Part shown: positions 1 through 64,000 of the stretch, piece by piece | Layout: each line of letters starts with the position of its first letter | Numbering within the stretch: position 1 is the first letter of the stretch | Translations under genes and position numbers: made by a program | Notes under the pieces: generated by a model | The model's input: only the letters and a program-made list of their open reading frames with translations | Databases searched by the model: none | What the model was told of the DNA's origin: nothing | Assembly (NCBI GenBank): GCA_028704635.1 | Contig: JAQWFB010000002.1 | Span: forward strand, 64,693 to 128,692 | Direction of reading: 5' to 3' | Length of the DNA stretch: 64,000 nucleotides | Source of the DNA: Candidatus Shapirobacteria bacterium | GTDB taxonomy: Bacteria; Patescibacteriota; Microgenomatia; UBA12405

Positions 1-710
1 TCATTTTTTACCTGAGCGTAATCTCGTACTCGACGCAATAATCGATTAGCAATTCTTGGCGTTCCCCGTGATCTTTTAGCAATCGATTTAGCCGCCTCTG
101 GATCAATTTTTACTTTCAGAACTTCTCCCGTCCTTTCAATAATTTCTTTTAAATCCACATCATCATAAAAATCCAACTGCTGAACATAACCAAATCGATC
201 TCTCATTGGTCCTGAAATTAATCCAATTCTCGTTGTTGCCCCAACTAAGGTAAATTTTTGCAAATTAAGTCTAACCGTTTTTGCTGATGGTCCTTTACCT
301 AAAACAATATCCAACGCAAAATCTTCCATTGCCGAATACAACATTTCTTCCACTAATTTATTCAACCGATGAATTTCATCAATAAACAAAAAATCGCCTT
401 TTTTTAATCCTGTCAAAATCGAAGCCAAATCCCCTGCTCGCGTCAACGCCGGGCCAGAAGTCATTTTAATATTGCTCCCCATTTCTCTAGCCATCAAACA
501 AGCCAAAGTTGTTTTTCCTAATCCTGGTGGACCATAAAATAAAATATGATCTAACGCTTCATTTCGATTTTTGGCCGCATCCAAAAATATTTGTAATTGC
601 TGCTTTAATTTTTCCTGACCAATAAATTCCGCTAATTTTTGTGGTCTCAAACTTTTTTCCACCACTTTTTCATTAACTTCTGCTTTAGGATTTAAATTTT
701 TATCCGTCAT
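1..710 (-). CDS. ruvB: Holliday junction branch-migration helicase RuvB. The 3' end runs off the window edge.
   Basis: Translation from the ATG at 708-710 gives MTDKNLNP...[15 protein letters not shown]...FIDEIHRL. This shows AAA+ Walker A/B motifs and a RuvB-family pattern. The start overlaps the ruvA stop as ATGA. Confidence 0.9.
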
Positions 711-1279
711 ATTTTACTTAAACACCATTCTAATTTTTCTTCAATTGTTTCCAAATCAGCCGGTAACTTGGCCACCACTTTTTCAATTTCCTTTCGATCA
801 AATCCTAACTGTTTCAAACTCAAACTCAAATCGTCATCCTTAATTTTTTCATCATCTTGAGTCAAATCTAATTCTCCTAAACCTCCAATTTTTGATTTCA
901 AATCAACAATTATTCTTTGGGCTCCTTTTTTACCAATACCTTTAACCTTTTCAAAAAATCTTACATCCGCCTCCCCAATTGCTTTAATTATTTCTCCACT
1001 TTCAGTCTGTCCCATTATTTGTGCCGCCGTTTTTGGCCCAACTCCAGATACTGAAATTAACATTTTAAATAAATTAACATCATCAACAGTTTCAAATCCA
1101 AACAAACTAATATCATTTTCTGAAACTGACTGGTAAGTATAAATTTTTAATTCTTCATCAACGTTTCTTCTCTTTAAAAAATTTTGCCCACACCACACTA
1201 AATAACCAATATCATAGACTTCAATCTCTATAAAATTATTACCAATACTAGAAATTTTTCCTTTCAAACTCGAAATCAT
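707..1279 (-). CDS. ruvA: Holliday junction DNA helicase subunit RuvA.
   Basis: 190-aa ORF containing ...[16 protein letters not shown]... (RuvA HhH domain II). It sits in a ruvC-ruvA-ruvB arrangement. Confidence 0.9.
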
Positions 1280-1335
1280 AAACTCATTTTACACTAAACC
1301 AAACAAAACCCAAAGACTATCCAACCTCCCCCAAA

Positions 1336-1827
1336 CTACATCAAACCAGTTAAATCTTTATTAGTAAATAAATAAGTTAACGCCACTGCTACCGCATCCG
1401 AAGCATGACTTGGACTAATATTTTTTTCCAAACCCAAAAAATTTCTAACCATAATTTCCACCTGCTCTTTTTCTGCTCGGCCATAACCTACCAATGCCAT
1501 TTTCACCTGAAGCGGAGTATATCCCTCCACCTCGATTCCATTTCTTTGTCCACAAACTTTAATCACTCCAATTGCCTCAGCCACTTTAATTGCCGATTTA
1601 GCATTTTTGGCAAAAAATAAAGTTTCAATTGCCATCGCCTCCACTTTGTATTTTTTAATCAATCCTTCCAACTCACAATAAATTTGATCTAGCCGCAATG
1701 CCGAACTGTCACTAATTTTAGTTTTAAGGCATCCACACTCCACTAATGTCTTTTCGTCGCTTAACACCGCCCATCCCGTGTTGGCCAAGCCTGGATCAAT
1801 TCCTAAAATCATAGTTAATAATAGCAA
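1336..1827 (-). CDS. ruvC: Crossover junction endodeoxyribonuclease RuvC.
   Basis: 163-aa ORF starting ILGIDPGLANTGWAVL (RuvC N-terminal catalytic Asp motif), adjacent to ruvA and ruvB. Confidence 0.9.
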   Translation of the reverse strand: MLLLTMILGIDPGLANTGWAVLSDEKTLVECGCLKTKISDSSALRLDQIYCELEGLIKKYKVEAMAIETLFFAKNAKSAIKVAEAIGVIKVCGQRNGIEVEGYTPLQVKMALVGYGRAEKEQVEIMVRNFLGLEKNISPSHASDAVAVALTYLFTNKDLTGLM

Positions 1828-1952
1828 ATCAAAGCTAAAATAACTCTACTAAACTTATAGGACACTTCCCAACTTACCCACTTATCCACATCAATAACCT
1901 ATATTTTTTTATTATTCCAAATTATTTATTTTATAAGATAAAAATCGTACCT

Positions 1953-1980
1953 GTAGGGGGCAGGCATGCCTGCCCCCTAC
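1953..1980. repeat. REP-like perfect 28-bp palindrome, family 1: GTAGGGGGCAGGCATGCCTGCCCCCTAC.
   Basis: Perfect inverted repeat read directly. It lies between the divergent ruvC and murB genes. Related copies occur at 16643, 32963 and 38418. Confidence 0.85.
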
Positions 1981-2003
1981 TATTAAATTGGTATAATAAA
2001 CGC

Positions 2004-2789
2004 ATGGATATTCAACAAAACATTCCTCTCGCTCCTTATACTACCGTCAAAATCGGCGGCCCGGCTGATTTTTTTATTCATGTCCACAATTCCAAAGAAT
2101 TTATTGAAGCTCTCGAATATGGTCAAAAAAACAATTTACCTGTCACCATCCTTGGTAATGGTTCCAATGTTTTAATTTCTGACTCCGGCCTTCGAGGTCT
2201 TGTTATTAAAAATGATTCTGAAAAAATGGAAATTTTTGATGAAAATAAAATAAAAGTTTCATCTGGTACCCAACTCGCCCATTTAATTAATTACAGCCTC
2301 GATCATAACCTTTTAGGTTTAGAAGAATTCGCTTATATTCCTTCCACTGTTGGTGGTGCCGTTGCTGGCAACATTCACGGAATCCGCAGTCATTTTTCTG
2401 ATTATGTCGATTCAATCGAAAAATATAACGATTTTATAATTTCTGTAAATTTAAAATTAACTCCTGGCGATTCCACTCAAGCCAAAATTGAAGCTCAAGA
2501 AATTATTCAAAAAAAATCTCAAATTCAATCCATGCTTTCTTTGGGCTCAATTTTTAAAAATCCTGAGGGTAAGGATCCTGCTGGTATGATTATTGACCAA
2601 CAATTACATCTCAAAGGTTATTCCGTCGGCGATGCTCAAATTAGCCCAACTCACGGCAATTTTATCGTCAACACCGGACATGCCACTGCTAAAGATTATT
2701 TGGCTCTCATCAATCTAGTTCAATCTCAAATGCAAACTAAATTCGGTTTTCAGTTTGAACTTGAGATTAAACTACTTGGAGAATTTTGA
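2004..2789 (+). CDS. murB: UDP-N-acetylenolpyruvoylglucosamine reductase MurB.
   Basis: 261 aa. The N-terminal FAD-binding pattern is PLAPYTTVKIGGPADFF...ILGNGSNVL. The C-terminal part contains SLGSIFKNP...GDAQIS..H.NFIVN (MurB substrate domain). Confidence 0.85.
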   Translation: MDIQQNIPLAPYTTVKIGGPADFFIHVHNSKEFIEALEYGQKNNLPVTILGNGSNVLISDSGLRGLVIKNDSEKMEIFDENKIKVSSGTQLAHLINYSLDHNLLGLEEFAYIPSTVGGAVAGNIHGIRSHFSDYVDSIEKYNDFIISVNLKLTPGDSTQAKIEAQEIIQKKSQIQSMLSLGSIFKNPEGKDPAGMIIDQQLHLKGYSVGDAQISPTHGNFIVNTGHATAKDYLALINLVQSQMQTKFGFQFELEIKLLGEF

Positions 2790-2878
2790 CCAAAAAAAAA
2801 GGGCAAATATATATGTTCTTCGAATAATCGAAAAATATATACATTCACCCATAAACAGGTTTTAAAAAAAGAGAGATT

Positions 2879-3445
2879 TTATTTGTTTTGATTCAAGCCC
2901 ATCAAGTACCAAGCTGCCGGATGAACAATCGTTTTTGCCGTATACTTCTTATTAAATTCACAAAAGTCACCATTTTCTCTTATCATACCCTTTTCTTCCT
3001 GGCCTTTAAAAACCATTGTTCTTTCTCCTGAAAAACCCGCATAAGGATTTCCCTTAAAATAAGAAAAACTTACCTTATAAAAAATTCTTTGTTCTTCATC
3101 AACTATGTAAGCCTGTTCCTTAAAATTAAAACCTGGACTCAAAAAACCATTATGAAAACCAAAATTTCCAGACAAAGGAACCAGATGATAATAGTCATCA
3201 GCCCCCATAACCACATTTATCCATGCCTCGGCCATAATCATCGAACCGTTGTCAAGAACAATCCCATTCCGATGGTCAGTCTTAAAAAGAAAATCTTTCA
3301 ACTCAGTATATTTTTGTACCTTCGGATCCCAAAAAACAGTTTTACAATCATTGCCACGATCAACTCGTAAATTTCTAATTTCTTCTGGGGTTAGGAAAGC
3401 AAAAATACTATCCGACTCTAATCTTCCTTTAAACTGCTCAAACAT
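2879..3445 (-). CDS. Hypothetical protein of 188 aa.
   Basis: Long ORF with codon usage consistent with its neighbours. No motif I can assign. Confidence 0.45.
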   Translation of the reverse strand: MFEQFKGRLESDSIFAFLTPEEIRNLRVDRGNDCKTVFWDPKVQKYTELKDFLFKTDHRNGIVLDNGSMIMAEAWINVVMGADDYYHLVPLSGNFGFHNGFLSPGFNFKEQAYIVDEEQRIFYKVSFSYFKGNPYAGFSGERTMVFKGQEEKGMIRENGDFCEFNKKYTAKTIVHPAAWYLMGLNQNK

Positions 3446-3530
3446 TTAAACAACTCCCTATCCTGTTATTAAAGTACTTATCACCGCTTTCGGCAATAGC
3501 ACCCACATTATATTCAAAATAAATTAAAAG

Positions 3531-4385
3531 TCAATTTTTGATTAACACTTTCCACATAAACTTCGGCAATTCTAACTGCCGCTTAAATCTCTTTGGTTCT
3601 TTAATTAAAGAGTATAGCCATTCCATTCCTATCTTCCTCCAAGCCAAAGGTGCTCTTTTTAAATCTCCACTATAATAATCAAAACTCCTCCCCACTCCAA
3701 TCACCACTCCAAAATCAGCTTTATTTCGATTATTACTAATCCATTCTTCCTGCTTTTTCATTCCATATGCCACAAATAAAATATCTGGTTTAAATTTGTT
3801 AATTTTTTCTAAAACTTTTTCATTGTTAAACTTCGGCTCTCCACTACAATAATCCATTTTTATCTTATCTTTCTCAAAATATTCCATCGTTCTTTTTGCT
3901 CTATCGCCAAACCCACCCAAGAAAAAAACTTTGTATCTTTTCTTCGCCGCTAATCGGCACAGCTCCGACATTAAATCCACCCCAGTAATTAAATTCTCTC
4001 TATGTTTACCCTTCAAAATCTCCCCACCGATTTTTATTGCATCCAAAAATTTAATAAATTTATTTACTTGATGAACTTTACAACTTGATAACTTAATAAA
4101 CTCATGTGCCCAAAGCAATCCTACTCCATCAACCACATTTAAATCTGTTTTTTCTAATAAACTTTTAAAATGATCATCCTTTGTACTTTTCATTACAAAC
4201 TCCGGATTAACCGTTGCAATCCACTTTTTTTTAGCTTTAGAAACAATCCAACCATCAATTATTTTTAGCACTCGATCCATATCACTGCCAAACAGACGAA
4301 TATCAAAGATTTCCCAGTCGTTTAGGCCAAAAACACCATCGTTTTTTTTATTTTTTTGCCCTCCAAAACCTTTCTTTAAGTCCAT
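3531..4385 (-). CDS. WecB/TagA/CpsF-family glycosyltransferase, an N-acetylmannosaminyltransferase-like enzyme for cell-wall glycopolymers.
   Basis: 284 aa with WIATVNPEFV...NVVDGVGLLWA...FFLGG...ILFVAYGMKKQEEWI...GVGRSFDYYSG..RAP.WR, the family signature of PF03808-type enzymes. Confidence 0.8.
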   Translation of the reverse strand: MDLKKGFGGQKNKKNDGVFGLNDWEIFDIRLFGSDMDRVLKIIDGWIVSKAKKKWIATVNPEFVMKSTKDDHFKSLLEKTDLNVVDGVGLLWAHEFIKLSSCKVHQVNKFIKFLDAIKIGGEILKGKHRENLITGVDLMSELCRLAAKKRYKVFFLGGFGDRAKRTMEYFEKDKIKMDYCSGEPKFNNEKVLEKINKFKPDILFVAYGMKKQEEWISNNRNKADFGVVIGVGRSFDYYSGDLKRAPLAWRKIGMEWLYSLIKEPKRFKRQLELPKFMWKVLIKN

Positions 4386-4775
4386 TTTCTATTTTATAAG
4401 TCTTAATTTTTATTTAAAAACCTTATTGTCTAATTTTACCATTAAAAAAAATTAAAAAGTTCTAAAAATTGTTTAAAAATAACCAAAAAAATATCCTATA
4501 TTTATTTTTTAAACCATAATCAATATAACTATATCACCTTTCACCCCTTTTATTATTACAAGATATAAATTCCAAAAACATACTTTCCATTAATATTTAT
4601 TATTTAGAATAAATAATTTACTCATAAATTATCAAATAAAATAGGCAAAATATCAAAAAACAACAACTCATAGACTAAAAAACAAAACTATCACTTATAT
4701 TGATTAATATTAAAACACAAATTTACAATTTTCAATTATAAATAAATATATTACAAGATTAAAAAAACAAATACA

Positions 4776-5777
4776 TCACCTAATCGCTCTCTCGTATATA
4801 TCCAAATTTTCCACCGCAATTCCGGTCCCCTTAATTACGCAAAACTGTGGTTCCAATGCCACATGAGCCGACACTCCAATTTCTCTTGTTACTAATGTGC
4901 TCAAATTTTTTAACTGTGCTGACCCACCGCTTAAAACTATTCCTCTATCAATAATGTCTGCCACTAACTCTGGTGGAGTAATTTCTAAAGTATTTTTAAT
5001 CACTGTCAAGATTAAATCTAACACCGGTCTTATTGCTTCATAGACATCATCTGTACTAATTATCACATTTTTAGGTAAACCATAAATTGAATCTCTTCCA
5101 TTTATTTCCATTGTCTCCAACTTCTTTGGCTTAATTGCACTTCCTAGTTGAATTTTAATCGTCTCTGCAGTTTGATCACCTATCACCAAACTGTATTTTT
5201 TCTTTAAAAAATCCATTATTACTTTATCTAATTTATTTCCTCCTACTCTTACACTTTTATGAGTCACCACTCCCCCTAAAGCAATCACCGCCGCTTCTGC
5301 CGCCCCACCTCCAATATCTACAATCATATTTCCAAAAGCTTCCGCCACTGGGATTTTTGATCCAATCGCTGCCGCCAATGGTTCGTCAATCAAATGAGCC
5401 TTTCTCGCTCCAGCTGACAACATCGCATCTATCACCGCTCTTTGTTCAACTTGAGTCACCCCAGCCGGAACACATATCATCACCTCCGGACCAATAAACC
5501 AATTGTTTCCCATTACTTGTTTCATAAAATAGCGAAGCATTGCTTCGGTCACCTCATAATCAGCAATCACCCCATCTTCTAATGGTTGAATTACTTCAAT
5601 ATATTCTGGTGTTTTACCCAACATCTTCTTTGCCTCGTTTCCTACCGCTAAAACTTTTCTATCCTCAATTCCTACTGCTACAATTGTCGGTTCATTCAAT
5701 ACAATTCCTTTTCCCGCTTCCCACACCACCGAATTGGCCGTTCCCAAATCTATTGCCAATTTTTTAAACAAACTCAT
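4776..5777 (-). CDS. mreB: Rod-shape-determining actin homolog MreB.
   Basis: 333 aa with LAIDLGTANSVVW...NEPT...VIDIGGG... (actin-fold phosphate 1/2 and adenosine motifs typical of MreB). Confidence 0.9.
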   Translation of the reverse strand: MSLFKKLAIDLGTANSVVWEAGKGIVLNEPTIVAVGIEDRKVLAVGNEAKKMLGKTPEYIEVIQPLEDGVIADYEVTEAMLRYFMKQVMGNNWFIGPEVMICVPAGVTQVEQRAVIDAMLSAGARKAHLIDEPLAAAIGSKIPVAEAFGNMIVDIGGGAAEAAVIALGGVVTHKSVRVGGNKLDKVIMDFLKKKYSLVIGDQTAETIKIQLGSAIKPKKLETMEINGRDSIYGLPKNVIISTDDVYEAIRPVLDLILTVIKNTLEITPPELVADIIDRGIVLSGGSAQLKNLSTLVTREIGVSAHVALEPQFCVIKGTGIAVENLDIYERAIR

Positions 5778-5813
5778 ACACTAATTTTATCCTAATTACG
5801 ATATAATATAACC

Positions 5814-7013
5814 ATGTCAAAACCAAACAAAAGAAGCCTTTTAGTAATCTTTTTTGTCCTCATCTTTATCGTTGGAACTACCATCGGTATCACCTTTTTT
5901 GCTAAAGGTTATCAAATTTCCACTAAAGGCAAAGTTAGCTTTCTTGCCACCGGTATTATTTCTGCCACCTCCAAACCTAAAGGTGCTTCAGTCTATATTG
6001 ACGACCGTTTAATCACCGCCACTGACGATACTATTAATCTTCCACCCAATAACTACACTATAAAAATAGTAAAAGATGGATATCTTCCTTGGCAAAAAAA
6101 TATTCAAGTCAAAAAAGAAATTGTTTACCAAACCACCACTCAGCTTTTTCGATCTTCTCCTGATCTTAGACCAATTACCGTCGCCGGAGCCATTAATCCA
6201 ACAATCAGTCCAAATAATAGTCTTGTTGTTTTTTCTGTTGCCTCCGCTTCTGCCGCCAAAGATAATGGTCTTTATCTTCTCGAACTTAGCGATACCGCTT
6301 CCTTTTTATCTAAAAATTCAGCCAAACAATTAAGTTCTAATCTTCAAAATCTCGATTGGTCAAAATTTACTTTCACCTTTTCTCCAAACTCAAAACAAAT
6401 TTTAGCTTCTAACCCAACCAAAGGCGTCAATTTTTTAATCGATCTGTCAACTACCACTGATTATAAAAATCTATATGATGTCACTGCTAAATTATCTTTA
6501 ATAAAAGAAGATTGGAATCTTCAAGAGCAGGAAATTATTAAAACCAAAACTACTCTTCTACCTATTGAACTTCAACCGTTCGTATCCACCACTTCTGCTA
6601 AAACCATTATTTTTAATGAAGATGAAACTAAAGTTTTATACTTAGCCCAAGCCGATGGTAATCTTAAAAAAGATATTATTACTCCTCCTCCCGCTCAAAG
6701 TACTCAACCTCAATCCCGAGATATTAAAAAAGATAATTACTACGTTTATGATTTTAAAGACGATACTAATTTTTGGCTCGGATCAAAAGATCTTTACAAT
6801 CTAAATTGGATTGCTAATTCTAATAACCTTATTTTTATAGAAGACCAAAAAATTCAAACCATCGAATATGATAATACCAATAAACAAACTCTTTTTGCTG
6901 GCAACTTCAACAAAGATGCTGTGTATCCTTGGTTAGATGGCAGCAAGATCATCACTTTAATAGCACCATATAACAACGCTCAAGAGAATCTATACTCCAT
7001 TACTATTAAATAA
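5814..7013 (+). CDS. Membrane-anchored PEGA-domain protein.
   Basis: 399 aa. An N-terminal TM helix is followed by PKGASVYIDDRLITATDD...YTIKIVKDGYLPWQKNI (PEGA motif). The rest is low complexity and Asn/Thr-rich. Confidence 0.6.
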   Translation: MSKPNKRSLLVIFFVLIFIVGTTIGITFFAKGYQISTKGKVSFLATGIISATSKPKGASVYIDDRLITATDDTINLPPNNYTIKIVKDGYLPWQKNIQVKKEIVYQTTTQLFRSSPDLRPITVAGAINPTISPNNSLVVFSVASASAAKDNGLYLLELSDTASFLSKNSAKQLSSNLQNLDWSKFTFTFSPNSKQILASNPTKGVNFLIDLSTTTDYKNLYDVTAKLSLIKEDWNLQEQEIIKTKTTLLPIELQPFVSTTSAKTIIFNEDETKVLYLAQADGNLKKDIITPPPAQSTQPQSRDIKKDNYYVYDFKDDTNFWLGSKDLYNLNWIANSNNLIFIEDQKIQTIEYDNTNKQTLFAGNFNKDAVYPWLDGSKIITLIAPYNNAQENLYSITIK

Positions 7014-7507
7014 TGTTAGAGATAGAAAAAACCTATTTAGTTAAAAATATTCCTGACAATTTATCATCTTACAATTCAGAAAAAATTAAACAGGGTTATA
7101 TTTCCTCCACCCCATCCCCTTTAAGAATCAGACAAAAAGGTAATAAGTTCGAATTAACCAAAAAATTACCAGTAAAAGAAAATGATTATAGTGTCGCCGA
7201 AGAAATAAATATTCCCTTAACTGAATCTGAATTTAATAAATTATGGCCCACAGTCGAAAAATATTTAGAAAAAATCAGATATCAAATTCCCCTTAAAAAC
7301 AATTTAGTCGCCGAACTTGATTTATATCAAAACAATTTAAAAGGATTGGCCTTCGTTGAGGTTGAATTTGAATCAGAAACAGAGATGGAATCGTTTAAAC
7401 CACCATCTTGGTTTGGAAAAGATGTCACTCAAGAAGACTTTTCAGCCAATTCTTTTCTAGCAGGAAAAACTCTCACCGAAATCAAATCTTATATTAAAAT
7501 CAATTAA
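7013..7507 (+). CDS. CYTH-domain (triphosphate tunnel metalloenzyme) protein.
   Basis: 164 aa starting MLEIEKTYLV (the ExExK motif of CYTH), with further acidic strands ELDLY..FVEVEFE. Confidence 0.65.
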   Translation: MLEIEKTYLVKNIPDNLSSYNSEKIKQGYISSTPSPLRIRQKGNKFELTKKLPVKENDYSVAEEINIPLTESEFNKLWPTVEKYLEKIRYQIPLKNNLVAELDLYQNNLKGLAFVEVEFESETEMESFKPPSWFGKDVTQEDFSANSFLAGKTLTEIKSYIKIN

Positions 7508-7719
7508 CGACCAATATAATTTGCATGTAAAACCTCTCTTTCTACCTCGGCATTTGGTAAAATCACATCTTCCTTTTGCACAGTTTCTCCTAAAACCTGA
7601 CTCCTAGAGACAACAGCTACATTCTGCCCCATTTCCACAAATCTCAAAACTGTCAAAGATAATACCGCCAAAACAAAACAAGCAACTAAAGTTCTTGCAT
7701 TTCTATCATTATCAGTCAT
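7504..7719 (-). CDS. Small hypothetical membrane protein of 71 aa.
   Basis: Short ORF with one hydrophobic helix (LVACFVLAVLSLTVL). It is convergent with the CYTH gene and overlaps its 3' end. Confidence 0.3.
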   Translation of the reverse strand: MTDNDRNARTLVACFVLAVLSLTVLRFVEMGQNVAVVSRSQVLGETVQKEDVILPNAEVEREVLHANYIGR

Positions 7720-7770
7720 ATCAAACAGTTTAAATACTTTTTATATTAGTGTCAAGCCTCAGGTGATTAT

Positions 7771-9153
7771 TTATTTTGTAAGATTAATAACACAATCACA
7801 ATTTTCAATTAATTCCTCTTTATTCTCTGCAATTAAAACAGTATTATTTTTATCAATAATTTTTTGAAATACCTTAACAAGAACTGGAAGATTACTAAGA
7901 TGAAGCCCTCTAGAAGGTATATCCAAGATATAGATACAACGATCGCCTAATTTTTTAGACAATATTTTTGCCAATCTTACTCTTTGAGACTCTCCCCCAC
8001 TTAAGGTTCCAGACTTCTGGCCTAAAGTTAAATACCCTAATCCCACTTCTTGAAGAAAACTTAATTTTCTTACCACCAAAGAAGAATCAGAAAACAAATT
8101 AATCGCTTGATCAATTGTCATTTCTAGAACATCAAAAATACTTTTTTCATTATACTGCACTTCCTTATTCATTTTTTTATTAAAACTAAAGTCGGCCTTA
8201 GTTAAACCAGCCTTTTTACTTTCAGGCAAACTAGCAAATAGATCCCTTATACTATCCCAAATCCCCAAATAAGTTGCCGGAGTGCTAGTAGAAATTGAAC
8301 TAAGTGAAGATTGATCTACTAAATATGAACGTCTAACATTTGTTTTTCCTTCAATTGATTTGAATCCTTGTTTTAGTTTCCAAGCACCTTTACCTTTAAA
8401 AAGTGCTCCATAAACCACTGAAAGTAATGCTGACTTGCCTGTTCCCATTTCTCCTGAAATACAAACCAAGCTACCCAAAGGAAATTCTAGATTAAAATCT
8501 TTTAAATTATATTTAGTTATTTCTTTTATGCTCAATTTTTTATTTTGCATAATCTTTGCTTTATCATTTGGACTTCTTCGATAATCAACTAAAGACGCTT
8601 TGTCAGAAAAAACATATTCCGAAGTAGTTGTCTTTGATTTTCTAAATTTCTCTATCGATCCTTTAAATATTATTTCTCCTCCCTTTGCTCCAGATTCAGG
8701 ACCAAATTCAATTATATAGTCTGAATTAATTATCACGTCTTTACTATGTTCAACAACAATTACTGAAATTCCTTTTTTAACAGTTTCTTTCAGAATACTT
8801 ATGATATTAATTCGATCAATTTTAGCCATGCCTGCACATGGTTCATCAACAATCAATAAATCTCCACTTTTTATTTCCCTTAGGATTTTATTTAGATTAT
8901 TAAGGTTGGTTTCTCCTAAACTACTATTTCCCATAGGTTTAACTTTTTGTGCAATTACGTATGTCTTCGGCAATTTACTAATTGTTGCCTTAGTATCATG
9001 ACCTCGGGAGGCTTCATACAAAACGTTATAAACTAAAGATGATTTACCACTACCACTTTTCCCAACCACGGCCACTAATTTCTCAAGCGGAATTTCAATA
9101 TTTACATTCTTTAGGTTATTGGCAAATGCGTTTTTGATTTCTATTTTACCCAC
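7771..9153 (-). CDS. Minimal UvrA-like ABC ATPase with two nucleotide-binding domains and no insertion domains.
   Basis: 460 aa. NBD-I has GKSGSGKSSL, LIVDEP and VIVVEHSKDV. NBD-II has GEMGTGKSAL, LSGGESQRVRLA and a degenerate Walker B/H-loop (YILDIPSRGLH, VLIAENKEEL). The opening IEIKNA..NLKNV.I..P is UvrA-like. Confidence 0.65.
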   Translation of the reverse strand: MGKIEIKNAFANNLKNVNIEIPLEKLVAVVGKSGSGKSSLVYNVLYEASRGHDTKATISKLPKTYVIAQKVKPMGNSSLGETNLNNLNKILREIKSGDLLIVDEPCAGMAKIDRINIISILKETVKKGISVIVVEHSKDVIINSDYIIEFGPESGAKGGEIIFKGSIEKFRKSKTTTSEYVFSDKASLVDYRRSPNDKAKIMQNKKLSIKEITKYNLKDFNLEFPLGSLVCISGEMGTGKSALLSVVYGALFKGKGAWKLKQGFKSIEGKTNVRRSYLVDQSSLSSISTSTPATYLGIWDSIRDLFASLPESKKAGLTKADFSFNKKMNKEVQYNEKSIFDVLEMTIDQAINLFSDSSLVVRKLSFLQEVGLGYLTLGQKSGTLSGGESQRVRLAKILSKKLGDRCIYILDIPSRGLHLSNLPVLVKVFQKIIDKNNTVLIAENKEELIENCDCVINLTK

Positions 9154-9456
9154 TAATGGTTAGTATAACCCATTTGATAATCGTTTCCATCCCTTTTGTT
9201 TCACTTATTTTTCAAAAAAATTAATCGAATCAAATTTAATATTTTTTTAATCTTTTAAAAAAATGTTTATAACCATAAACATCGCCAAACAAAAATAATT
9301 CAACCTTTAGCAAAAACCATAAAGACTGCTAAATATTAAAAATACATTAAAAAAGATTAAAATCATTAAAACATCATTTTAAATAAAAAGTTATCTTTCC
9401 ATATCATTTTTGGTTTAAAACTTTATTTGAGATATAATACTCCTCAGACAGGCTTA

Positions 9457-9529
9457 CAGGGATTGGCGCAATTGGTAGCGTGCAGCGTTCGGGACGCTGA
9501 GGTTGCAGGTTCGAATCCTGTATCCCTGA
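9457..9529 (+). tRNA. tRNA-Pro (anticodon CGG).
   Basis: Cloverleaf folded by hand. The acceptor stem is CAGGGAT/ATCCCTG with C1-G72, a bacterial tRNA-Pro identity element. The anticodon loop is TTCGGGA and the T-loop is GGTTCGAATCC. Confidence 0.8.
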
Positions 9530-9606
9530 CTTAAAATTTTTAATATCCTTCTTTTTTTTAAAAATGGATTTGAAATATTAGAAATTTAAAAAAAATTTTA
9601 AAACCA

Positions 9607-9678
9607 GTCCTCATAGTTCAATGGATAGAACGACCACCTCCTAAGTGGTAAATCCAAGTTCGATTCTTGGTGGGGATA
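9607..9678 (+). tRNA. tRNA-Arg (anticodon CCT).
   Basis: Acceptor stem GTCCTCA/TGGGGAT with G-U wobbles, D-loop AATGGATA, anticodon loop CTCCTAA and T-loop TTCGATT. Confidence 0.8.
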
Positions 9679-10137
9679 CAAATTTCAAAACATCCTCTCT
9701 TTTTGTCCCCTTTCACAGTGATTTACCGCATATTTCAAATATAAAAACTATCTTTCTCCGCATTATTTTTTTTGATTACCGCACTTTCTTTTGATTTTTT
9801 TCATTATTTTTTTCTCCGCAAAAAGATTTCTAAAAACTTATACCTAAAGATATCATTTACGATTAAAACCAAACATAATCTCCGTATTTTGATACATTAT
9901 AAGACTAAAAAACCTTTCCTCCTCTATTTTTTTTAAAAAAAATAGAAAATTTTAAAAAACCTTCAAAATAAATATATCAATTAAAATCAAATATTTTTCT
10001 TCCAAAATATTAAATTTTTCCGGTTCAAGCCCTTTTTTAAAAACAATTTTAAACACCACTTATTCCTAAAAATCCAGTAATTGTATTATGAAAAAACCCT
10101 TAGCAGACAAAAAATCAAATGCTAAATGTCATAACAA

Positions 10138-11367
10138 TCACTTGTTATGACACACCAAAGTCCTAATTTCTTCGCTTTTAAATATCTCTTTTGCCAAATC
10201 TTTAACCTCTTTAAAAGTCACTTTTTTATACTTCTCCAATTCTTCCTCTATTGTCTCTTCACTGTTTTCCAATAAAATCTTTTGCCCTACAAAACTAGAA
10301 ATAAAACTCGTTCTGTCCATTGCTAATTTAGTCTTACCCAAAAAATAGTCTTTAGCTCTCATTAATTCTTCTTCTTTAATTGATTCTGCAATTTTACCAA
10401 TCTCTTCTCTGACTATTTCCATTGCCTCATTTATTTTTTCCAGATTAACTCCAGACTGAATTGCCCAATAACCACCTTCCTTAAACAATTCTCCAACCGA
10501 CGACACATAATAAGCCAGAGCCTTCTCTTCTCTTATCCTACTATAAAGCCTAGAAGAGCTATTTCCGCCCATTACTATATCTAGTAACCTTAAAGCATGT
10601 TTTCTCTTATCGGACCATCCTAAAGCTGGTAAGCCCATACAAAAATGACCCTGTTCAAGCTCCTTTTTAATTGTCTTGTTTTTTTCTTTATTTAAAATTA
10701 ATTTAACCTCTGGCAAGACCAAATCATTTTTTAAAACACCACTAAAACTATCTTTTATACTTCCTTCTAAGCTTTCATCTACATCTCCACAAACTACTAC
10801 TACCATTTCTTCGGGGTTAAAAAATTTATTTTTATAATCAACAATTGTCTTTCTGTCAACATTCTTTATATCATTAACCTCACCCGCTATATTCCAACAA
10901 CCAATTTTTGAATCTCCATATAAAAAATTAGTAAATTCACCCCCCAATCCCATCATTGGGTTATCTTGATACATTCTGATCTCTTCAATTATTACTCCTC
11001 TTTCTTTTTTTGTTTCTTCTTTGTCATAAATTGAATTTAAAAGTATATCTGAAAGTAATTCTATTGCCCAAGTTGCATTTTCTTTTACTGTAGTCACATA
11101 ATAAGAAGTCATTTCATGCCCTGTCCCAGCATTGTAACCAGCACCCTTCGCATCAATTTCTGTATTAATTTGTTGTGCTGTTGGTCGCTTAACTGTTCCT
11201 TTAAAAGCCATATGCTCCAAAAAATGACTCAATCCAAATTCACCCTTACTTTCATATTTAGAACCTATTTTCAAAAAAACTTCAGTAGTTACCGACTTTA
11301 AACCCGGCAAAGGTACAATTACCCCTCTAATTCCATTATTTAATTTAAAGCTTTTTGTTTTATTCAT
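10138..11367 (-). CDS. M16-family (insulinase/pitrilysin-like) zinc peptidase.
   Basis: 409 aa containing the inverted zinc motif HFLEHMAFKGT (HxxEH) and a downstream catalytic Glu region. Confidence 0.85.
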   Translation of the reverse strand: MNKTKSFKLNNGIRGVIVPLPGLKSVTTEVFLKIGSKYESKGEFGLSHFLEHMAFKGTVKRPTAQQINTEIDAKGAGYNAGTGHEMTSYYVTTVKENATWAIELLSDILLNSIYDKEETKKERGVIIEEIRMYQDNPMMGLGGEFTNFLYGDSKIGCWNIAGEVNDIKNVDRKTIVDYKNKFFNPEEMVVVVCGDVDESLEGSIKDSFSGVLKNDLVLPEVKLILNKEKNKTIKKELEQGHFCMGLPALGWSDKRKHALRLLDIVMGGNSSSRLYSRIREEKALAYYVSSVGELFKEGGYWAIQSGVNLEKINEAMEIVREEIGKIAESIKEEELMRAKDYFLGKTKLAMDRTSFISSFVGQKILLENSEETIEEELEKYKKVTFKEVKDLAKEIFKSEEIRTLVCHNK

Positions 11368-11431
11368 ACTTTTCCGTCTTTAACTAATCCTCTTTTGATT
11401 AGCAAAAGAAATTAGTTTTTGCTTGATATAT

Positions 11432-13861
11432 TTATAGTTTTACTACAAGATTAACCATCTTACCAGGTATATATATCTCTTTAACTATATCATTTGTGCC
11501 TATCCACTTAATTATTTTCTCGTCTTTTTTAACTAAATCTAAAATTAAATCTTTGTTGTCGATTTTATCGGTCTCTATTTTTAATTCACTCCTTGTTTTA
11601 CCATTTATAGCTATCATTATCATGACTTCCTCTTCAATTAAATATTGAGGGTCAGTCTTTGGCCACTCAGCAACATGAACCGACCCTTCATTTTCCAATT
11701 TATACCATAATTCTTCTGCTATATACGGCGCAAACGGCGCTATTAACTTAACCAAAGTTTTTGTATCTTCCACTCCAATCTTATAACCGGATAAACTATT
11801 TAACAATTCCATCATTTGAGCAATAGCAGTGTTGTATTTGAACTGCTCATTCATCTCCGTAATGTTTTTAATTGTTTTATTTAGTATCACTTTAATTTCT
11901 CTATTTTTAGCAGTCTCACTTTCAGTCTGATTAATTTGTAGTTTAATAAACTGTTCAAATCTATCCAAAAATCTTTTAACTCCCATTAAAGTGTTTTCGT
12001 TCCAAGCCATAGTCGAATCAAATGGACCCATAAACATCATGTACATCCTCACCACATCAACTCCATATTTATCAGCTACTACTTCCGGCACAATCACATT
12101 GCCTTTAGATTTGCTCATTCTTTGATTATCTGGACCTAAAATTACTCCATGGGATAACCTTTTATAATAAGGCTCCGGTTGTTCTTTTGGCACCACTCCC
12201 AAATCCCACAAAAATTTATAAATAAACCGTGAATAAAGCAAATGAAGGACATTGTGTTCATCTCCTCCAATGTAAACATCAACTGGGCACCAATATTTCA
12301 TCAATTCTTGACTAGCTAGAACTGTATCATTATGTGGATCAATATATCTCAAAAAATACCAATCACTACCAGCCCAGTTTGGCATAGTATCTGTTTCTCT
12401 TTCCGCCTCTCCGCCACACTTTGGACATTTAGTTTTTACAAAACTTTCAATTTTTGATAACGGACTTTTACCGTCATCGGTCGGTTCATATGCTCCCACT
12501 TCTGGTAATACAATTGGCAACTGTTCTTCTGATACCGGCACCCAACCACACTCTGGACAATTAACCATTGGTATTGGTTCCCCCCAATAATGCTGTCTGG
12601 AAAATATCCAATCCCTTAAATGATAAGACGATGTTTTTTCTCCAATCCCTTTTTCCGAAATCCACTCAATCATTTTTTTAATTGCTTCTTTTTTATTTAA
12701 ACCATTTAAAAACTCTGAATTTAATACTTTATTATTTTTTTCATCATAGACACTAATTATTTCTAAACCAAATTTTTTAGCAAATTCTTCATCCCTTTCA
12801 TCATGAGCTGGGACGGACATAATTGCTCCAGTTCCATAACTTGCTAAAACAAAATCAGAAATCCAAATTGGAATTTCTTTACCATTAGCTGGATTAATTG
12901 CATATAATCTTGAGAACACTCCGGTTTTATCTTTGGAAAGTTCCGTTCTTTCTAAATCTGATTTTTTTCTTGTTTCACTAATATATTTTTTAATTTCTTC
13001 ATTATTTTTTGCCATTTCCAATGCTAATTCATGTTCTGGTGCTATCACCATAAACGTGGCTCCAAACAACGTATCCGGTCTAGTTGTAAACACCTCAAGA
13101 TAATCTGTAGAGACGCCATGCATGGCGTCTCTACTACTTGATGAACTTGACAAACTTTTAACTTTAAACTTTATTTTGGCTCCTTCTGATTTTCCAATCC
13201 AATTAATCTGAGCTTGTTTTACTTTTTCAATAAAATTAGTTTTTTCTAACCCCTCAATTAATTTATCAGCATATTCTGTTATTCTAACCACCCATTGGGA
13301 AATATTTCTTCGGCTCACTTCTGATCCACATCTCTCACATTTTCCATCCACCACTTCTTCATTTGCTAAACCAATCTTACAACTCGGACACCAATTAATC
13401 GGCATTTCTTTTTTATATGCCAACCCCTTATTAAATAGTTGAATAAAAATCCATTGAGTCCATTTATAATAACTCGGATCAGTTGTATTCACTTCCCGAC
13501 TCCAATCAAACGAAAAAGCCAAATCCTTCATCTGTTTTCTAAACATATCTGTATTCTCTTTAGTTACTTCTTGCGGTTTTCTTTTCATCTTAATTGCATA
13601 ATTTTCTGTCGGCAATCCAAACGCATCCCAGCCCATTGGAAATAAAACATTTTCTCCTTGCATTCTTTTAAACCGGGCATAAACATCTCCCCCTGTAAAA
13701 CTAAAAGCATGACCCACATGAAGACCACTGCCACTTGGATATGGAAATTCAACTAAAATATATTTCTTATTTTTTTCGGAATCATTATCTGCCTGATAAA
13801 GCTCAGAGTGTTCTTCCCAAAATTTCCCCCATTTATTTTCTATTTCCCTAAAATTTTCCAT
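11432..13861 (-). CDS. leuS: Leucine--tRNA ligase.
   Basis: 809 aa with P.PSG.LHVGHA (HIGH motif), FPMGWDAFGLP, a KMSKS-equivalent (SKSKGN) and a class-I editing-domain layout. It contains a poly-Ser insertion (SLSSSSSSRD). Confidence 0.95.
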   Translation of the reverse strand: MENFREIENKWGKFWEEHSELYQADNDSEKNKKYILVEFPYPSGSGLHVGHAFSFTGGDVYARFKRMQGENVLFPMGWDAFGLPTENYAIKMKRKPQEVTKENTDMFRKQMKDLAFSFDWSREVNTTDPSYYKWTQWIFIQLFNKGLAYKKEMPINWCPSCKIGLANEEVVDGKCERCGSEVSRRNISQWVVRITEYADKLIEGLEKTNFIEKVKQAQINWIGKSEGAKIKFKVKSLSSSSSSRDAMHGVSTDYLEVFTTRPDTLFGATFMVIAPEHELALEMAKNNEEIKKYISETRKKSDLERTELSKDKTGVFSRLYAINPANGKEIPIWISDFVLASYGTGAIMSVPAHDERDEEFAKKFGLEIISVYDEKNNKVLNSEFLNGLNKKEAIKKMIEWISEKGIGEKTSSYHLRDWIFSRQHYWGEPIPMVNCPECGWVPVSEEQLPIVLPEVGAYEPTDDGKSPLSKIESFVKTKCPKCGGEAERETDTMPNWAGSDWYFLRYIDPHNDTVLASQELMKYWCPVDVYIGGDEHNVLHLLYSRFIYKFLWDLGVVPKEQPEPYYKRLSHGVILGPDNQRMSKSKGNVIVPEVVADKYGVDVVRMYMMFMGPFDSTMAWNENTLMGVKRFLDRFEQFIKLQINQTESETAKNREIKVILNKTIKNITEMNEQFKYNTAIAQMMELLNSLSGYKIGVEDTKTLVKLIAPFAPYIAEELWYKLENEGSVHVAEWPKTDPQYLIEEEVMIMIAINGKTRSELKIETDKIDNKDLILDLVKKDEKIIKWIGTNDIVKEIYIPGKMVNLVVKL

Positions 13862-13914
13862 AGATTATTTTACTACAAAAAATTTTTTTTAATGATACTA
13901 TCATAATAGTATCC

Positions 13915-14913
13915 ATGTCTTTACCAACTAAAAAAATAATTATCACCTCTTCGGTTGTTTTGGCAAGTTTTGTAATAGGTGTTATTGCTTCACCTTATAT
14001 CCTCACTTCAACTCCACAATTAAGTAAAGAAATACGCAAAAACTTCAACTATCAATTTATAAACCCTTTATTAGAATGCGAAAGTTCGACTATCAGCCAA
14101 GATCCAAATTTAACCTCATTAAAACAATCTATTCAGTTTATTATCGATCAGGAAGTTAATAACAAAAAAATTTCATTTGGATCAGTTTACTATCGCGATT
14201 TAAATAATGGACCTTGGATTGGCATTAATGCTAATGAATATTTTTCTCCAGCCAGTCTCATTAAAGTACCAGTTATGATGGCCTATTTCAAAGCTGCTGA
14301 AAATGATTCCTCCATTCTAACTAAAAAAATTATTAACAATAAAACTTTTGACTACAGTCAACAAAACATTACTCCTACTCAAACTTTAGAAATAGATAAA
14401 GAATATACTATCGAAGATTTAATTGAACGTATGATTATTTACTCTGACAATGCCGCTTACGAATTACTTCTAGATAATATTGACAATATGAAAATTTATA
14501 AAGTCTATCAAGATCTCGATGTTGATATTTCCAAAGCCCAAAACGATCCCAACGGCGACATTATTACTGTCAAAGATTATGCCTCTTTCTTCCGTATTCT
14601 ATTCAATGCCTCATATTTAGACCAAGGCATGTCTGAAAAAGCTCTTACTCTTTTAAGTAAAAGTCAATACTATAAAGGTCTAGTCGCTGGCGTTCCTGAA
14701 AATATTACCATTGCTCATAAATTTGGCGAACGTCAATTTTTACCTAGTCATGAAAAACAACTTCATGATTGTGGTATTATTTATCTTCCAAACAAACCTT
14801 ATCTTCTTTGCATCATGAGCCGTGCTGATGATTTTGATCAAGCCGCTGGTTTTATTAAGCAAGTTTCAAAAGTTGTCTATGATGAAGTTTCTAAAAATGC
14901 AAATCCGCAGTAG
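13915..14913 (+). CDS. Class-A beta-lactamase-like / penicillin-binding serine hydrolase with an N-terminal anchor.
   Basis: 332 aa with an N-terminal TM helix. It carries S-x-x-K (PASLIKV), SDN (YSDN) and a KTG-like triad (HKFGE), the three motifs of the class A serine beta-lactamase fold. Confidence 0.6.
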   Translation: MSLPTKKIIITSSVVLASFVIGVIASPYILTSTPQLSKEIRKNFNYQFINPLLECESSTISQDPNLTSLKQSIQFIIDQEVNNKKISFGSVYYRDLNNGPWIGINANEYFSPASLIKVPVMMAYFKAAENDSSILTKKIINNKTFDYSQQNITPTQTLEIDKEYTIEDLIERMIIYSDNAAYELLLDNIDNMKIYKVYQDLDVDISKAQNDPNGDIITVKDYASFFRILFNASYLDQGMSEKALTLLSKSQYYKGLVAGVPENITIAHKFGERQFLPSHEKQLHDCGIIYLPNKPYLLCIMSRADDFDQAAGFIKQVSKVVYDEVSKNANPQ

Positions 14914-15664
14914 AAATTTCTCCATTCAGGTCAGTTCTCCAAATTTCAACTCCTTTCTCTTTTAGTTTATTTAACACTTCTTTTGTTGGATGACCAAATT
15001 TATTTTTTGCTCCCACACTAATCACTGCTATTTTCGGTTTTAATAACTCTAACAATTCTTTACTTGTCCCATTTTTTGATCCATGATGACTCACCTTTAA
15101 AATATTTACCGTTCCGGAATCTTGACGAAGAACGGTTTGCCAAACTAATCTTTGTTCTGTTTCTAAATCAATATCCGCCGCCATAAAAACTTTAATTTCT
15201 TTTTTTAATTTAGTGTCATAAAATTTTAAAATACCCGCAATCGCATTTTCATTATTATCTTTCTCTTCTTTTACTTTTTCTCTCGGATTGACCACCTCAA
15301 ATTCCATCCAATTAGTCTTAATTAAATCAAATTGACTCACTTTTTTTGAATCAATTATTTGTTCAATTTGATAAAATTTAGACACATCTGTTAACCCTCC
15401 ACTATGATCATTATCCCCATGAGTAATCATTACCACTTCAATTTTTTTATCCCAAAATGGCACATTTTTTTCCAAACAAGTTAATACTCTTTTATTATTC
15501 GGACCCGTATCAATTAACATCTGCCAGTTTTTATAAGTCACCAAAGTTGCATCCCCTTGCCCCACATCACAAAAAATCACATTCACTTTTTGCGACGGCA
15601 ACGTCAACCAAAATATCACTACCAAAGCCATTAATGACAAAAATAAAATAATTCTAATTTTCAT
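14891..15664 (-). CDS. comEC: ComEC/Rec2 C-terminal metallo-beta-lactamase-fold domain, encoded as a separate ORF.
   Basis: 257 aa. An N-terminal signal/TM is followed by FCDVGQGDATLV...ITHGDNDHSGGL (MBL HxHxDH-type motif characteristic of the ComEC MBL domain). Confidence 0.7.
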   Translation of the reverse strand: MKIRIILFLSLMALVVIFWLTLPSQKVNVIFCDVGQGDATLVTYKNWQMLIDTGPNNKRVLTCLEKNVPFWDKKIEVVMITHGDNDHSGGLTDVSKFYQIEQIIDSKKVSQFDLIKTNWMEFEVVNPREKVKEEKDNNENAIAGILKFYDTKLKKEIKVFMAADIDLETEQRLVWQTVLRQDSGTVNILKVSHHGSKNGTSKELLELLKPKIAVISVGAKNKFGHPTKEVLNKLKEKGVEIWRTDLNGEISTADLHF

Positions 15665-15760
15665 AAATTATATTTGGCGAGATTGTATTTTTCCGCGCGC
15701 AACATCCGAGGTGCACTACCGAAGGGCGTGAGCACGGCAAAAATATTATCGAGCCAATAA
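15665..15760. other. GC-rich 96-nt spacer between the two comEC fragments. Possibly a structured RNA or an insertion scar.
   Basis: ...ttccgcgcgcaacatccgaggtgcactaccgaagggcgtgagcacggc... is about 55% GC inside a roughly 30% GC context. No ORF covers it. Confidence 0.35.
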
Positions 15761-16756
15761 TCATAATTCGTGACGAGAATTTTTAAACAAAAAATAAATT
15801 AATAACAAATACCAACCAATCAACCAAATCCAATTAAATTTTATTTCCACACTCGCCCAAGATAAATTCCCTAATCCCTCTACTATTAATAGTATGTACT
15901 TCAACAAAGGAAAACTTAGCCACAAAATTATCTTTCCCAAAACCGGCACGATTAATCCCAATACACCTCCCAATACCCCCAATATTGTGATTATCTCTAT
16001 TAAAAATAAAATTAAAAAATTAGTTATTGGCGCCACCAAACTCATTTTTCCAAACAACATTACTAAAATTGGCAACAGCCATAAACTCACCCAAAACGAA
16101 TTCCATAAATCACTCCACCATTTTCTTTCTTTTCGAAAATTTAAAACCACCGCTCCAAACGCCACAAAACTCAAATAAAAACTGGCACTAAACAACACCC
16201 GATAATCAGCCAAAACCATAATTAAAATTATTAAAATTACAGCCCGCCCTAAATCAAATTTTCTTCCCAACAATTGAGCCCAATAAAACAAACTCATTAA
16301 TAAAAAAGCTCTCACTGCTGGTATTTCAAATCCCACCCAGTTCATATAAATCAAAATCATTCCAAATCCAAAAATAATCGCTTTCTTTCTACCCGTCCAA
16401 CTCGCCAATCTCTCCACTAATCCTCGGAACACTAAAACAATATTTGTTCCACTCACCACCATAATATGAATCACTCCACTATCTCTAAAATTTGCAATCA
16501 TATTTTTATCAAAATTATTTTGATCACCAAACACCATCCCTGCCATTAACGCCGCCTCTCTCGGCGGCAAATTTTTAAAAATCACCCCAATCAAACTATC
16601 TTTATCTATAAACTTATAAATCAAAATAAAACATAAAATAAATAGGGCAGGCACAAGACCTGCCCCTACTTTTTGTAAGGGCGACTCTTGTGGTCGCCCC
16701 TTCATCAAATCATAATTGGATATCATTCTTAATTTTTTCAAACATCTTATCCCCAA
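15761..16756 (-). CDS. comEC: ComEC/Rec2 polytopic membrane 'Competence' domain. The start is uncertain because the annotated N-terminus runs through two REP hairpins.
   Basis: 331 aa, multi-TM, containing FRDSGVIHIMVVSGTNI (Competence-domain core). The annotated first 35 codons overlap the comEA 3' end and translate two palindromes, so the real start is probably downstream, for example Met71 at 16546. Confidence 0.7.
   Translation of the reverse strand: MGIRCLKKLRMISNYDLMKGRPQESPLQKVGAGLVPALFILCFILIYKFIDKDSLIGVIFKNLPPREAALMAGMVFGDQNNFDKNMIANFRDSGVIHIMVVSGTNIVLVFRGLVERLASWTGRKKAIIFGFGMILIYMNWVGFEIPAVRAFLLMSLFYWAQLLGRKFDLGRAVILIILIMVLADYRVLFSASFYLSFVAFGAVVLNFRKERKWWSDLWNSFWVSLWLLPILVMLFGKMSLVAPITNFLILFLIEIITILGVLGGVLGLIVPVLGKIILWLSFPLLKYILLIVEGLGNLSWASVEIKFNWIWLIGWYLLLIYFLFKNSRHEL
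16643..16701. repeat. Two tandem REP-like hairpins (family 1 variants).
   Basis: TAGGGCAGG-cacaagac-CCTGCCCCTAC followed by AAGGGCGAC-tcttgtg-GTCGCCCCTT, sitting between comEA and comEC. Confidence 0.75.
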
Positions 16757-17318
16757 TTCCCGGCACTAATTTAATTTCTTCAATACTTTTAAATCCCCCA
16801 TTTTCAGTCCGATAATCAATAATTCTTTGAGCAATCGATGGACCGACTCCATTTAATGCATCCAAATCTTCCAAACTTGCCGTGTTTATTCGAATTATGT
16901 TTTTGGTTGTACTTACCCCCAATATCACTTTTTCATCATCAACAACATTGGGAATATAAATTTTCTGACCATCATAAAGTTTTTCCGCTCTATTTAAATT
17001 TTTATCTATCCAAGTTAAATTAGCCTTGCTCCCTAAACCTCCCGCCATCGCAATCGCATCATCTAAAATTGCTCCATTTTCTAATTTATATACCCCTGGA
17101 TTTACCACCTCACCCGATATATCAATCGTTACCTCATTATTAATTTGTGTATCATTTTTCTCCGTTGACCCAACATTATTTGACACTATTTCTGTTTTAC
17201 CTTTTTCCATAAATTGATCTCTAAAATTTATTCCAATTCCTAAAATAACCAACAAAAAACCCAATACTAATAACCCATCAACTATTTTTAAATTCTGTAT
17301 ATTTTTTAACAAATCCAC
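16710..17318 (-). CDS. comEA: Competence protein ComEA (helix-hairpin-helix DNA receptor).
   Basis: 202 aa with an N-terminal TM, an SLBB-like middle part and a C-terminal INTASLEDLDALNGVGPSIAQRIIDYR...LVPGIGDKMFEKI (tandem HhH). Confidence 0.85.
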   Translation of the reverse strand: MDLLKNIQNLKIVDGLLVLGFLLVILGIGINFRDQFMEKGKTEIVSNNVGSTEKNDTQINNEVTIDISGEVVNPGVYKLENGAILDDAIAMAGGLGSKANLTWIDKNLNRAEKLYDGQKIYIPNVVDDEKVILGVSTTKNIIRINTASLEDLDALNGVGPSIAQRIIDYRTENGGFKSIEEIKLVPGIGDKMFEKIKNDIQL

Positions 17319-17420
17319 TCACCAACAATATCTACCTTTTATTAAAAAAAAATAAAAAAGTTATGTTAAAATACACCAATTGTTCAAAAGCGAACCTTAA
17401 AAACCAAAAAAGAAAGGAGA

Positions 17421-17719
17421 TTTTAGAAATGGCACAAAAAGTATTTATTATTTATCTCTCAAAAAACCATACCCCACTCGCATTTTCAGAAATAATTCAA
17501 CCAACAAATTCTTATGAAGAGAAAATTGCAAATATCAAAAATTTTCTTGAAAAAGAAAATCTCGATATTAAACAAGTTAAAGGATGTTCAAATATATCTG
17601 GAGCAATAGAAGCGTTTTCTATGGTTACTTTAGATTATATTGAGTTCTACAATATAACCAGTAATAGTGGTTTTTGTTCACCTTTTACCATTTGGAAATA
17701 TTTTGAATATCGAGAGTGA
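17421..17719 (+). CDS. Small hypothetical protein, paralog 1 of a tandem pair.
   Basis: An ATG is preceded by AAAGGAGA. The sequence EEKIANIKNFLEKENLDIKQVKG is shared with the next ORF. Confidence 0.5.
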
Positions 17720-17755
17720 ACTCAAAAAAACAATAATGAAAGGAGTGAGTATAGT

Positions 17756-18053
17756 GATGGACATAATTAATAAACTTTTTATTACCGTCTTTTATCCAGA
17801 AGACTCTATCCCTACTGGTTTTACGGAAGTAACCAAACCAGAAAATTTTTCTGTTGATGAAAAAATCGAAAATATCAAAAATTTTCTCGGCAAAACAGAA
17901 CTCGACATCAGATCATTTGATGACAAAGGTTTCACCCTTATAATTCTAAGCGGCGAGGATTTTGTCAACATTATCAATAACAGTACAACGATATGTAACA
18001 ATTTTTTTCAGCCTTGGCATATGTTCCCATCTAAAATAAACCTGGCAAAATAA
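17756..18053 (+). CDS. Small hypothetical protein, paralog 2.
   Basis: An ATG is preceded by AAAGGAGTGA. The sequence DEKIENIKNFLGKTELDIRSFDDKG aligns with paralog 1. Confidence 0.5.
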
Positions 18054-18070
18054 ACCATCAATTATATTGG

Positions 18071-18110
18071 CCTCAACGGTAATCAATAAACACCGTTGGG
18101 GCTTTTTCTT
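18071..18110 (+). terminator. Rho-independent terminator candidate.
   Basis: Stem CCTCAACGGT / ACCGTTGGGG with an 11-nt loop, followed by CTTTTTCTT. Confidence 0.5.
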
Positions 18111-18156
18111 GTCCAAAAACTTGATACTTTCTATAAAATAACCGATACTATTAATA

Positions 18157-18798
18157 ATGCCTCAAATAATTAGTATTATTTTATTCTTTTTGGTTTCTGT
18201 TTTTTCCTTTCTCTTTTCCATTTCCAATTACCTTTATTTCGCCCCTCAATTAATTGCTATCACTTCCATCGCTATTTTAATTCTTTATTTCACTAAAAAA
18301 ACCTTTTCTCTCCACTTAGTTGCTCTTCTAATTAATATCATCATCTTCTCTACTAATGGTCTTAATTCTCCTTTTTTCTTTCTTATCTATTTCTTTCTCT
18401 TTATTATTGCCTTTCAAAATCCTTCCTCCTCAACTTTAACTTATTCTCTTTTTCTAGTTCTAATACTATCACAATCACTCAATTCCTTTAATTCTGTTAT
18501 TACCCTTTCTTCTTTATTACTTATAACTCCACTGGCCTGGTTTATGGGTAAACAATTTTCTGAAAAAACCAAAAATGAAGAAATTATTACCGAAGATGAA
18601 ACTGATGTTTTACTTTGGCATTCTCTTAAATTAAAAACCGGTCTTTATCAAATTATCGATTCCAGTTCTGAAATTTTATCGACCCCTCTTACTCCCACCC
18701 AAAAAAACCAAATTCATAAAATTAAAGAATCAGCTAAATCACTTCTACATTCTTCCGATAAATTAACTGCATCAATCGACAATGAATCAGATGACTAA
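18157..18798 (+). CDS. Polytopic membrane protein, hypothetical.
   Basis: 213 aa with five or six hydrophobic helices and a polar C-terminal tail. Confidence 0.5.
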   Translation: MPQIISIILFFLVSVFSFLFSISNYLYFAPQLIAITSIAILILYFTKKTFSLHLVALLINIIIFSTNGLNSPFFFLIYFFLFIIAFQNPSSSTLTYSLFLVLILSQSLNSFNSVITLSSLLLITPLAWFMGKQFSEKTKNEEIITEDETDVLLWHSLKLKTGLYQIIDSSSEILSTPLTPTQKNQIHKIKESAKSLLHSSDKLTASIDNESDD

Positions 18799-19603
18799 AC
18801 CCCCTTCCACTTCGTGGCATTCCCCCTCAACGAGGGGGAAAATCTTATCCTCTTTTTTTAAGGGAGGAAGTTTCGCAATTACGAAACAGGTGGGTTTGTT
18901 CATTATTTTTTTACTTACGATCTACTATCTACGACCTAACACCTCACTTGCCCAAACTTTTGATTCCGCCAGTTACCATATCGATTTTGGTAATTTCAAT
19001 ATGACCTCCGGCAGAAAAACTTCTACTAATTACACCCTCACCGACACCGTTGGTCAAAATGCCCCAGGTCGATATGACAATGTTGGTTATGTTCTTAAAG
19101 CTGGTTTTCAGTATCTTTATGAAAGCGGTATTCCTTTGTCTTTTGAAATTAGTAACACTGATTTAAATTTTGGCTCCCTTACTCCTAATATTGGCTCAAC
19201 TGTTACGAATACTTTAACCATCAGTACTCCAACCGGACACGGTTATGATGTTCTTGCCATTGCTAACCACCCTTTAAAATCTCTTGGAAATACTATTCCC
19301 GATACTAAATGTGATTCTAGTTCTTGTTCTGAATCTGTTTCTGGAGTTTGGACCAATAATTCCACTTACGGCTTTGGTTTTAATGCTAATGGTGATGGCA
19401 CTTCCAGTTACTTCACTAATACCACTTACTTCCGTCAATTTGCTGACAATTCTTCCGGCGAAACTGCCAAAATTTTAATGTCTGAACCAACTCGAGTCAA
19501 AGATCATTCCTCTCTCATCACTTATAAAATAAATATTTCTCCCCTCCAAGCCGCCGGTACTTATGAAAATTCTATTAATTTTATTGCTGTTCCTAAATAT
19601 TAA
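18782..19603 (+). CDS. Secreted surface protein with a conserved C-terminal AGTYENSINFIAV motif. The true start is probably near GTG 18886.
   Basis: 273 aa. A signal-anchor (FIIFLLTIYYL) is followed by a Thr/Asn-rich beta-rich body. The C-terminal motif is shared with ORF 23770..25179. Confidence 0.5.
   Translation: MNQMTKPPSTSWHSPSTRGKILSSFFKGGSFAITKQVGLFIIFLLTIYYLRPNTSLAQTFDSASYHIDFGNFNMTSGRKTSTNYTLTDTVGQNAPGRYDNVGYVLKAGFQYLYESGIPLSFEISNTDLNFGSLTPNIGSTVTNTLTISTPTGHGYDVLAIANHPLKSLGNTIPDTKCDSSSCSESVSGVWTNNSTYGFGFNANGDGTSSYFTNTTYFRQFADNSSGETAKILMSEPTRVKDHSSLITYKINISPLQAAGTYENSINFIAVPKY
18822..18860 (+). terminator. Hairpin plus T-tract, a possible terminator of the preceding gene. It lies inside the annotated 5' end of the next ORF.
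   Basis: CCCCCTC-aac-GAGGGGG followed by aaaatcttatccTCTTTTTTT. Confidence 0.35.
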
Positions 19604-19608
19604 CCTCT

Positions 19609-20472
19609 ATGCCCAACTTTAATCTAACTCTCTCTCCAGCTCAAATCGAATTTGTTTTAAAACCAGGAGTCACTATTATTCAAGCCTATAATGTCATCAA
19701 CGATTCTGGTTCATCAATTACCCTCAACACTGAAGTTTTACCCTGGATTCCCAGCGGCACCAACGGCTCTGTTAATTATAATCAAGCCGTCAATAACTCC
19801 AATATTGAATTTTCCCTTAACAATGCCAATATCCAACTCGGTCAACCCTTTACTTTAGCCGCTAATTCTAAACAACAATTAGTTTTAAAAATCAAAACTA
19901 ATTCAACAATACCACTGTCCGATAATTATTACACCTTTTTCGTTTTTCAAGATCAAAATATCACTACCGCTTCCAAGGATAACTTTAGCCAAGCTAGCGG
20001 TAAAATTGGCTCCCATCTTTTATTGACTGTTTCTGACACCGAAAACCCAAAAGTCGCCTCTGAAATTCAATCTTTTTCCATTTCTCCAAAAATCAAAGAT
20101 ATCTTTTTTAATCCCATCACTTTTGAAGGAAAAATAAAAAATAATTCCGATTTCTTTTTTAAGACTAACGGTAAAATTACCATCACTAAAAATGACCAAA
20201 TTATTAAAGAATTAGAACTAAGCCCTGATAATGTTTTAAACCATCACAGTCGAGATATTTTCTGTACTGATCAAACCACCTGTCAAATAAACCCACCTTT
20301 TTGGCCCGGTCATTATAAAGTTACTGCCACTCTCGATTCCTCTCTCAATGCCAAATCATATGAAACTTCATTTTACGTTTTGCCAATTTCTCCTGTTTTA
20401 TTTATATTACTCGTCGTCGGCCTGATTTTCGGGGTCAGAAAATTCAAATCAAAACCAATTCCTAAAATTTAA
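19609..20472 (+). CDS. Cell-surface protein with a C-terminal TM anchor and basic tail (DUF916/DUF3324-like architecture).
   Basis: 287 aa. An N-terminal beta-rich domain is followed by a C-terminal TM (VLFILLVVGLIFGV) and RKFKSKPIPKI. It pairs with the upstream secreted protein. The assignment rests on architecture, not a motif match. Confidence 0.45.
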   Translation: MPNFNLTLSPAQIEFVLKPGVTIIQAYNVINDSGSSITLNTEVLPWIPSGTNGSVNYNQAVNNSNIEFSLNNANIQLGQPFTLAANSKQQLVLKIKTNSTIPLSDNYYTFFVFQDQNITTASKDNFSQASGKIGSHLLLTVSDTENPKVASEIQSFSISPKIKDIFFNPITFEGKIKNNSDFFFKTNGKITITKNDQIIKELELSPDNVLNHHSRDIFCTDQTTCQINPPFWPGHYKVTATLDSSLNAKSYETSFYVLPISPVLFILLVVGLIFGVRKFKSKPIPKI

Positions 20473-20866
20473 AACCCTCTATTTTAATAAATTCTTTTAT
20501 TTCTTTTTCCACTTTTTCAATATTATTCAAAACATCATCATTATTTACTCTTATTGTTTTTATTCCACAACACTTTAGAAATTTATCTCTTAAAATGTCT
20601 CTTTCTTTTTTGACTATATGAGAGTCTCCATCAACCTCAATAATTAGACTTAATTCAGAACAATAAAAATCTGCAATAAATCTATTAATCGGCCTTTGTC
20701 TAGTAAATTTATACCCCAAATACTTTTTTCTTAATAATTTATTCCATAATATTTTTTCGCTCTCTGTTTCATTTTTACGATTATTTTTAGCCGCCCAAGT
20801 TAAAGAATCGCGATATTTCAAATGATATTTTTTAGTTTTAGCTTCAATAACAACATCTTTTTTCAT
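20462..20866 (-). CDS. DUF559-family (Vsr-like / PD-(D/E)XK) endonuclease-domain protein.
   Basis: 134 aa with KFTRQRPINRFIADFYCSELSLIIEVDGDSH...RDKFL...GIKTIRV, the DUF559 signature. The 3' end ends in GAGGGTTTTAAA. Confidence 0.8.
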   Translation of the reverse strand: MKKDVVIEAKTKKYHLKYRDSLTWAAKNNRKNETESEKILWNKLLRKKYLGYKFTRQRPINRFIADFYCSELSLIIEVDGDSHIVKKERDILRDKFLKCCGIKTIRVNNDDVLNNIEKVEKEIKEFIKIEGFKF

Positions 20867-20889
20867 TTCAAACCCTTCCCTTTTAAATT

Positions 20890-21060
20890 CAAACCCCTCA
20901 GTTTCACTTCGTTCAACAGCTCCCCTTGACAGGGGAGCAAAAAACCAAAAAAAGTATTAAAGAAAGGGTTAAAAAAAATTATATATGTAATAATAATCAC
21001 ATCAATATCGCTCCCCTGTCAAGGGGAGCTGCCCTCAGGGCTGAGGGGTTTCAACTCCAA
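20890..21060. repeat. Inverted pair of double-hairpin miniature repeats, each about 50 bp, flanking a 55-bp AT-rich core.
   Basis: 20890-20945 (...CAGCTCCCCTTGACAGGGGAGC) is the reverse complement of 21003-21050 (GCTCCCCTGTCAAGGGGAGCTGCCCTCAGGGCTGAGGGGTTTCAAC). Confidence 0.8.
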
Positions 21061-21140
21061 AATATTTTAAAATCCCTCCTTGATATGACGGCTTTTTGTA
21101 TTACAATTAATACACAAACTGTTACAGATCAAATTCAATT

Positions 21141-21362
21141 ATGCGTCAAATAATCAACATTTCTCTACCAGAAAAATTATCAAAAATGGTTGACGATGCA
21201 ACTAAAGACGGTCAATATGCTTCTAAAAGCGAATTCTTTCGCTGTCTTCTCCGAGATTGGTCCGAAGAACAACTTTATAAAAAATTGAAACAAAGCCAAA
21301 AAGAAATGAAAAACGGTAAAAAATTTTTGCTTAAGTCTTTCAAATATTTAAAAAATATGTAA
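21141..21362 (+). CDS. Ribbon-helix-helix antitoxin (ParD/CopG-like).
   Basis: 73 aa with ISLPEKLSKMVDDATKDGQYASKSEFFRCLLRDW (RHH beta-alpha-alpha). The stop abuts the toxin start. Confidence 0.65.
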   Translation: MRQIINISLPEKLSKMVDDATKDGQYASKSEFFRCLLRDWSEEQLYKKLKQSQKEMKNGKKFLLKSFKYLKNM

Positions 21363-21372
21363 AATAAATTAC

Positions 21373-21631
21373 AGTGAATATTTATTATTCGAAAGATTTT
21401 TTAAAATCATATCAAAAAAACTCCTAAATCAATTCAACATAAGTTTGAAAAACAAGAATCGATTTTTCGAAATAACCCTTTTGACCCACGTCTTAAAACC
21501 CATCCATTAATTGGCAAATTAAAAGGCTTTTATTCATATTCCATTGATTATCATTATCGAGTGATCTTTAGTTTTGAATTAGAAAATGAAATATGGTTTC
21601 AGCCTATTGGGTCTCACAGTATTTATAAATA
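21373..21631 (+). pseudogene. RelE/ParE-family toxin interrupted by a +1 frameshift in an A7 run at 21413-21419.
   Basis: Frame 1 gives VNIYYSKDFLKSYQKNS then a stop. From 21404 the next frame gives ...KTPKSIQHKFEKQESIFRNNPFDPRLKTHPLIGKLKGFYSYSIDYHYRVIFSFELENEIWFQPIGSHSIYK. Removing one A fuses them into a canonical toxin of about 85 aa. Confidence 0.6.
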
Positions 21632-21647
21632 AAAGTTGTTTGTTTTT

Positions 21648-22181
21648 TCAAACCTTCTTTTCCATCAATAAATAGTTATAACCTTCTTCTTCAACAAACG
21701 ATCCAACCTTTTTATAACCTCTTTTAATATAAAAATTTACTAAATCACCATATTCTTCTCGACAATCAAATCGAACATATTCCGCTCCTCGACTTTTAGC
21801 TGTCGAATCAGCAAAATTCATTAAATCACTTGCAATTCCCTGACCATGAAATTCTGGTTTTATTGCTAATGACGACAAATAAAGTGCTTTTGCTTTTGGG
21901 TCAGTAAAAGCTTCTCTATTTTTTAAAACATAATAATCAGGTGGATATTCACCAAAAGAAATTGTCCCCACTACCTCATTATTTTTATAAGTTAAATAAA
22001 CTTCCTGTTTCTTAACTTTATTTTCCATAATTTCTCTGGTGTAATAAGATGACCAATGGTCTAAGCCTTTTTCTTTTAATAACCAATCGCCATCTGCCTT
22101 AATCACCTCAAAAACCTTGTCAACATCTTTTTCTGTTGCCCTTTCCAACCGATTTGTATTTATTGCTTCTCTTTCATTCAT
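21648..22181 (-). CDS. GNAT-family N-acetyltransferase.
   Basis: 177 aa with LYLSSLAIKPEFHGQGIASDLM (GNAT motif A, acetyl-CoA pyrophosphate loop). Confidence 0.8.
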   Translation of the reverse strand: MNEREAINTNRLERATEKDVDKVFEVIKADGDWLLKEKGLDHWSSYYTREIMENKVKKQEVYLTYKNNEVVGTISFGEYPPDYYVLKNREAFTDPKAKALYLSSLAIKPEFHGQGIASDLMNFADSTAKSRGAEYVRFDCREEYGDLVNFYIKRGYKKVGSFVEEEGYNYLLMEKKV

Positions 22182-22185
22182 TATT

Positions 22186-23469
22186 TTAAGCCCCCGGCTT
22201 TCCTAACAACGCAAACATCTTTTTCTTATACACTTCCACTCCTGGTTGATTAAACGGATTCACTCCCAACAAATATCCACTCATTGCACAAGCTTTTTGG
22301 AAAAAATAAATCAAATATCCCAAATTAAATTCATCTAATCTTGGTATTCTAATTACCATGTTTGGCACATCTCCTTCAGTATGTGCCGCAATTGTCGATT
22401 CCATCGCTATTTTATTGACCTCATCCATCGTTTTTCCCGCTACAAAATTTAATTCATCTAAATTTTGCGGATCATTTTTTATTACTAATTTTTCATTATC
22501 CTCTTCAATCGACAAAACTGTCTCCATTAAAATTCGATTTCCGTCTTGCATATATTGCCCAATCGAATGTAAATCAGCCGTAAAACTAACAGTTGCTGGA
22601 AAAATTCCTTTTTTATCTTTACCTTCACTCTCCCCAAAAAGCTGTTTCCACCATTCACTCATATAAAACAGACATGGTTCATAACTAGCCAATACTTCAA
22701 CTAATTTACTTTGTTGATAAAAAATATTTCGGTAAACCGCATATTTATAACAGTCATTTTCAATCAAATTCTCATTATTAAAATACTCTCTGGCTTTTTG
22801 TGCTCCCTTTATTAATTCTTCAATATTAATTCCCGCCACTGCCATTGGTAATAATCCCATCGGAGTCAATGCTGAATACCTACCCCCTACATCATCCGGA
22901 ACTATAAAAGTCTCATATCCCTTTATTGTTGATAATTTTTTTAAAGTTCCTTTTTCCTTATCAGTTACTGCATAAATCCTTTTATTAGCCTCTTCGCCAT
23001 ATTTATTTTCCATCCATTCTCTTAAAATTCTAAAAGCCACAGCCGGTTCAGTTGTTGTTCCTGATTTAGAAATCACCGCCAATGACACATTCTTGTTTTC
23101 AATTTTTTTAAGTAAATCAATCATCTGTAGTGAACTTAAATCATGGCCAGTAAAATAGATTTCAACTTTTTCATCACCACTCAAAGCTCCAATCACTGAT
23201 CTTGCTGATAAATATGGACCACCAATATCAATCACCACTAAAACATCTGAATCATTTCTAATTTTTTCTGCTGCTATTTTTATTCGATCAAATTCTTCTT
23301 TATCATAATTAACCGGTAAATCCACCCACCCCAAAAAATCACTTCCTTCTCCTGTTTTATTATGAATTTCTTCATGCTTTTCTTTAACTTTTTGATTCCA
23401 ACCTATTAACTCATTTCCACTAATAAAACCCTTTAAATAACTTTCATCAAAAAATTCTTTATTTACCAT
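22186..23469 (-). CDS. pgi: Glucose-6-phosphate isomerase.
   Basis: 427 aa with [21 protein letters not shown] and a C-terminal PGI signature region. Confidence 0.85.
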
Positions 23470-23769
23470 AAGGCTATTTTAACAAATTTTATTTTTATAT
23501 TTTTTTAACCTTTTACGTTTAAAATAATTTGTTATTTTTTTAACAAAACTATGAAACACATAGTCAAAATTAATAAAAACAAAATCGAACGAATCTATAA
23601 AGACGGATAGTAAAAAAATCTCCTAACTCCATTTCTACTAAAAAACTATATCAAGATGGTTCACTATTTTACGTTTATAATCAAATTATTAATTTCTTAT
23701 TAAGAACAACTTCTTGACAAACATATGTTAGAAATAATATCTTTATACAGTTGAAACAATATTAAAAAA

Positions 23770-25179
23770 ATGAAAAAATCGATTTCTCGTATTCTGACTC
23801 TAGTCATTCTAGTTTTGCCAATTTACTTAACTTTTTTTGCCAACGAAAATAAAATTATTGCCGTTTCTTCTTTAAAAGATCAAGTCAGCAATGCCCAATT
23901 ATCCTTTTTTGCTCGTATGTCTAGTTATTCCGGATCCACATTAAAAGTTCTCAACTCCCCCGCTGGTGTTGCTCCAAATCTATTTACAACTAATCTTACT
24001 ATTGGCGATAGTGTCGCTATTGCGGCCGGCGTTGGTTCCTCCGTTTTTACCATTAAAGATATTGGCAACACTAACAGTGTTAATTTAAACGCTGCGATTG
24101 GTCTCACTGTTCCCAATGGTTATATTATTGCTACTCGCTCTGGAATACACACTGTATCTTTTACCCCAATATCGTTTGGAGGAGCAACTGAAAAATGGCA
24201 ATTTTTAATTAAAGCCAGTGTTGGCAGTTCTATTCCTTTTAAAGACGGTATGCCTGATCAAGATGGATTTGATATCGGTGGTAGTAATTGTGATACTGCT
24301 GGTTGTTTACTTCATGACGTCACTTGTCCTTACTCCACTGGCACTGCAAACATTGGAACTACTATTACTTTTACTGCATCTGATATTGGCGACTCTGCTT
24401 TCGTCGGCACTTATAATGTAATTGAATGTGCTTATACTGGTGCTACCTCCAAAATTGGCACCCCTGGTACTATGATTATCGGTGCTACTAACGGCACTCA
24501 ATTAATTAATCCTTCCTCGTCGGCTAACCGCACTTTTGGCGTTGCTGATGTTTATTTTTATGGCCTCAGACAATTAGACACTAATGGCAATGTTCTTGAT
24601 TTAAGTTTTGGAAAAATAGCCGTTGATGATAGCGTCCGAATCACTGCCATTGTCGATCCAACCCTAATGTTCACCATTGCTGGCAATGCCACTATGAAAT
24701 GTGGTGCCGCCCCTGCCGTTTCTCCTGCTTCCAGTACTCCAACCTCACTTAATTTCAGTTCATTAGCTTTAGAGTCAACAGCTAATAATCTTTCCCAGTT
24801 TATAACTGCCACCACCAACGCTTCCGGTGGTTACGTAGTTCAAGTCTTTGAAAATAACCCTCTCACTATAGTCAATACTACTACTACACTTCCCGACACC
24901 ACTGCTAACAATACGGCTTGGCCTGACGTAGTCGCCTATTCTGGATTTGGTTATTCAATGGAAGTCGGTGTCACTAGAGCCGGTGCTGTCTTGGGAGTTG
25001 GTAATACTGGTAATTACAAATCTTTCGGAATCGGCTACGCTAATGCCGCTATGGTACTAAGCCACAACGCACCTAGTACTGACAACGCTTACATGTGCTA
25101 CCGAATAAGCGCTACTTTACAACAACCAGCTGGTGAATACGAAAACTCTATTAGTTATATTGCCACTTCAACTTTCTAA
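23770..25179 (+). CDS. Secreted surface protein. It is the second copy of the cassette and its C-terminal AGEYENSISYIAT motif is paralogous to that of 18782..19603.
   Basis: 469 aa with a signal-anchor and a Thr/Gly/Asn-rich beta-rich body. Its C-terminus aligns with that of ORF 18782..19603. Confidence 0.5.
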   Translation: MKKSISRILTLVILVLPIYLTFFANENKIIAVSSLKDQVSNAQLSFFARMSSYSGSTLKVLNSPAGVAPNLFTTNLTIGDSVAIAAGVGSSVFTIKDIGNTNSVNLNAAIGLTVPNGYIIATRSGIHTVSFTPISFGGATEKWQFLIKASVGSSIPFKDGMPDQDGFDIGGSNCDTAGCLLHDVTCPYSTGTANIGTTITFTASDIGDSAFVGTYNVIECAYTGATSKIGTPGTMIIGATNGTQLINPSSSANRTFGVADVYFYGLRQLDTNGNVLDLSFGKIAVDDSVRITAIVDPTLMFTIAGNATMKCGAAPAVSPASSTPTSLNFSSLALESTANNLSQFITATTNASGGYVVQVFENNPLTIVNTTTTLPDTTANNTAWPDVVAYSGFGYSMEVGVTRAGAVLGVGNTGNYKSFGIGYANAAMVLSHNAPSTDNAYMCYRISATLQQPAGEYENSISYIATSTF

Positions 25180-25193
25180 AAATTAAAAATAAA

Positions 25194-26192
25194 ATGAAAC
25201 CTGCCACCCAAAAAACTTTTAAAATCAGTGCCTTTCTTTTATTATTAGCCTCCAATTATTCCCTCTTTATTCCTTCAGTCAGAGCTCAAAGTGTCGAAGG
25301 CTTATCAGCAATTCCTCCTCGATTAGAAATTACAGTTAATCCAGATAGTGCCATCACTAAAACTATCAAAGTTAGAAACGAATCTGATAGTGATAAAACG
25401 GTTTCAATTTCGATCGAAGATTTTATTGTAAATGACAACAAAGGCACTCCCACCATTATTACTGCTTCTAAAGCGGATAATCGTTGGGCCGCTAGTTCTT
25501 GGATTCAAGTTTCCCCTTCTTCAGTCAAATTAAAAGCTGGCGAAACCAAAACTTTAAATCTTACTGTTATGCCTCCTAAAAATGCTCTTCCCGGCGGCCA
25601 CTACGCCATGGTTGTCCAAAGCCCAGAAGGCAAAACCACTCTTAATGCTACTGGTTCATCCATTCAACCTCGAGTCGGCACTCTTGTTTACATAACCATT
25701 CCTGGTGATATCACTCAAAATGCTGTCATTAAAAATTTTAGTGCCGGCAAATTCTTTGAATTTGGCCCAATCGATTTTGCCACCACTATTCAAAATCTTT
25801 CCGATATTCATATCAAACCGGCTGGTAATATCACCATTACCAACATGATTGGTATGAAATCATTTGTTCAATTTAATAAAGATGGTGTTAATATTTTCCC
25901 AGGAAAAACCAGAGATTTTGAAAATCAACTCAATAAAAAATGGCTCTTTGGTCGCTATAAAGCCGAATTAAATACCACTTACGGCAATGCTGGGGGTGTT
26001 GTTACTGCTGCTGTTTTCTTCTGGGTCATTCCATGGAGATTCCTCATTCTAGTTGGCACTGCTATCGCTATCATTATTGCCGTTATCATAATCATCAGAA
26101 ATAAAACTGGCGGCAATAAAGAAACCGAAGAAAAAGTCGATGAACTCGAAAAAGAATTAGAGGCTTTAAAGAAAAAATATAAAGATCGATAA
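25194..26192 (+). CDS. Cell-surface protein with a C-terminal TM anchor (DUF916/DUF3324-like architecture). It is a paralog of 19609..20472.
   Basis: 332 aa. A signal peptide is followed by a beta-rich domain, then a C-terminal TM (ILVGTAIAIIIAVIIII), a basic tail and a short coiled-coil. Confidence 0.45.
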   Translation: MKPATQKTFKISAFLLLLASNYSLFIPSVRAQSVEGLSAIPPRLEITVNPDSAITKTIKVRNESDSDKTVSISIEDFIVNDNKGTPTIITASKADNRWAASSWIQVSPSSVKLKAGETKTLNLTVMPPKNALPGGHYAMVVQSPEGKTTLNATGSSIQPRVGTLVYITIPGDITQNAVIKNFSAGKFFEFGPIDFATTIQNLSDIHIKPAGNITITNMIGMKSFVQFNKDGVNIFPGKTRDFENQLNKKWLFGRYKAELNTTYGNAGGVVTAAVFFWVIPWRFLILVGTAIAIIIAVIIIIRNKTGGNKETEEKVDELEKELEALKKKYKDR

Positions 26193-26245
26193 TTTTATTA
26201 GACCTTCACCCCCGCACCCGCGGGGGTTTTTGTTAAACTAAATTA

Positions 26246-27136
26246 ATGCCAGTCATTTTTTTATTATTTTTATTCCTACTTTCCCCTTTTCAAGTCCAAG
26301 CCCTTGAAAAATCCGAATCCGTTTCTGTTTCCGCTATCATCGGTGAAAACGAAGTCTCCATTTTTGGCTATACTTCCCCTAATTCAAAAGTTGAATTAAC
26401 TGGTATTAATATTTATTCCCTCGACTATAGTGACGACACTGGCTATTTTGAATTTAACAGTTTAGTTTTACCCAGAAATTCTTCCGAACTCTGTCTTCAA
26501 TCCAAAGACGATTCCAATCGATCTTCATCTCTTATTTGTACTCCTCCACCACCATCCTCTAATTATCACACCGATATCGGTCCCATTATTCTCCCTCCCA
26601 CTGTCTCTCTAGAACAGGACAATATTAATCCCAATTCTACTGTTATCTCATCCGGTCAAAGCATTCCTAAATCCACTGTCACTGTTTATTTTTACAAAGT
26701 CGACGATTCCGCCCAATCTTTTCCTAAATCAGCCCTAGCTTATTCACTCCCAAAAATTGAAACTACCACCGATAAAAACGGCAATTACAGCATCAATCTT
26801 CCCACTGCCTATTCCAGTAATTATCGTCTCTACACATCCGTTACATATGACGATAATTTTTCTCCAAAATCAAATACTCTTTTATATACCATGCCTTCCC
26901 TTTTTTGGCTCTTCCTTCAACAACATGCTTATCTTATGGTTCTCCTCCCTATCTTTATTTTTTCTCTCATTTTATTTTTCCTACTTTTATTTTTAAATTC
27001 CTCTACGATCCATAATCTAAGATCTAAGATCAAATTCTTACCTGCTCTTCGCACTTCATATCCCGCTATTAAAACCCAACACTTTCCTGTTCTTTATCCC
27101 GACCACTTGCCTCGCAATTTTAAAATACCTCACTAA
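26246..27136 (+). CDS. Secreted, C-terminally anchored protein with carboxypeptidase-regulatory-like (transthyretin-type) beta-sandwich motifs.
   Basis: 296 aa. A signal peptide is followed by DDTGYFEFNSLVL and TTDKNGNYSINLP (the D.nG.Y motif typical of CarboxypepD_reg/SdrD-B-like domains) and a C-terminal TM. Confidence 0.4.
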   Translation: MPVIFLLFLFLLSPFQVQALEKSESVSVSAIIGENEVSIFGYTSPNSKVELTGINIYSLDYSDDTGYFEFNSLVLPRNSSELCLQSKDDSNRSSSLICTPPPPSSNYHTDIGPIILPPTVSLEQDNINPNSTVISSGQSIPKSTVTVYFYKVDDSAQSFPKSALAYSLPKIETTTDKNGNYSINLPTAYSSNYRLYTSVTYDDNFSPKSNTLLYTMPSLFWLFLQQHAYLMVLLPIFIFSLILFFLLLFLNSSTIHNLRSKIKFLPALRTSYPAIKTQHFPVLYPDHLPRNFKIPH

Positions 27137-27154
27137 ATCTGCTACACTTAATTA

Positions 27155-27568
27155 GTGAAAAATAAATATTTATTTATTATTGCCTTTTTATCTCTCGCTT
27201 TAATTGCCTCTCTTTATCTAGTTCTTCGAACTACTATTTTCGTCAAAAAAGCTGCCAATACCAACCAATCAACTGTCGCCCTAGAAAACTCTTATCTTTT
27301 TGTTTCTCCTCTTCAAGTCAAAGCCGACGGCAAAGAAAAAATGCGACTCACCATCTTTATTCTCGATGGCCGTGGTATGGGCATCGCCAATCAAACCGTC
27401 AGTCTAAAAACTTCATCAAAAATACAAGTCACCAGTATCCAAAATCAAACCGACGAATCCGGCAAAGCCGTTTTTGATTTAACCTCCGCTAGTGCCGGTC
27501 AATATAATGTCTCTGCTCAAACTGGCGACGCCACCATTCCCCAGCAAGTCAAAGTAGTGTTTTATTAG
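27155..27568 (+). CDS. Small membrane-anchored bacterial Ig-like (Big_1 / invasin-intimin-type) domain protein.
   Basis: 137 aa. An N-terminal TM is followed by SPLQVKADGKEKMRLTIFILDGRGMGIANQTVSL...AVFDLTSASAGQYNVSAQ (Big_1 pattern). A paralog is at 39458..39904. Confidence 0.55.
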   Translation: MKNKYLFIIAFLSLALIASLYLVLRTTIFVKKAANTNQSTVALENSYLFVSPLQVKADGKEKMRLTIFILDGRGMGIANQTVSLKTSSKIQVTSIQNQTDESGKAVFDLTSASAGQYNVSAQTGDATIPQQVKVVFY

Positions 27569-27618
27569 ATCTAAAAACAGTCACGTTCTCCCTCTCCATG
27601 TTATCCTTTTTATATATA

Positions 27619-30600
27619 ATGCCTCGTAAATCTCTTCATTCTTCTATTAATAATCTTTCATATAAATCTTTATTAATTATTTTATTTTTCTTATTAATTA
27701 GTATTGTTGTTTTATGGAAATTTGTCTTACCTAATCATAAAGTTGAGGCTAGTTGGTGGAATGATGGTTGGAATTATCGAAAAGCAATTAGTATTAGTAA
27801 TACTTCTGGATCTAATTTAACTGATTTTCAAATATCTTTATCTATTGGCACTAGTGCTTTAATTGCTTCCGGAAAAATGCAAAGTGATTGTGATGATATT
27901 AGAATTACAGATATTAATGGTAATTTGTTACCGTATTGGATAGACCCAGATCTAAGTTGTAATACCACTTCCGACACTATAATTTATGTAAAATTTTCAT
28001 CTATAATTTCCGGTGATAACACCGCTTATCTTTATTATGGCAATTCATCTGCCACTATTTTTCAAAATGGAAATGATGTTTTTCCTCAACTTTTTGATAC
28101 GTTTGATAGCACTACTATTAATAGTAGAAAGTTTAGTTACGGCGGTGGCACTATTACTCAAAATAATTTTGTTTCTATGGTTAATGATGCCGACGCTTGG
28201 GATACATATTTTTATGACAATTCTACTTATACCCGTAACTCCTCTATGGTTTTTCAGTCCAAATTTAAGGCTGATTCAGGAGCCCGCGTTATGGTTGGAT
28301 TACATGACAGTGGCACCGGAGCACATTACAACAACCTAGTTTATGCTTTTTATTTTAATAATGGATCGTTTAGTATCTATGAAGACGGCACCAGCAGAGG
28401 TTCTGTCGGTTCATATACTGTTGGAAATTGGTATAACATTAAAATCGAACTTAAAGACATTGGTGCCAAATACTATTATAAAGCAGTCAATTCAACTACC
28501 TGGATTCTTCTTTATGATTCATCTTATTCTTCTGAATCAAATTTAAAGCTAGGTGTTTCCCATTATGATGTTACTGAATATTCCTATACTGACGATTGGA
28601 TTATTCGCAAATACGCTTCAATTGAACCTACTTCTACCCTCCAATCCGAAGAAGCCGGCGGCGGCCCCATCGCTTATTGGAAATTCGACGAAGGCAGCGA
28701 CACCACTGCTTATGACTCAACAACCAACCAAAACAATGGCACAATTTCCGGCGCCACTTGGCAAACCGAAGACCAATGCATTTCCGGAAAATGTCTTTAT
28801 TTTAATGGCGATACAACACAGAGAGTTATCAGTGATGATAATGTTCTGATTGACGGTGATCAAACATTTTCAGTGTGGTTTTATCCAACTCAATTTTCTG
28901 GCCTTGACGGTATATTCACGACACATAACCACTCAACTACATCAAATATAGGTATAAATTTAGACGATAATAAGATAACCGTATCTATTGGATATACTGA
29001 CGATACACGAGAATACAATACAAAAAGAAGTAATTTCACTGTTCCTTTAAATAAATGGACTCATGCAATCTTAGTTTTTAAACAAAACGAAAACACTATA
29101 AGTTTATTTGTTAATGGAAAATTTGACAGTTCTTGGACTTTATCTAAAACCGTTAAATTTACTTCAGATAAAATACTAGCTGGACAGTGGTCAACCACAT
29201 ATACTAGCAGTTATAGATTCTACGGTCTGATCGATGAACCAAAAATCTATCGTTATGCCCGCACCGCCGCCCAAATCAAACTCGATTATAATTCCCGCGG
29301 TTCCTCAAAAGGCACCTCCGCCAATTTAGGCGGCGCAACCAGTGACAATAACTTATCCGAAGGTTTAGTTGGTTATTGGAAAATGGATGAAGGCGTCGGC
29401 ACAACTACATTAGACAGTTCAGGAAACGGAAAAACCGGTACATTCACTTCCGCCAGTTGGTCTAGTGGTAAATTTGGTATTGGCGGTAGCTTTCCCGGAT
29501 CAGTTTATATTGATCTTGGTACAAATATCGTTAACACAACTGCCTACACTAAATCTGTTTGGATCAAAACCAACACTCAAAACGCTAATAATATTTTTTC
29601 AGGTGGAAGTGGAGGACATGTTCTTTATGTTCAAAGTGGAGTAATTAATTTGAGTAATACTTGGAGCTCACCAAATATTACAGTCGCAGCCAATTTTTAT
29701 GATAATAATTGGCATTTTATAACTGCAACTTATGACGGAACTAAAGGCATAATTTATATGGATGGAGTAAAATTAGCCGAAGGAAATTTATCAAATATTC
29801 CTGCTAGTCAACCAGCATATATTGGAGCTTATGCCGCCGGTAATCAATTTATTGGTCTTATTGACGAAGTCAGACTCTACAACCGCGCCCTTTCCCCCGC
29901 CGAAGTTTCCCAACTTTACGAATACGCCCCCGGACCAATTACTTATTATGATTTTAATGAAGCCTCCGGCACTGTCGCTAATGATAAAAGTGGAAACAAT
30001 CATACCGGTACATTGCAAGGTTCACCTTCTTGGATTCAAGGTAAATATGGTGGCGCTCTCGATTTTAACGCCTCTGGTCGAAAAGTTCTTATAACTAACC
30101 CAACCAGTCAATCCAATTACACTACAATATCTCTGTGGTATAAAGTTACTAGTACCGCTTCTGGATCATGGCGAACTTTATTAGGCCATCAATCATCTAA
30201 TATCCACCACCTCATCATTAATAGTAGTTCTCGAAATATAGGTATTTTTGATGGTAGTTGGAGAGATTTTGGCTATTTACCACCAACTGACAACCAATTC
30301 CACCATTATGAAGTAGTTTATAATAACGGCGTTAACGCCACTCTTTATGTTGATGGTGTATATAAAAATCAAATTACTACCACCCTTGACTTAAGTGTTA
30401 ATCCAATTGGTTCCATTGGAGATTGGGGAGGTAATAGTTATTGGGCTGGCTCCCTTGACGATGTCAAAATTTACAATTATGCTCGCACCCCAAAACAAAT
30501 TATCGAAGATATGAATGCCGGTGCACCCGCTGCCTCCTCAAAATCAATTTTAGCTTATTACAAATTTGACGAAGGTTCTGGTACCACTGTCTATAATTCC

Positions 30601-32565
30601 GGTATTGGCGGAACAGCATTAAATGGAAATTTTGGAACTGGCGACTCAGCACCAAGCTGGACTAACGAAGGGAAAAGTGGCAAGGCCTTAAACTTCAATG
30701 ATGTTGATTATGTTGTTGTTTCTTCTAGTTCAACTATAAATATGACTGATTCAATTACTGTTTCTGCCTGGATAAAAACTACGAATTCTTCCGCCGATCA
30801 AACAATAATTTCTAGAAATGGACCATTATTTTTAAGATTAAGTGGAGGTAAATTTAGAGTTGGTATTTATACAGGATCATGGTTCTTTGGTAATGGTAAT
30901 ATTTCCATAAACAGCAACCAATGGTATCATGTCGTCTTAGTTTACGATGGTTCTTTTGTTAAAAGTTATGTTAATGGAGTTTTAGACATAAAAAGTGCAA
31001 AAACTGGTCTTTTAACTTCATTTAGTAATTTGTATTTTGGAAGACCAGTTCCAGGTGGTGAACAGTATCCCTTTTACGGTTCTATTGATGAAGTTAAAAT
31101 TTACAACTATGCCCTTACTGATGATGAAGTTAAACAAGACTACAATCAAGGTTCTGCCCTACAAATGGGACAAACTTCTCAAACCATCAGTGGTACCACC
31201 ACTTCTTTGGACTATTGTATTCCCGGCGACACTTCCCCCTGCGCCTCCCCAATCGCCGAATATAAAATGGATGAAGGTGTCGGCACTACTGCAAATGACA
31301 CTAGTGGTAATAATATAAATACAGGGTTTAACGGTACTCCAACATGGACTCAAGGAAAAATAGGAAAATCATTAAATTTTAATGGCAGTACTGATTATTT
31401 AAGAAATACTAGAAAAGTTATTTCTGGTGGCTTAACCTTTGGGGTTTGGATCAAAACCACCAGTACTGATTCTGCTACTGTTTACGACGGAAATGCAGCC
31501 CAAAATATAATTGGTGATTCTACTGGTGGTGTCGCCCTCGGATTCGGAGTCCACGGAGGAAAAGTAAGATATCAACATTATGCCGGTGCCTGGTATAACG
31601 TTTTAGGAGCGACCTCTGTAAATAATGGTTTATGGCACTATATTAGTGTCACTCATAATTCGTCCACTGGAGCCATTATTATTTATGTTGACGGCAAACA
31701 AGATGGCAGTGGAACTATTTCATATAATGGATCAAGTGCTTATGATGTCATTGCTCGAGGATATTCTGCTGATCATTTTACCGGACAATTAGATCAAATT
31801 CGAATCTACAACTACGTTCGCACCCCTGCCCAAATCGCCTACGATTATAACAAAGGCGGACCAGTTGGCTGGTGGAAATTTGACGAATGCCAAGGAAATA
31901 TTGCCTACGATTGGAGCGGAGTCGGCAACAATGGCACCATTATTATTGGTGCCTCGGGCACTCAAAATTCTCTCGGCACTTGTCAAATCGGCACCTCCGC
32001 CGCCTGGACCAATGGTACAGTTGGAAAATTAAATTCAAGTTTAAATTTTGATGGAACGGATGATTATGTAACTCTAAATAACCAAAGCAACTTACAAATG
32101 GGAACAGGAGCAATTACAGTTTCTCATTGGATTAAATTAAATAGTCTCACAGATTACAGGGTCACATTTTTTGGTGGAGGTTTTGGTGGAGCCACTGGTT
32201 ATGGCATAGGTTTTGCCGATGCTTCAACAACTTTACGATATGAAACTATGGGAAGCACTGGTGGCAGACAAGTCTACACAGTTAATGGAGGAATAACTCT
32301 TAACAATTGGTATCACGTAGTTGCAATTTTTGATGGAATTAATAATCAAATGAAAATATATGTTAATGGAAAAGAAAAGCATAGTGTAAGTATTTCTGAT
32401 CCCGGAACAGTTACCAATAATAATAATTTTTCAATCGGTAGTTACAATGCCGGTCAAGCTTATTTATTTCCTGGCCAAATCGATGACGTTCGAGTTTACA
32501 ATTATGCCCTTACTGCCGAACAAATAAAAATTTTATATAACGGCGGAGCCGTATCGTTTAATTAA
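27619..32565 (+). CDS. Giant membrane-anchored surface protein, paralog 1. It has a DUF2341-like N-terminal domain plus six Laminin-G-3 (concanavalin-like) repeats.
   Basis: The ORF track opens at ATG 27598, but the conserved upstream motif suggests ATG 27619 (MPRKSL...). A TM is followed by WWNDGWNYRKAI...DCDDIRITDINGN (DUF2341-like). Then come six repeats of type Y[WY]KFDEG.GTT..D.SGN.N.GT...W..GK.G.AL.F.G...SAWIK...YNYA (LamG_3). Confidence 0.8.
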   Translation: MPRKSLHSSINNLSYKSLLIILFFLLISIVVLWKFVLPNHKVEASWWNDGWNYRKAISISNTSGSNLTDFQISLSIGTSALIASGKMQSDCDDIRITDINGNLLPYWIDPDLSCNTTSDTIIYVKFSSIISGDNTAYLYYGNSSATIFQNGNDVFPQLFDTFDSTTINSRKFSYGGGTITQNNFVSMVNDADAWDTYFYDNSTYTRNSSMVFQSKFKADSGARVMVGLHDSGTGAHYNNLVYAFYFNNGSFSIYEDGTSRGSVGSYTVGNWYNIKIELKDIGAKYYYKAVNSTTWILLYDSSYSSESNLKLGVSHYDVTEYSYTDDWIIRKYASIEPTSTLQSEEAGGGPIAYWKFDEGSDTTAYDSTTNQNNGTISGATWQTEDQCISGKCLYFNGDTTQRVISDDNVLIDGDQTFSVWFYPTQFSGLDGIFTTHNHSTTSNIGINLDDNKITVSIGYTDDTREYNTKRSNFTVPLNKWTHAILVFKQNENTISLFVNGKFDSSWTLSKTVKFTSDKILAGQWSTTYTSSYRFYGLIDEPKIYRYARTAAQIKLDYNSRGSSKGTSANLGGATSDNNLSEGLVGYWKMDEGVGTTTLDSSGNGKTGTFTSASWSSGKFGIGGSFPGSVYIDLGTNIVNTTAYTKSVWIKTNTQNANNIFSGGSGGHVLYVQSGVINLSNTWSSPNITVAANFYDNNWHFITATYDGTKGIIYMDGVKLAEGNLSNIPASQPAYIGAYAAGNQFIGLIDEVRLYNRALSPAEVSQLYEYAPGPITYYDFNEASGTVANDKSGNNHTGTLQGSPSWIQGKYGGALDFNASGRKVLITNPTSQSNYTTISLWYKVTSTASGSWRTLLGHQSSNIHHLIINSSSRNIGIFDGSWRDFGYLPPTDNQFHHYEVVYNNGVNATLYVDGVYKNQITTTLDLSVNPIGSIGDWGGNSYWAGSLDDVKIYNYARTPKQIIEDMNAGAPAASSKSILAYYKFDEGSGTTVYNSGIGGTALNGNFGTGDSAPSWTNEGKSGKALNFNDVDYVVVSSSSTINMTDSITVSAWIKTTNSSADQTIISRNGPLFLRLSGGKFRVGIYTGSWFFGNGNISINSNQWYHVVLVYDGSFVKSYVNGVLDIKSAKTGLLTSFSNLYFGRPVPGGEQYPFYGSIDEVKIYNYALTDDEVKQDYNQGSALQMGQTSQTISGTTTSLDYCIPGDTSPCASPIAEYKMDEGVGTTANDTSGNNINTGFNGTPTWTQGKIGKSLNFNGSTDYLRNTRKVISGGLTFGVWIKTTSTDSATVYDGNAAQNIIGDSTGGVALGFGVHGGKVRYQHYAGAWYNVLGATSVNNGLWHYISVTHNSSTGAIIIYVDGKQDGSGTISYNGSSAYDVIARGYSADHFTGQLDQIRIYNYVRTPAQIAYDYNKGGPVGWWKFDECQGNIAYDWSGVGNNGTIIIGASGTQNSLGTCQIGTSAAWTNGTVGKLNSSLNFDGTDDYVTLNNQSNLQMGTGAITVSHWIKLNSLTDYRVTFFGGGFGGATGYGIGFADASTTLRYETMGSTGGRQVYTVNGGITLNNWYHVVAIFDGINNQMKIYVNGKEKHSVSISDPGTVTNNNNFSIGSYNAGQAYLFPGQIDDVRVYNYALTAEQIKILYNGGAVSFN

Positions 32566-33140
32566 AAATTATTCCTGTCTCTATTCCACATTTCTGGATT
32601 CAATTTAATATATTCTTTGATTCTTAAATATTCCTTTTCGTTTCTAATAATATGTTCATAATAATTGCGTTGAAATAATCGTCTATCAAATTTTGGCCAA
32701 TTATTTATTTTTATATTTTTAATATATTTATTTGTCGTTACGGTTTTAAACCATTGAATTATATTTCCAACCGTTGTCGTTGTAGGGGTGGACCGATGTG
32801 TCCGCCCTGGTGTTAATAAATCATGTGTCCGCCCATTTCCAATAATTATTATTCCATGAATATGATTCGGCATCACCACAAATTCATCCAATAAAACATT
32901 TTCAAAATGTTTTGGAATTTCATTCCACCAATAATCAATTAATTTCCCTGTTTCATTTATATTAGGGCAGACACACCGGTCTGCCCCTACATCACAAAAA
33001 TAATTAATTCGATTTTGGGTACAAATTGTTACAAAATAATATCCATTATTTGAATAATCAAATCCATTCAATCGAATCGTTCGTCTGTGACAATTAATTG
33101 TAATCATTATTACATAATTGTTTTGTTTTGGGCGATTCAT
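32562..33140 (-). mobile_element. REP-associated tyrosine transposase (RAYT / IS200-like TnpA_REP) gene carrying an in-frame REP hairpin.
   Basis: The ATG at 33138-33140 (minus strand) sits 6 nt after GGAGG. The protein has YFVTICTQNR (beta1), PNHIHGII (HuH) and WQRNYYEHIIRNEKEY...YIKLNPE (catalytic Tyr helix). This collinear motif order is the TnpA_REP (YafM-family) layout. Codons for VGADRCVCPN are the REP at 32963-32990. Confidence 0.75.
32963..32990. repeat. REP-like palindrome (family 1) lying inside the RAYT ORF.
   Basis: TAGGGCAGAC-acaccg-GTCTGCCCCTAC. Confidence 0.8.
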
Positions 33141-33204
33141 GAATCCCCTCCCCATGTTATCATTTTTATATATAAAACCTCGTATTTTAAACCCACCCAG
33201 TCTT

Positions 33205-33252
33205 CGACCACCCTCCCTTTTCAAGGGAGGAAGGGGCCCTTTAGGGAAGATG
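33205..33252. repeat. Degenerate solo copy of the DUF559-associated double-hairpin element.
   Basis: CCTCCCTTTTCAAGGGAGGAAGGGGCCCTTTAGGGAAGATGGGTTTTAAAC has the same structure as 61452-61497. Confidence 0.6.
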
Positions 33253-33267
33253 GGTTTTAAACATTAA

Positions 33268-36200
33268 ATGAAATCAAAAAAACTAGATATTAATAATTGG
33301 TCAGTAAAGAGTTTATTAATTATTTTATTTTTCTTATTAATTATTATTGTTGTCTTATGGAAATTTGTTTTATCTAATCATAAAGTTTCTGCTGCTTGGT
33401 GGAATGATGGTTGGAATTATAGGAAAGCAATTCCCGTCACTAACACCTTAGGCTCTACTGTTAACAATCAAATTGTAAAAATTATAATTGACACCAGTGC
33501 TTTAGTTACTGCTGGAAAATTACAATCCGATTGCGATGATATTAGAATTACAGATATTAATGGCAATCTTCTTGACCATTGGGACACTGGCTGCAATACC
33601 ACCACCACTAATATTTATTTTAAATTAAGTTCCATTCCTACTTCTGGCACTACCACTTATTTTTACTACGGCAATTCTTCGGCCAATAACTCCGAAAAAA
33701 TTCTCGGCAACGCTGAAACCCCAGGTACTTCTTGCCAAATGATGAAAGACCAAGGTAGTGTCACTACTAATGGCACTTATTATATTGTCCCTGGTGGAAA
33801 TAGTGTTGATAAACAATTTGTTTATTGCGATCAAACCACTGACGGTGGTGGTTGGGCTTTAGTAATGAATCAAAAATCTGATACTGGCGGTTTTTTTGTC
33901 AATTCTACTGAAGCCCAAAGTTATAATGAATCAAATCCCACTGCCGACAGGTATTCTATCCTCGGAAAATTATCAAAATTCAAAGACAATGGTATTTTTA
34001 CTTTTAAACTAAATTGGCCCACCCTCGATTCATCAAGAAATATCTGGTCTCAAACATCAAATCCGATTAGTGAAACTATTGCCGGATATACCGCCATAAC
34101 TATTGACCACACAGATAATGTATGGGGTGGTATTGCTCCTAGCGGTGCATCAACTTTTATTGACGGTTCCCCTTCTGATAGTACTTGGTACTATGCCATT
34201 GCCTCTTACACTATCTGGTCCGGCGGTATTCCAGCATATAATCCAATGTCTATCCAAACTCAACTCTGGGTTAAAGGCAATAATACTATGAACAATGTCT
34301 CTGTCGGCACTCCTTCAGCCGAAGAAGCCGGCGGCGGCCCCATCGCTTATTGGAAATTCGACGAAGGCACCGGCACCACCGCCTACGATTCAACCACAAA
34401 TCAAAACAATGGTGTTTTTGGTCCTGGCTCCTCCGCTCCAACTTGGCAAACTGAAGACATGTGTATTTCTGGAAAATGTTTACGATTCAATGGCACTAAT
34501 CAATATCTTGATACCACAAAAACATTTAATTTTACTGATTTGACTATTAGTGCCTGGGTAAAAATACCATCAAATTTTCCTTCCGGTAATAGAGTCGGTA
34601 ATATTATTGGGAACTACGCAGCTTCAAATAATATAAATTTTGAAATAAATACTTCAGGAAGATTAAGAGTTTATTGGAATAATGGAGAAATTGACCTTAG
34701 TGGCACAAAAAATTTAATTGATGGCAAGTGGCACAATGTCATGTTCGTCAGAAATAAAACGACTAACACTATTACTCTCTACATTGATAATAAATATGAA
34801 GCACAAAGTACTGCGGGATCAGACATTAATCAAACTTCTAAAATATTTAGAATAGGTGGAGATTTCAGAAATGGCGACCCACCCAACGCCCCCGGTATAC
34901 CATTTACTGGTTCTATCGATGACATTAAAATCTACCCCTACGCCAGATCAGCCGCTCAAATCAAACTCGACTACAATTCTCGTGGTTCTTCCAAAGGCAC
35001 CTCCGCTAATCTAGGTGGCGCAGCCAGTGACAATAATTTATCGGATGGTTTAGTTGGTTATTGGAAAATGGACGAAGGAATCGGTACAACTACCGCCGAT
35101 TCTTCGGGTAATTCTAACACTGGTACTTTTGGCACTGGCACCTCCGCTCCTACCTGGTCAAATGGAAAATATGGTATTGGTTTAAGTTTTGATGGCAGTA
35201 ATACTAATTATGTTCAAAAAAATACCCCTTCAAATTTCCCTACCACTGCTATTTCCTCCTCTTTTTGGATTAAAACTGCCGATAGTAGTAATGGGGTAAT
35301 TTCTTATGCTTCTTCTGTTTCTGATAATGATTTTCTTTTATTTGATACTAGTAATTTAAATTTCCAAATTCGTGGAAGTAGCGTTTCTTCAGGAGTTTCC
35401 GTCAATGATAATCTCTGGCATCATATTGTGACTACTTGGCAATCCAGCAATGGTGAAGTCAAGATATATAAAGACGGCAATCTTTCTTATACCGGAACTG
35501 TCTCTTCTGGACAAAGTATAACTTCTGGTGGCTGTCTTATTTTTGGTCAAGAACAAGATGCAATCTGTGGTAGTTTTGAAACTGTTCAAGCATTCAATGG
35601 TAATTTAGATGAAATAAGAATTTACAACCGTGCCCTTTCCCCTTCAGAAGTTTTCCAGCTTTACGAATACGCCCCCGGACCAATTGGTTATTGGGATTTA
35701 AATGAAGCCTCCGGAACCACTATTAATGATAAAAGTGGAAATAATTTAACTGGTACTTTCGGCATTGGCAGTTCTGCTCCTAGTTGGTCATCTGGAAAAT
35801 ATGGTGGCGGAGTTGATTTTTCTCCCACTACTAAATTTATTAATATTCCAGCTGGAGCTCCATTTCAAACCAATACTTCTGGTCGCTCATTTAGTTATTC
35901 ACTTTGGTTTAAATCAAAAGATGTTTCTGCCGCTAGTCAATATTTAATTACCAACAATGAACCTTGCAATAATCCAGGCAGTTTTTCTATTAAATTATCT
36001 TCTGGCACTATCTCTTTCGATTATTATAGTCTCAGTCTCCCTGGTGCTGTCAGCCATTCATTCACCCCCTCAATCACTTTACAAAACAATACTTGGTACC
36101 ATTTGGAATGGACAAAAACTTTTGGTCAACTAGGTGTCAAAGCTTATTTAAATGGCATACCTCAAACAATATCTGGGGACAGTACTGCTACCGGTAACAC

Positions 36201-38406
36201 TACTTCCAGAATTTTACTTGGAGCTTACAATGGCACTGGATCTACTTGTACTGGTGGAGTTACTGATTCCCCTCCCGTTGCTAATATGAGTTTAAAAGGT
36301 TCTCTCGACGATGTAAAAATTTATAATTATATCCGCACCCAAAAACAAATTATCGAAGACATGACCAGTGGCGCCCCTGCAGTCTCTTCAAAATCAATGA
36401 TTGCTTATTACAAATTTGACGAAGGCAGTGGCACCACTGCTAATAACTCTGGTAATGGCGGGTCTGCTTTAAATGGCACTTTCGGCACAGGCTCCTCCGC
36501 CCCCACCTGGACTAATGATGGAAAATTCAACAAAGCTTTAAGCTTTAATGGAGTTAATAATTATATTCAAGGATCAAGTTCTTCTCTTTTAAAACCCACC
36601 AATATTACAATTTCCGCTTGGGCTAAAACTTCTGATTCTAAATCTACTCAGTTTATTGGTGGTTACGGAAACACTGGTGTTTTGGGTTATTGGTTGGGAG
36701 CTGGTTCGTCACAATTTGTTTTTTCAGTTGGTAACGGCTCTTCAAATAAACAGCTATCAAGCAATTTCACTTCCAATGATAATAATTGGCACCATATTAT
36801 TGGCACTTATGATGGTTCAACTCAAAAAATTTTTATTGATGGTAATTTAAAAAATACTTCTAATACAGTTACTGGAGATCTTTCATATGGTACATTGACT
36901 AATGGATTTTTAATCGGCAATGCTGAAGGACTTAACTCTGCTCGATTTTGGTCTGGTTCTATTGATGAACTAAAAATTTACAATTACGCTCTCTCTGAAA
37001 ACGAAGTCAAACAAGACTACAATCAAGGTTCTGCCCTACAAATGGGACAAACTTCTCAAACCATCAGCGGCACCACCACTAGTTTAGAATATTGCATTCC
37101 CGGCGACACATCTCCTTGCGCCTCCCCCGTGGCCGAATGGAATTTTGAAGAAAACACTGGCACTACCACCAAAGATTCCAGCGGCAATAACAACACTGGC
37201 ACTTTAATTAATTCCCCAACTTGGACAGTCGGCCAAAACAATAAAGGAGCAAGTCTAAAATTTGATGGAGTTGATGATCGTGTTTTATTAAATTCAACAA
37301 TTAATATCGGCAATATCGACTGGACGGTTTCAGCTTGGATTAAAACCACTGCTACAGGAGTAAATTCTATCTTATCAAATTCTAGTGGAGGACCTGTTTT
37401 TAATGATCTGCGTACCGATACTTCAAAAATTGTTTATTATCACTACAACAATGCTTGGTTAAGCGAATATGGCACTTCAAATATTGCTGATGGCAAATGG
37501 CATTATTTAACTTGGGCCAACCACAACAATCAAACAATTGATCTTTATGTTGATGGCATTCGAGAAGTAACCGGTGCCCCATCCACTCTAAGCGATGGTA
37601 ACGTTGGCCCTGTCAACCAAATAGGTCGCAATTGGTCCGTATCTGCCAATGCCTCAATTGATAATGTCCGAGTCTACAACTACGCCCGCACCCCGGCCCA
37701 AATCGCCTACGACTATAACAAAGGGGGTCCAATTGGTTGGTGGAAGTTTGACGAATGCCAAGGATCCGTAGCTAACGACTCGTCCGGAATGGGTAATACT
37801 GGATCAATTAATGTCAGTGCCAGCGGCACCCAAACCTCTGTCGGCACCTGTACCACTTCTGGCACTGCCTGGGGTAATGGTGCTAACGGTCACATCAACT
37901 CTTCGCTAAATTTCGATGGCACAGATGATTATATAGAGATCACAACCACAAATAAACTTGACGGATTTACTCAAATGAGCGTCTTCTTTTGGGCAAAACC
38001 TCTTGAAAATACAACAAATGAAATGATTACTAAATGGGCTGGTGGAACATATAATAATTGGGAACTTTTTCAAAGCAATTCAAATATCACTGGCAGAATA
38101 AACGCAGGAGGTGATTGTAGTTCAACTGGCAATTTTTTTACCATCGGCAATTGGCATCAAATCGGGATGGTGTGGGATGGCAGTAATATCTACATGTATA
38201 TCGATGGTATTAAAAGAAGTGGTTCTTGTCCAAGAAGTACTACAATGGTAAGTAGTACATCTCCATTAGACATTGGCCGAATTAGTGGAAGTGACAATAC
38301 TTACCAATTTCCCGGTCAATTTGACGACGTCCGCATCTACAACTATGCCCTCACCCCAGAACAAGTAAAAACTTTATATAACGGCGGAGCGGTAAATTTT
38401 AATTAA
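33268..38406 (+). CDS. Giant membrane-anchored surface protein, paralog 2. It has a DUF2341-like N-terminus, a fibrinogen-related domain and six Laminin-G-3 repeats.
   Basis: 1712 aa with the same architecture as paralog 1. It additionally carries GTSCQMMKDQGSVTTNGTYYIVPGG...FVYCDQTTDGGGWALV (the FReD hallmark) at about 33715-34060. Confidence 0.8.
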   Translation: MKSKKLDINNWSVKSLLIILFFLLIIIVVLWKFVLSNHKVSAAWWNDGWNYRKAIPVTNTLGSTVNNQIVKIIIDTSALVTAGKLQSDCDDIRITDINGNLLDHWDTGCNTTTTNIYFKLSSIPTSGTTTYFYYGNSSANNSEKILGNAETPGTSCQMMKDQGSVTTNGTYYIVPGGNSVDKQFVYCDQTTDGGGWALVMNQKSDTGGFFVNSTEAQSYNESNPTADRYSILGKLSKFKDNGIFTFKLNWPTLDSSRNIWSQTSNPISETIAGYTAITIDHTDNVWGGIAPSGASTFIDGSPSDSTWYYAIASYTIWSGGIPAYNPMSIQTQLWVKGNNTMNNVSVGTPSAEEAGGGPIAYWKFDEGTGTTAYDSTTNQNNGVFGPGSSAPTWQTEDMCISGKCLRFNGTNQYLDTTKTFNFTDLTISAWVKIPSNFPSGNRVGNIIGNYAASNNINFEINTSGRLRVYWNNGEIDLSGTKNLIDGKWHNVMFVRNKTTNTITLYIDNKYEAQSTAGSDINQTSKIFRIGGDFRNGDPPNAPGIPFTGSIDDIKIYPYARSAAQIKLDYNSRGSSKGTSANLGGAASDNNLSDGLVGYWKMDEGIGTTTADSSGNSNTGTFGTGTSAPTWSNGKYGIGLSFDGSNTNYVQKNTPSNFPTTAISSSFWIKTADSSNGVISYASSVSDNDFLLFDTSNLNFQIRGSSVSSGVSVNDNLWHHIVTTWQSSNGEVKIYKDGNLSYTGTVSSGQSITSGGCLIFGQEQDAICGSFETVQAFNGNLDEIRIYNRALSPSEVFQLYEYAPGPIGYWDLNEASGTTINDKSGNNLTGTFGIGSSAPSWSSGKYGGGVDFSPTTKFINIPAGAPFQTNTSGRSFSYSLWFKSKDVSAASQYLITNNEPCNNPGSFSIKLSSGTISFDYYSLSLPGAVSHSFTPSITLQNNTWYHLEWTKTFGQLGVKAYLNGIPQTISGDSTATGNTTSRILLGAYNGTGSTCTGGVTDSPPVANMSLKGSLDDVKIYNYIRTQKQIIEDMTSGAPAVSSKSMIAYYKFDEGSGTTANNSGNGGSALNGTFGTGSSAPTWTNDGKFNKALSFNGVNNYIQGSSSSLLKPTNITISAWAKTSDSKSTQFIGGYGNTGVLGYWLGAGSSQFVFSVGNGSSNKQLSSNFTSNDNNWHHIIGTYDGSTQKIFIDGNLKNTSNTVTGDLSYGTLTNGFLIGNAEGLNSARFWSGSIDELKIYNYALSENEVKQDYNQGSALQMGQTSQTISGTTTSLEYCIPGDTSPCASPVAEWNFEENTGTTTKDSSGNNNTGTLINSPTWTVGQNNKGASLKFDGVDDRVLLNSTINIGNIDWTVSAWIKTTATGVNSILSNSSGGPVFNDLRTDTSKIVYYHYNNAWLSEYGTSNIADGKWHYLTWANHNNQTIDLYVDGIREVTGAPSTLSDGNVGPVNQIGRNWSVSANASIDNVRVYNYARTPAQIAYDYNKGGPIGWWKFDECQGSVANDSSGMGNTGSINVSASGTQTSVGTCTTSGTAWGNGANGHINSSLNFDGTDDYIEITTTNKLDGFTQMSVFFWAKPLENTTNEMITKWAGGTYNNWELFQSNSNITGRINAGGDCSSTGNFFTIGNWHQIGMVWDGSNIYMYIDGIKRSGSCPRSTTMVSSTSPLDIGRISGSDNTYQFPGQFDDVRIYNYALTPEQVKTLYNGGAVNFN

Positions 38407-38417
38407 ATTGTTTTGTT

Positions 38418-38445
38418 GTAGGGGCCAGGCATGCCTGGCCCCTAC
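38418..38445. repeat. REP-like perfect palindrome (family 1).
   Basis: GTAGGGGCCAGGCATGCCTGGCCCCTAC immediately after the stop of paralog 2. Confidence 0.85.
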
Positions 38446-38466
38446 AGAATTCCCATTCTTGTCCTT

Positions 38467-38494
38467 GTAGAGACGCACGATCGCACGTCTCTAC
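38467..38494. repeat. REP-like palindrome (family 2): GTAGAGACGCACGATCGCACGTCTCTAC.
   Basis: Stem GTAGAGACG/CGTCTCTAC. Other copies at 38765-38792, 39047-39074, 41267-41294 and 63919-63946. Confidence 0.85.
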
Positions 38495-38642
38495 AAAATA
38501 AAACCCCCTCCATTTCTGGAAGGGATTTTCCGATGTTTTCCTAATGGATCTACACCAAACTTACCATTCAAGCTAAATTATAATCTATAAAATTGACAAG
38601 TCAATAACCAATTTGTAATTAATAAAACAAATTAAAATGTTG

Positions 38643-38712
38643 TGGACCTGAAGGGAATCGAACCCTCAACACCAAAATGGTAAGTTTGACACTCCCACCA
38701 GGAAACAGGCCC
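38643..38712 (-). tRNA. tRNA-like gene of 70 nt with an irregular anticodon arm and D-arm. The isotype is unresolved and it may be a pseudo-tRNA.
   Basis: On the minus strand it reads GGGCCTG..tt..TCCTGGTGGGAGTG..CAAActtaccatTTTG..GAGGGTTCGATTCCCTT..CAGGTCC-A. The acceptor stem is perfect with one G-U pair and the T-arm GGTTCGATTCC is canonical. The anticodon loop would be CTTACCA(T), with a pyrimidine at 37 or an 8-nt loop, and the D-stem is poor. Confidence 0.45.
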
Positions 38713-38764
38713 ACACAAATTAATAATAACTTTTTATGATAAATATTACAATTATTTAACCATA

Positions 38765-38792
38765 TAGAGACGCGCCACCGGCACGTCTCTAC
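38765..38792. repeat. REP-like palindrome (family 2).
   Basis: TAGAGACGCGCCACCGGCACGTCTCTAC. Confidence 0.8.
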
Positions 38793-39046
38793 TAATTTAA
38801 TATGTCTCTCTCCCCATAATATTCATTTGTTCCATCTATCACAAAACTCTCTCTACGATCTATCCCTTACAATCTAAATCCTAATTTATCCCTTGTCTCA
38901 AATACCAAACCTTTTTTTATCATTGATTAGCAATCATGATTAAATTCTGCCACCAAAAATCACTTTAGTACATCAAAAATAAACAAAAACAAAACTAGAC
39001 CATCAAATTTTTTATTTTAAAAAATATCTTATAAAAAACCTAATCC

Positions 39047-39074
39047 GTAGAGACGCCAGATCTGGCGTCTCTAC
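39047..39074. repeat. REP-like perfect palindrome (family 2).
   Basis: GTAGAGACGCCAGATCTGGCGTCTCTAC. Confidence 0.85.
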
Positions 39075-39457
39075 AAAACTTAAATACATTTCTATAAAAT
39101 TAAAAACGTCTCAGCAAAATTATTTTCACACTCCATAAACACATCCTATAATTATTTTTCGTTATATACATCACATCTCTTTCTCTGAGATCTAATATCT
39201 ACGATCCAAATTCTAGTTTTACCCTTGTCTTAAACACCAAAACACCCTCCACTCTTCCCTAGCACCAACACCTTTAATTTGCTAAGAAAAATCAAATAAA
39301 CACATCAAAAACAAACAATTAAAAGCATTGTGACTCAAAAATTAAATCAAAAATTTTGTCTTATAAATTTAAAATTTCGCAGTGGTGTATTTTTTGCGGC
39401 TTTGAACACGCCAGTATTCACGCAAGCAAAAAATATATAACGAGAAATCAAAAACCT

Positions 39458-39871
39458 CTATCTAAACGTCACTGTCACCGTTCCATTTAATGGCACCCCA
39501 CCAACCTGTGCCGTTAATTCATACTGTTGGGCCGTGTTCGATGTTAATTCAAAAGTTGCCTTACCCAAGCTATCCGTTGCTCCATCTAACTCTCCTAGCC
39601 CACTCAATTGAACTGATCTACCAACAATACCCTTTCCATCACTATCTAAAACAAAAACATTCACAATACACTTCTCATGACCATCTGCCTTAGCCATCAT
39701 TTTTTGACCAATCAACAAAGAATTCTTAATCGAAACTTTTCGAACCGTACTTGCTTTAGTTAAAGTTACTAATGCCTTGGGAATCACAGATGTTCCTAAA
39801 TAAACCACTGCTGCCATAGCCACTAAAAAACCAATACCACTGTATAATATGTTTTTTTTATCAGCAATCAT
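39458..39871 (-). CDS. Small membrane-anchored Big_1-like Ig-domain protein, paralog of 27155..27568.
   Basis: ADGHEKCIVNVFVLDSDGKGIVGRSVQLSG...ATFELTSNTAQQYELTAQVGGVPLNGTVTVTF aligns with the ORF at 27155. The start is taken at MIADKK. Confidence 0.5.
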   Translation of the reverse strand: MIADKKNILYSGIGFLVAMAAVVYLGTSVIPKALVTLTKASTVRKVSIKNSLLIGQKMMAKADGHEKCIVNVFVLDSDGKGIVGRSVQLSGLGELDGATDSLGKATFELTSNTAQQYELTAQVGGVPLNGTVTVTFR

Positions 39872-40442
39872 CTTAATAAATAATAGCACAAAAAAACAAT
39901 ACAAGCACTAAAACCATCCATTTAGCAAAAAACTAGCTTAACTGCTAACCTTTAATAAATTTAAAAACACACCTAAAAACAGGCATATTTAATCTAAAAA
40001 TTAAACCTAAAAATCAAAAAAAATCCCAAAACTAATTTTTTTTCCCAAAAAGGATACAAATTACCTCCCTCTAACTCTTTATATATCAATATAATTCATC
40101 GTATCTTAAGCAAAATTTACTAAAAATTAATTCAATCTTAACTTTTAATTTAAAAAATTTTTATTTTTTTACTAAAAAAATCACTTCCTAATTAGCTTTT
40201 TGAAATCATCTTTGTACCCCTAAAGTATATCATTTAATATCTTTTAGAGTTAACCGCATTTCTCCGCATTAATAAATTTTGTCAGCTCGTATTAAGTTGT
40301 ATTTTGATTTCATTTATACCACATTGATAGTAGGTGCACCACCTGTGTTAACTATCGTGAAACTATTTTTTTTAGAAAAAAAATAAAAAAAATTGAAAAA
40401 CATACTATCAAAACATATCAGAAAAACGTCAAAAACGCCCTA

Positions 40443-40471
40443 TTGACAGGCTTTTTCTAATAGTAGATATT
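40443..40471 (+). promoter_or_regulatory. Candidate sigma70-type promoter upstream of the giant-gene operon.
   Basis: TTGACA (40443-40448), then 17 nt, then GATATT. It lies in a roughly 700-bp AT-rich leader. Confidence 0.25.
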
Positions 40472-40640
40472 ATTATTATATTAATTATTAATATATATAA
40501 ACCATGTATAAATCATATAATTTTGAACCTAAATCATTATCACCGCAAAAAAAATTTAATCTTAATCAGATGGCTGAAAGATTAGTTCCATTTTTAATCA
40601 TTGCTACCACCTTTGTTTGGCTCTGGAAATAGTCCTTTTT

Positions 40641-41099
40641 ATGACCGCCCCCATCATTGTCTCCTATCAAAACTGGCTCAAATCCAAGTCCTACTCTGAG
40701 GCCACCATTCGCAATTATCTTGCCGACCTCAAAAAATATTTTCTCTTCACTAATTCCAATGTTGATCAAGTCACCGACAAAATTTTCGATCAAGACAACT
40801 TGTCTTCCTATTTCCAAAACATCAACCAAGACTCCAACTACAAACGTTTTCTTGCTTCTCTTTCTAAATTCTTCCAATTTGCCTTAGACCAACACCTAAT
40901 TTCTGTCAATCCTTTCTCCAAAGCCCTTAAAGTTGAACCCGAAATTGATCTCGAAGATGTTATCAAACTATATCAACAACAATTAGAGACCAAAAATTTT
41001 TCTCTTTCGACTATTCGAAACTATATCAATGACATTCATCAATTTATTAATTGGGCACAAAATGAAAGTCGCCCTGTTAAGGAAGATGTCACTAAGTGA
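40641..41099 (+). CDS. Protein made of two phage-integrase N-terminal SAM-like (core-binding) domains, with no catalytic domain.
   Basis: YQNWLKSKSYSEATIRNYLADLKKYFLF and LYQQQLETKNFSLSTIRNYINDIHQFINWAQ match the [YF]..L...S..T...Y...L..F..F pattern of the XerC/D N-domain. The ORF track opens at TTG 40617; ATG 40641 is preferred. Confidence 0.5.
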   Translation: MTAPIIVSYQNWLKSKSYSEATIRNYLADLKKYFLFTNSNVDQVTDKIFDQDNLSSYFQNINQDSNYKRFLASLSKFFQFALDQHLISVNPFSKALKVEPEIDLEDVIKLYQQQLETKNFSLSTIRNYINDIHQFINWAQNESRPVKEDVTK

Positions 41100-41114
41100 C
41101 AGAGGGTTTATTCA

Positions 41115-44100
41115 ATGGATTTAAATAAATTATTTAATCAATCCAGGTTTAACGAATACGCTGCTTTTCTAAAAAGCACCAATCTTTCTGATGCCAGCAT
41201 CCAACGTAAACTTTCTTCTCTTGCCTCTTTTCAAAAATTTCTGATTAAGAAAAAATATGTCTCTTTCGTAGAGACGCACGATCGCGCGTCTCTACTTTCA
41301 ATAAGCGAACATGCCGATTCACTCATACCAAAAACCTCACTTTTTTCCAATCTAAAATCAAAAATAAAATTACCACCCGTCATTGACGATTTACGATCAA
41401 ATTTTCTCTTTCGCTACATAGTTATCTTTTCTCTTTTTGCTATTAGTGCCGGTTTAGGTTTTACTCTTTATCGCCAAGCTGTTCTTCAATCACAACAAAA
41501 TCTCGCTTATTCCACTGCCTCAGCCATGATTACCGGTGGCCGCTTTTTATCTTTTCAGGGTCGTTTAACCGACACCGCCGGTAATCCTATAATATCTTCG
41601 ACAAGTATAGTTTTTAAACTATATCCATCAGTCGGATCTGGTACTACTCTATACACTTCTCAAACCGGTAACAGTCAAACCGTCGTTCCAGATGAGAATG
41701 GTATTTTCTCTGTTACTATCGGTAGAAGCCATGGTACCACTATTCCTTCCTCTGTCTTTACTGAAAATGCCGAAGTCTGGTTAGAAATCACTGCTGGGGG
41801 TGAAACAATGAATCCCCGTCAACAAATTGCTACCGTTGGTTACGCTTTAAATTCAGAAACTTTACAAGGCCTTCCCCCATCTGCTAGCGGTACCAAAAAC
41901 ACAGTGCTAGTTATTGATGGTTTAGGTAATCTTAACCTTGGAGAAACCTCTCCTACTATTAAATCAACTTCTGGCACTCTCGGTATCGAGGGTCAAGCTG
42001 TTCTAATTAAAGCTTCTGATGGTTCCGGCGGTAATATTACCATCAACCCAGATAGTAATGGCGTTATTAACTTAATCACTGAGGGTACTGGTGCCACTGG
42101 TTTTATCAATGCTACTAATGCCAACCTTGCTTCTGGTAATTTATTTAATGCCACCATAAATAATCTTAATCGTGGCTACAATTTCATTAATTTCAGCAAT
42201 TATAGTGTTGGCACTAGTATTGTTTCCCGTTTTTCAGTTGATGCCTACGGCAACACCATTATTGGTAATAATTTAACTATCGGAGGCACATTTGTATCAG
42301 TTGGATCTACTAATTTGGTTACTAAACTAAACTCTGATCTACTTGATGGTCATCATTCTTCATATTTCCTTAGCGTTGGTGATACTGGATCACTTCCTTA
42401 TGTCAACGATGCTACCAACACTACCCTTACTCGATCTGGCACTTCTGGTCCTTATACCCTAGGTCTTAATCTTAATAATACTAACACTTGGACGGCTATT
42501 CAAAATTTAAGTGCTGGTGCCACTATCTCCAACTTATCTGTTGGTGGTACTTTTATTTCAGTTGGTTCTACTAATTTAGTTACTAATCTTAATGCTGATT
42601 TATTAGATGGTAATAATTCCACTTATTTTGTCAATATTGGCCAAACTGGTAATTTTATTACTACTATTACCGGTGTTGGTATTTCTGTCTCCCCTACCTC
42701 TGGTACCAGTAGAACACTTACTAACATGGGCATTATGAATGCTACTAATGGAACTTTAACCAGATCTGGTTCCATTGGTTCTTATACTTTAGGATTAAAT
42801 CTCAACAACTCTAACACTTGGACGGCTATTCAAAATTTAAGTGCTGGTGCCACTATCTCCAACTTATCTGTTGGTGGTACTTTTATTTCAGTTGGTTCTA
42901 CTAATTTAGTTACTAATCTTAATGCTGATTATTTAAACGGTCTTCCTTCTAGTAGTTTTGTTGGTATTGGTTCCACTGGTAATTTCATCACTAATTTAAC
43001 CAATGGAGTTGGTATCACCATCACTGGTTCTGGTTCTTCTCGTAATATTGCTTTTGATTATGGTGCTTCCTTGTTAGCTACTGGCAATAAGATTGGGCTA
43101 AATTTTGGATCAATTAATACTTGGACGGCTAAACAAACTTTTGGCAACGCTGCTATTGGTGGAACTTTAGCCTTAACCCAAGGAGCTCAAGATGGTTATA
43201 TTTTAACCAGCGATGCCAGTGGTAATTCTTATTGGGCACCCAACACTGGCGTCGGAACAATCTATTTTGCTGGCAGTGGTTTAACTCTAACTGGTACTAC
43301 TTTTAAGCTTGGCGGTGCCCTTACTGAAAATGCTAATTTAACCATCGGTAACACTTCTGCTTTCTTTATCAATTCCACCACCGGCAACGTCGGCATTGGC
43401 ACCACTAACCCAAATAGGGCATTAGAAATTATGAAACAAGTTGATGGTGAAGTTCAATTAAGATTAGGTAATGGTCCAACTACATTTTGGGATTTAGGCA
43501 GAGATGGTTCAGACGGATATTTTAATATTAAAGATCAAAACGGAGCTAAAAGATTAGTTATAAACGATATTTCTGGCAACGTCGGCATTGGCACCACCAA
43601 TCCAACTTCAAAATTAACAGTTGCTGGTAATGTCAATATTTCCACCTCTCTCAATGTCGGCACCTCTCTTGTTGTCGGAACCAGCATTGAATTAAGCAGC
43701 AGCGGTAATAGATCTCTCAGTTATTACGACTCATCCACTAACGGTTATTTCACTCAAATGCAAACCACTGCCACTGGCGGTTATGGAACTTATGGCCCAG
43801 TTTCTGGTGACTGGGCTCTTTATAATCGATTTAGCGGTGCCAACACTCGTGGTTGGATTTGGCAACTTGGCACTGTCAATGTCGCTGGACTAAATGGCAA
43901 AGGTGATTTTCAAAACGCTGGTAATTTAACAGTCGGTGGCACTCTAAGTATTGGTTCTGTTCCAACTGCTTCAGATAATAATACTGTCTTAACTAGTGTT
44001 GGTGGAGTTGTTAGTTCAATTAATACTTCTGCTTGGGATAAAAATGCTTCAGATGATTTAACCACTTCTACCAATCTCTTTGTTATTAAAGCAGATAGTG

Positions 44101-47100
44101 GTACAGCCGAAACTCTCAATGTTGGTAACACTATTAACTTTGTTGGTGGTCTGGGATTAGGTTCTACCGTATCCGCTACTGACACTATTACCTTTAATAT
44201 TGGTTCTTCTGCTGGTATCTCTGTTAATACTGATACCATTGGTATCAATATTGGTCTTACTGGTTTAGGTTTCTCTGGTACTAAATTAATTAATACTGGT
44301 TTAGTTGGTGTTAGTAATAGCACTCTTACTCGTATTGGCAGTAATGGCAATTACACTGTTGGACTTAATTTAGCTAACATTAATACTTGGACAGCACTAC
44401 AAACATTTGGCAATGCTACTGTCGGTGGAACGTTAACCATGACTGGTACTAATGTTGGCACTGGTACTACTGCTTTATTTATCGCTTCCAATGGTACTGT
44501 TACTAAAAGAGCTTTAGGTACTATGGCTTTTGACTCTGGCACCTACGACAATTACAATCATTGGAAATTACAAACTAATAGTAATGGCACCACCAATGTT
44601 TTAACTGGTAATACTGTCAATTTTATTAATGGTATTGGCATCTCTTTAGTTCAATCTGGTTCTACTATTACTGTCAACAATATTGGTACTGGTACCACTT
44701 ATGCTGCTGGCGTTGGTTTAAGTTTAAGTTCATCAAATATATTTAGTATTGATTATGATTCCACCCTTGATTTGAATGGTAATAAAATTAGCCTTAATAC
44801 CGGTAACGCCAACACTTGGACAGGATTACAAACATTTAATGCTACTGGTGCTCCTTTTGCTGTTGGATCTAGTGTTTTAGTCACTAATCTTAATGCTCAA
44901 TATCTTAATGGTATTTCTTCTAATGGTTTTGTTGGTATTGGCCAAACTGGTAATTTTATTACTACTATTACCGGTGTTGGTATTTCTGTCTCCCCTACCT
45001 CTGGTACCAGTAGAACACTTACTAACATGGGCATTATGAATGCTACTAATGGAACTTTAACCAGATCTGGTTCCATTGGTTCTTATACTTTAGGATTAAA
45101 TCTTGGATCAAATAATAGCTGGTCTAATGGTATTGGTGTTAGTGGAACAACTAATCTAACCAATGCTTTAAATGTTGGTGGAACAGTCTACTTTGGTAGT
45201 TACGTTGGGATTGGAACAGCTAGCCCAAACAAACAACTTCAAATTGGATCCGCTGCTAATAATTCTTCTATTTATAACGATTATATTGGCAGTATAAATA
45301 ATATGGTTTTGGAATCCAGAGATAGTAATGACAGTGGTGCTTTTGTTTTCAGATCTAATAGCGATGTGGGTACTTCTGATTTAGTTCAAATCACTCGTCT
45401 CGGTTATGTCGGTATCGGAACCACCGCTCCAGGCTACAAACTTGATGTTTCTGGCACCGGTCGTTTTACTTCTAATTTAACAGTTGGTGGCACTTTAGCA
45501 CTAACTCAAGGTGCTGCTAATGGCTATATCCTTACTTCTGACACTAGTGGTAATGCTAAATGGTTACCTAATACAGGTATCGGTACCACTTATGCTGCTG
45601 GTGTTGGTTTAAGTTTAAGTTCATCAAATATATTTAGTATTGATTATGATTCCACCCTTGATTTGAATGGTAATAAAATTAGCCTTAATACCGGTAACGC
45701 CAATACTTGGACAGGATTACAAACATTTAATGCTACTGGTGCTCCTTTTGCTGTTGGATCAAATACTCTTGTAACTAATCTTAATGCTCAATATCTTAAT
45801 GGTATTTCTTCTAATGGTTTTGTTGGTATTGGCCAAACTGGTAATTTTATTACTACTCTAACTGCTGGCACCGACATCTCTATCACTGGTTCTGGTGTTG
45901 GTCGAACCATTAATGACACTTCTACTTTATCCACTGTTACTGGACGAGGATCTTCTACTTCTACTATGCTTTCTCTTCTTGGTGGAGCTTACTTTGGCAC
46001 TGCTGGTGCTACTCAAGGTGTTTGGAAGGCTAATGGTACGGTTGGGATTGGAACAACTAATCCTATATACGGTAAAGTAGAAATAACCACCACTGCTTCC
46101 AATACTGGTGGTTTAAGCCTTTATCGAGGCACTGGTAGCACTGCTAGATCTTGGATTACTTCCAATGATGTTTGGTTGATGCAAAGATCAACGAATGATA
46201 ATGCTGGTATTGCTATTGATGCTTCCGGTTATGTCGGTATCGGCACCACCGCTCCAGGATACCGATTAGACGTTTCTGGTACCGGTCGTTTTACTTCTAA
46301 TTTAACTGTCGGTGGTACAGTTTCTTTAACCGGTACTAATGTTGGCACTGGTACTACTGCTTTATTTATCGCTTCCAATGGTACTGTTACTAAAAGAGCT
46401 TTAGGTACTATGGCTTTTGACAGTGGCACCTACGACAATTACAACCATTGGAAATTACAAACTAATAGTAATGGCACCACTAATGTTTTAACTGGTAATA
46501 CTGTCAATTTTATTAATGGTATTGGCATCTCTTTAGTTCAATCTGGTTCTACTATTACTGTCAACAATGTTGGTGCTGGTACCACTTATGCTGCTGGTGT
46601 TGGTTTAAGTTTAAGTTCAAGTAGTGTTTTTAGTATCAATTTTGGCTCTGCCAACACTTGGACAGGATTACAAACATTTAATGCTACTGGTGCTCCTTTT
46701 GCTGTTGGATCTAGTGTTTTAGTCACTAATCTTAATGCTCAATATCTTAATGGTATTTCTTCTAATGGTTTTGTTGGTATTGGCCAAACTGGTAATTTTA
46801 TTACTACTATTACCGGTGTTGGTATTTCTGTCTCCCCTACCTCTGGTACCAGTAGAACACTTACTAACATGGGCATTATGAATGCTACTAATGGAACTTT
46901 AACCAGATCTGGTTCCATTGGTTCTTATACTTTAGGATTAAATCTTGGATCAAATAATAGCTGGTCTAATGGTATTGGTGTTAGTGGAACAACTAATCTA
47001 ACCAATGCTTTAAATGTTGGTGGAACAGCCTACTTTGGTAGTTACGTTGGGATTGGAACAGCTAGCCCAAGTTCCAAATTAGATGTCGCTGGAGCCATCT

Positions 47101-50100
47101 CTTTAATCCAAAATTATCCATTAATTATGAAAAGTGCCTCTGGAACCTACGGTGGCGCTATTCGATATGACACTCTTGGTGGAGAATTTATGACCATGGC
47201 CACTAAAAATTCTGCTTCAAAATTATTATTTGCCACCGGTTTTGATCTTACCGCCAGCCAAGGTTCTAGCAATATTCTTCCTACCACTGTTGGCCTAGCT
47301 ATTTACAACAATAATGTCGGCATCGGCACAACTAATCCAACTTCAAAATTAACAGTTGCTGGTAATGGTAATTTCACTGGCAATCTCTCTGTTGGTGGAA
47401 CAGTCACTCTCTCATCCTCTGTTGCCTCTAATACTAGTGACACCACTGCTTTAATGATTAATGGTAGTAATGTAGTTACCAAAAGAACTCTTGGTGATCT
47501 AGCTTTTCAAAATAATGCTTCTCTTGGTTGGATTGCTAAAACAGCTTCAGGTAACTTAACAATTGGCACTGGTACTACTCTTAACTTCACTGGTATTAAT
47601 GGTTTAACCACTGCCAATGTTGGTTCTTCTCAAATTACTTTTAGTTTAGGTGGTTTCCTTTCTCAAAATACTGATATTGGTTTCTCTGGTTTCTCTCTTA
47701 GTTTTTCTGATGGTGGTAATACTTTAGTTTCATTTTCTTCTACTGGTAATACTTTCTATAATCCAACTACCTTTACTTCTAGTGGTGATGTATCTATTGC
47801 TTATGATTTGAATTTTACTAATTCAAATAATTCAAATATTAATACTGCTGGTCCTTTCTCTATTAATGCTGGTGAAGTCTTTAATTCTAGTAATTTAACT
47901 CTCCAAACTTATAACTCTGGAAAAATAATTCTTAATTCTAGTAATCTTTACACTGATGGCACCTATTTCGGTATTGGTACTACCAATCCAACCAGCACTC
48001 TTAGTGTTAATGGTAATGCTGATATTAATAATTTAGTTATTGATGGCACTTCTGGCACTGGATTAAATATCTCTAATAACAGTCTTACCACAGATATTAG
48101 TCTTCAGAATGGTGAAACTATTGATAATGACACTAATGGAAGAATTAACTTCTCTATTAGTGATCTTTATCTTAATAGTAGTATTTTCTTAACTTCAACT
48201 AGATTATTCCAAGCTGGTAATGGTACCGTTACCACTCCCGCTTATTCCTTCTCTTCTGACACTAATACTGGCATATACCGTATTGGTGAAGATAATATTG
48301 GTGTTGGTACTAGCGGAATTTTACGTCTTACTGTAGCTGGTAATGGTAATGTTGGTATTACTAAAAATCTTAATGTGGGTGGCACCTTAACCACCACTAC
48401 TCTTAAAGCTACCAATGCTCAAGATACAACCAAAGTTACTAATTTAAATGCTGACTTGTTAGATGGTAATGATTCCAGTGTTTTTACCACTCATAATGAA
48501 GTGACTGATTTAGGAACAGTTACTTTTTCCTCAGGTTCAGCTGTTACCACTGCCACCTTTATTACTGAATTAGAAAACAAAGGTGCTTTTGATAATTATC
48601 ACAGTATAATGAAAGCTAGTTGGGATTATTCCGGCAATAGCGATATTACTGACACTGGTTTCGGAACTTTCGAATTAGCAGGATGTGTTGTTGAAACTTG
48701 GACAGATGATTCAAGCGATGTCACTAGAGGTAATATCACTGTTCGAATCACTAGACCAACTACTGGATCAGGAGGAGGTCAAATTTTGGTTTATAACGAC
48801 CAAGGATCAACCTATAGTCCCGGGTGGAGACAAATTTGGAATTCTAGTACTGACGGTTCCGGTTCTGGCCTTGATGCTGATTTATTAGACGGTCTTCATT
48901 CAACTGCTTTTGAAGTCCCATTAACCTTTACTAATGGTTTAACCAGAAGCAGTAATGATGTTCATTTTGGTGGTGCTCTTACTGAAAATACCAGATTAAA
49001 CATTGGCAATACCGAAGTTATGTTCTTCAAATATGCTAATGGCAATGTCGGTATCGGAACGACTAACCCATTAGCCAAATTAAATGTTTATGGTCAAAGT
49101 TTATTTGGAACTACTAGAACCGGAGTTGGAGCTGCCAGTTCTGTTATAAATTTAGGGTCAGATGAATATATTAATTTCGCATGGAGTACGAGTTACCCAA
49201 CTGGTAATTATCATAGAATTGGTAAAGATAGAACTTTTGATAATTATGCTCTATCCTATATTTCTACCGGAGCCGACGCCACTACTAATCTAGCACATGT
49301 ATTCCGAACCACCAACACTGATTCAGCATTAGCAATTACGGCTGGTGGTAATATTGGTATCGGTACCACCGCTCCAGGCTACAAACTTGATGTTTCTGGT
49401 ACCGGTCGTTTTACTTCTAATTTAACAGTCGGTGGCACTTTAGCACTAACCCAAGGTGCTGCTAATGGTTATATTTTACAATCCGATGCTAATGGTAACG
49501 CTAAATGGATTGTTCCCTATGGTGTTGGTGGTACTAATAGTCTTTCTGCTGGTACTGATATTTCTATTACTTCTGTTGGTATTGGTCGAACCATCAACAA
49601 CACTTCTACTTTATCCACTGTTACTGGACGAGGATCTTCTACTTCTACTATGCTTTCTCTTCTTGGTGGAGCTTACTTTGGTACTGCTGGTGCTACTCAA
49701 GGTGTGTGGAAAGCTAATGGAACAGTGGGAATTGGGACTACTAATCCAAGCGGTGGAAAACTTCAAATATTTGGAGAAGGTGCAGCTAATGGTTTAAGTA
49801 TTTATAACGGCACCGGTGACACACTCAGATTATACCGAGTCAATAACGTAGGTATTCTAAGCAGAGGCGGAGTCGATACTGCCGGAATTGCCATTAATGT
49901 TTCTGGCAACGTCGGCATCGGTACAACTAATCCAGGAGTAAAATTAACAGTCACTAGGGGAGGGGCAATTTATGACGCCGCTCCAACCCTCGGCAGTGGC
50001 ACTGTTGGAGTATTTTCACTACTCTCTGGTAATGGTCTTTATGGGTTGTATAGCGGTATTTCCTCAAACGGCGACACCTGGCTTCAAAGTCAGAGGAATG

Positions 50101-53100
50101 ACGCCACTACTGCTGCATATAATATATTACTTAATCCCAGTGGTGGTAATATCGGCATCGGCACAACTAATCCTCTTTATAAGCTTCACGTTTCTGGTGA
50201 TGCTTTAATTTCAACTCGATTAGGTATTGGAGTTACCAATGCTTCTTATGCGTTAAATGTTTCTGGTAATGGTAATATTACTGGCAAATTAAACATTGGT
50301 ACCACCACTACCACCACTTCTCTTAATTTAACTAATACGGCAGTTGGTGGTTCTTCTATTGCTGCTTTCTTAAGTGGTAATAGTGGTTTAATTGGTTACA
50401 TCAGTACAGTTGGTTGGGATAAGAATACCGCTGATGATTACACCTCTTGGACACTTCAAGCCGATGGTGCTAACGGTTCTTCGATTACCTCTGGGTCTAC
50501 AGTTAATTTCGCTCATGGCACTAATATCAGTTTAGTTAAATCTGGTAATACCATTACTATTAATAATACTGCTTCTCCTTACACTGCTTCTAATGGTTTA
50601 TCTTTGGTTGGTCAAGATATTAGACTTGGCGGCACCTTAACTCAAAATACCGATATTGGTTTCTCTGGTTTCTCTCTTAGTTTTTCTGATGGTGGTAATA
50701 CTTTAGTTTCATTTTCTTCTACTGGTAATACTTTCTATAATCCAACTACCTTTACTTCTAGTGGTGATATATCTATTGCTTATGATTTGAATTTTACTAA
50801 TTCCACTGCTTCTTATATTCGATCTCAAGCTCCTCTATATATTCAAACAGAAAGTCCATATGCTAATTTAGATCTTAACTTAACTGCTGCTAATGCCGGC
50901 CAAATCTATTTAAATTCAAATGTTCAGGCTATGGCTAATTTAACTGTTGGTGGTACCTTCACCTCAGTTGGTTCCACTAATTTAGTCACTAATCTTAATG
51001 CTCAATATCTTAATGGCATTTCTTCTAATGGTTTTGTTGGTATTGGCCAAACTGGTAATTTCATTACTACACTTACCAACGGCACTGATATTAATATCAC
51101 TGGTTCTGGGACTAGTAGAACTATTAATAATACTTCTACCTTATCCACTGTTACTGGACGAGGATCTTCTACTTCTACTATGCTTTCTCTTCTTGGTGGA
51201 GCTTACTTTGGCACTGCTGGTGCTACTCAAGGTGTTTGGAAGGCTAATGGTACAGTTGGAATTGGGACGACTGCTCCAGGATACAAACTGGATATAATCA
51301 ATAATTCAGCCACTCAATTACGAGTCGCATCAGGCGTAGGGCAATTGCAAGGTGGAATTAGATTTGGAAATTACGATGCAACTCAAACCGCTGATATTTT
51401 ATTTACAGCCTCAGGACAAAACAGTTTAGATATTAGAACAAATTATAGTAGTACAAGCAATAAGATTACATTAAGCCCAGGCACTGTCACAGCAATGACT
51501 TTATTGGGCTCCGGTTATGTCGGTATCGGTATTAATCCACTCTATAAACTTCATGTGTCTGGTGATGCTTTAATCTCTACTCGATTAGGCATTGGAGCCA
51601 CTAATGCCAATTTTGCTTTAAATGTTGTTGGTAATGGTAATTTCACCGACTCTTTAAGTGTTGGAAAAACCTTAACCACCACCACCCTTAAAGCTACTAA
51701 TGCTCAAGACACTACCGTTATTACTAATTTAAATGCTGATTATTTAGATGCCCAAAATGGAAGTTATTATGACCAGCGAGTCTACACTAGCACTAATAAT
51801 TATTTAGGTGGTTATTATGTTAGTGGTGGAAGCGAAAAACCAAATAATACTATTTTTGGTGCTGGAAAATTAAAGCTAGCCATGTTGTCGGGTACTAATC
51901 TTGGTTTTGGTGGTAGCTGGAACGATGTTTTATGGTTAAGTTCTTATACCGGCGGTGATGTTAAAGGAAGTTACGCCATCATTGCCGACAAATATTCTGA
52001 TAATCTTTATTTCTCTAGACAAGACTATGATAGTGGTACTTGGGGCACAGGTAATAAATTATGGCATTCTAATAATGATGGTATCGGTTCTAGCCTTAAT
52101 GCTGATTTATTAGATGGTCTTCATGCATCTGCTTTTCTAACTACTCTAACTGGTGGCACCGACATCTCTATCACTGGTTCTGGTGTTGGTCGAACCATTA
52201 ATGACACTTCTACTTTATCCACTGTTACTGGACGAGGATCTTCTACTTCTACTATGCTTTCTCTTCTTGGTGGAGCTTACTTTGGCACTGCTGGTGCTAC
52301 TCAAGGTGTTTGGAAGGCTAATGGTACAGTTGGGATTGGAACCACCAATCCTCTTCAAAAGCTTCAAGTCGCCGGAGATATTAATATAGAAAGTGGATCT
52401 GGAATAAGAATTAATAACACTGCTACTTCTGGGTATTATCTCCGAGGCAATGGCACTAGATTTGTTTCTTCAGGTATCCAAGCCGCAGATGTTCCAACAT
52501 TAAACCAAGACACTACCGGTTCTGCAGGCACATTATCACGCGAAGACAACCGAACTATTTCACCAAGTGAATTAACTGCTGGAAAATTAAAATTCGGTTT
52601 CACTTCCTACACCAATAACGATACCGGCCCTTATGCAGACTTCTTACATTTTAGATCCTATACTGATGCTACAGGTGGTAATGACAACCTTTTAGTCTTA
52701 AACAAGACTGATTTTGGCATGAGGTTATACCAACAAACTTGGGGCAGTGCTTCTGCATATTCTACTTACAAAGATATAGCCTTAGTCGATAACGGTGCAG
52801 CTTTAAATTATCTTCCAAAATTTTCTGGAGTTGGCACTAATGTGAGAGTAACCAATTCCTCAATCTTCGACAATGGCAACGTCGGCATTGGCACTACTAA
52901 TCCAAGTTATAAACTAGACATTCAAAATACTAGTACTAGTATGGCTGTTAATATAGGATCGGTAGCTCAAACTCTATACAGCGATCTAGTTTTACACACC
53001 AATGGTGGTTCTGGTGAAATATTTAAAGCTGGTTCCGCTTACACTTCTTGGGGTGGTCCCTCATCTCTTAATATTTATAACAGCTCTGGCCCAATTGCTT

Positions 53101-56100
53101 TCCATTCCAACGGTACTGTTAATTCTATGTTTTTATCCACTGCCGGTAACTTAGGTATCGGTACTACTGCTCCAACCTCTAAATTACATGTCATTGGTAA
53201 CGGTAATATCACTGGTAATTTAACAATCGGTGGCACAGCTACCATCCCCAGAATTTTTATTAATAGAACCAGTAATACCGCTTCTGGTTTAAGTTGGTAC
53301 AGTCCTTCTTATACAGCTTGGTCAGAATATATGGGTCCAGCTGGCACAGCTTCCCAAGGACCAACAGGTAATATTACTGCTCCAACAGGAACATTAGTTA
53401 CTACTTGGGGTTTACGTAGTTTTATTGAAAATGCTAGTGGATATGGTTGGACATGGGAATCTGGAACAAGTGGCACCACCGCCCCCTCAATCGTAGCCGA
53501 ACTTTCATCCAATACTGGCAATTTTAAAACTATTGGAGCTGGAAATTTTGGCGGCAATCTTACTGTAGCCGGTGAAACTTATCTTAACGGTACTGTTCTC
53601 GAAGGAGACTCAAAAACCATGTTCCGTTATTCTGATAGTTATCTTAGACTCAACGAAGACAACGATTTTGGTAATGGTATCTGGACTGGAAATAGTAACT
53701 ATATGACTGGATCAGGATATATATCTCTTGGTTCAAACGGCGGCACAACCACTGGATCAATGTATTTATACGGCGGTGCTTACACCGGCACAAACTTAAT
53801 TAAACTTGATTCCAGTAGCACTTCTGCTATTTCTTATTTCAATGCCGGCAACGTCGGCATCGGCATCACCAATCCTCTTTATAAATTATCCGTCGGCACT
53901 TCCATCGGTGGTGATATTAATGGTAATTTAATGGCCCTTAGATTTTTAGACATTGGCAACACTCGTTATGGTTTCATCCCAAACAACACAGCATCCAATA
54001 AAAATTCTTTGTCTCTCACTTACACTGGTTCCATCAGATTTAATTACAATGACATCAGTAACTCTCATATCATTGCCGGTCCTGCCTCTCGTATCCAAAG
54101 TTTTTCTAATGGTCTTTTACTCGGCGTCAGTTCTACTACCACCGGCAATGTTGCTGGTTGGGATAATGATCTTTTCTTAAAAACGAATGGCAACGTCGGC
54201 ATCGGCACCACTGCTCCAGGAAGCAAATTAGATGTTGACGGAAATATTACCCAATCAGTCACTCATGGTAATAATATGAAATTATGGTTATCTGCAGCCA
54301 GAAATGGTAGTGGAACTGGAGAAATTGGTCTCTATTCATGGATTAGTGAACCAGGTATGACTTGGACTGGAGGGGGTATTGCTCGCAATATGTACAATAA
54401 TACTAGTTTTCCAAGAGTAAACACGGCACTATCTGGACAAATGTTACATTTCACCGAATCTGGAAACATTGAATTCGTTCTTACTAATACTTCAGGAACA
54501 CAAATTACCCCTATGACCATCCAATACAATAGTGGCAACGTCGGCATCGGCACAGCTAGTCCAAATCAAAAACTAGTTGTCACCGGAGGAAATATTGCTA
54601 TAGAGCAGAATTATCAATTTAATTTAAGCGTTGGTGATATTGGAGCTGCCTATTTAACTTATCCAAATTCTACAATAGGAGCAAAGCTTTATAGTTATTA
54701 TGATATCAACCTAACGACAAGATCAGGCGGTGGACTTACTATTGATGGTGCCACCGGCAACGTCGGTATTGGCACCACTGCTCCTAGAAGCAAACTAGAA
54801 GTCGTTTCTGGTACTCCAAATACCGATGCTGATTTATCTGGTACTGCTGGCAGTTTCAATTCTGCCACTCCAACTGGTCAAAGTTCAACTTTAAGTATAG
54901 AAAGTAATGATACTATAGCTGTTAATACTGGAGGTGTTCTTGGTTTTGGTGGTCGATACTCAGGCACTGCCTACGCCAATTGGGCCTCAATCAAAGGTTT
55001 AAAAGCCGATGGAACTTCTGGAAACTATGGTGGTTATCTTTCATTTTGGACTCGTCAAACCGGAGCTGGAAGTGTCGAAAGAATGAGAATTTCAGATGCT
55101 GGCAACGTCGGCATCGGCACAACTAATCCTGGAACCAATCTTGACCTTAATGGCACTTTCCGCCTCAATAACAATATATACCTCAATTCCGGCATTGCTA
55201 ATTTTTCAAATCTTGGTGATGTTGTTAATTTTAATAAATACCTCGGATCTAATACTACTCCCTCTTGGTCTACTGGGACTGCTGGTGGTACTGCTCGTTA
55301 CTCTCATTCTTCTGTTCTCTATAATGGTAAAATCTACTCTTGGGGAGGATCTAATGGTGCTCCTTTAAACACTGTTGACATCTATGATATTGCCTCTAAT
55401 ACCTGGTCTACTGGTACTGCTGGTGGTACTGCTCGTAATTATTATTCTTCTGTTCTCTATAATGGTAAAATCTACTCTTGGGGAGGATCTAATGGTTTTT
55501 CTTTAAACACTGTTGACATCTATGATATTGCCTCTAATACCTGGTCTACTGGTACTGCTGGTGGCACTGCTCGTTACGCTCATTCTTCTGTTCTCTATAA
55601 TGGTAAAATCTACTCTTGGGGAGGATATAATGGTTCCTTTTTAAACACTGTTGACATCTATGATATTGCCTCCAATACCTGGTCTACTGGTACTGCTGGT
55701 GGCACTGTTCGTTACCAACATTCTTCTGTTCTCTATAATGGTAAAATCTACTCTTGGGGAGGATTTAATGGTTCTAGTTTAAACACTGTTGACATCTATG
55801 ATATTGCCTCCAATACCTGGTCTACTGGGACTGCTGGTGGTACTGCTCGTTACTCTCATTCTTCTGTTCTCTATAATGGCAAAATATATTCTTGGGGAGG
55901 ATCTAATGGTTCTAGGTTAAACACTGTTGACATCTATGATATTGCCTCTAATACCTGGTCTACTGGGACTGCTGGTGGCACTGCCCGTTACGGTCATTCT
56001 TCTGTTCTCTATAATGGCAAAATATATTCTTGGGGAGGAACTAATGGTTCTTCTTTAAACACTGTTGATATTTATGATATTGGTAATCGTCAAAACATTC

Positions 56101-59100
56101 TTTCCATTCAAGAAAATGGACAAGATATGCTTAATTTCACCACTAATTCCACTCTCTTCACAAACTCTGGTCGCTTCTCCATTATGGGTGGCAACGTCGG
56201 CATTGGCACCACCGCTCCTTCTGCCCGCCTCACTGTCCTTGGCGATGGTAGTTCCGCCACTTCCGATTTTACTTTATTAAACAACAATGGTTCCGTTAAT
56301 CTCGAAATCCGCACTGGACTAACTGCTCTCTTTAATACTTTTATTGGAGTTGGAGTTGGTAGTTCCAACACCACCGGCCACTACAACACCGCTAATGGCA
56401 GTTATTCTCTTGCTTACAACACCACCGGCTACTACAACACCGCTAATGGTTTTCAATCTCTCTACTCCAACACCACCGGCTACTACAACACCGCTAATGG
56501 TTTTCAATCTCTCTACTCCAACACCACCGGCCACTACAACACCGCTAATGGCAGTTATTCTCTCTTTTCCAACACCACTGGCCGCGACAACACCGCTAAT
56601 GGTTTTTATTCTCTTTTTTACAACACCACCGGCTCCAACAACACCGCTAATGGTTTTTATTCTCTTTTTTACAACACCACCGGCTCCAACAACACCGCTA
56701 ATGGTTTTTATTCTCTTTTTTACAACACCACCGGCTCCAACAACACCGCCATGGGTTACAATTCTCTTGGTTCCGGCACCACCCTAAATTCCAACATCGG
56801 TCTTGGTTATTATGCTGGCTATAAACTCTCCGTTGGTTCCAGTAATATTTTCATCGGTAACAATAATGGTGCTACCGGTTCTTATGACAACCGTCTCTAT
56901 ATTGGTAATGGTTCAAATCCAATTATTTATGGTGATATGTCCACTGGAAACATCGGCATCGGCACCACCAATCCCCTCGAAAAATTAACAATTTCAGGAA
57001 GTGGTGCTGACGTACTTAGTCTAAAAGGTAGTGCTGGTACTAGATTTATTTTTAATGAGACTTGGAGTGGAACAGCTGATATTTTAGGAATTCGCAACAG
57101 TAACACTTCTAATCCTCAAGTTGTTCTTGATTGGAATGGCAACGTCGGCATCGGCACCGCCAACCCTCTTTTTAAAACTGAAATCTATGGCACTACACAA
57201 CTAACAGGTAATTTAACTGATGCTGGTAATCGAGGTAGTATGCTTGCTCTTAATGCAGCTGATTCAAATTATGGTAGTGGTGGAGCTTTACTTTTTGGTA
57301 ATCAACAATCCGATATAGCTAACTCTATCGGTTGGGCTGCAATTAAAGGATTTTTAATAAACGGAAATGGTAATACAACAGGTGATCTTGCTTTTTCTAC
57401 TAGAAACTCAACAGCAGATACTGCCTTAACCGAAAGAATGAGAATTTTAGCAACTGGCAATGTCGGCATCGGCACTGCTAATCCAGGAACTTTATTAAAT
57501 ATCTCCCAATCTATTCCAACCGGCACAGGAGCAATACCTACAAATAGCGGTTTACTTTTAGATTCAAATTCAAATAATTACCTTACCTTTAGAAATACTT
57601 CAGATAACGGATCTTATGCTGGTTTACAATTTTTAGATAATAATGTCGGGGGTTATATTGCTTTTAGAAATGCTATTGCCGGAGGAGCACATACTGACAG
57701 TATGGTATTAGGAACCTATCAAGATTTCTATTTCCAAACTGGAGCAAGTGGTATCGTGGATGGCAAAACTGATGTAATGACAATAAAACAAGGTGGTAAT
57801 GTCGGCATCGGTACCACTAATCCTGGCACCCGATTTGCTGTTGCTGGTCTTACTGGTACTACTGCTGGAAGCTACCTCCGTTATTACAACAACGATTTTT
57901 ATTACTATTCTTCCTCTGCTCGTTATAAAGATAATATTGAGGTTTTTAATGATGATTTCTCTAAAATCCTTAATATTGAACCTAAAATCTTCACCGACAA
58001 AGTCTCAGGCGAAAGAAATATCGGTCTTATCGCCGAAGAAATGGATGCCGCCGACCTAAAACACTTAGTCACTTATAAAAATGGCTTACCTGACACTGTT
58101 GAATATCAACTCGTTTCTGTCTACCTTCTTCAACTCGCCAAACAACAAAAACTCCAACTTGATAATCTTAATAATGACCTCACTTTAACTTCCACTGGCC
58201 AAATTAATGTCAATATGAATATTTCCGATGAAGTCCTCTCTTCTCTTGGTTATAATGGTGCCAAAAATGAAATCGAATCTGCCACCTATTCCATTACTGA
58301 TACTTTAGGCAACACCGTTTCTCGTATTTCTCAATTCAGCGAAATCGCTTCCGCTAAAATCAAAACTGGTCTCCTTTCCGCCACCAACATCATTACTAAA
58401 AACATGGTCGCTGAAAAAATCGTCTCTCCAAAAGCCACCATCAATCATCTTATTTCTACTGACATCCAAACCACTTCTGTCACCACCGAAGAACTAAATG
58501 CTCTACGATCTACGATCAACGATCTAACAGCTAACACTGCCACCGTCTCCACTCTTTATGCTGACAATATTATTTCCAAAGAAGGTTCCATTGGTGAATT
58601 AATGACCGCCAAAGTCAGTGCCCTCCGTGACGAACTTAAACAACTTGTAGAGACGCAACATGATGCATCTCCATCTGGAACCATCACTGGATCATCAATT
58701 CTTTCTCAATCTTCCGGCTGGGCAATGAATATTGCCAGTGATTCGGCAAAAATTACTGGTGACCTCGAGCTCGGCAACAGTCTCATTGTCGGCGCTAAAC
58801 TCACTGTCAACGGTGACACCCAACTCGGCAATGCCTTTATTTCTGGCACTTTCACTGCCGGCGAAATCGCCATTAAAGACAACTTTATCGAAACCACCAA
58901 CACCGCTCTCTATATCCAGCCATCACAAACTGGTTCAGTCCACATCATGGGCGACACTTTAGTCATCGCTGAAGACGGCAACATTCAAATCAATGGCAAC
59001 CTCACTGTTTCTGGCTCTCTCATGGCTAACCTCATTGTTGCCGACCAAATCCAAGCCAACAAATTAACTGCCAATGAAGTCTCTTCTAATGAAATAAAAA

Positions 59101-59438
59101 TTGCCACTGATTCCGCTCAAACCATCATTGCCGAATCTGGTTTTGGTGCCATTGCCACTTCTTCCGCCAAATTAACTTCCAACGCCACCGCCGGCACCGC
59201 CACTCTCCCAACTGGCAAAACCGAAATCGTCATTACCAATAATAAAATCACCGCCAACTCCATGGTCTACCTCACCCCAGTCGGTTCCACCAACAACCAA
59301 GTTCCCTACATCAAAACCAAAATGGTTTATTCCGAAGCTGAACTGCTCGCTGATCCAACTTTACAAAATTACTTCACCATCGCTCTTGATAATTATCTTG
59401 ACAAAGATATCGATATCAATTGGTGGATTATTAATTAA
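41115..59438 (+). CDS. Giant (6107 aa) membrane-anchored surface protein. Domains in order are an SAM-like N-domain, a TM, about 5000 aa of tail-fibre-like beta-helix repeats, six Kelch repeats, eight NTANG (YadA-head-like) repeats, an S74 intramolecular chaperone domain and a C-terminal WWIIN module.
   Basis: One uninterrupted 18.3-kb frame. The N-terminus is FNEYAAFLKSTNLSDASIQRKLSSLASFQKFL. The TM is IVIFSLFAISAGLGFTLY. Recurring motifs are GNVGIGTTNP..KL.V.G and NLNA[DQ][YL]L[DN]G. The chaperone region is SSARYKDNIEVF...IGLIAEEMDAADLKHLV...YQLVSVYLLQLAKQQ. The protein ends DIDINWWIIN. Confidence 0.85.
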   Translation: MDLNKLFNQSRFNEYAAFLKSTNLSDASIQRKLSSLASFQKFLIKKKYVSFVETHDRASLLSISEHADSLIPKTSLFSNLKSKIKLPPVIDDLRSNFLFRYIVIFSLFAISAGLGFTLYRQAVLQSQQNLAYSTASAMITGGRFLSFQGRLTDTAGNPIISSTSIVFKLYPSVGSGTTLYTSQTGNSQTVVPDENGIFSVTIGRSHGTTIPSSVFTENAEVWLEITAGGETMNPRQQIATVGYALNSETLQGLPPSASGTKNTVLVIDGLGNLNLGETSPTIKSTSGTLGIEGQAVLIKASDGSGGNITINPDSNGVINLITEGTGATGFINATNANLASGNLFNATINNLNRGYNFINFSNYSVGTSIVSRFSVDAYGNTIIGNNLTIGGTFVSVGSTNLVTKLNSDLLDGHHSSYFLSVGDTGSLPYVNDATNTTLTRSGTSGPYTLGLNLNNTNTWTAIQNLSAGATISNLSVGGTFISVGSTNLVTNLNADLLDGNNSTYFVNIGQTGNFITTITGVGISVSPTSGTSRTLTNMGIMNATNGTLTRSGSIGSYTLGLNLNNSNTWTAIQNLSAGATISNLSVGGTFISVGSTNLVTNLNADYLNGLPSSSFVGIGSTGNFITNLTNGVGITITGSGSSRNIAFDYGASLLATGNKIGLNFGSINTWTAKQTFGNAAIGGTLALTQGAQDGYILTSDASGNSYWAPNTGVGTIYFAGSGLTLTGTTFKLGGALTENANLTIGNTSAFFINSTTGNVGIGTTNPNRALEIMKQVDGEVQLRLGNGPTTFWDLGRDGSDGYFNIKDQNGAKRLVINDISGNVGIGTTNPTSKLTVAGNVNISTSLNVGTSLVVGTSIELSSSGNRSLSYYDSSTNGYFTQMQTTATGGYGTYGPVSGDWALYNRFSGANTRGWIWQLGTVNVAGLNGKGDFQNAGNLTVGGTLSIGSVPTASDNNTVLTSVGGVVSSINTSAWDKNASDDLTTSTNLFVIKADSGTAETLNVGNTINFVGGLGLGSTVSATDTITFNIGSSAGISVNTDTIGINIGLTGLGFSGTKLINTGLVGVSNSTLTRIGSNGNYTVGLNLANINTWTALQTFGNATVGGTLTMTGTNVGTGTTALFIASNGTVTKRALGTMAFDSGTYDNYNHWKLQTNSNGTTNVLTGNTVNFINGIGISLVQSGSTITVNNIGTGTTYAAGVGLSLSSSNIFSIDYDSTLDLNGNKISLNTGNANTWTGLQTFNATGAPFAVGSSVLVTNLNAQYLNGISSNGFVGIGQTGNFITTITGVGISVSPTSGTSRTLTNMGIMNATNGTLTRSGSIGSYTLGLNLGSNNSWSNGIGVSGTTNLTNALNVGGTVYFGSYVGIGTASPNKQLQIGSAANNSSIYNDYIGSINNMVLESRDSNDSGAFVFRSNSDVGTSDLVQITRLGYVGIGTTAPGYKLDVSGTGRFTSNLTVGGTLALTQGAANGYILTSDTSGNAKWLPNTGIGTTYAAGVGLSLSSSNIFSIDYDSTLDLNGNKISLNTGNANTWTGLQTFNATGAPFAVGSNTLVTNLNAQYLNGISSNGFVGIGQTGNFITTLTAGTDISITGSGVGRTINDTSTLSTVTGRGSSTSTMLSLLGGAYFGTAGATQGVWKANGTVGIGTTNPIYGKVEITTTASNTGGLSLYRGTGSTARSWITSNDVWLMQRSTNDNAGIAIDASGYVGIGTTAPGYRLDVSGTGRFTSNLTVGGTVSLTGTNVGTGTTALFIASNGTVTKRALGTMAFDSGTYDNYNHWKLQTNSNGTTNVLTGNTVNFINGIGISLVQSGSTITVNNVGAGTTYAAGVGLSLSSSSVFSINFGSANTWTGLQTFNATGAPFAVGSSVLVTNLNAQYLNGISSNGFVGIGQTGNFITTITGVGISVSPTSGTSRTLTNMGIMNATNGTLTRSGSIGSYTLGLNLGSNNSWSNGIGVSGTTNLTNALNVGGTAYFGSYVGIGTASPSSKLDVAGAISLIQNYPLIMKSASGTYGGAIRYDTLGGEFMTMATKNSASKLLFATGFDLTASQGSSNILPTTVGLAIYNNNVGIGTTNPTSKLTVAGNGNFTGNLSVGGTVTLSSSVASNTSDTTALMINGSNVVTKRTLGDLAFQNNASLGWIAKTASGNLTIGTGTTLNFTGINGLTTANVGSSQITFSLGGFLSQNTDIGFSGFSLSFSDGGNTLVSFSSTGNTFYNPTTFTSSGDVSIAYDLNFTNSNNSNINTAGPFSINAGEVFNSSNLTLQTYNSGKIILNSSNLYTDGTYFGIGTTNPTSTLSVNGNADINNLVIDGTSGTGLNISNNSLTTDISLQNGETIDNDTNGRINFSISDLYLNSSIFLTSTRLFQAGNGTVTTPAYSFSSDTNTGIYRIGEDNIGVGTSGILRLTVAGNGNVGITKNLNVGGTLTTTTLKATNAQDTTKVTNLNADLLDGNDSSVFTTHNEVTDLGTVTFSSGSAVTTATFITELENKGAFDNYHSIMKASWDYSGNSDITDTGFGTFELAGCVVETWTDDSSDVTRGNITVRITRPTTGSGGGQILVYNDQGSTYSPGWRQIWNSSTDGSGSGLDADLLDGLHSTAFEVPLTFTNGLTRSSNDVHFGGALTENTRLNIGNTEVMFFKYANGNVGIGTTNPLAKLNVYGQSLFGTTRTGVGAASSVINLGSDEYINFAWSTSYPTGNYHRIGKDRTFDNYALSYISTGADATTNLAHVFRTTNTDSALAITAGGNIGIGTTAPGYKLDVSGTGRFTSNLTVGGTLALTQGAANGYILQSDANGNAKWIVPYGVGGTNSLSAGTDISITSVGIGRTINNTSTLSTVTGRGSSTSTMLSLLGGAYFGTAGATQGVWKANGTVGIGTTNPSGGKLQIFGEGAANGLSIYNGTGDTLRLYRVNNVGILSRGGVDTAGIAINVSGNVGIGTTNPGVKLTVTRGGAIYDAAPTLGSGTVGVFSLLSGNGLYGLYSGISSNGDTWLQSQRNDATTAAYNILLNPSGGNIGIGTTNPLYKLHVSGDALISTRLGIGVTNASYALNVSGNGNITGKLNIGTTTTTTSLNLTNTAVGGSSIAAFLSGNSGLIGYISTVGWDKNTADDYTSWTLQADGANGSSITSGSTVNFAHGTNISLVKSGNTITINNTASPYTASNGLSLVGQDIRLGGTLTQNTDIGFSGFSLSFSDGGNTLVSFSSTGNTFYNPTTFTSSGDISIAYDLNFTNSTASYIRSQAPLYIQTESPYANLDLNLTAANAGQIYLNSNVQAMANLTVGGTFTSVGSTNLVTNLNAQYLNGISSNGFVGIGQTGNFITTLTNGTDINITGSGTSRTINNTSTLSTVTGRGSSTSTMLSLLGGAYFGTAGATQGVWKANGTVGIGTTAPGYKLDIINNSATQLRVASGVGQLQGGIRFGNYDATQTADILFTASGQNSLDIRTNYSSTSNKITLSPGTVTAMTLLGSGYVGIGINPLYKLHVSGDALISTRLGIGATNANFALNVVGNGNFTDSLSVGKTLTTTTLKATNAQDTTVITNLNADYLDAQNGSYYDQRVYTSTNNYLGGYYVSGGSEKPNNTIFGAGKLKLAMLSGTNLGFGGSWNDVLWLSSYTGGDVKGSYAIIADKYSDNLYFSRQDYDSGTWGTGNKLWHSNNDGIGSSLNADLLDGLHASAFLTTLTGGTDISITGSGVGRTINDTSTLSTVTGRGSSTSTMLSLLGGAYFGTAGATQGVWKANGTVGIGTTNPLQKLQVAGDINIESGSGIRINNTATSGYYLRGNGTRFVSSGIQAADVPTLNQDTTGSAGTLSREDNRTISPSELTAGKLKFGFTSYTNNDTGPYADFLHFRSYTDATGGNDNLLVLNKTDFGMRLYQQTWGSASAYSTYKDIALVDNGAALNYLPKFSGVGTNVRVTNSSIFDNGNVGIGTTNPSYKLDIQNTSTSMAVNIGSVAQTLYSDLVLHTNGGSGEIFKAGSAYTSWGGPSSLNIYNSSGPIAFHSNGTVNSMFLSTAGNLGIGTTAPTSKLHVIGNGNITGNLTIGGTATIPRIFINRTSNTASGLSWYSPSYTAWSEYMGPAGTASQGPTGNITAPTGTLVTTWGLRSFIENASGYGWTWESGTSGTTAPSIVAELSSNTGNFKTIGAGNFGGNLTVAGETYLNGTVLEGDSKTMFRYSDSYLRLNEDNDFGNGIWTGNSNYMTGSGYISLGSNGGTTTGSMYLYGGAYTGTNLIKLDSSSTSAISYFNAGNVGIGITNPLYKLSVGTSIGGDINGNLMALRFLDIGNTRYGFIPNNTASNKNSLSLTYTGSIRFNYNDISNSHIIAGPASRIQSFSNGLLLGVSSTTTGNVAGWDNDLFLKTNGNVGIGTTAPGSKLDVDGNITQSVTHGNNMKLWLSAARNGSGTGEIGLYSWISEPGMTWTGGGIARNMYNNTSFPRVNTALSGQMLHFTESGNIEFVLTNTSGTQITPMTIQYNSGNVGIGTASPNQKLVVTGGNIAIEQNYQFNLSVGDIGAAYLTYPNSTIGAKLYSYYDINLTTRSGGGLTIDGATGNVGIGTTAPRSKLEVVSGTPNTDADLSGTAGSFNSATPTGQSSTLSIESNDTIAVNTGGVLGFGGRYSGTAYANWASIKGLKADGTSGNYGGYLSFWTRQTGAGSVERMRISDAGNVGIGTTNPGTNLDLNGTFRLNNNIYLNSGIANFSNLGDVVNFNKYLGSNTTPSWSTGTAGGTARYSHSSVLYNGKIYSWGGSNGAPLNTVDIYDIASNTWSTGTAGGTARNYYSSVLYNGKIYSWGGSNGFSLNTVDIYDIASNTWSTGTAGGTARYAHSSVLYNGKIYSWGGYNGSFLNTVDIYDIASNTWSTGTAGGTVRYQHSSVLYNGKIYSWGGFNGSSLNTVDIYDIASNTWSTGTAGGTARYSHSSVLYNGKIYSWGGSNGSRLNTVDIYDIASNTWSTGTAGGTARYGHSSVLYNGKIYSWGGTNGSSLNTVDIYDIGNRQNILSIQENGQDMLNFTTNSTLFTNSGRFSIMGGNVGIGTTAPSARLTVLGDGSSATSDFTLLNNNGSVNLEIRTGLTALFNTFIGVGVGSSNTTGHYNTANGSYSLAYNTTGYYNTANGFQSLYSNTTGYYNTANGFQSLYSNTTGHYNTANGSYSLFSNTTGRDNTANGFYSLFYNTTGSNNTANGFYSLFYNTTGSNNTANGFYSLFYNTTGSNNTAMGYNSLGSGTTLNSNIGLGYYAGYKLSVGSSNIFIGNNNGATGSYDNRLYIGNGSNPIIYGDMSTGNIGIGTTNPLEKLTISGSGADVLSLKGSAGTRFIFNETWSGTADILGIRNSNTSNPQVVLDWNGNVGIGTANPLFKTEIYGTTQLTGNLTDAGNRGSMLALNAADSNYGSGGALLFGNQQSDIANSIGWAAIKGFLINGNGNTTGDLAFSTRNSTADTALTERMRILATGNVGIGTANPGTLLNISQSIPTGTGAIPTNSGLLLDSNSNNYLTFRNTSDNGSYAGLQFLDNNVGGYIAFRNAIAGGAHTDSMVLGTYQDFYFQTGASGIVDGKTDVMTIKQGGNVGIGTTNPGTRFAVAGLTGTTAGSYLRYYNNDFYYYSSSARYKDNIEVFNDDFSKILNIEPKIFTDKVSGERNIGLIAEEMDAADLKHLVTYKNGLPDTVEYQLVSVYLLQLAKQQKLQLDNLNNDLTLTSTGQINVNMNISDEVLSSLGYNGAKNEIESATYSITDTLGNTVSRISQFSEIASAKIKTGLLSATNIITKNMVAEKIVSPKATINHLISTDIQTTSVTTEELNALRSTINDLTANTATVSTLYADNIISKEGSIGELMTAKVSALRDELKQLVETQHDASPSGTITGSSILSQSSGWAMNIASDSAKITGDLELGNSLIVGAKLTVNGDTQLGNAFISGTFTAGEIAIKDNFIETTNTALYIQPSQTGSVHIMGDTLVIAEDGNIQINGNLTVSGSLMANLIVADQIQANKLTANEVSSNEIKIATDSAQTIIAESGFGAIATSSAKLTSNATAGTATLPTGKTEIVITNNKITANSMVYLTPVGSTNNQVPYIKTKMVYSEAELLADPTLQNYFTIALDNYLDKDIDINWWIIN
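41267..41294. repeat. REP-like palindrome (family 2) lying in-frame within the 5' end of the giant ORF.
   Basis: GTAGAGACGCACGATCGCGCGTCTCTAC encodes ...FVETHDRASLL.... Confidence 0.8.
55258..56085 (+). repeat. Six tandem 138-bp coding repeats (Kelch-like blades) inside the giant gene.
   Basis: The unit WSTGTAGGTARYSHSSVLYNGKIYSWGGSNG.PLNTVDIYDIASNT occurs six times, with above 90% nucleotide identity between units. Confidence 0.85.
56373..56770 (+). repeat. Eight tandem 51-bp coding repeats (YYNTANGFQSLYSNTTG; Hep_Hag / YadA-head-like).
   Basis: Direct repeats ...accaccggc[tc]actacaacaccgctaatgg[tc]... read in sequence. Confidence 0.8.
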
Positions 59439-59443
59439 AAAGC

Positions 59444-59479
59444 AACTTTATAAACTTGATGAACTTTATAAACTTGATA
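59444..59479. repeat. Tandem 18-bp duplication in the intergenic region.
   Basis: AACTTTATAAACTTGATG followed by AACTTTATAAACTTGATA. Confidence 0.7.
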
Positions 59480-59488
59480 AACTAAATT

Positions 59489-60988
59489 ATGGCCCAACAA
59501 TTTACTCAAGAACAAATTGAAAAACTTAAAAGTCTCGGCATCGAAGTCGACTCAAAAGACGTCATTACCAGCGAAAACCAACTCGCCGACCTAACCACCC
59601 CTCAGCCAACTGAAACACCAAATCTCCCTCCCTTACCAAAAGAAGAAGTTAATTCGAATCCCACCCAACCAGAAAGTCTCCCTGTCAAGGGAGATGTCGA
59701 TTTATCGACAGAGGGTTTTAAACCAGAAACCGACAGTTTTAAACAACCAATGGTAGAAGTTGAACCAACCGAACCCGAAGAAAATTCCCCCTCCTTGTCA
59801 AGGGAGGGGTTAGGGGTGGGTTTAACCCAACCTGAAAGTCTCCCTGTCAAGGGAGATGTCGATTTATCGACAGAGGGTTTTAAACCAAAGGAAGATCCCA
59901 ACCAAAAAAAGATCCCCACCGTTTTCCCTCTTCTCTCCATTTCCGGCCTCACTCTTCTTTCCTTCGGCGGTCTTGTTCTTTTAAAAGGTTCTGGAACACA
60001 AAATGATTTACCCCCTCAAAATACTTCTGCAAAAAACAATCCTGCTTTGCAGGACATCACCCCAACACAAGTACCTAAATCTATCCAACATTATCTTTTA
60101 ACATCACAACAATACTTTAGCCAAGCTGTTTCTCAACAGTCAACTGATAATTCAGCCTCTGTCGAATCACTCAATAATTCAATTATAGCCGCAACTGAGG
60201 CCATAAAAGAATTTCCAGACGACTATCGTGGCTATCAACAGCGTGGCAACATTTATCAGGCTCTTACTGATTCAAAACCCGAACTTTTAGATCAATCTAT
60301 ATCCGATTTCGCCTCTGCTTTTAAATTAAATTCTCAATCAGCCGAAGTTACCCGTTCCCTCGCCTCTCTTTATGCCAAAAAAGGTGATGCCAACAAAACT
60401 ATTCTCTTTCTAAACCAAACTGTTGCTCTTGAACCAACCAAAGCTCAAAATTTTTATGATCTTGCTAAAATTCAGCAACAAGCCGGTCTTCTTTCCCAAG
60501 CTCTAGATACCTATACTAAACTAACCACCCTGGTCACCGATCCCACCCAAAAAACTCAAGTCGAATCCGAAAAAGCTGCTCTCGAAAAACTGGTTGCTCA
60601 AAATCCAAATTCTTCAAAAACTCCAATCGAGGAAAATCAAACTCTACCTCCCGTCACTGCTCCGTCCTCTCTCGACTCTCCTACTATTCAAGCCATGGGT
60701 GAAGGCGGTCTTATTATTGCCGCTCCCGAAGAGGACAAATCAATTTCTGTCACCAATCAAACCGAGTCTAATTCTCTTTCTGGCACCTCCATTCTTTCTT
60801 CTGGTCAAAAAGAAATTACCATCCCCAACGACAACATTTCTTCTACTTCCCAAGTATACGTCACTATTACAAAAGGTGGCAAAAACCAAAATCTTCAAGT
60901 CATTTCCAAATCAGAAAAATCATTCGTCGTCGGTCTCGACTCCCCCATTTCCGAAGACATCGAATTCAAGTGGTGGATAATTAATTAA
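59489..60988 (+). CDS. Bitopic membrane TPR-repeat protein that shares its C-terminal WWIIN module with the giant protein.
   Basis: 499 aa. An N-terminal region carries a 2x direct repeat (TQPESLPVKGDVDLSTEGFKP). A TM (LLSISGLTLLSFGGLVLL) is followed by TPR-like helices (YRGYQQRGNIYQAL..., AEVTRSLASLYAKKGD..., AQNFYDLAKIQQQAG...). The C-terminus ...EDIEFKWWIIN aligns with the last roughly 60 aa of the giant protein. Confidence 0.6.
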   Translation: MAQQFTQEQIEKLKSLGIEVDSKDVITSENQLADLTTPQPTETPNLPPLPKEEVNSNPTQPESLPVKGDVDLSTEGFKPETDSFKQPMVEVEPTEPEENSPSLSREGLGVGLTQPESLPVKGDVDLSTEGFKPKEDPNQKKIPTVFPLLSISGLTLLSFGGLVLLKGSGTQNDLPPQNTSAKNNPALQDITPTQVPKSIQHYLLTSQQYFSQAVSQQSTDNSASVESLNNSIIAATEAIKEFPDDYRGYQQRGNIYQALTDSKPELLDQSISDFASAFKLNSQSAEVTRSLASLYAKKGDANKTILFLNQTVALEPTKAQNFYDLAKIQQQAGLLSQALDTYTKLTTLVTDPTQKTQVESEKAALEKLVAQNPNSSKTPIEENQTLPPVTAPSSLDSPTIQAMGEGGLIIAAPEEDKSISVTNQTESNSLSGTSILSSGQKEITIPNDNISSTSQVYVTITKGGKNQNLQVISKSEKSFVVGLDSPISEDIEFKWWIIN

Positions 60989-61062
60989 TTTAAAACCCTC
61001 CGTCTCTCGCAAGCTCGATCCACCTCCCTTGACAGGAAGGCTTTAAATCTCAATAATTATTT

Positions 61063-61509
61063 GTGAGAGATATTACATGTGTTGAAATAATGACTCAAAA
61101 GGGAAACTTAAAATATCTAGAACAATTAAGATGGGCAGCCAAAATAAATAGACATAAAATGACTAAAGGTGAATCAAAGATTTGGTATGAATTCTTAAAA
61201 AATAGACCAATGAATTATAAATTTACCAGACAAAAACCATTGGATAGATTTATTTTAGATTTTTATTGTTCTGAATTATTATTAGTAATTGAAATTAATG
61301 GTGGATATCATATTAAAAAACAAGAACAGGATTCAAAGAGAGATAAATTTTTAAATTGTTTAAATATTAAAACCATAAGATTTAAAAATGAAGAAATATT
61401 AAATAATTTAGAAAAAGTTAAAAATGAAATAATAAAAAATATCCAAGAAAGAAAAGCCTCCCTGTCAAGGGAGGTGCCCAAAGGGCGGAGGGTTTTAAAC
61501 AATAAATAA
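61063..61509 (+). CDS. DUF559-family (Vsr-like) endonuclease-domain protein, paralog of 20462..20866. Its 3' end is fused to a miniature repeat.
   Basis: KFTRQKPLDRFILDFYCSELLLVIEINGGYH...RDKFL..LNIKTIRF. The last roughly 18 codons (ASLSREVPKGRRVLNNK) are the translation of the repeat at 61452-61497. Confidence 0.8.
   Translation: MRDITCVEIMTQKGNLKYLEQLRWAAKINRHKMTKGESKIWYEFLKNRPMNYKFTRQKPLDRFILDFYCSELLLVIEINGGYHIKKQEQDSKRDKFLNCLNIKTIRFKNEEILNNLEKVKNEIIKNIQERKASLSREVPKGRRVLNNK
61452..61497. repeat. Double-hairpin miniature repeat (DUF559-associated): GCCTCCCTGTCAAGGGAGGTGCCCAAAGGGCGGAGGGTTTTAAAC.
   Basis: Hairpin 1 is CCTCCCTGTCAAGGGAGG, hairpin 2 is GCCCAAAGGGC, and the tail is GAGGGTTTTAAAC. 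A near-identical copy lies at 63957-64000, with degenerate copies at 61600-61730, 33205-33252 and 21003-21050. Confidence 0.85.
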
Positions 61510-61730
61510 TTCCTTATTCTAAGGGATCAGTTCCCCGCTAACACGAAGAATATAGTAATTCTGGATCAAGTGAGGTGTATTCCGATAAAATCGGAAGACG
61601 GAGGGTTTTAAAATAAAAGAGTTTCCAAACCAAAAACCTCCCTTTCGGGAGGTTTAAAAATTTTTTAATTTCTCTCCTTGTTAAGGAGAGAATCCGGTTT
61701 ATCCGGAGAGAGGTTTTAAATTGAGTGGTT

Positions 61731-63887
61731 TTAAGGAGCCGGTGCAACAGTAGGTTCAGCCACTGGTTGTGATTCTAATTGACTAGCTGGCACATCCACC
61801 TTTTCTTCACTCCCCACATTTGTAGCTGCCCCTTGTACTTGTCCTTCTGTTGGTGCCTTTTGCTGTTCCACAGGTTGTGCTTGTTGCATTTGTTCCACAG
61901 GTGGCACTACCTGTTGTTGAACCGGTTGTGTCTGTGTTTGCTCTTTTGAACCTGTTTGACCTTGAGCTGCCGCTGCCTTAGCCGCTTCAGCTTGTTGTTG
62001 AGCCTGTTGTTCAGTCAATTTTGCCAACTCTGCTTTCCAAGTCTCCAACTCTTTTGAAGCCGTGGTGTAATCTGATGAATCAGCTGGTACTAAAGCCAAA
62101 GCTTTTTCTAGTCTAGTCACCGCCGCACCAATCTTATTTTGTTGCTTAGCAGCATATGCCCAGTTATACCAAGCGTTGGCAAAATCAGCTTTACTTGTTG
62201 CCGCTTGCTCAAAAGCTCTCTCTGCTTGTTCATAGCTACCAGCTGCATAAAGTAATCCCCCCATATCTAAATAATAAGTTGGATTAACTGCATCTAAAAT
62301 CACTGTTTGCTGATAAGCCTGATAACTCCAATCAGCCGCTCCATCCACTAATCCCACCAAGGTTTTATAAATTCCTGCCAAATTATACCAATACTCTGGA
62401 TTCTTTTGATTCAATGAAACCGCTGCCTTTGCCTCTCGCACTGCTTGTTGTACTAAAGTTGAAGCTTTTGTCTTATCGTCATCACTAATATCTGATTTGC
62501 TTAATAAAGCCTGTGCTAAAGATAGATTTACTTGAGAATAGGTTTTTCGATAACTTGCTAAATTTGGGTTAAGTCCAATCGCCTTAATTTGTAATTCATA
62601 AGTATTAGTTCCATCATTCTTTGCTGCTGCCACCAATGACTTTCTCATATAAAAATCACCTAAAAATATTCTCGTTGTCCAAAAACCTCCAAACCCTACT
62701 CCAGCCAAAACCAATACTGTCACCACATAAGGCATCACATTAAAATTATTTTCACCCACATTCAAAACCAGTCTAGTCTCTTTGGTTGCAAGAATATTAT
62801 TCGATAAAATCCACACTAATAAAAATACTGTCACTAAATCTAATGGCAATAATAAAGTTATAGCCAAAAATAAGGCCAATTGTCCAACTTTAACCGTCCT
62901 CTTTAATCTCAAAACCATTGTTATTAAATAGAAAACCAAAACCAAACCTATCACTCCCAATTCAGTCCAAATTTGCAAAATCCCCATTGAAGAAGATGAA
63001 AATGATCCCGACCAAAAACTTGTCAAATTAAAACTGGCTGGTCTGAATGAATTAAAAGCTTCCAAAAAATTACCAATTCCCACTCCAAAAATTGGATATA
63101 TTTTAAAAGTTTCCGCTGCAATTATCCACGCACTTTTAAAATCTAAAAATATCCATCCGGCTTTAAAAACTCTATAAACGTCTAGTAAAAATAAAAGTGA
63201 GAAAAATATTGTCGCCCCTGCTTCCACCCAATAATCTTTTACATCAGATTTTTCTTTTACCTTCTTCAATAATCCTTTCAACCATCCAAAAATCAAGAAA
63301 AGGAATAAAGTCGCCTCAGCTAAAACTGAACCAGTCAAAGACCATGCCGCATTAATTGACAATAATGGATCAGTTTTTGGGATCAATAATGGTAATTTAC
63401 TTGCTGGCAACAAAAAAACGACTAATGAAACAATTCCTGAAATTAATCCTGCAATTGTCAAAAACAAAAATTGCTTTTTAGTTTCTTCCTTATCATTAAC
63501 CTGAAGCCACACAAAAAACAAAATGAAAAATGAAATTACTGTTCCCATTCCCATTGGATTCATTAAAGACATCATCTTTGACCCAGCATCAAGTCTAAAA
63601 AATGTCACCCCCGACCAAATCACAAAAATTAAAAACAACCATAAAAACTTATTTGTCTTTACTATCTTTTCTTTGTCAGTTACTAATTTAACAGTCCATA
63701 AAATCAACACCACAAAAGCTAAAACCGCCAAAGCTAAATTTTTTCCAAAACCAAATCCATCCAGCACAATCGGAATAAAAATGATTGGGAAAATTAAAAA
63801 AATCGATCGGACAAAATATTTGAGAATGGTGTTCATAGACTCAGCATAACAAAAGCATTTTTTTTTGACAATCATCAAAACGGTCAT
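61731..63887 (-). CDS. O-antigen ligase/polymerase (Wzy_C)-like polytopic membrane protein fused to C-terminal TPR repeats and a Gln/Ala-rich tail.
   Basis: About 10 TM helices, then a periplasmic loop pattern typical of O-antigen ligase (Wzy_C), then TPR-like helices (EYWYNLAGIYKTL, NAWYNWAYAAKQQNK) and QQAQQQAEAAKAAAAQGQ low complexity. The start could instead be the internal MNTILKYF. Confidence 0.6.
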   Translation of the reverse strand: MTVLMIVKKKCFCYAESMNTILKYFVRSIFLIFPIIFIPIVLDGFGFGKNLALAVLAFVVLILWTVKLVTDKEKIVKTNKFLWLFLIFVIWSGVTFFRLDAGSKMMSLMNPMGMGTVISFFILFFVWLQVNDKEETKKQFLFLTIAGLISGIVSLVVFLLPASKLPLLIPKTDPLLSINAAWSLTGSVLAEATLFLFLIFGWLKGLLKKVKEKSDVKDYWVEAGATIFFSLLFLLDVYRVFKAGWIFLDFKSAWIIAAETFKIYPIFGVGIGNFLEAFNSFRPASFNLTSFWSGSFSSSSMGILQIWTELGVIGLVLVFYLITMVLRLKRTVKVGQLALFLAITLLLPLDLVTVFLLVWILSNNILATKETRLVLNVGENNFNVMPYVVTVLVLAGVGFGGFWTTRIFLGDFYMRKSLVAAAKNDGTNTYELQIKAIGLNPNLASYRKTYSQVNLSLAQALLSKSDISDDDKTKASTLVQQAVREAKAAVSLNQKNPEYWYNLAGIYKTLVGLVDGAADWSYQAYQQTVILDAVNPTYYLDMGGLLYAAGSYEQAERAFEQAATSKADFANAWYNWAYAAKQQNKIGAAVTRLEKALALVPADSSDYTTASKELETWKAELAKLTEQQAQQQAEAAKAAAAQGQTGSKEQTQTQPVQQQVVPPVEQMQQAQPVEQQKAPTEGQVQGAATNVGSEEKVDVPASQLESQPVAEPTVAPAP

Positions 63888-63918
63888 TTCCCCGCATTTT
63901 TATCGCTTATGGTTTTTT

Positions 63919-63946
63919 GTAGAGACGTTCTGCAGAACGTCTCTAC
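63919..63946. repeat. REP-like perfect palindrome (family 2).
   Basis: GTAGAGACGTTCTGCAGAACGTCTCTAC. Confidence 0.85.
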
Positions 63947-63956
63947 TGATAAAAAT

Positions 63957-64000
63957 TAAGCCTCCCTGTCAAGGGAGGTGCCCGAAGGGCGGAGGGTTTT
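63957..64000. repeat. Double-hairpin miniature repeat, a copy truncated by the window end.
   Basis: AGCCTCCCTGTCAAGGGAGGTGCCCGAAGGGCGGAGGGTTTT. Confidence 0.8.

Follow-up and report, generated by a model that had tools for sequence, protein, structure and literature searches.

The core-binding (CB) domain of tyrosine recombinases (XerC/XerD, XerA, IntI and lambda Int; Pfam families PF02899, PF13495 and PF13102) shares its four-helix fold and its sequence motifs with the domains encoded at the locus presented here, in which each half-domain bears the S/T..T...Y/R...L..F signature. In contrast to the recombinases, the domains of this locus stand in tandem without a catalytic domain, are followed by a transmembrane (TM) helix and a giant ectodomain, and the second of them is shared by two polypeptides. 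The regulator FliZ of Escherichia coli and Salmonella consists of a single soluble domain that resembles the core-binding part of integrases and lacks a catalytic domain. FliZ and the present locus have in common a CB-type module for a non-recombination use, and the small protein described below gives a weak match to the FliZ family TIGR03823 (18.7 bits, E = 0.00099), although this score is far under the cut-off of 159.3 and the module here is tandem, split and provided with a membrane partner. The standalone integrase-like domains of PDB entries 2kd1 (BC_1272) and 2kob, which are among the Foldseek matches, are likewise CB-like and devoid of a catalytic domain, but they are single domains whose function is not known, and they are neither linked to a membrane nor split. 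ToxR, CadC and TcpP consist of a cytoplasmic N-terminal DNA-binding domain of the OmpR winged-helix type, one TM helix and a small periplasmic sensor. The topology of the giant protein is alike and its fold is also of a nucleic-acid-binding type; however, the fold is that of CB domains, for which DNA binding would be putative here, with no OmpR-type winged helix and matches to SAM-like families only, and the ectodomain comprises about 6000 residues. Finally, the split reverse gyrase and alanyl-tRNA synthetase of Nanoarchaeum equitans are each made of two polypeptides that must reassemble, and they likewise represent gene fission in an ultra-small, host-dependent lineage. At the present locus, by contrast, the pieces are adjacent and appear to be coupled in translation, and it is a helical domain of about 90 residues that is cut, repeatedly and independently, in the same loop. 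No published description of this architecture was found in the literature searched, including the full text of the 'giant genes' preprint. The view of the sequence-only reading of this DNA, which had seen no obvious precedent, must nevertheless be qualified, as the architecture is common in Patescibacteria, with 332 relatives among species-representative genomes and 472 clusters of small proteins at 50% identity.

The window, i.e., the whole analysed stretch of 64,000 nucleotides from contig JAQWFB010000002.1 of a Candidatus Shapirobacteria bacterium, contains the following features of the locus.

39458..39904, minus strand: small Big_1/Invasin_D3 protein, a conserved divergent neighbour present also in L001-L003, L084 and L085
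40641..41099, plus strand: small gene, 152 aa, with CB domain 1 and helices A-B (first half) of CB domain 2
40653..40889, plus strand: CB (SAM-like/core-binding) domain 1, complete, four helices, small-ORF residues 5-83
40950..41066, plus strand: N-terminal half of domain 2, helices A' and B', small-ORF residues 104-142, motif S.STIRNYINDI.QFI.W
41097..41099, plus strand: in-frame TGA ending the small gene inside domain 2, the same TGA being found in L004 (87% identity), L084 and L085
41101..41106, plus strand: AGAGGG resembling a Shine-Dalgarno sequence, 8 nt ahead of the giant ATG, read directly from the sequence, with a putative function
41115..59438, plus strand: giant gene, 6107 aa
41115..41258, plus strand: C-terminal half of domain 2, helices C' and D', giant residues 1-48, motif ..Y..FLK....S.AS..RKLSSL.SFQKFL.KK
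41259..41402, plus strand: variable cytoplasmic linker, giant residues 49-96, carrying the REP
41268..41295, unstranded: REP-type 28-bp palindrome GTAGAGACGC-N8-GCGTCTCTAC, read in frame as VETHDRASL
41403..41471, plus strand: single TM helix / signal anchor, giant residues ~97-119, hydrophobic stretch FLFRYIVIFSLFAISAGLGFTLY
41547..41573, plus strand: start of the conserved ectodomain, LSFQGRLTD motif, invariant in the homologue alignment
55263..56051, plus strand: Kelch beta-propeller of the ectodomain, giant residues ~4717-4979, Pfam Kelch families, E = 4.5e-63
57912..58058, plus strand: weak match to Peptidase_S74 (endosialidase chaperone), giant residues ~5600-5648, 20.7 bits against a cut-off of 22, to be taken as a hint only

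The domains of this locus have the tyrosine-recombinase-type core-binding (SAM-like) fold and occur without a catalytic domain. For the small ORF, the start at ATG 40641 is favoured by the homologues, while the mechanical ORF begins at TTG 40617. The Pfam family PF02899 (Phage_int_SAM_1) matches residues 8-84 of this ORF over its full length (profile positions 3-82 of 83) with 47.2 bits, well above the cut-off of 22.3. In the AF2 model of the small protein, domain 1 is formed by four helices (5-15, 20-36, 51-61 and 67-83), which are followed by a confident two-helix hairpin and then by the C-terminus. The top Foldseek matches of this model in the PDB were the N-terminal domains of tyrosine recombinases (Brujita Int, XerA, IntI, XerD and the lambda Int CB domain), with probabilities of 0.9-1.0 and E-values of only 0.05-0.9. 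The fold comparison was more informative than the profile search against PDB sequences, which gave a single weak and oddly named match, 9i5v_14 (E = 0.008). The XerC and XerD equivalog models, whose cut-offs are 335 and 330 bits, scored 45 and 38 bits. The catalytic domain PF00589 (Phage_integrase, R-H-R-Y) was found neither in the small ORF nor in the giant nor in the other scanned window ORFs, the scan covering those of at least 100 aa except two short ones at 17363..18053 and 20462..20866. The earlier recognition of integrase-type SAM-like domains lacking a recombinase catalytic domain is thus upheld for these ORFs.

The second domain is divided between the two genes. On the small ORF, PF13495 matches residues 112-141, corresponding only to positions 6-35 of 85, the first half of the profile, and on the giant, PF02899 matches residues 11-47, corresponding only to positions 47-83 of 83, the second half, with 20.3 bits, which alone is below the cut-off. 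These matches are complementary and account for one domain. The first half is modelled as a helical hairpin (104-117 and 122-142, pLDDT 94-95) with the invariant columns T124, N127, Y128, N130, D131, Q134 and I136 in the homologue alignment, and the second half contains R31, K32, L33, S34 and S35, which are invariant across 10 homologues. In the fused homologue P0021, the equivalent region gives a complete PF02899 match (positions 1-80 of 83), and its AF2 model comprises two four-helix domains (pLDDT 80-90) for which Foldseek returned recombinase CB domains. The motif S..T...Y...L..F occurs once per half-domain, and its four occurrences therefore correspond to two domains, not to the three counted originally; the supposed third copy, correctly placed on the cytoplasmic N-terminus of the giant ahead of its TM helix, is the second half of domain 2.

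Since (41115-40641) mod 3 = 0, the two ORFs lie in the same frame, and domain 2 is therefore interrupted by the TGA and five codons. The AGAGGG motif within this 15-nt spacer is conserved in L004, L026, L006, L033 and L028. A scan of positions 39900-41500 revealed no terminator on the plus strand between the small and giant ORFs, and its promoter predictions, including a TTGACA-17-GATATT site at 40443-40471, were no better than those in shuffled sequence. An alternative genetic code with TGA as a sense codon was considered and rejected, as TGA terminates 10 of the 36 window ORFs and does not occur inside the ORF of 6107 codons.

Members of the family were collected with the LSFQGRLTD motif as an anchor. 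The module forms one uninterrupted ORF in 24 of 84 related Patescibacteria loci, where domain 2 runs directly into the linker, the TM helix and the ectodomain, and it is split in the same inter-helix loop, between helices B and C of domain 2, in 52 of the 84. The split form is common: among the 149 best cluster representatives, 121 are no longer than 260 aa, and many stop a few residues away from the N-half motif. A search with L032, the closest natural fusion, returned homologues of the small ORF only and no fused protein. A rough NJ tree shows a large, wholly split clade, within which the -1 and in-frame variants are derived and a single re-fusion (L032) is seen, and separate sporadic splits in a mostly fused clade; the split is thus recurrent, although the count of independent fissions is approximate because the tree is a quick one built on 170 residues. 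A start codon was created at the split site. The codon aligned with Met1 of the giant is NTG in all 52 split loci examined (ATG, GTG or TTG in 49, CTG in three), whereas NTG makes up only 7.5% of the L/V/M/I codons in these genes, and Q/N/K/D-type codons occupy this position in the fused loci.

These observations are likely to be explained by fission of a gene for an ancestral tandem-CB cytoplasmic tail into two coupled cistrons, the products of which reassemble non-covalently. The giant would belong to a family of Patescibacteria surface proteins, and the region would encode the cytoplasmic module at their N-terminus. This module consists of two tandem four-helix CB domains and is followed by a loose linker, a single TM helix and the huge ectodomain. 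It would have been one polypeptide in the ancestor, as it is in many living relatives, and in the lineage of the window the gene would have been cut within domain 2, in the loop that connects helices B and C. The upstream cistron would then yield the 152-aa soluble protein with domain 1 and helices A-B, and the giant would initiate at its own start codon, beginning with helices C-D. In most relatives the start of the giant overlaps the stop of the small ORF, and the cistrons appear to be coupled in translation; in the window they are set apart by the stop and 15 nt with the AGAGGG motif. Against this reading, an obvious Shine-Dalgarno sequence is missing at most of the overlapping giant starts, and three loci offer only CTG at the start position. 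The two helical hairpins probably associate physically into domain 2, by which the small protein would be docked on the tail of the giant and the ancestral tandem module restored. The soluble partner anticipated in the sequence-only reading is supported, and the suggestion of an adaptor pair made there was close to the explanation given here.

The conservation of the parts bears on this explanation. Both halves of domain 2 are under purifying selection, as dN/dS ranges from 0.12 to 0.33 in the N-half and from 0.07 to 0.18 in the C-half. Six pairs gave a ratio for the linker, of which five are close to neutral (0.57-0.79) and one has a value of 0.21. The features that characterise a split gene were found together: there are unsplit orthologues, neither part is damaged, purifying selection acts on both, and the two occur side by side. 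The conservation of the split, under selection, in many related genomes indicates that the small partner probably docks on the giant tail. It could be argued that a genuine split has been followed by the loss of reassembly. The small protein would then act alone through domain 1, and each hairpin would have acquired a role of its own, for example as a dimerisation helix or as a signal for secretion or targeting. The conservation of each half, and the confidence with which AF2 models the hairpin of the small protein alone, are compatible with this possibility. It is nevertheless unlikely, as each half keeps the core motifs of the fused domains, the two genes are adjacent in all 52 split loci with no intervening gene in 50 of them, and the re-fusion of L032 inside the split clade implies that the halves are still compatible.

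The arrangement of the junctions is relevant to a further explanation, to which still less weight can be given, namely that programmed recoding joins the two ORFs into one polypeptide, by UGA read-through in the window and by +1/-1 frameshifting in the relatives, so that the small ORF would encode the true N-terminus of the giant. The shared frame and the UGA-C stop context of the window, the +1 frame of the giant in 44 relatives, where it overlaps the small ORF, and the viability of a joined product, as seen in the fused relatives, are in line with recoding. UGA-C is a context of weak termination in E. coli, and together with the shared frame it makes some read-through product possible in the window. 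However, the geometry of the junctions is mixed, as the frame of the giant relative to the small ORF is +1, -1 or 0 in different split loci, and its start overlaps the stop of the small ORF by 1-32 nt in 41 of 49 loci (most commonly by 8, 11, 14 or 17 nt, or in the ATGA manner) but lies 4-49 nt downstream of it in the other eight. Moreover, whole genes stand between the halves in L057 (an NYN-domain gene) and L064 (another ORF), which means that the halves cannot be joined by recoding in those loci, and gaps of 154-836 nt were also found. Tandem stops in L026, the start-type codon present in every split locus examined and absent from the fused ones, and the lack of a common slippery motif beyond giant-frame coding also argue against recoding.

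The proposal that the locus is what remains of a decaying tyrosine recombinase gene, broken by insertion of the giant gene, one of two options raised in the sequence-only reading, is very improbable. It would account for recombinase-type domains without a catalytic partner, but none of the scanned window ORFs gave a match to a catalytic domain, the 24 fused loci attach the same two domains directly to the linker, TM helix and ectodomain and likewise lack a catalytic part, both halves are under strong purifying selection, and the family is found across hundreds of genomes. That the stop is an assembly or sequencing error, as might be suspected where one stop codon alone parts two same-frame ORFs, is virtually discounted by two other NCBI assemblies identical to the window over 3.46 kb, the small ORF included, by the same TGA and spacer in L004, by the tandem TAG-TGA stops of L026 and by a split at this site in about 50 independent MAGs.

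Fission followed by reassembly would place the restored module on the cytoplasmic side of the membrane. The topology of the giant, with a cytoplasmic N-terminal domain, one TM helix and an external domain, is read from hydrophobicity, from the K/R-rich segment preceding the TM helix and from the model of P0021, in which the matching helix spans residues 282-309; about 6000 residues would thus be extracellular. As formerly noted, the REP lies between the SAM-like segment and the TM helix, namely in the linker, and no in-frame ATG, GTG or TTG follows within giant codons 2-125. The linker differs in length among homologues, some of which carry insertions of palindromic elements there, and the orthologous site of L004 contains a variant copy of the REP. 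Five more copies of the palindrome occur in the window, against none expected by chance.

By analogy with FliZ or ToxR, the module may bind DNA at the membrane for tethering or sensing, or the giant tail may bind proteins instead. If DNA is bound, a giant extracellular fibre would be physically tied to the nucleoid or to gene regulation. A more specific possibility, regarded as doubtful, is that the split CB domain is a reversible docking device, in which a soluble CB DNA-binding protein completes the half-domain of the giant at the membrane and is freed or moved on host contact. Were this true, it would constitute a new transmembrane link between surface attachment and DNA in episymbiotic CPR bacteria, with gene control or the handling of chromosomal or incoming DNA on its DNA side. 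A speculative extension is that the tandem CB pair might recognise the REP palindromes of its own genome, since their 10-N8-10 geometry resembles a recombinase core site.

The results define an N-terminal module that is widespread among the giant surface proteins of Patescibacteria and apparently undescribed. These proteins are likely relevant to host attachment in organisms not yet grown alone. They also reveal a natural, recurrent and selected split of a small helical domain over two seemingly coupled genes, in which gene fission, fragment complementation and the birth of start codons could be studied cleanly. In addition, a systematic misannotation is corrected, as fragments of the giants and their partners bear database names such as 'site-specific integrase, partial' and 'XerD'. 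One homologue, P0012, carries the precomputed Pfam accession PF27132.1.

The small protein and the N-terminus of the 6107-aa surface protein are encoded by two adjacent ORFs:

40641..41099, forward strand: small ORF, 152 aa, stop TGA at 41097-41099
ATG at 41115 onward, forward strand: giant ORF, 6107 codons, opening 15 bases past the small-ORF stop

The sequence-only reading had recognized three SAM-like copies across these ORFs. In Pfam, Phage_int_SAM_1 was matched whole (profile 3-82 of 83) by small-ORF residues 8-84 (47 bits, cut-off 22), while residues 112-141 matched a SAM-like profile only over its first 35 positions and giant residues 11-47 matched only profile positions 47-83 of 83 (20 bits). 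NCBIfam reproduced this pattern for the N-terminal parts of XerC and XerD; the scores stayed far under the equivalog cut-offs because the catalytic domains of both models were unmatched. Therefore, the three copies are really four half-motifs, which make two tandem core-binding domains; the second is interrupted by the stop codon, its helices A-B (N-half) ending the small ORF and its helices C-D (C-half) forming giant residues 1-48. The sequence-only reading is thus right in part, and the finding itself is real and conserved. The AF2 model of the small protein comprises four helices (domain 1) and then a two-helix hairpin (104-117 and 122-142, pLDDT 94-95), right after which the chain ends. 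Its top PDB fold matches were the N-terminal domains of Brujita integrase, XerA, IntI, XerD and lambda Int, with probabilities of 0.9-1.0 and E-values of just 0.05-0.9, unsurprising for a helical domain of this size.

The two ORFs share a reading frame and are separated by TGA-CAGAGGGTTTATTCA-ATG, in which AGAGGG lies 8 nt 5' of the giant ATG. TGA is an ordinary stop in the window (36% G+C), where it terminates 10 of 36 ORFs. A sequencing or assembly error was ruled out, since two other NCBI assemblies (GCA_028681165.1 and GCA_028689945.1) are identical over 3.46 kb, and both the TGA and the spacer recur in the related locus L004 (87% identity).

Homologues of the giant N-terminus in Shapirobacteria and Woesebacteria (44-60% identity) all have the same start position and open with the C-half, in which R31-K32-L33-S34-S35 is invariant; directly 5' of them lies a 124-153-aa SAM-like gene ending just past the N-half motif. 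Species-representative genomes were scanned for relatives; 332 were found, and 80 loci were retrieved. When 84 loci were sorted by iterated profiles, one per half, the halves were in different ORFs in 52 and in one uninterrupted ORF in 24. The fused loci come from Collierbacteria and other Patescibacteria, with the order domain 1, linker, domain 2, linker, TM helix and a conserved R.LSFQGRLTD ectodomain start. In the fused protein P0021, domain 2 matches the full Pfam profile (1-80 of 83), the AF2 model has two four-helix domains (pLDDT 80-90) with disordered linkers and the TM helix, and Foldseek again returned recombinase core-binding domains. An exhaustive search with the small ORF gave 472 clusters at 50% identity (E up to 0.001); among the best 149, 121 are of at most 260 aa, and the remaining 28, of up to 3710 aa, are long proteins with an N-terminal match. 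The precomputed annotation of one homologue (P0012) lists PF27132.1, which may be a more recent curated family to which these small proteins belong. In Collierbacteria, L081 (700-1500; P0026) has a frameshift within helix A of domain 2, a different break point that may come from misassembly or from a separate disruption. The clearly Patescibacteria-type locus was also found in many MAGs titled 'uncultured Gammaproteobacteria', 'Pseudomonadales', 'Methanoperedens', 'Bathyarchaeia', 'Spirochaetia' and 'Vitreimonas' (L006, L009-L013, L017, L030, L056, L063, L072 and others), titles that probably reflect bin contamination or default taxonomy labels.

Programmed recoding could join the small ORF and the giant into one product, and no single mechanism of this kind fits. 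The junction is clear in 52 split loci: with the small ORF as reference, the giant is read in the +1 frame in 44, in the -1 frame in five (overlapping by 13 nt or in ATGA/TTGA fashion) and in the same frame, beyond a stop, in three (the window, L004 and L026, the last with tandem stops TAG-TGA). Of 49 loci, 41 have a giant start that overlaps the small-ORF stop and eight have it 4-49 nt further 3', and the split spans a 154-nt gap in L063. In two distant relatives, inserted genes placed exactly at the domain 2 split separate the N-half ORF from the giant: in L057 (NYN-domain gene, 2044-2880, E = 2.7e-19) and in L064 (177-aa ORF, 1195-1728, with a weak 23S_rRNA_IVP-like match, E = 0.003). These frames, overlaps, gaps, tandem stops and inserted genes are too varied for one recoding mechanism; the variety fits independent, mostly coupled initiation. 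The codon aligned to giant Met1 is ATG, GTG or TTG in 49 of the 52 split loci and CTG in the other three, NTG making up only 7.5% of Leu/Val/Met/Ile codons in these genes; fused loci have Q/N/K/D-type codons there. Small selfish genes may use the domain 2 loop as an insertion site, a possible cause of the fissions. A GxxExxY-like ORF, judged by eye only, was seen at the split site of L055 (about 3500-3990).

When the window was compared with seven relatives, Nei-Gojobori dN/dS was 0.12-0.33 for the N-half and 0.07-0.18 for the C-half, alongside 0.04-0.22 for domain 1 and 0.03-0.16 for the ectodomain start; neither half is decaying. The linker that joins the C-half to the TM helix gave 0.57-0.79 in five of the six pairs giving a ratio and 0.21 in the sixth. 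In a rough NJ tree built on the start of the ectodomain, the Shapirobacteria/Woesebacteria-type loci all fall in one clade, split throughout, inside which L032 is a re-fused member; a second clade is fused for the most part, with scattered splits (L063, L057, L064, L055/L058). By this distribution, the domain 2 loop has undergone fission repeatedly. Within the split clade, the +1 overlap looks ancestral and the -1 and in-frame forms were derived several times; the window arrangement, in which 15 nt with an AGAGGG of their own separate the stop from the ATG, is a derived version that L004 shares.

The ancestor most likely carried a tandem core-binding module at the cytoplasmic side of its membrane anchor. 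After fission, the C-terminal hairpin of the small protein and the N-terminal hairpin of the giant most probably rebuild domain 2, because one hydrophobic core is common to the fused relatives, each half has kept the core motifs, the two genes are still adjacent and re-fusion occurred within the split clade. Such reassembly would leave the small protein, its first domain intact, docked on the giant's tail, and coupled translation would deliver both products together. The module may bind DNA at the membrane, as tethering or signalling; this tentative prediction, with a probability well short of even, is favoured because the fold belongs to a DNA-binding type, helix D retains the basic motif (N)RKLSSL(R/K) and the C-half has a pI of 10.1.

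The pieces are labelled in databases as 'site-specific integrase, partial' or 'XerD'. Tyrosine recombinase identity was rejected, as the catalytic domain was looked for and absent, and no tyrosine recombinase was found among the window ORFs scanned. The module resembles FliZ in being a core-binding module without a catalytic domain, ToxR-type proteins in topology and Nanoarchaeum split genes in functional fission, but is a member of none of these. No published description of the module was found in the literature, and it is best seen as a familiar type of domain placed in a novel architecture, with an intra-domain gene fission that is unusual.

The first 3000 residues of the giant matched no Pfam family; its C-terminal half contains a Kelch propeller (E = 4.5e-63) and, below threshold, a match to Peptidase_S74. 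Its neighbourhood, which also encodes TPR proteins, is a surface-protein island:

25194-26192, forward strand: WxL-interacting-protein-like ORF, PGBD-like
27155-27568 (forward) and 39458-39904 (reverse): two small Big_1/Invasin_D3 proteins
27598-32565 and 33268-38406, forward strand: two LamG/DUF2341 proteins (1655 and 1712 aa), each with DUF2341 and six LamG_3 repeats
The Big_1 neighbour is kept in relatives. A DUF559 (endonuclease-like) ORF (61063-61509, forward strand, E = 4.8e-28) lies a short way 3' of the giant and a TPR protein. The remainder of the window is housekeeping (RuvA, RuvC, MurB, MreB, LeuRS, ComEA, ComEC, PGI). ComEC is present as two separate ORFs on the reverse strand, 14891-15664 and 15761-16756, one with the Lactamase_B and the other with the Competence domain, adjoined by ComEA (16710-17318); the pair may represent a further case of gene splitting in this genome.

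The window contains six copies, versus 0 expected, of a REP-type palindrome family with 28-bp members (GTAGAGACGC-N8-GCGTCTCTAC, the centre usually palindromic):

13107-13134, 38467-38494, 39047-39074, 41268-41295, 58647-58674, 63919-63946

The LeuRS editing domain contains one copy, translated in frame as SRDAMHGVST (aa 243-252), and the giant has one intact and one degenerate copy in frame. The copy at 41268-41295 lies in frame within the nearly neutral linker, with a variant copy at the same site in L004 and other palindromic-element translations in this linker of homologues; it is a tolerated passenger and not a marker of the module boundary. As had been claimed, no canonical start lies between it and the TM helix. 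Similar in-frame translations often occur in linkers around the SAM-like domains of P0001, P0002, P0003, P0007, P0008 and P0027 and of L024 and L028 (for example 'VETHCVRLS...RDAYNASL', 'VQTPDRASLQ', 'LLRGAIRKTEGFK' and 'PFFKGSCPEPAEGLRGF'), and these disordered linkers seem to tolerate repeated element insertion. A candidate RAYT of the REP family is encoded between the two LamG giants:

32562-33224, reverse strand: 220-aa ORF matching REP-associated tyrosine transposase NF047646 (E = 1e-14, 54.6 bits, under the cut-off of 80) and, weakly, Pfam Y1_Tnp

Follow-up and report, generated by a model that had tools for sequence, protein, structure and literature searches.

A giant candidate surface fibre related to Bdellovibrio MAT fibres in a Shapirobacteria-like CPR bacterium

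An 18.3-kb gene in a 64,000-nt stretch of DNA (the whole stretch analysed, called the window here) probably encodes a cell-surface fibre of a Shapirobacteria-like CPR bacterium of the Microgenomates, a giant and distant relative, enlarged six-fold, of the MAT-type (mosaic adhesive trimer) fibres of Bdellovibrio. Comparisons of the protein's parts support a fibre-like nature and true homology with phage tail fibres through an S74 domain, a domain of the Mu gpS/P2 type and a match of the protein to PHROG 9942. The gene is a member of a widespread CPR gene cluster that we have not found described; a literature search, which was not exhaustive, returned no description of this architecture in CPR bacteria.

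Architecture of the giant protein

The gene occupies positions 41115..59438 of the + strand as one ATG-to-TAA ORF of 6107 aa with 0 internal stops. It makes up 28.6% of the window, in agreement with an earlier, sequence-only reading of this DNA that had noticed a single 18.3-kb ORF filling about 29%. Gly, Thr, Ser and Asn account for 49% of the residues and there is 1 Cys. Codon use is native, with a GC3 of 0.264 compared to 0.262 for the LeuRS gene.

The protein begins with a three-helix SAM-like unit, predicted to be cytoplasmic (aa 1-50, 41115..41264, + strand), that was recognized by Pfam and AF2. The match to Pfam Phage_int_SAM_1 scores 21.2 bits against a cutoff of 22.3 (E 3.5e-4, profile positions 47-83), AF2 places helices at aa 3-45 with pLDDT >90, and 29 of 48 N-terminal homologues of the giant match the XerC N-terminus. 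The R-H-R-Y catalytic domain of tyrosine recombinases is absent from the giant and from the small ORF upstream of it; the N-terminal SAM-like part alone matches. The adhesin model set out below gives this unit no role. It is followed by a disordered cytoplasmic linker of ~45 residues with low pLDDT in the AF2 model, and the linker carries a 28-bp perfect palindrome, GTAGAGACG-N10-CGTCTCTAC (41268..41295), inside the giant ORF at aa 52-61 (VETHDRASLL). The palindrome is present in 5 copies in the window, compared to 0 expected.

A transmembrane helix at aa 96-128 (41400..41498, + strand) is predicted to be N-in/C-out. By Kyte-Doolittle analysis the sole hydrophobic segment of the giant is aa 96-121 (peak in windows aa 96-102), AF2 models a helix at aa 97-128 with pLDDT ~95, and there are 4 K/R residues in the 22 aa before the helix and 1 after. 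The N-terminal TM anchor proposed earlier is predicted by both methods. Beyond the membrane lies a juxtamembrane beta-sandwich (aa ~134-251, 41514..41867, + strand) that was assigned from NCBIfam, AF2 and Foldseek. Its match to NCBIfam NF053851, Bdello_MAT_N, has an E-value of 2.6e-7 at 30.6 bits, far below the cutoff of 60; the same family is matched at E<=1e-3 by 31 of 48 homologues of the giant, the best at 9e-10. The domain is modelled by AF2 with pLDDT >90, and Foldseek relates it to macroglobulin/Ig-like sandwiches. A homologue search using the juxtamembrane domain alone returned 7 CPR fragments only.

Most of the protein is a mosaic shaft (aa ~260-5590, 41892..57884, + strand) with 25 full and ~6 partial MAT-type beta-helix modules, whose capping-loop motif is GNVGIGTTNPxxKLxV, and 11 NLNADLLDG-type units. 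Many shaft segments are duplicated, with 60-100% DNA identity. Direct counts of 25 G[NYT][VIL]GIG[TI] and 11 L[ND][AS][DQ][LY]L[DN][GA] motifs bear out the fibre-type motifs on which the sequence-only reading was built. When a profile of 20-25 shaft modules was compared with the whole PDB, Bdellovibrio MAT crystal structures were the only matches at E<0.9 (8ond, 1.1e-26; 8oml, 4e-14; 8ojn, 5e-13; then 8on4 and 8ol4).

Several domains are inserted in the shaft. The first globular insert (aa ~2476-2579, 48540..48851, + strand) is flanked by two LDADLLDG motifs and is homologous to the phage Mu tail fibre protein S (P2/Mu-type): it matches 8ju3 in the PDB (E 3.9e-18) and phrog_21834 in PHROG (E 3.4e-13), and tblastn found it in 94 phage records with E-values down to 3e-15. 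Among the listed top phage matches the matched genes are mostly annotated as tail fibre. The second insert (aa ~3547-3660, 51753..52094, + strand) lies between two LNADxLDG motifs and its flanks repeat those of the first; it has no significant match in PDB or Pfam, and a profile of the NLNADLLDG units likewise found no PDB relatives. Further along, six 46-aa repeats at aa ~4717-4990 (138-nt period, 83-94% DNA identity) form a six-blade Kelch beta-propeller (aa ~4710-4995, 55242..56099, + strand). The Pfam E-value is 4.5e-63 (PF24681, 212.9 bits; PF01344, 157 bits over 6 stretches) and the region matches PDB Kelch proteins at E 3e-38, so the Kelch domain named in the earlier reading is secure.

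The propeller is followed by eight 17-aa repeats of the form xYNTANGxxSLxxNTTG (aa ~5083-5220, 56312..56872, + strand; 51-nt period), which are predicted to be beta-roll-like. These had been described as YadA-head-like. The repeats exist but the likeness is unsupported: aa 5050-5260 matched nothing in Pfam at E<=1, and BLASTP against a relative that bears PF05658/YadA_head (P0034) gave a non-significant E-value of 0.26. We therefore rejected the YadA-head or trimeric autotransporter interpretation. Similarly, no family match suggestive of a YadA anchor or C-terminal beta-barrel was found for aa 5696-6107 (Pfam at E<=1, NCBIfam).

A Peptidase_S74 intramolecular chaperone/autoprotease domain (aa 5600-5690, 57912..58184, + strand) was identified by Pfam, dyad alignment, AF2 and Foldseek. 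PF13884 scores 26.2 bits (cutoff 22, E 1e-5) when aa 5559-5695 are scanned alone and 20.7 bits within a 3107-aa piece. Ser5600 and Lys5605 (S-S-A-R-Y-K) align with the SDxRxK of homologues (SDRRLK/SDSRVK). The domain is modelled with pLDDT ~90 and Foldseek matches it to phage S74/IMC domains with prob 1.0 and an rmsd of 1.5-3.4 A over ~86-97 residues. PF13884 is present in most homologues of the giant, reaching 52.5 bits in P0113, and in relatives P0002 and P0137 a Peptidase_G2 IMC replaces S74. The phage-type S74 chaperone claimed earlier is thus present, but it is not C-terminal as had been stated, since 507 aa follow Ser5600 and a ~430-aa module follows the domain.

The first part of this module (aa ~5691-6015, 58185..59159, + strand) consists of helical coiled-coil-like segments and a short beta-helix weakly like bactofilin, and is up to 85-87% identical to that of relatives with different shafts. 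Bactofilin identity was rejected because PF04519 scores 21.6 bits against a cutoff of 27.9. The post-chaperone module has no NCBIfam match and the C-module was not found in IMG/VR. The protein ends in a terminal beta-sandwich (aa 6016-6107, 59160..59435, + strand; AF2 pLDDT ~95) whose last residues are INWWIIN-COOH. An NWWIIN-type motif lies within the last 14 residues of 140 of 150 representative relatives, and 87 of the 150 end in exactly NWWIIN. The post-chaperone module, the integrase-N-like cytoplasmic unit and the conserved partner genes described below were absent from the earlier reading.

The locus and its relatives in Microgenomates

Comparison with related CPR genomes, which had been suggested as a check, showed the same plan in hundreds of Microgenomates clusters with recurring partner genes. 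The C-module is common to 804 representative clusters, where it is always C-terminal, in proteins of up to 5546 aa. Complete family members have a SAM-like start, an FQGRL domain at aa ~120-160, GIG modules and an NWWIIN end. The ends of the family are 57-81% identical and the middle is rearranged. Among the loci found there are 1 or 2 fibre genes per genome.

Upstream of the giant gene is a small predicted cytoplasmic protein of 152 aa from the ATG at 40641 (40641..41099, + strand; the ORF is open from a TTG at 40617) with 2-3 Xer/integrase N-terminal SAM-like core-binding units. It matches Pfam Phage_int_SAM_1 at E 3.5e-12 and, in NCBIfam, only the N-terminal region of XerC/XerD. A small SAM-like gene lies immediately 5' of the fibre gene at related loci L007 (where the two overlap at TAATG), L014, L035 and L076. 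In P0070, P0103 and P0106 the SAM-like units and the fibre form a single ORF, and some relatives have 3-4 units in tandem. The small gene and the giant ORF of the window are in the same frame with a TGA at 41097-41099 between them. We took the shared frame as coincidence and rejected read-through or fusion because TGA is a common stop (that of 9 of 31 ORFs here), an SD-like AGAGGG lies 8 nt before the ATG at 41115, and the L007 pair is in different frames.

Downstream, after a gap of 50 nt in which a scan of the + strand found no terminator-like site, is a 499-aa partner protein (59489..60988, + strand). It has an acidic low-complexity N-terminus, one TM (aa ~145-166), a TPR region and a terminal beta-sandwich ending in FKWWIIN; its last 86 aa are 35% identical to those of the giant (E 4e-13). 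A near-full-length homologue is present at ~29 related loci and, in every case for which coordinates were compared (e.g. L001, L002, L005, L007), lies 3' of the fibre gene, with genes between the two in some. A further conserved neighbour is a 718-aa polytopic membrane protein with a C-terminal TPR domain (61731..63887, - strand). Its homologue was found within 10 kb of the fibre gene in 44 of 80 related loci, which range from Shapirobacteria to Beckwith-, Gottesman- and Blackburnbacteria. The possibility that it is O-antigen-ligase/oligosaccharyltransferase-like was rejected, as neither Wzy_C nor any other family matched and the TPR alone was recognized.

The chromosomal context includes MreB, LeuRS, PGI, ComEC and tRNAs. 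Ten neighbours (at 23770-27568, 32562-33224, 39458-41099 and 59489-63887) were scanned against PHROG and none matched a phage structural family. The sole annotated phage-family matches among the ten were to integrase (the SAM-like unit) and HNH endonuclease (a DUF559 ORF). Pfam scans of neighbours agreed, and the earlier statement that no other phage genes are nearby stands on this footing. Two nearby genes encode proteins of 1655 and 1712 aa with six Laminin_G_3 domains each, and Big_1 proteins are also nearby. The Laminin_G_3 genes, for which only Pfam scans were made, have no phage domain; the ORF between them has a sub-threshold IS200-type match.

Origin and proposed working of the fibre

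The nearest comparison is with the MAT fibres of Bdellovibrio bacteriovorus (Bd2133, Bd3182, Bd1334, Bd2439, Bd2734 and Bd2740; Caulton et al. 2024, PMC10769870; NCBIfam NF053851), with which the predator grips its prey and of which it has 21 paralogues. Their capping-loop motif, V-G-x-x-x-x-P-x-x-x-L, and their S74 and non-S74 organisation have been described (PMC10769870). The giant shares with them the shaft capping-loop modules (for example GNVGIGATAPTAKLEV in Bd2133; profile E 1e-26), a beta-rich domain right after the export or anchor signal, the self-cleaving S74 chaperone of one MAT subgroup, the mosaic use of borrowed binding domains and a cellular rather than viral setting. It differs in being ~6x longer (6107 compared to ~1000 aa), in having an uncleaved TM and a 95-aa cytoplasmic Xer-N-like segment in place of a cleavable signal peptide, in carrying its candidate binding domains (Kelch, Mu gpS-like) internally rather than terminally, in the ~430 extra conserved residues after S74 and in gene number (1-2 per genome compared to 21). 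In addition, it comes from a monoderm-type CPR organism, and its MAT_N match falls far short of the family cutoff.

Among phage proteins, S74/IMC tailspikes and fibres (K1F endosialidase, 3gw6; T5 pb1; cyanophage Pam1, 7eea; Klebsiella phage K1 lyase, 7w1c) have the same S74 fold and Ser-Lys dyad and, ahead of the domain, a beta-helical region whose loops read VGIG..P...L. In contrast to these, the giant does not belong to a virion and continues beyond its chaperone domain. The likeness to phage Mu gpS/P2 gpH-type tail fibres (8ju3) consists of one ~100-aa domain flanked by LDADLLDG, which in the giant is a single internal module of a 6107-aa cellular protein with no adjacent tail-fibre assembly chaperone gene.

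The sequence-only reading had called the protein a domesticated phage fibre. It is fibre-like with phage-homologous parts in a cellular setting, but domestication is unsupported. The protein belongs to an old family of cellular fibres with modules in common with phages, because the shaft and, weakly, the juxtamembrane domain match MAT fibres, the architecture is conserved in Microgenomates and codon use is native; modules may have been transferred in either direction.

How such a fibre might work can be proposed from these comparisons. The first ~95 residues would lie in the cytoplasm, with the TM helix as a permanent anchor and ~5980 residues outside, as predicted from the sequence and the AF2 model. 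By homology to solved MAT and S74 structures, three chains would associate, and folding would start at the S74 chaperone toward the C-terminal end and proceed toward the membrane to give an intertwined beta-helical shaft of MAT-type modules. Ser5600/Lys5605 would then cleave the chain and release a 507-residue C-terminal piece, a step that is supported by the conservation of the dyad and by the presence of S74 or Peptidase_G2 at exactly the same position in relatives. The length of this piece, 507 residues after the serine compared to the usual ~100-150, suggests that the discarded-chaperone model may be incomplete.

If the rise per residue is like that of Bd3182, the mature fibre could reach ~0.3 micrometre. 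The Mu gpS-like domain, the second knob, the Kelch propeller and the 17-aa repeat block are potential ligand-binding units along it and, by analogy, would grip surface structures of another cell or substrate. The conserved neighbours (the small SAM-like, TM+TPR and polytopic TPR proteins) probably act in assembly or anchoring, as suggested by synteny and gene fusion only. Trimerisation, surface display, self-cleavage and host binding are all inferred. Several observations speak against the adhesin model: the S74 score is marginal in the longer piece, the Bdello_MAT_N match is well below its cutoff, the cytoplasmic SAM-like unit has no place in the model, and the distal tip after cleavage would be an ordinary shaft module with no obvious receptor-binding domain, the candidate binding domains being internal where those of MAT fibres are terminal.

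Vampirococcus lugosii, which like the organism studied here has a small genome and very large predicted surface proteins, encodes giant predicted membrane or surface proteins of up to 4163 aa for which host attachment was proposed (PMC8080830); those proteins carry WD40, PKD, integrin and fibronectin-type domains and no MAT/S74 architecture was reported for them. Analogy with MAT fibres and with other CPR giant surface proteins makes it reasonable to infer an attachment organelle of an episymbiont, as proposed earlier. In the literature consulted we found no demonstration that Shapirobacteria are episymbiotic.

Competing explanations and significance

The fibre might instead be a structural component of the envelope (a coat, spacer or S-layer-like canopy) that keeps neighbouring cells at a set distance or protects the cell, with Kelch and knob domains that would attach to wall or glycans of the same cell. 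We consider this unlikely, though it has several points in its favor: one or two fibre genes per genome among the loci found is few compared to the 21 MAT paralogues of Bdellovibrio (PMC10769870), the ends of the fibre are strongly conserved, fibrous coats were credited to giant proteins in the CPR bacterium Vampirococcus (PMC8080830), and other large surface proteins (the two with six Laminin_G_3 domains and Big_1) are encoded nearby. However, the middle is highly variable and is rearranged between close relatives, which is typical of partner recognition and not of scaffolds, and among relatives that have been characterised the nearest are adhesins and receptor-binding proteins of phages.

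It is similarly doubtful, though conceivable, that the fibre gene is the cargo of an undescribed Microgenomates-wide fibre system. The NWWIIN sandwich would be a lineage-specific C-terminal docking or sorting domain, the post-chaperone module would hold three C-termini on a membrane platform until S74/G2 cleavage, and the cytoplasmic units would link to a partner or DNA, so that the fibre would sense contact in addition to adhering. So interpreted, the sandwich would be a shared feature of the fibre, of the TM+TPR protein encoded next to it and of hundreds of further secreted proteins. The type IX secretion CTD is a C-terminal sorting domain of otherwise unrelated secreted proteins, and the analogy, drawn from general knowledge, lies in a ~90-aa beta-sandwich fixed at the extreme C-terminus of many such proteins. 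To our knowledge CPR bacteria have neither an outer membrane nor a T9SS, and no sequence or fold match of the terminal beta-sandwich to the type IX CTD was obtained. A sorting role is purely hypothetical.

We think it very unlikely that the giant is a contact sensor with ToxR/CadC-like topology, in which engagement of the external fibre, or tension on it, would be relayed through the TM to the Xer-core-binding-like units and the small partner, which would bind DNA or a regulator. Recombination is excluded by the lack of a catalytic domain. A sensor would fit the homology of the N-terminal unit to the DNA-binding N-domain of tyrosine recombinases, the conservation of this unit among family members, the 3-4 tandem units fused in some relatives and the predicted topology, N-in with a single TM. 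Against this, the unit of the giant matches just the latter half of the Pfam model (47-83) and scores below the cutoff, no target site or regulated gene was identified, and the unit is separated from the membrane by 45 residues of disordered linker, in which an inserted palindrome is tolerated. MyRF, a eukaryotic membrane-bound transcription factor, likewise has in one chain a DNA-binding-type domain, a membrane span and an S74/ICA domain that trimerises and cleaves itself (PMC10769870 and general knowledge), but the order of domains differs. In the giant the TM lies between the N-terminal unit and S74, so cleavage cannot free the N-terminal unit from the membrane.

An assembly artefact (mis-joined repeats giving an over-long ORF) or a non-functional pseudogene is highly improbable. 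The gene does contain a 379-nt exact repeat (at 44808 and 46650), which makes its exact length uncertain, and many near-identical segments, several of them repeats at 93-99% identity; the module copy number around 44.4-47.1 kb is as assembled and uncertain. When an independent assembly of this gene was sought, an exact look-up with the 499-aa neighbour gave 0 matches, and a metagenome scan with a mid-gene segment found a best identity of 62-70% and no near-identical assembly. However, 18.3 kb free of stops at 39% GC is beyond chance, independent assemblies contain relatives of 4000-5546 aa whose ends are the same, and a mis-join of in-frame repeats would alter the copy number and not the nature of the protein. 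That the gene is the tail fibre of a prophage or its decaying remnant is largely refuted: S74, the Mu gpS-like domain, the PHROG tail-fibre match and the integrase-N-like ORF upstream would fit, but there are no capsid, terminase, portal, tail or lysis genes in the ten PHROG-scanned neighbours, the 'integrase' is without a catalytic domain and is a conserved partner that other lineages have as part of the fibre ORF itself, the protein has an N-terminal membrane anchor, its C-module is absent from IMG/VR, GC3 is that of housekeeping genes and gene order is kept across many Microgenomates lineages.

Outside Saccharibacteria, for which type IV pili and unnamed adhesins have been implicated (PMC11665869, PMC10633639), little is known of how CPR/Patescibacteria recognise other cells and keep hold of them. 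As a MAT-like surface fibre, the protein makes this locus a concrete candidate for cell recognition or attachment in Microgenomates, a large branch of these bacteria, one that would use the principles of Bdellovibrio prey-recognition fibres and phage receptor-binding proteins while being anchored and assembled differently and on a six-fold scale. Since its ends are conserved and its middle is mosaic, the family could mark partner specificity in metagenomes. The post-chaperone NWWIIN module, the terminal domain shared with the neighbour and the integrase-N-like units are testable oddities outside current domain libraries. Many relatives are named 'site-specific integrase' or 'bactofilin' in public records and are thus mis-named.

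The giant gene in its chromosomal setting

The fibre gene is a single unbroken ORF on the + strand, from ATG 41115 to TAA 59438, and its 6107 codons take up 28.6% of the window. Of the residues of the protein, 49% are Gly, Thr, Ser or Asn and one is Cys. The motifs named in the sequence-only reading were all present: G[NYT][VIL]GIG[TI] occurs 25 times, nearly always running on as ..TTNPxxKLxVxG, the LNADLLDG-type motif occurs 11 times, and there are six near-identical Kelch repeats, in addition to eight 17-aa xYNTANG repeats. The DNA of the gene is repetitive as well: one repeat of 379 nt (44808 and 46650) is exact, and several others are 93-99% identical. Without reads, the number of modules cannot be fixed exactly. 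A neighbour look-up and a metagenome scan found no near-identical independent assembly of the gene.

The remainder of the window is low-GC bacterial chromosome with MreB, LeuRS, PGI, ComEC, an M16 peptidase and two tRNAs. TGA, TAA and TAG are all used as stop codons, and in GC3 the giant gene (0.264) is level with LeuRS (0.262). A PHROG scan of ten neighbours gave no matches to phage structural families. That the fibre was "domesticated", as first proposed, is unproven.

Architecture of the fibre protein

The giant is best read as an adhesive fibre, homotrimeric and anchored in the membrane, of the type described for Bdellovibrio (mosaic adhesive trimer, MAT). The protein begins with a SAM-like unit of three helices (aa 1-50, pLDDT >90), which matched the second half of the phage-integrase N-terminal SAM-like domain at 21.2 bits (cutoff 22.3). 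A disordered linker (aa 51-95), in which a 28-bp palindrome lies in frame, leads to the only hydrophobic helix (aa 96-128). Because basic residues are commoner on the N-terminal side of this helix, an N-in/C-out topology is predicted. A model in which the giant is purely an adhesin gives the cytoplasmic SAM-like unit no role, and the ToxR-like topology leaves room for signalling through it, a function that we consider unlikely.

For the adhesive fibre, the juxtamembrane region offers a weak homology to MAT proteins. Residues ~134-251, confidently predicted as a beta-sandwich, matched NCBIfam NF053851, the Bdellovibrio MAT N-terminal domain, with an E value of 2.6e-7 but well under the curated cutoff; 31 of 48 homologous N-termini matched the same model. 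The core idea of the sequence-only reading, a phage-fibre-like protein held at the cell surface by an N-terminal TM, holds.

The shaft (aa ~260-5590) is built of repeat classes in shuffled series, and its modules are homologous to MAT fibres. When a profile of 20 GNVGIGT modules was compared with all PDB sequences, only five crystal structures were matched, all of them Bdellovibrio MAT fibres, the best being Bd2133 (8ond, E 1.1e-26). The motif is the "capping loop" of the MAT-fibre authors (PMC10769870); "YadA-head-like" repeats, which had also been proposed, were unsupported. Four units are embedded in the shaft. The first, of ~100 aa, is homologous to the phage Mu tail fibre protein S (8ju3, E 3.9e-18) and matches 94 phage records, the top ones listed being mostly annotated tail fibres. 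The second is another knob, without detectable relatives in PDB and Pfam searches, the third a six-blade Kelch propeller (Pfam E 4.5e-63) and the fourth the block of 17-aa repeats.

A Peptidase_S74 domain starts at aa 5600 and scores 26.2 bits when scored alone. Its fold superposes at ~2-3 A on phage S74 and intramolecular chaperone domains, and the dyad Ser5600 and Lys5605 is in register with the SDxxxK of relatives. To call this domain C-terminal, as the earlier reading did, was inaccurate, since 507 residues come after the S74 serine. They form helical segments, a short beta-helix with a weak bactofilin likeness under the Pfam cutoff, and a terminal beta-sandwich (pLDDT ~95) that ends in ...INWWIIN. 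Neither Pfam nor NCBIfam has a model of this C-module or of its terminal domain. In IMG/VR viral contigs the S74 part alone was matched and the C-module was not found.

By analogy with S74 proteins and MAT fibres (PMC10769870), three chains of the giant would trimerise and fold from C to N, nucleated by the chaperone; autocleavage at Ser5600 would then free the C-terminal 507 residues, and the Kelch and knob domains exposed along the fibre may be adhesive. Bd3182, a fibre protein of 922 aa, has a reported length of ~550 A (PMC10769870). Scaled to the ~5470 extracellular residues of the giant, this extrapolates to a fibre of roughly 0.3 micrometre.

S74-type fibres were already known as non-viral bacterial adhesins from the Bdellovibrio MAT family (2024, PMC10769870), a model of the MAT N-domain is already curated by NCBI, and giant surface proteins of CPR bacteria are known in general terms from Vampirococcus (PMC8080830). 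In the searchable literature we found no description of the full architecture (Xer-N-like cytoplasmic unit, TM anchor, MAT_N-like domain, mosaic shaft of several thousand residues, S74/G2 chaperone and NWWIIN module) together with its conserved partner genes.

Relatives and partner genes

Homologues of both ends of the giant came almost only from records of Microgenomates-type CPR bacteria (Shapiro-, Woese-, Beckwith-, Pace-, Roizman- and Gottesmanbacteria), with a few labelled otherwise, e.g. Berkelbacteria, "Marinimicrobia" or plain "bacterium". Many loci of the genome scan carried the bulk-submission titles "uncultured Gammaproteobacteria" or "Pseudomonadales", which we presume to be unreliable. 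The nearest genome was a Candidatus Shapirobacteria MAG, in which the C-module and the 718-aa neighbour were each 85% identical and the 499-aa neighbour 73% identical.

With the final 418 residues as query, an exhaustive HMMER scan returned 804 representative clusters, 357 of them at E<=1e-10. In every case the C-module formed the very C-terminal end of the protein; the longest of these proteins have 5546, 4759, 4620 and 4417 aa. The exact NWWIIN terminus was found in 87 among the best 150 of the 804 representatives. Family members longer than 2000 aa with an apparently true N-terminus had one plan in common: a ...S.ATI.RKLSSL..FQKFL start, an FQGRL domain at aa ~120-160, GIG modules and the NWWIIN end. 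The shaft was rearranged even among relatives with ends 57-81% identical, and one homologue (P0113) has 13 FG-GAP repeats in place of the Kelch repeats. In two others (P0002 and P0137) the S74 position is taken by Peptidase_G2, an unrelated self-cleaving chaperone. This swap at the same position speaks for cleavage between shaft and C-module as the property under selection.

In NCBI and JGI records, N-terminal fragments of the family are named "site-specific integrase" and C-terminal fragments "polymer-forming cytoskeletal protein / bactofilin CcmA" (P0060, P0070, P0075, P0076, P0080; P0007, P0009, P0017). Neither name is backed by the defining domains.

Directly upstream of the giant lies a gene for a small protein of two to three SAM-like units (40641..41099), in which Pfam and NCBIfam searches found no recombinase catalytic domain. 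It precedes the fibre gene in four related loci (L007, L014, L035, L076). In three more distant relatives (P0070, P0103, P0106) SAM-like units and fibre are fused as one ORF, which by the Rosetta-stone argument points to joint action of the two proteins. In the window the small and giant ORFs share a frame and are separated by one TGA; we treated the split as real, because in L007 the two genes are in different frames with a TAATG overlap.

Downstream, 50 nt 3' of the giant's stop, begins the gene for a 499-aa protein with one TM helix and a TPR region; a terminator scan found no terminator-like site on the + strand between them. The last 86 residues of this protein, ending in FKWWIIN, are homologous to the terminal beta-sandwich of the giant (E 4e-13). 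Near-full-length homologues occurred in ~29 related loci, downstream of the fibre gene wherever coordinates were compared. A 718-aa polytopic membrane protein with C-terminal TPRs, encoded on the opposite strand, was syntenic in 44 of 80 loci from many lineages; apart from the TPR part, it matched no known family in Pfam and NCBIfam searches. On the strength of synteny, gene fusion and the shared terminal domain, we hypothesize that the 499-aa protein is a docking platform for the C-module and that the small SAM-like protein is a binding partner of the giant's cytoplasmic unit.

Palindromes and other features of the window

The perfect 28-bp palindrome GTAGAGACG-N10-CGTCTCTAC is present in five copies (13107-13134, 38467-38494, 39047-39074, 41268-41295 and 63919-63946) where none is expected. 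Two copies are inside intact coding sequence, namely the LeuRS ORF (11432..13861) and the giant ORF, where the palindrome supplies the codons for VETHDRASLL. Similar peptides occur in homologue linkers (VQTPDRASLQ, twice in P0103). The palindrome resembles REP-type elements, with in-frame insertion apparently tolerated. A second, GC-rich family (CCTCCCTTGACAGGGAGG-like) lies at 59624-59809 and 61444-61474, in the N-terminal part of the 499-aa ORF, which is repetitive and acidic, and in a DUF559 ORF, and was picked up on the minus strand by the terminator scan.

GC skew was strongly negative (-0.27 to -0.45) over positions 1-24000, despite genes on both strands, and close to zero over the large surface-protein genes (28000-58000). 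Two large surface-type proteins of 1655 and 1712 aa (27598-32565 and 33268-38406) each have an N-terminal TM, DUF2341 and six Laminin_G_3 domains. A 220-aa ORF between their genes gave a weak IS200-type transposase match, and homologues of the two proteins were found near the fibre gene in L060, L078, L029 and L014.

A run of four ORFs on the + strand (23770-27568) may be a locus for a CPR pilus or surface appendage. Its 469-aa ORF matched NCBIfam CPR_Pam_pilin_C ("Pam pilus system pilin subunit") below cutoff (E 3e-4), and its 332-aa ORF has a WxL-interacting PG-binding-like domain (26.8 bits, Pfam cutoff 27.3). Big_1/intimin-like Ig domains were detected in its 137-aa ORF and in a 148-aa ORF at 39458..39904 (-). 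In L007, synteny extended to the 296-aa and 137-aa ORFs (26246..27568) and to the Big_1 ORF; homologues of the 469-aa and 332-aa ORFs were found only in other loci (L051, L069, L079). A borderline Rfam tRNA-like match at 38643-38712 (-) (29.6 bits, cutoff 29; no ARAGORN call) sits in intergenic DNA (38.4-39.4 kb) that is AT-rich and carries palindromes. The DUF559 ORF (61063-61509), which encodes a very-short-patch-repair-like endonuclease, lies between the 499-aa and 718-aa partner genes and is followed by a bidirectional terminator-like hairpin (61634-61655); L001 has a DUF559 homologue at the same spot on the opposite strand.

Follow-up and report, generated by a model that had tools for sequence, protein, structure and literature searches.

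Near-identical in-frame repeats within a giant gene of a Candidatus Shapirobacteria bacterium and their probable identity as surface-fibre modules

Repeats within the giant gene

Long, near-identical DNA repeats within one giant gene of a Candidatus Shapirobacteria bacterium raise the question of whether the repeats are correctly assembled, what they encode, and how they arose. The window (the whole stretch of DNA analysed, 64,000 nt) contains a single uninterrupted open reading frame (ORF) of ~18 kb at 41115-59438 on the forward strand, which encodes 6107 aa and, based on the ORF list and its translation, contains all of the listed repeats. By exact look-up, its product was NCBI MDD4382860.1, annotated as a "kelch repeat-containing protein," from a metagenome-assembled genome (MAG) of Candidatus Shapirobacteria (contig of 192,982 bp). 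Repeats of at least 100 nt covered ~31% of the gene (Table 1), and perfect matches of 120 to 379 nt within 18 kb cannot arise by chance.

Seven repeat examples had been listed in a sequence-only reading of this DNA. All were true direct repeats, but they had been placed 10 to 60 nt off, and because the placements were often a few nucleotides out of register, ungapped identity at those positions was ~20 to 32% for all pairs but one. Identity of 95% or more, which had been claimed throughout, held for the repeat cores but not for every pair (range, 84.5% to 99.8%). The pair reported at 44845-45235 and 46685-47075 (~390 bp) extended over 44808-45228 and 46650-47070 (421 nt, 99.8%), with a perfect 379-nt core, and the pair reported at 44693-44880 and 45585-45772 extended over 44679-44966 and 45570-45857 (288 nt, 95.5%). 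The three-copy repeat was perfect over 168 nt. Identity was lower for a pair reported at 44445-44745 and 46335-46635 (44418-44757 and 46305-46644; 340 nt, 92.6%) and for the four-copy repeat, in which the first and last copies were 97.3% identical but other pairs only 84.5 to 91%. Two more pairs contained highly similar cores within less similar surroundings: 47655-47830 and 50650-50825 (95.5% over the 179 nt of 47662-47840 and 50641-50819 but 87% over 224 nt) and 42475-42600 and 42795-42940 (perfect over the 120 nt of 42481-42600 and 42811-42930 but 83 to 84.5% over 226 to 253 nt).

Table 1. Features of the giant gene, in window coordinates
Feature	Position	Strand	Remarks
Presumed N-terminal membrane anchor (hydrophobic segment)	41403-41471 (aa 97-119)	+	Kyte-Doolittle scan
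Conserved N-terminal extracellular region	41472-42404	+	Relatives' protein identity, DNA colinearity
330-nt tandem pair	42433-43015 (42433-42682, 42763-43015)	+	83%; perfect 120-nt core
Perfect 168-nt repeat, copy 1 of 3	42635-42802	+	Others at 44936-45103, 46778-46945
Segmental duplication, first copy	44418-45228	+	Includes perfect 379-nt repeat 44808-45186
Third partial copy of segmental-duplication module	45570-45857	+	95.5% to 44679-44966; 95% to 46650-46808
Four-copy module	45845-46064	+	Others at 49529-49748, 51059-51278, 52133-52352
Segmental duplication, second copy	46305-47070	+	Includes 46650-47028, perfect partner of 44808-45186
Two-copy module	47641-47864	+	Partner at 50620-50843
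Globular domain, kin of phage Mu tail-fibre (protein S) tip	48540-48854 (aa 2476-2580)	+	PDB 8ju3
Replaced cassette	54212-57800 (3.6 kb)	+	1318 nt unrelated in ~97% identical strain (contig L060)
Kelch beta-propeller, six Pfam-detected blades	55128-56102	+	Pfam, PDB matches; 138-nt array ~92% identity
138-nt tandem array x 5.9 (Kelch blades)	55266-56082	+	TRF
51-nt (17-aa) repeats YNTTGxxNTANGFxSLF, 7.5 copies	56363-56783 (TRF 56366-56749)	+	TRF, self-comparison
Peptidase_S74 intramolecular chaperone/autoprotease domain	57912-58058	+	PF13884 profile
Conserved C-terminal region, freed if S74 cleaves	58059-59435	+	Conserved in 55/58 GTDB loci

The copies of the segmental duplication aligned over 811 and 766 nt at 90.9% identity with one 45-nt indel. 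All four copies of the four-copy module terminated precisely where a GTVGIGTT(N/A)P motif ends, and the offsets of every ungapped repeat alignment were multiples of 3, with the single gapped pair differing. Two 3' tandem arrays identified by TRF had been absent from the earlier list; a 163-nt stretch of the 51-nt array was perfectly periodic. Older copies differed mostly synonymously or at third codon positions (e.g., 17 synonymous versus 8 nonsynonymous codons, and 20 versus 7), a pattern that fits coding modules under purifying selection. Protein identity was 87 to 99% among copies within the gene and mostly 40 to 66% (81% for one module) with the best counterparts in other species. The in-frame repeats are likely to be recently duplicated coding modules of a fibre gene.

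Predicted architecture of the gene product

Glycine, threonine, serine, and asparagine made up 49% of residues in the giant protein, which contained one cysteine. Kyte-Doolittle windows of at least 1.6 occurred only at aa 96 to 102, within the sole strongly hydrophobic segment, and a K/R-rich N terminus of 96 aa precedes this presumed membrane helix. The organism is a CPR bacterium and is not known to have an outer membrane. The gene was chromosomal and syntenic across Shapirobacteria and some Woesebacteria. No phage genes were found near it, and the repeated block had no tblastn match among 50,697 GenBank phage records. Orthologs ranged from 1298 to 6107 aa (an ~fivefold spread); their ends are conserved, whereas the middle varies. 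Residues 1 to 400 shared 51 to 91% amino acid identity with ~60 of 65 metagenome loci (29 to 40% in the weakest), and DNA colinearity of relatives with the window ran to about 42370-42630 and then ended. A C-terminal WWIIN was common to the giant protein and the product of the next gene.

The motif GxVGIGTTxP was present in 25 copies and corresponds to the capping loops of Bdellovibrio MAT fibres; the profile of the motif module matched solved structures of these fibres (8ond [Bd2133], 1.7e-16; 8ojn, 1.3e-9; also 8oml, 8on4, and 8ol4). The Mu-like tip domain matched PDB 8ju3 both in sequence (E = 4.8e-16) and, as a model, in Foldseek (E = 1.1e-9), and relatives of it were found on IMG/VR viral contigs. 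It was the only part with AlphaFold pLDDT values of about 76 to 96 (mostly about 90); in this run, which modelled the monomer and no trimer, roughly half of all residues had pLDDT <50. The Kelch propeller was found in 0 of 58 related GTDB loci by tblastn. PF13884 scored 25.3 bits on the isolated S74 segment (cutoff, 22) and matched every one of 10 aligned sequences, nine from orthologs and one from the window, in which Ser and Lys were invariant; the S74 profile also matched PDB 6f45, 8jov, and 7dc3. Because the motif with the presumed catalytic Ser and Lys reads SSARYK and not the canonical SDxxxK, self-cleavage is putative.

The explanation that we favour with some confidence is that the repeats are young, in-frame duplicates of modules in a giant, membrane-anchored, probably trimeric fibre, presumably exposed on the surface of this CPR (Patescibacteria) bacterium. 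The fibre would consist of concatenated units of the phage-tail-fibre or Bdellovibrio MAT type, with each beta-helix-type segment opening at a capping-loop motif (GxVGIGTTxP-xxKLxV) and binding-type domains (the Mu-S-like tip and the Kelch propeller) interspersed between segments; the C-terminal S74 chaperone/protease would aid trimerization and then excise itself. Unequal homologous recombination and gene conversion between copies, which we infer to be the generating process, would duplicate, delete, homogenize, and exchange cassettes, chiefly where short, highly conserved stretches encode the motif and coincide with domain boundaries. We propose that recombinant products would remain foldable because the junctions are in frame and at those boundaries. 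Such a fibre probably serves to adhere to a partner or host cell, and turnover of its modules would alter its binding specificity.

Module exchange and alternative explanations

Modular variation by homologous recombination had been suggested from the sequence. Variation was observed, as a cassette replaced in one strain and as the same kinds of modules in different orders in related species, whereas recombination as its mechanism is our interpretation. The one structural variant among strains lay outside the range for which variation had been suggested (42440-52360); within that range, no strain variation was seen, and three sibling MAGs were identical wherever they overlapped. The replaced cassette contains three motif-bounded modules, the Kelch array, and the 51-nt repeats. 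Both breakpoints fell inside conserved GNVGIGTT motif codons, and the 1318-nt insert was not derived from the giant gene's own modules (best internal match, 39% amino acid identity). Because the contig carrying it is ~3% diverged, the replacement could reflect long-standing allelic divergence and not recent recombination. Ends of homology blocks coincided with the motif in 14 of 73 cases within the gene (5.2 expected) and in 24 and 36 of 294 across species (~9 expected), counts in which endpoints are mutually nonindependent and part of the enrichment is inherent, since an alignment will run on through whatever motif is conserved. At ~8 to 12% of cross-species block ends, the motif accounts for some junctions, and therefore others exist. 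The repeats seem to mark sites of whole-module swapping among relatives, as would be expected for such a gene.

It is unlikely that the repeats are passive structural elements, that is, domain duplications kept alike by purifying selection with neither appreciable ongoing recombination nor a role in variation. The identity of the repeat region throughout the sibling MAGs agrees with such passivity, and most pairs, being 84 to 92% identical with many synonymous differences, are therefore not very young. At least one duplication (47641/50620), which involves the module best conserved across species (80 to 92% DNA identity in relatives), predates the split from related species, since orthologs (88 to 92%) are more similar than paralogs (87%). 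However, identity along the segmental duplication was uneven, with 25 mismatches in 340 nt followed by 1 in 421 nt (Fisher P = 1.6e-8). Synonymous differences, which escape purifying selection, affected 9 of 113 codons in the first block and 0 of 140 in the adjacent one (P = 5.9e-4), which indicates a later conversion or newer tract. Perfect DNA runs of 168 to 379 nt, cassette replacement at motif codons in the ~97% identical strain, interspecies reshuffling of modules, and the ~fivefold variation in gene length also argue against passivity.

An assembly artefact, whereby short-read assembly would have collapsed copies or joined them chimerically and so misordered or miscounted the repeats at 42.4 to 52.4 kb or in the 3' tandem arrays, is similarly improbable. 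The warning that the repeats exceed typical short reads and create a risk of misassembly and collapse was well founded: perfect repeats of 379, 174, and 168 nt are longer than typical k-mers and 150-nt reads. Contig 25 of GCA_028689945.1, one of the three sibling MAGs from the same population, stopped at window position 44934, exactly 127 nt into the perfect 379-nt repeat, the telltale pattern left when a k=127 assembly graph fails to resolve a repeat. Contigs ending only on the giant-gene side outnumbered those ending only on the other side among both 58 GTDB loci (18 versus 4, P = 0.004) and 65 JGI loci (20 versus 5, P = 0.004) with relatives; the giant gene is a systematic breakpoint of short-read metagenome assemblies owing to its own repeats. 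The 379-nt and 174-nt pairs are interleaved (44808 < 45866 < 46650 < 52154), so k-mers alone would allow a second path, and an uninterrupted ORF gives no protection here, since an in-frame misjoin would preserve it. A shared pipeline could also repeat one error or collapse extra identical copies in every assembly. Against an artefact, a separate assembly (GCA_028681165.1, 49,100-bp contig) was 100% identical over 23268-48406, and its 4399-aa partial product matched 41115-54311 residue for residue. That match spans all of 42440-52360, which suggests that the repeats are correctly ordered and counted. The broken contig was 99.993% identical to the window up to its end, and ordinary read pairs can span the 174-nt and 168-nt repeats. 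The 163-nt periodic stretch is shorter than k plus the period (178), so a collapsed loop at k=127 is not expected. The window is probably correctly assembled.

Programmed diversification, with the repeats as template and variable regions of a diversity-generating retroelement (DGR) or as substrates of a recombinase (the "site-specific integrase" ORF at 40641-41099 or a Mu Gin-like tail-fibre inversion system), is very improbable, although DGRs are common in CPR bacteria, the S domain of phage Mu is switched by inversion, the giant protein has a Mu S-like domain, and the ORF directly upstream carries the integrase annotation and has Phage_int_SAM domains. It was largely refuted: mismatches between copies showed no adenine-specific pattern, no inverted repeats were found within the giant gene, the upstream ORF (152 to 160 aa) has N-terminal SAM-like domains only and lacks a catalytic domain, and 0 of 17 scanned window ORFs, among them all those that flank the giant gene but not 13 ORFs of at least 150 aa at 707-17318 and 21648-22181, matched reverse transcriptase Pfam families.

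Comparison with known systems

Among the known systems closest to the predicted fibre are the mosaic adhesive trimer (MAT) fibres of Bdellovibrio bacteriovorus, which have a capping-loop motif, S74 and non-S74 subgroups, and a proposed "tip swapping" (Caulton et al. 2024, Nat Microbiol, PMC10769870). As in the S74 subgroup, where Bd2133 "GNVGIGATAPTAKLEV" aligns with GNVGIGTTNPxxKLxV of the window, the giant protein is a cellular rather than viral mosaic of fibre segments and phage-like or lectin-like binding domains, with a C-terminal S74 chaperone/protease and a proposed role in recognizing other cells. Unlike MAT fibres, it belongs to a CPR bacterium, is ~six times longer (6107 versus about 1000 aa), has 25 segments delimited by the motif, places binding-type domains within the fibre instead of confining them to the tip, and carries SSARYK in place of SDxxxK. 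Its presumed membrane helix after 96 aa appears to differ from the signal peptide and conserved 130-aa beta-rich domain described for MAT proteins, and no long near-identical internal DNA repeats were reported in the genes from Bdellovibrio.

Phage tail-fibre and receptor-binding genes likewise have variable cassettes flanked by short conserved motifs that coincide with points of exchange. For T-even gp37/gp38, Tetart and colleagues reportedly found in 1998 that recombination between conserved motifs swaps adhesin specificity, and mosaicism of P2, Mu, and P1 tail fibres is said to have been described by Haggard-Ljungquist in 1992 and Sandmeier in 1994. The giant protein shares homology with the Mu tail-fibre tip and, like K1F endosialidase and the T5 L-shaped fibre, carries an S74 chaperone. 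In contrast to phage genes, its gene is chromosomal and syntenic, away from phage genes, and encodes a membrane-anchored polypeptide in which many modules are concatenated.

N-terminally anchored, very large extracellular proteins that have been proposed to attach to other cells, and whose genes break contigs at repeats and reach contig ends, include the repeat-rich surface proteins of Omnitrophota, whose giant genes fragment assemblies (West-Roberts et al. 2023, bioRxiv 10.1101/2023.11.21.568195), the product of a hypervariable repeat gene of Gracilibacterium (Sieber et al. 2019, PMC6851277), and the giant surface proteins Giant1-5 of Apilactobacillus kunkeei (PMC12863079). Their domains differ (dockerin/thrombospondin, PTD tripeptide repeats, and others), whereas the repeats described here form a mosaic of dispersed 40- to 170-aa modules, mostly not a simple tandem array, in a protein with a tail-fibre/MAT-like architecture that includes an S74 domain.

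Repeated modules in the giant gene

The repeats of the giant gene are young, in-frame duplicates of modules in a gene for a giant surface fiber that resembles phage tail fibers and the mosaic adhesive trimer (MAT) fibers of Bdellovibrio. All seven near-identical repeats that the sequence-only reading had proposed between positions 42440 and 52360 were true direct repeats by pairwise local alignment, in agreement with all-against-all blastn and a maximal exact repeat search, and the whole of this range fell, as claimed, within the single giant ORF. This ORF occupies positions 41115 to 59438 on the + strand and encodes 6,107 aa. The proposed coordinates pointed to the right places but were 10 to 60 nt off, usually a few nucleotides out of register, and the proposed identity of ≥95% held for the best pairs but not for several of the others. 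Repeats of ≥100 nt covered approximately 31% of the gene, and two tandem arrays (138 nt × 5.9 and 51 nt × 7.5) were found 3′ of that range. The offsets of ungapped repeat alignments were all multiples of three. At the protein level, the repeats formed a mosaic of modules of 40 to 170 aa that recurred in varied combinations, and in several cases repeat families started or finished exactly at a copy of the GxVGIGTTxP capping-loop motif.

Older copies differed from each other mainly at synonymous sites. Copies within the gene shared 87 to 99% protein identity, and their counterparts in other species were far less close (mostly 40 to 66%); the duplication at 47641 and 50620 predated the split from related species. 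One duplication was unevenly alike, with 92.6% identity between 44418-44757 and 46305-46644 compared to 99.8% over the adjoining 421 nt (Fisher's test, P = 1.6e-8 over all sites and 5.9e-4 over synonymous codons alone), which points to a later gene conversion tract or a newer event.

Recombination presumably generated the repeats. An inversion system or shufflon of the Mu G segment type was rejected because no reverse-strand matches (inverted repeats) were present within the giant gene and the integrase-like ORF upstream carried only SAM-like N-terminal domains. The gene was also rejected as the target of a diversity-generating retroelement because mismatches in 13 repeat pairs were of all substitution types without adenine bias; the neighboring ORFs scanned, which made up part of the ORFs in the window, contained no reverse-transcriptase domain.

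Assembly and cassette variation

The window sequence was probably assembled correctly. Two sibling metagenome-assembled genomes (MAGs), GCA_028681165.1 and GCA_028689945.1, represent its population. Contig 2 of GCA_028681165.1 (49,100 bp) was 100% identical to window positions 23268 to 48406, and the partial giant product of that MAG (4,399 aa) corresponded exactly to positions 41115 to 54311, so that a separate assembly reproduced the order and number of the repeats over the whole range in which they had been proposed. The risk of misassembly raised by the sequence-only reading was nevertheless real, as contig 25 of GCA_028689945.1 (99.993% identity to positions 31333 to 44934) ended at 44934, exactly 127 nt into the perfect 379-nt repeat; the stop would be the product of an unresolved repeat in a k = 127 graph. 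Maximal exact repeat analysis indicated that the 379-nt and 174-nt repeat pairs interleave, which allows two possible orders from k-mers alone, and read pairs must have resolved them.

Contig ends were also associated with the giant gene in related loci. Among 58 GTDB loci, contigs ended only on the giant-gene side in 18 and only on the other side in 4 (P = 0.004), and the corresponding counts among 65 JGI loci were 20 and 5 (P = 0.004). The giant gene reached the end of the fetched locus, mostly a contig end, in 61 of the 65 JGI loci, and among the JGI contigs ending within it were one of 949 kb and one of 796 kb. The family is a predictable failure point for short-read assemblies of the Patescibacteria (CPR), in which even contigs of 0.8 to 0.95 Mb stop inside it, and its gene lengths, copy numbers, and "partial" annotations in MAG catalogues are not trustworthy without long reads.

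The repeats coincide with sites of whole-cassette differences between strains and between species. In contig 33 of GCA_028689945.1, from a strain with approximately 97% identity, positions 1 to 345 matched window positions 53867 to 54211 and positions 1664 to 7848 matched 57801 to 64000, with 1,318 unrelated nt in place of 3,589 nt of the window. The Kelch propeller and the majority of the 51-nt repeats fall within the replaced stretch, and both cassette breakpoints were inside GNVGIGTT codons. In related species (78 to 84% DNA identity in the N-terminal part), colinearity was lost at approximately 42.4 to 42.6 kb, beyond which the same kinds of modules were present in other orders. Complete orthologs ranged from 1,298 to 6,107 aa with conserved ends, and the longer ones contained long internal repeats of their own. 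Ends of cross-species homology blocks fell at the motif in 24 and 36 of 294 cases versus approximately 9 expected, in a test partly biased by the conservation of the motif itself. The proposal that the repeats support modular variation was therefore borne out by the cassette swap and by the reordering of modules between species; homologous recombination is its presumed mechanism.

The giant-gene contig of GCA_028681165.1 ended at the equivalent of window position 54311, 100 nt beyond the left cassette breakpoint (54211). None of the exact repeats in the window accounts for this stop, for which the coexistence of two alleles in that sample may be responsible.

Surface-protein neighborhood and strand asymmetry

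The neighbors of the giant gene were surface-protein genes (two LamG/DUF2341 giants and a Big_1 protein) and a TPR gene, and the same arrangement was found in dozens of MAGs, from many Shapirobacteria and some Woesebacteria. Matches of the gene downstream in GTDB genomes likewise pointed to Shapirobacteria. A tail fiber gene would be expected in a phage or prophage, beside tail and baseplate genes. The surface-gene neighbors, their recurrence in MAGs, and the membrane anchor of the protein indicate that the giant gene is not phage borne; a tblastn search of GenBank phages with the main repeated block returned no match. The integrase-like ORF upstream (table) also preceded the giant gene in sibling MAGs. 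A Phage_int_SAM-like N terminus of the giant protein, as in that ORF, was unsupported (BLASTP, E = 0.47; no Pfam match).

The two adjacent LamG paralogs have common DNA blocks at 74 to 87% identity and, together with the Big_1/invasin-like and WxL-interacting-like ORFs, form a 35-kb surface-protein island. The island is bracketed by two DUF559 (endonuclease-like) paralogs in inverted orientation, with 74% identity over 219 nt. The C-terminal tail of the giant protein recurs in the TPR/membrane protein next to it. C termini of the form W[WFY][IVL][IVL][NDKE]* occurred in 57 of 126 fetched related loci, 32 of which contained at least two copies; this tail may represent a common sorting, anchoring, or partner domain. 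A GC-rich palindromic element (TTGTAGAGACGC...GCGTCTCTACAA) occurred twice in the intergenic DNA that separates the LamG gene from the Big_1 gene, and a partial third copy was located inside the giant gene.

Strand asymmetry was extreme: positions 1 to 64000 as a whole had a + strand GC skew of -0.19, and ordinary genes had skews of -0.3 to -0.57. At third codon positions, each of the 30 ORFs of ≥150 aa had a skew between -0.37 and -0.83 regardless of orientation, which indicates that the bias is mutational and tied to the replication strand, not to coding, and skew was also negative in 9 of 10 related loci of the same orientation. Provided that the G-rich strand is the leading one, transcription of the giant gene runs head-on to replication.

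Coordinates of repeats in the giant gene and of neighboring features (window positions)
Feature	Position	Strand	Description
Longest repeat pair	44808-45228; 46650-47070		421 nt, one mismatch; perfect core of 379 nt
Perfect 168-nt repeat	42635; 44936; 46778		Three copies
Perfect 174-nt repeat	45866; 52154		Pair
Four-copy repeat family	45845; 49529; 51059; 52133		84.5 to 91% identity, one pair 97.3%
Motif copies at repeat-family ends	45402; 46064; 49347; 49748; 51278; 52352		
"Site-specific integrase" ORF	40617-41099		Directly upstream of giant gene; 152 aa from 40641; two Phage_int_SAM N-terminal domains, no catalytic domain
LamG paralogs	27598-32565; 33268-38406		1,655 and 1,712 aa; each with DUF2341 and six Laminin_G_3
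Big_1/invasin-like ORF	39458-39904	-	
WxL-interacting-like ORF	25194-26192		
DUF559 paralogs	20462-20866; 61063-61509	-; +	
24-nt inverted repeat	61021-61044; 61453-61476		96% complementary; flanks second DUF559 gene
Further copies of 24-nt repeat	59673; 59835		Within TPR gene
Common C-terminal tail	59240-59438; 60790-60988		Giant protein, ...DIDINWWIIN*; TPR/membrane protein, ...DIEFKWWIIN*
GC-rich palindromic element	38465-38494; 39047-39076		
Partial third copy of palindromic element	58645-58671		
tRNA-like match	38643-38712	-	29.6 bits, just at Rfam threshold; no ARAGORN call

Architecture and relatives of the giant fiber

Exact protein matches assigned the window to a Candidatus Shapirobacteria MAG at NCBI, where it lies on a contig of 192,982 bp. 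The giant product (MDD4382860.1) was named "kelch repeat-containing protein" by NCBI. G, T, S, and N made up 49% of its residues, with one Cys, and its one strongly hydrophobic segment (aa 97 to 119) followed a 96-aa N terminus. No Pfam or NCBIfam match was found in aa 1 to 3000; over the whole protein, Pfam matched only six Kelch blades (aa ~4700 to 4990) and a Peptidase_S74 domain near aa 5600, and PHROGs matches were weak or unannotated. The six Kelch_1 motifs (6.5e-47) strongly matched solved Kelch propellers. The propeller makes up approximately 5% of the protein and was absent from 58 of 58 related GTDB loci, so the NCBI name describes an accessory domain.

The capping-loop motif (counted as [GN]x[VILF]G[IV]G[TI][TAN][NASP]P) was present in 25 copies, consisting of the ten residues GxVGIGTT(N/A)P followed by xxKLxV. 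When the 25 motif-led segments were combined in a profile, it matched six solved MAT chains, with E values of 1.7e-16 for 8ond (Bd2133), 1.3e-9 for 8ojn, 1.2e-5 for 8oml, 2e-4 for 8on4, and 2e-3 for 8ol4, in alignments centered on the motif, which Caulton et al. 2024 (PMC10769870) described in MATs as the loop that caps trimeric beta-helix segments. By sequence, the giant protein thus carries the recurrent MAT capping-loop motif (V-G-G/N-pi-x-x-P-x-x-x-L) of beta-helix segments.

The C-terminal S74 chaperone/protease domain of MATs is also present. PF13884 scored 25.3 bits on the isolated segment (cutoff, 22) and 20.7 bits within the long query, and S74 matches were obtained for all 10 aligned sequences, i.e., the window segment and nine orthologs (best, 5e-19). 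Searched alone against PDB with phmmer, the region had no match; the ortholog profile was needed, and it matched the phage tail fiber chaperone domains 6f45 and 8jov and MyRF (7dc3). The catalytic Ser and Lys were invariant in the alignment. The window and the two orthologs nearest to it have SSARYK, and more distant orthologs have SDxRxK; because Asp is replaced by Ser, activity is not assured, and self-cleavage is presumed.

Residues 2476 to 2580 matched the phage Mu tail fiber tip (8ju3) by sequence (4.8e-16) and by fold (1.1e-9, 37% identity), and IMG/VR viral contigs contained relatives of this domain; homology to a solved tail fiber tip domain is thus present. Monomer AlphaFold2 modeling of a segment was confident for the Mu-like domain only, and the pLDDT of ~40 to 55 elsewhere is what an obligate trimer should give but does not count as evidence of trimers. 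Trimerization and a role in adhesion are both presumed. Bd3182 extends about 550 Å with about 780 residues (PMC10769870), and scaling to ~5,500 extracellular residues would give a fiber of very roughly 0.4 µm.

The motif-module profile matched 146,787 cluster representatives (E ≤ 1e-3) among 1.84 billion proteins, which makes the window protein one of many. The family included many proteins of 4 to 8 kaa with 40 to 78 modules; its top members, almost all of them annotated as hypothetical, came from Taylorbacteria, Roizmanbacteria, Omnitrophota, and Burkholderiales MAGs. Long repeats within a giant surface-protein gene are as such unsurprising to specialists. The family is barely described beyond Bdellovibrio members of ~1,000 aa. 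The present analysis ties giant proteins of CPR and other ultrasmall or predatory bacteria, a large set with almost no annotation, to MATs and phage tail fibers and offers a concrete, testable picture in which the capping-loop motif is the site where their binding modules are swapped.

It is conceivable, if rather unlikely, that in an episymbiotic CPR bacterium the giant gene serves as a contingency locus by which partner cells are recognized, with motif codons and module repeats as recombination sites. The ~25 to 30 nt encoding the motif and the long module repeats would then act as built-in recombination sites, at which populations could gain, lose, and import receptor-binding cassettes in the way that phage tail fibers evolve; the cell would display a submicrometer "poly-tip" fiber whose specificity would shift on ecological time scales. 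If so, the family would be a major undescribed class of host range determinants in ultrasmall and predatory bacteria.

Bdellovibrio MAT fibers and phage tail fibers are the only experimentally studied relatives of these giant proteins. MATs were divided into S74 and non-S74 groups, and "tip swapping" was suggested as a route of their diversification (PMC10769870); the S74 subgroup was described as an intertwined homotrimer along the whole fiber with a C-terminal S74 domain and catalytic SDxxxK (Caulton et al. 2024). As described there, the MAT N terminus consists of a signal peptide and then a ~130-aa domain that is conserved and rich in beta structure, whereas the window protein has a 96-aa N terminus, a hydrophobic helix, and a conserved region of ~300 aa that is particular to it and its relatives.
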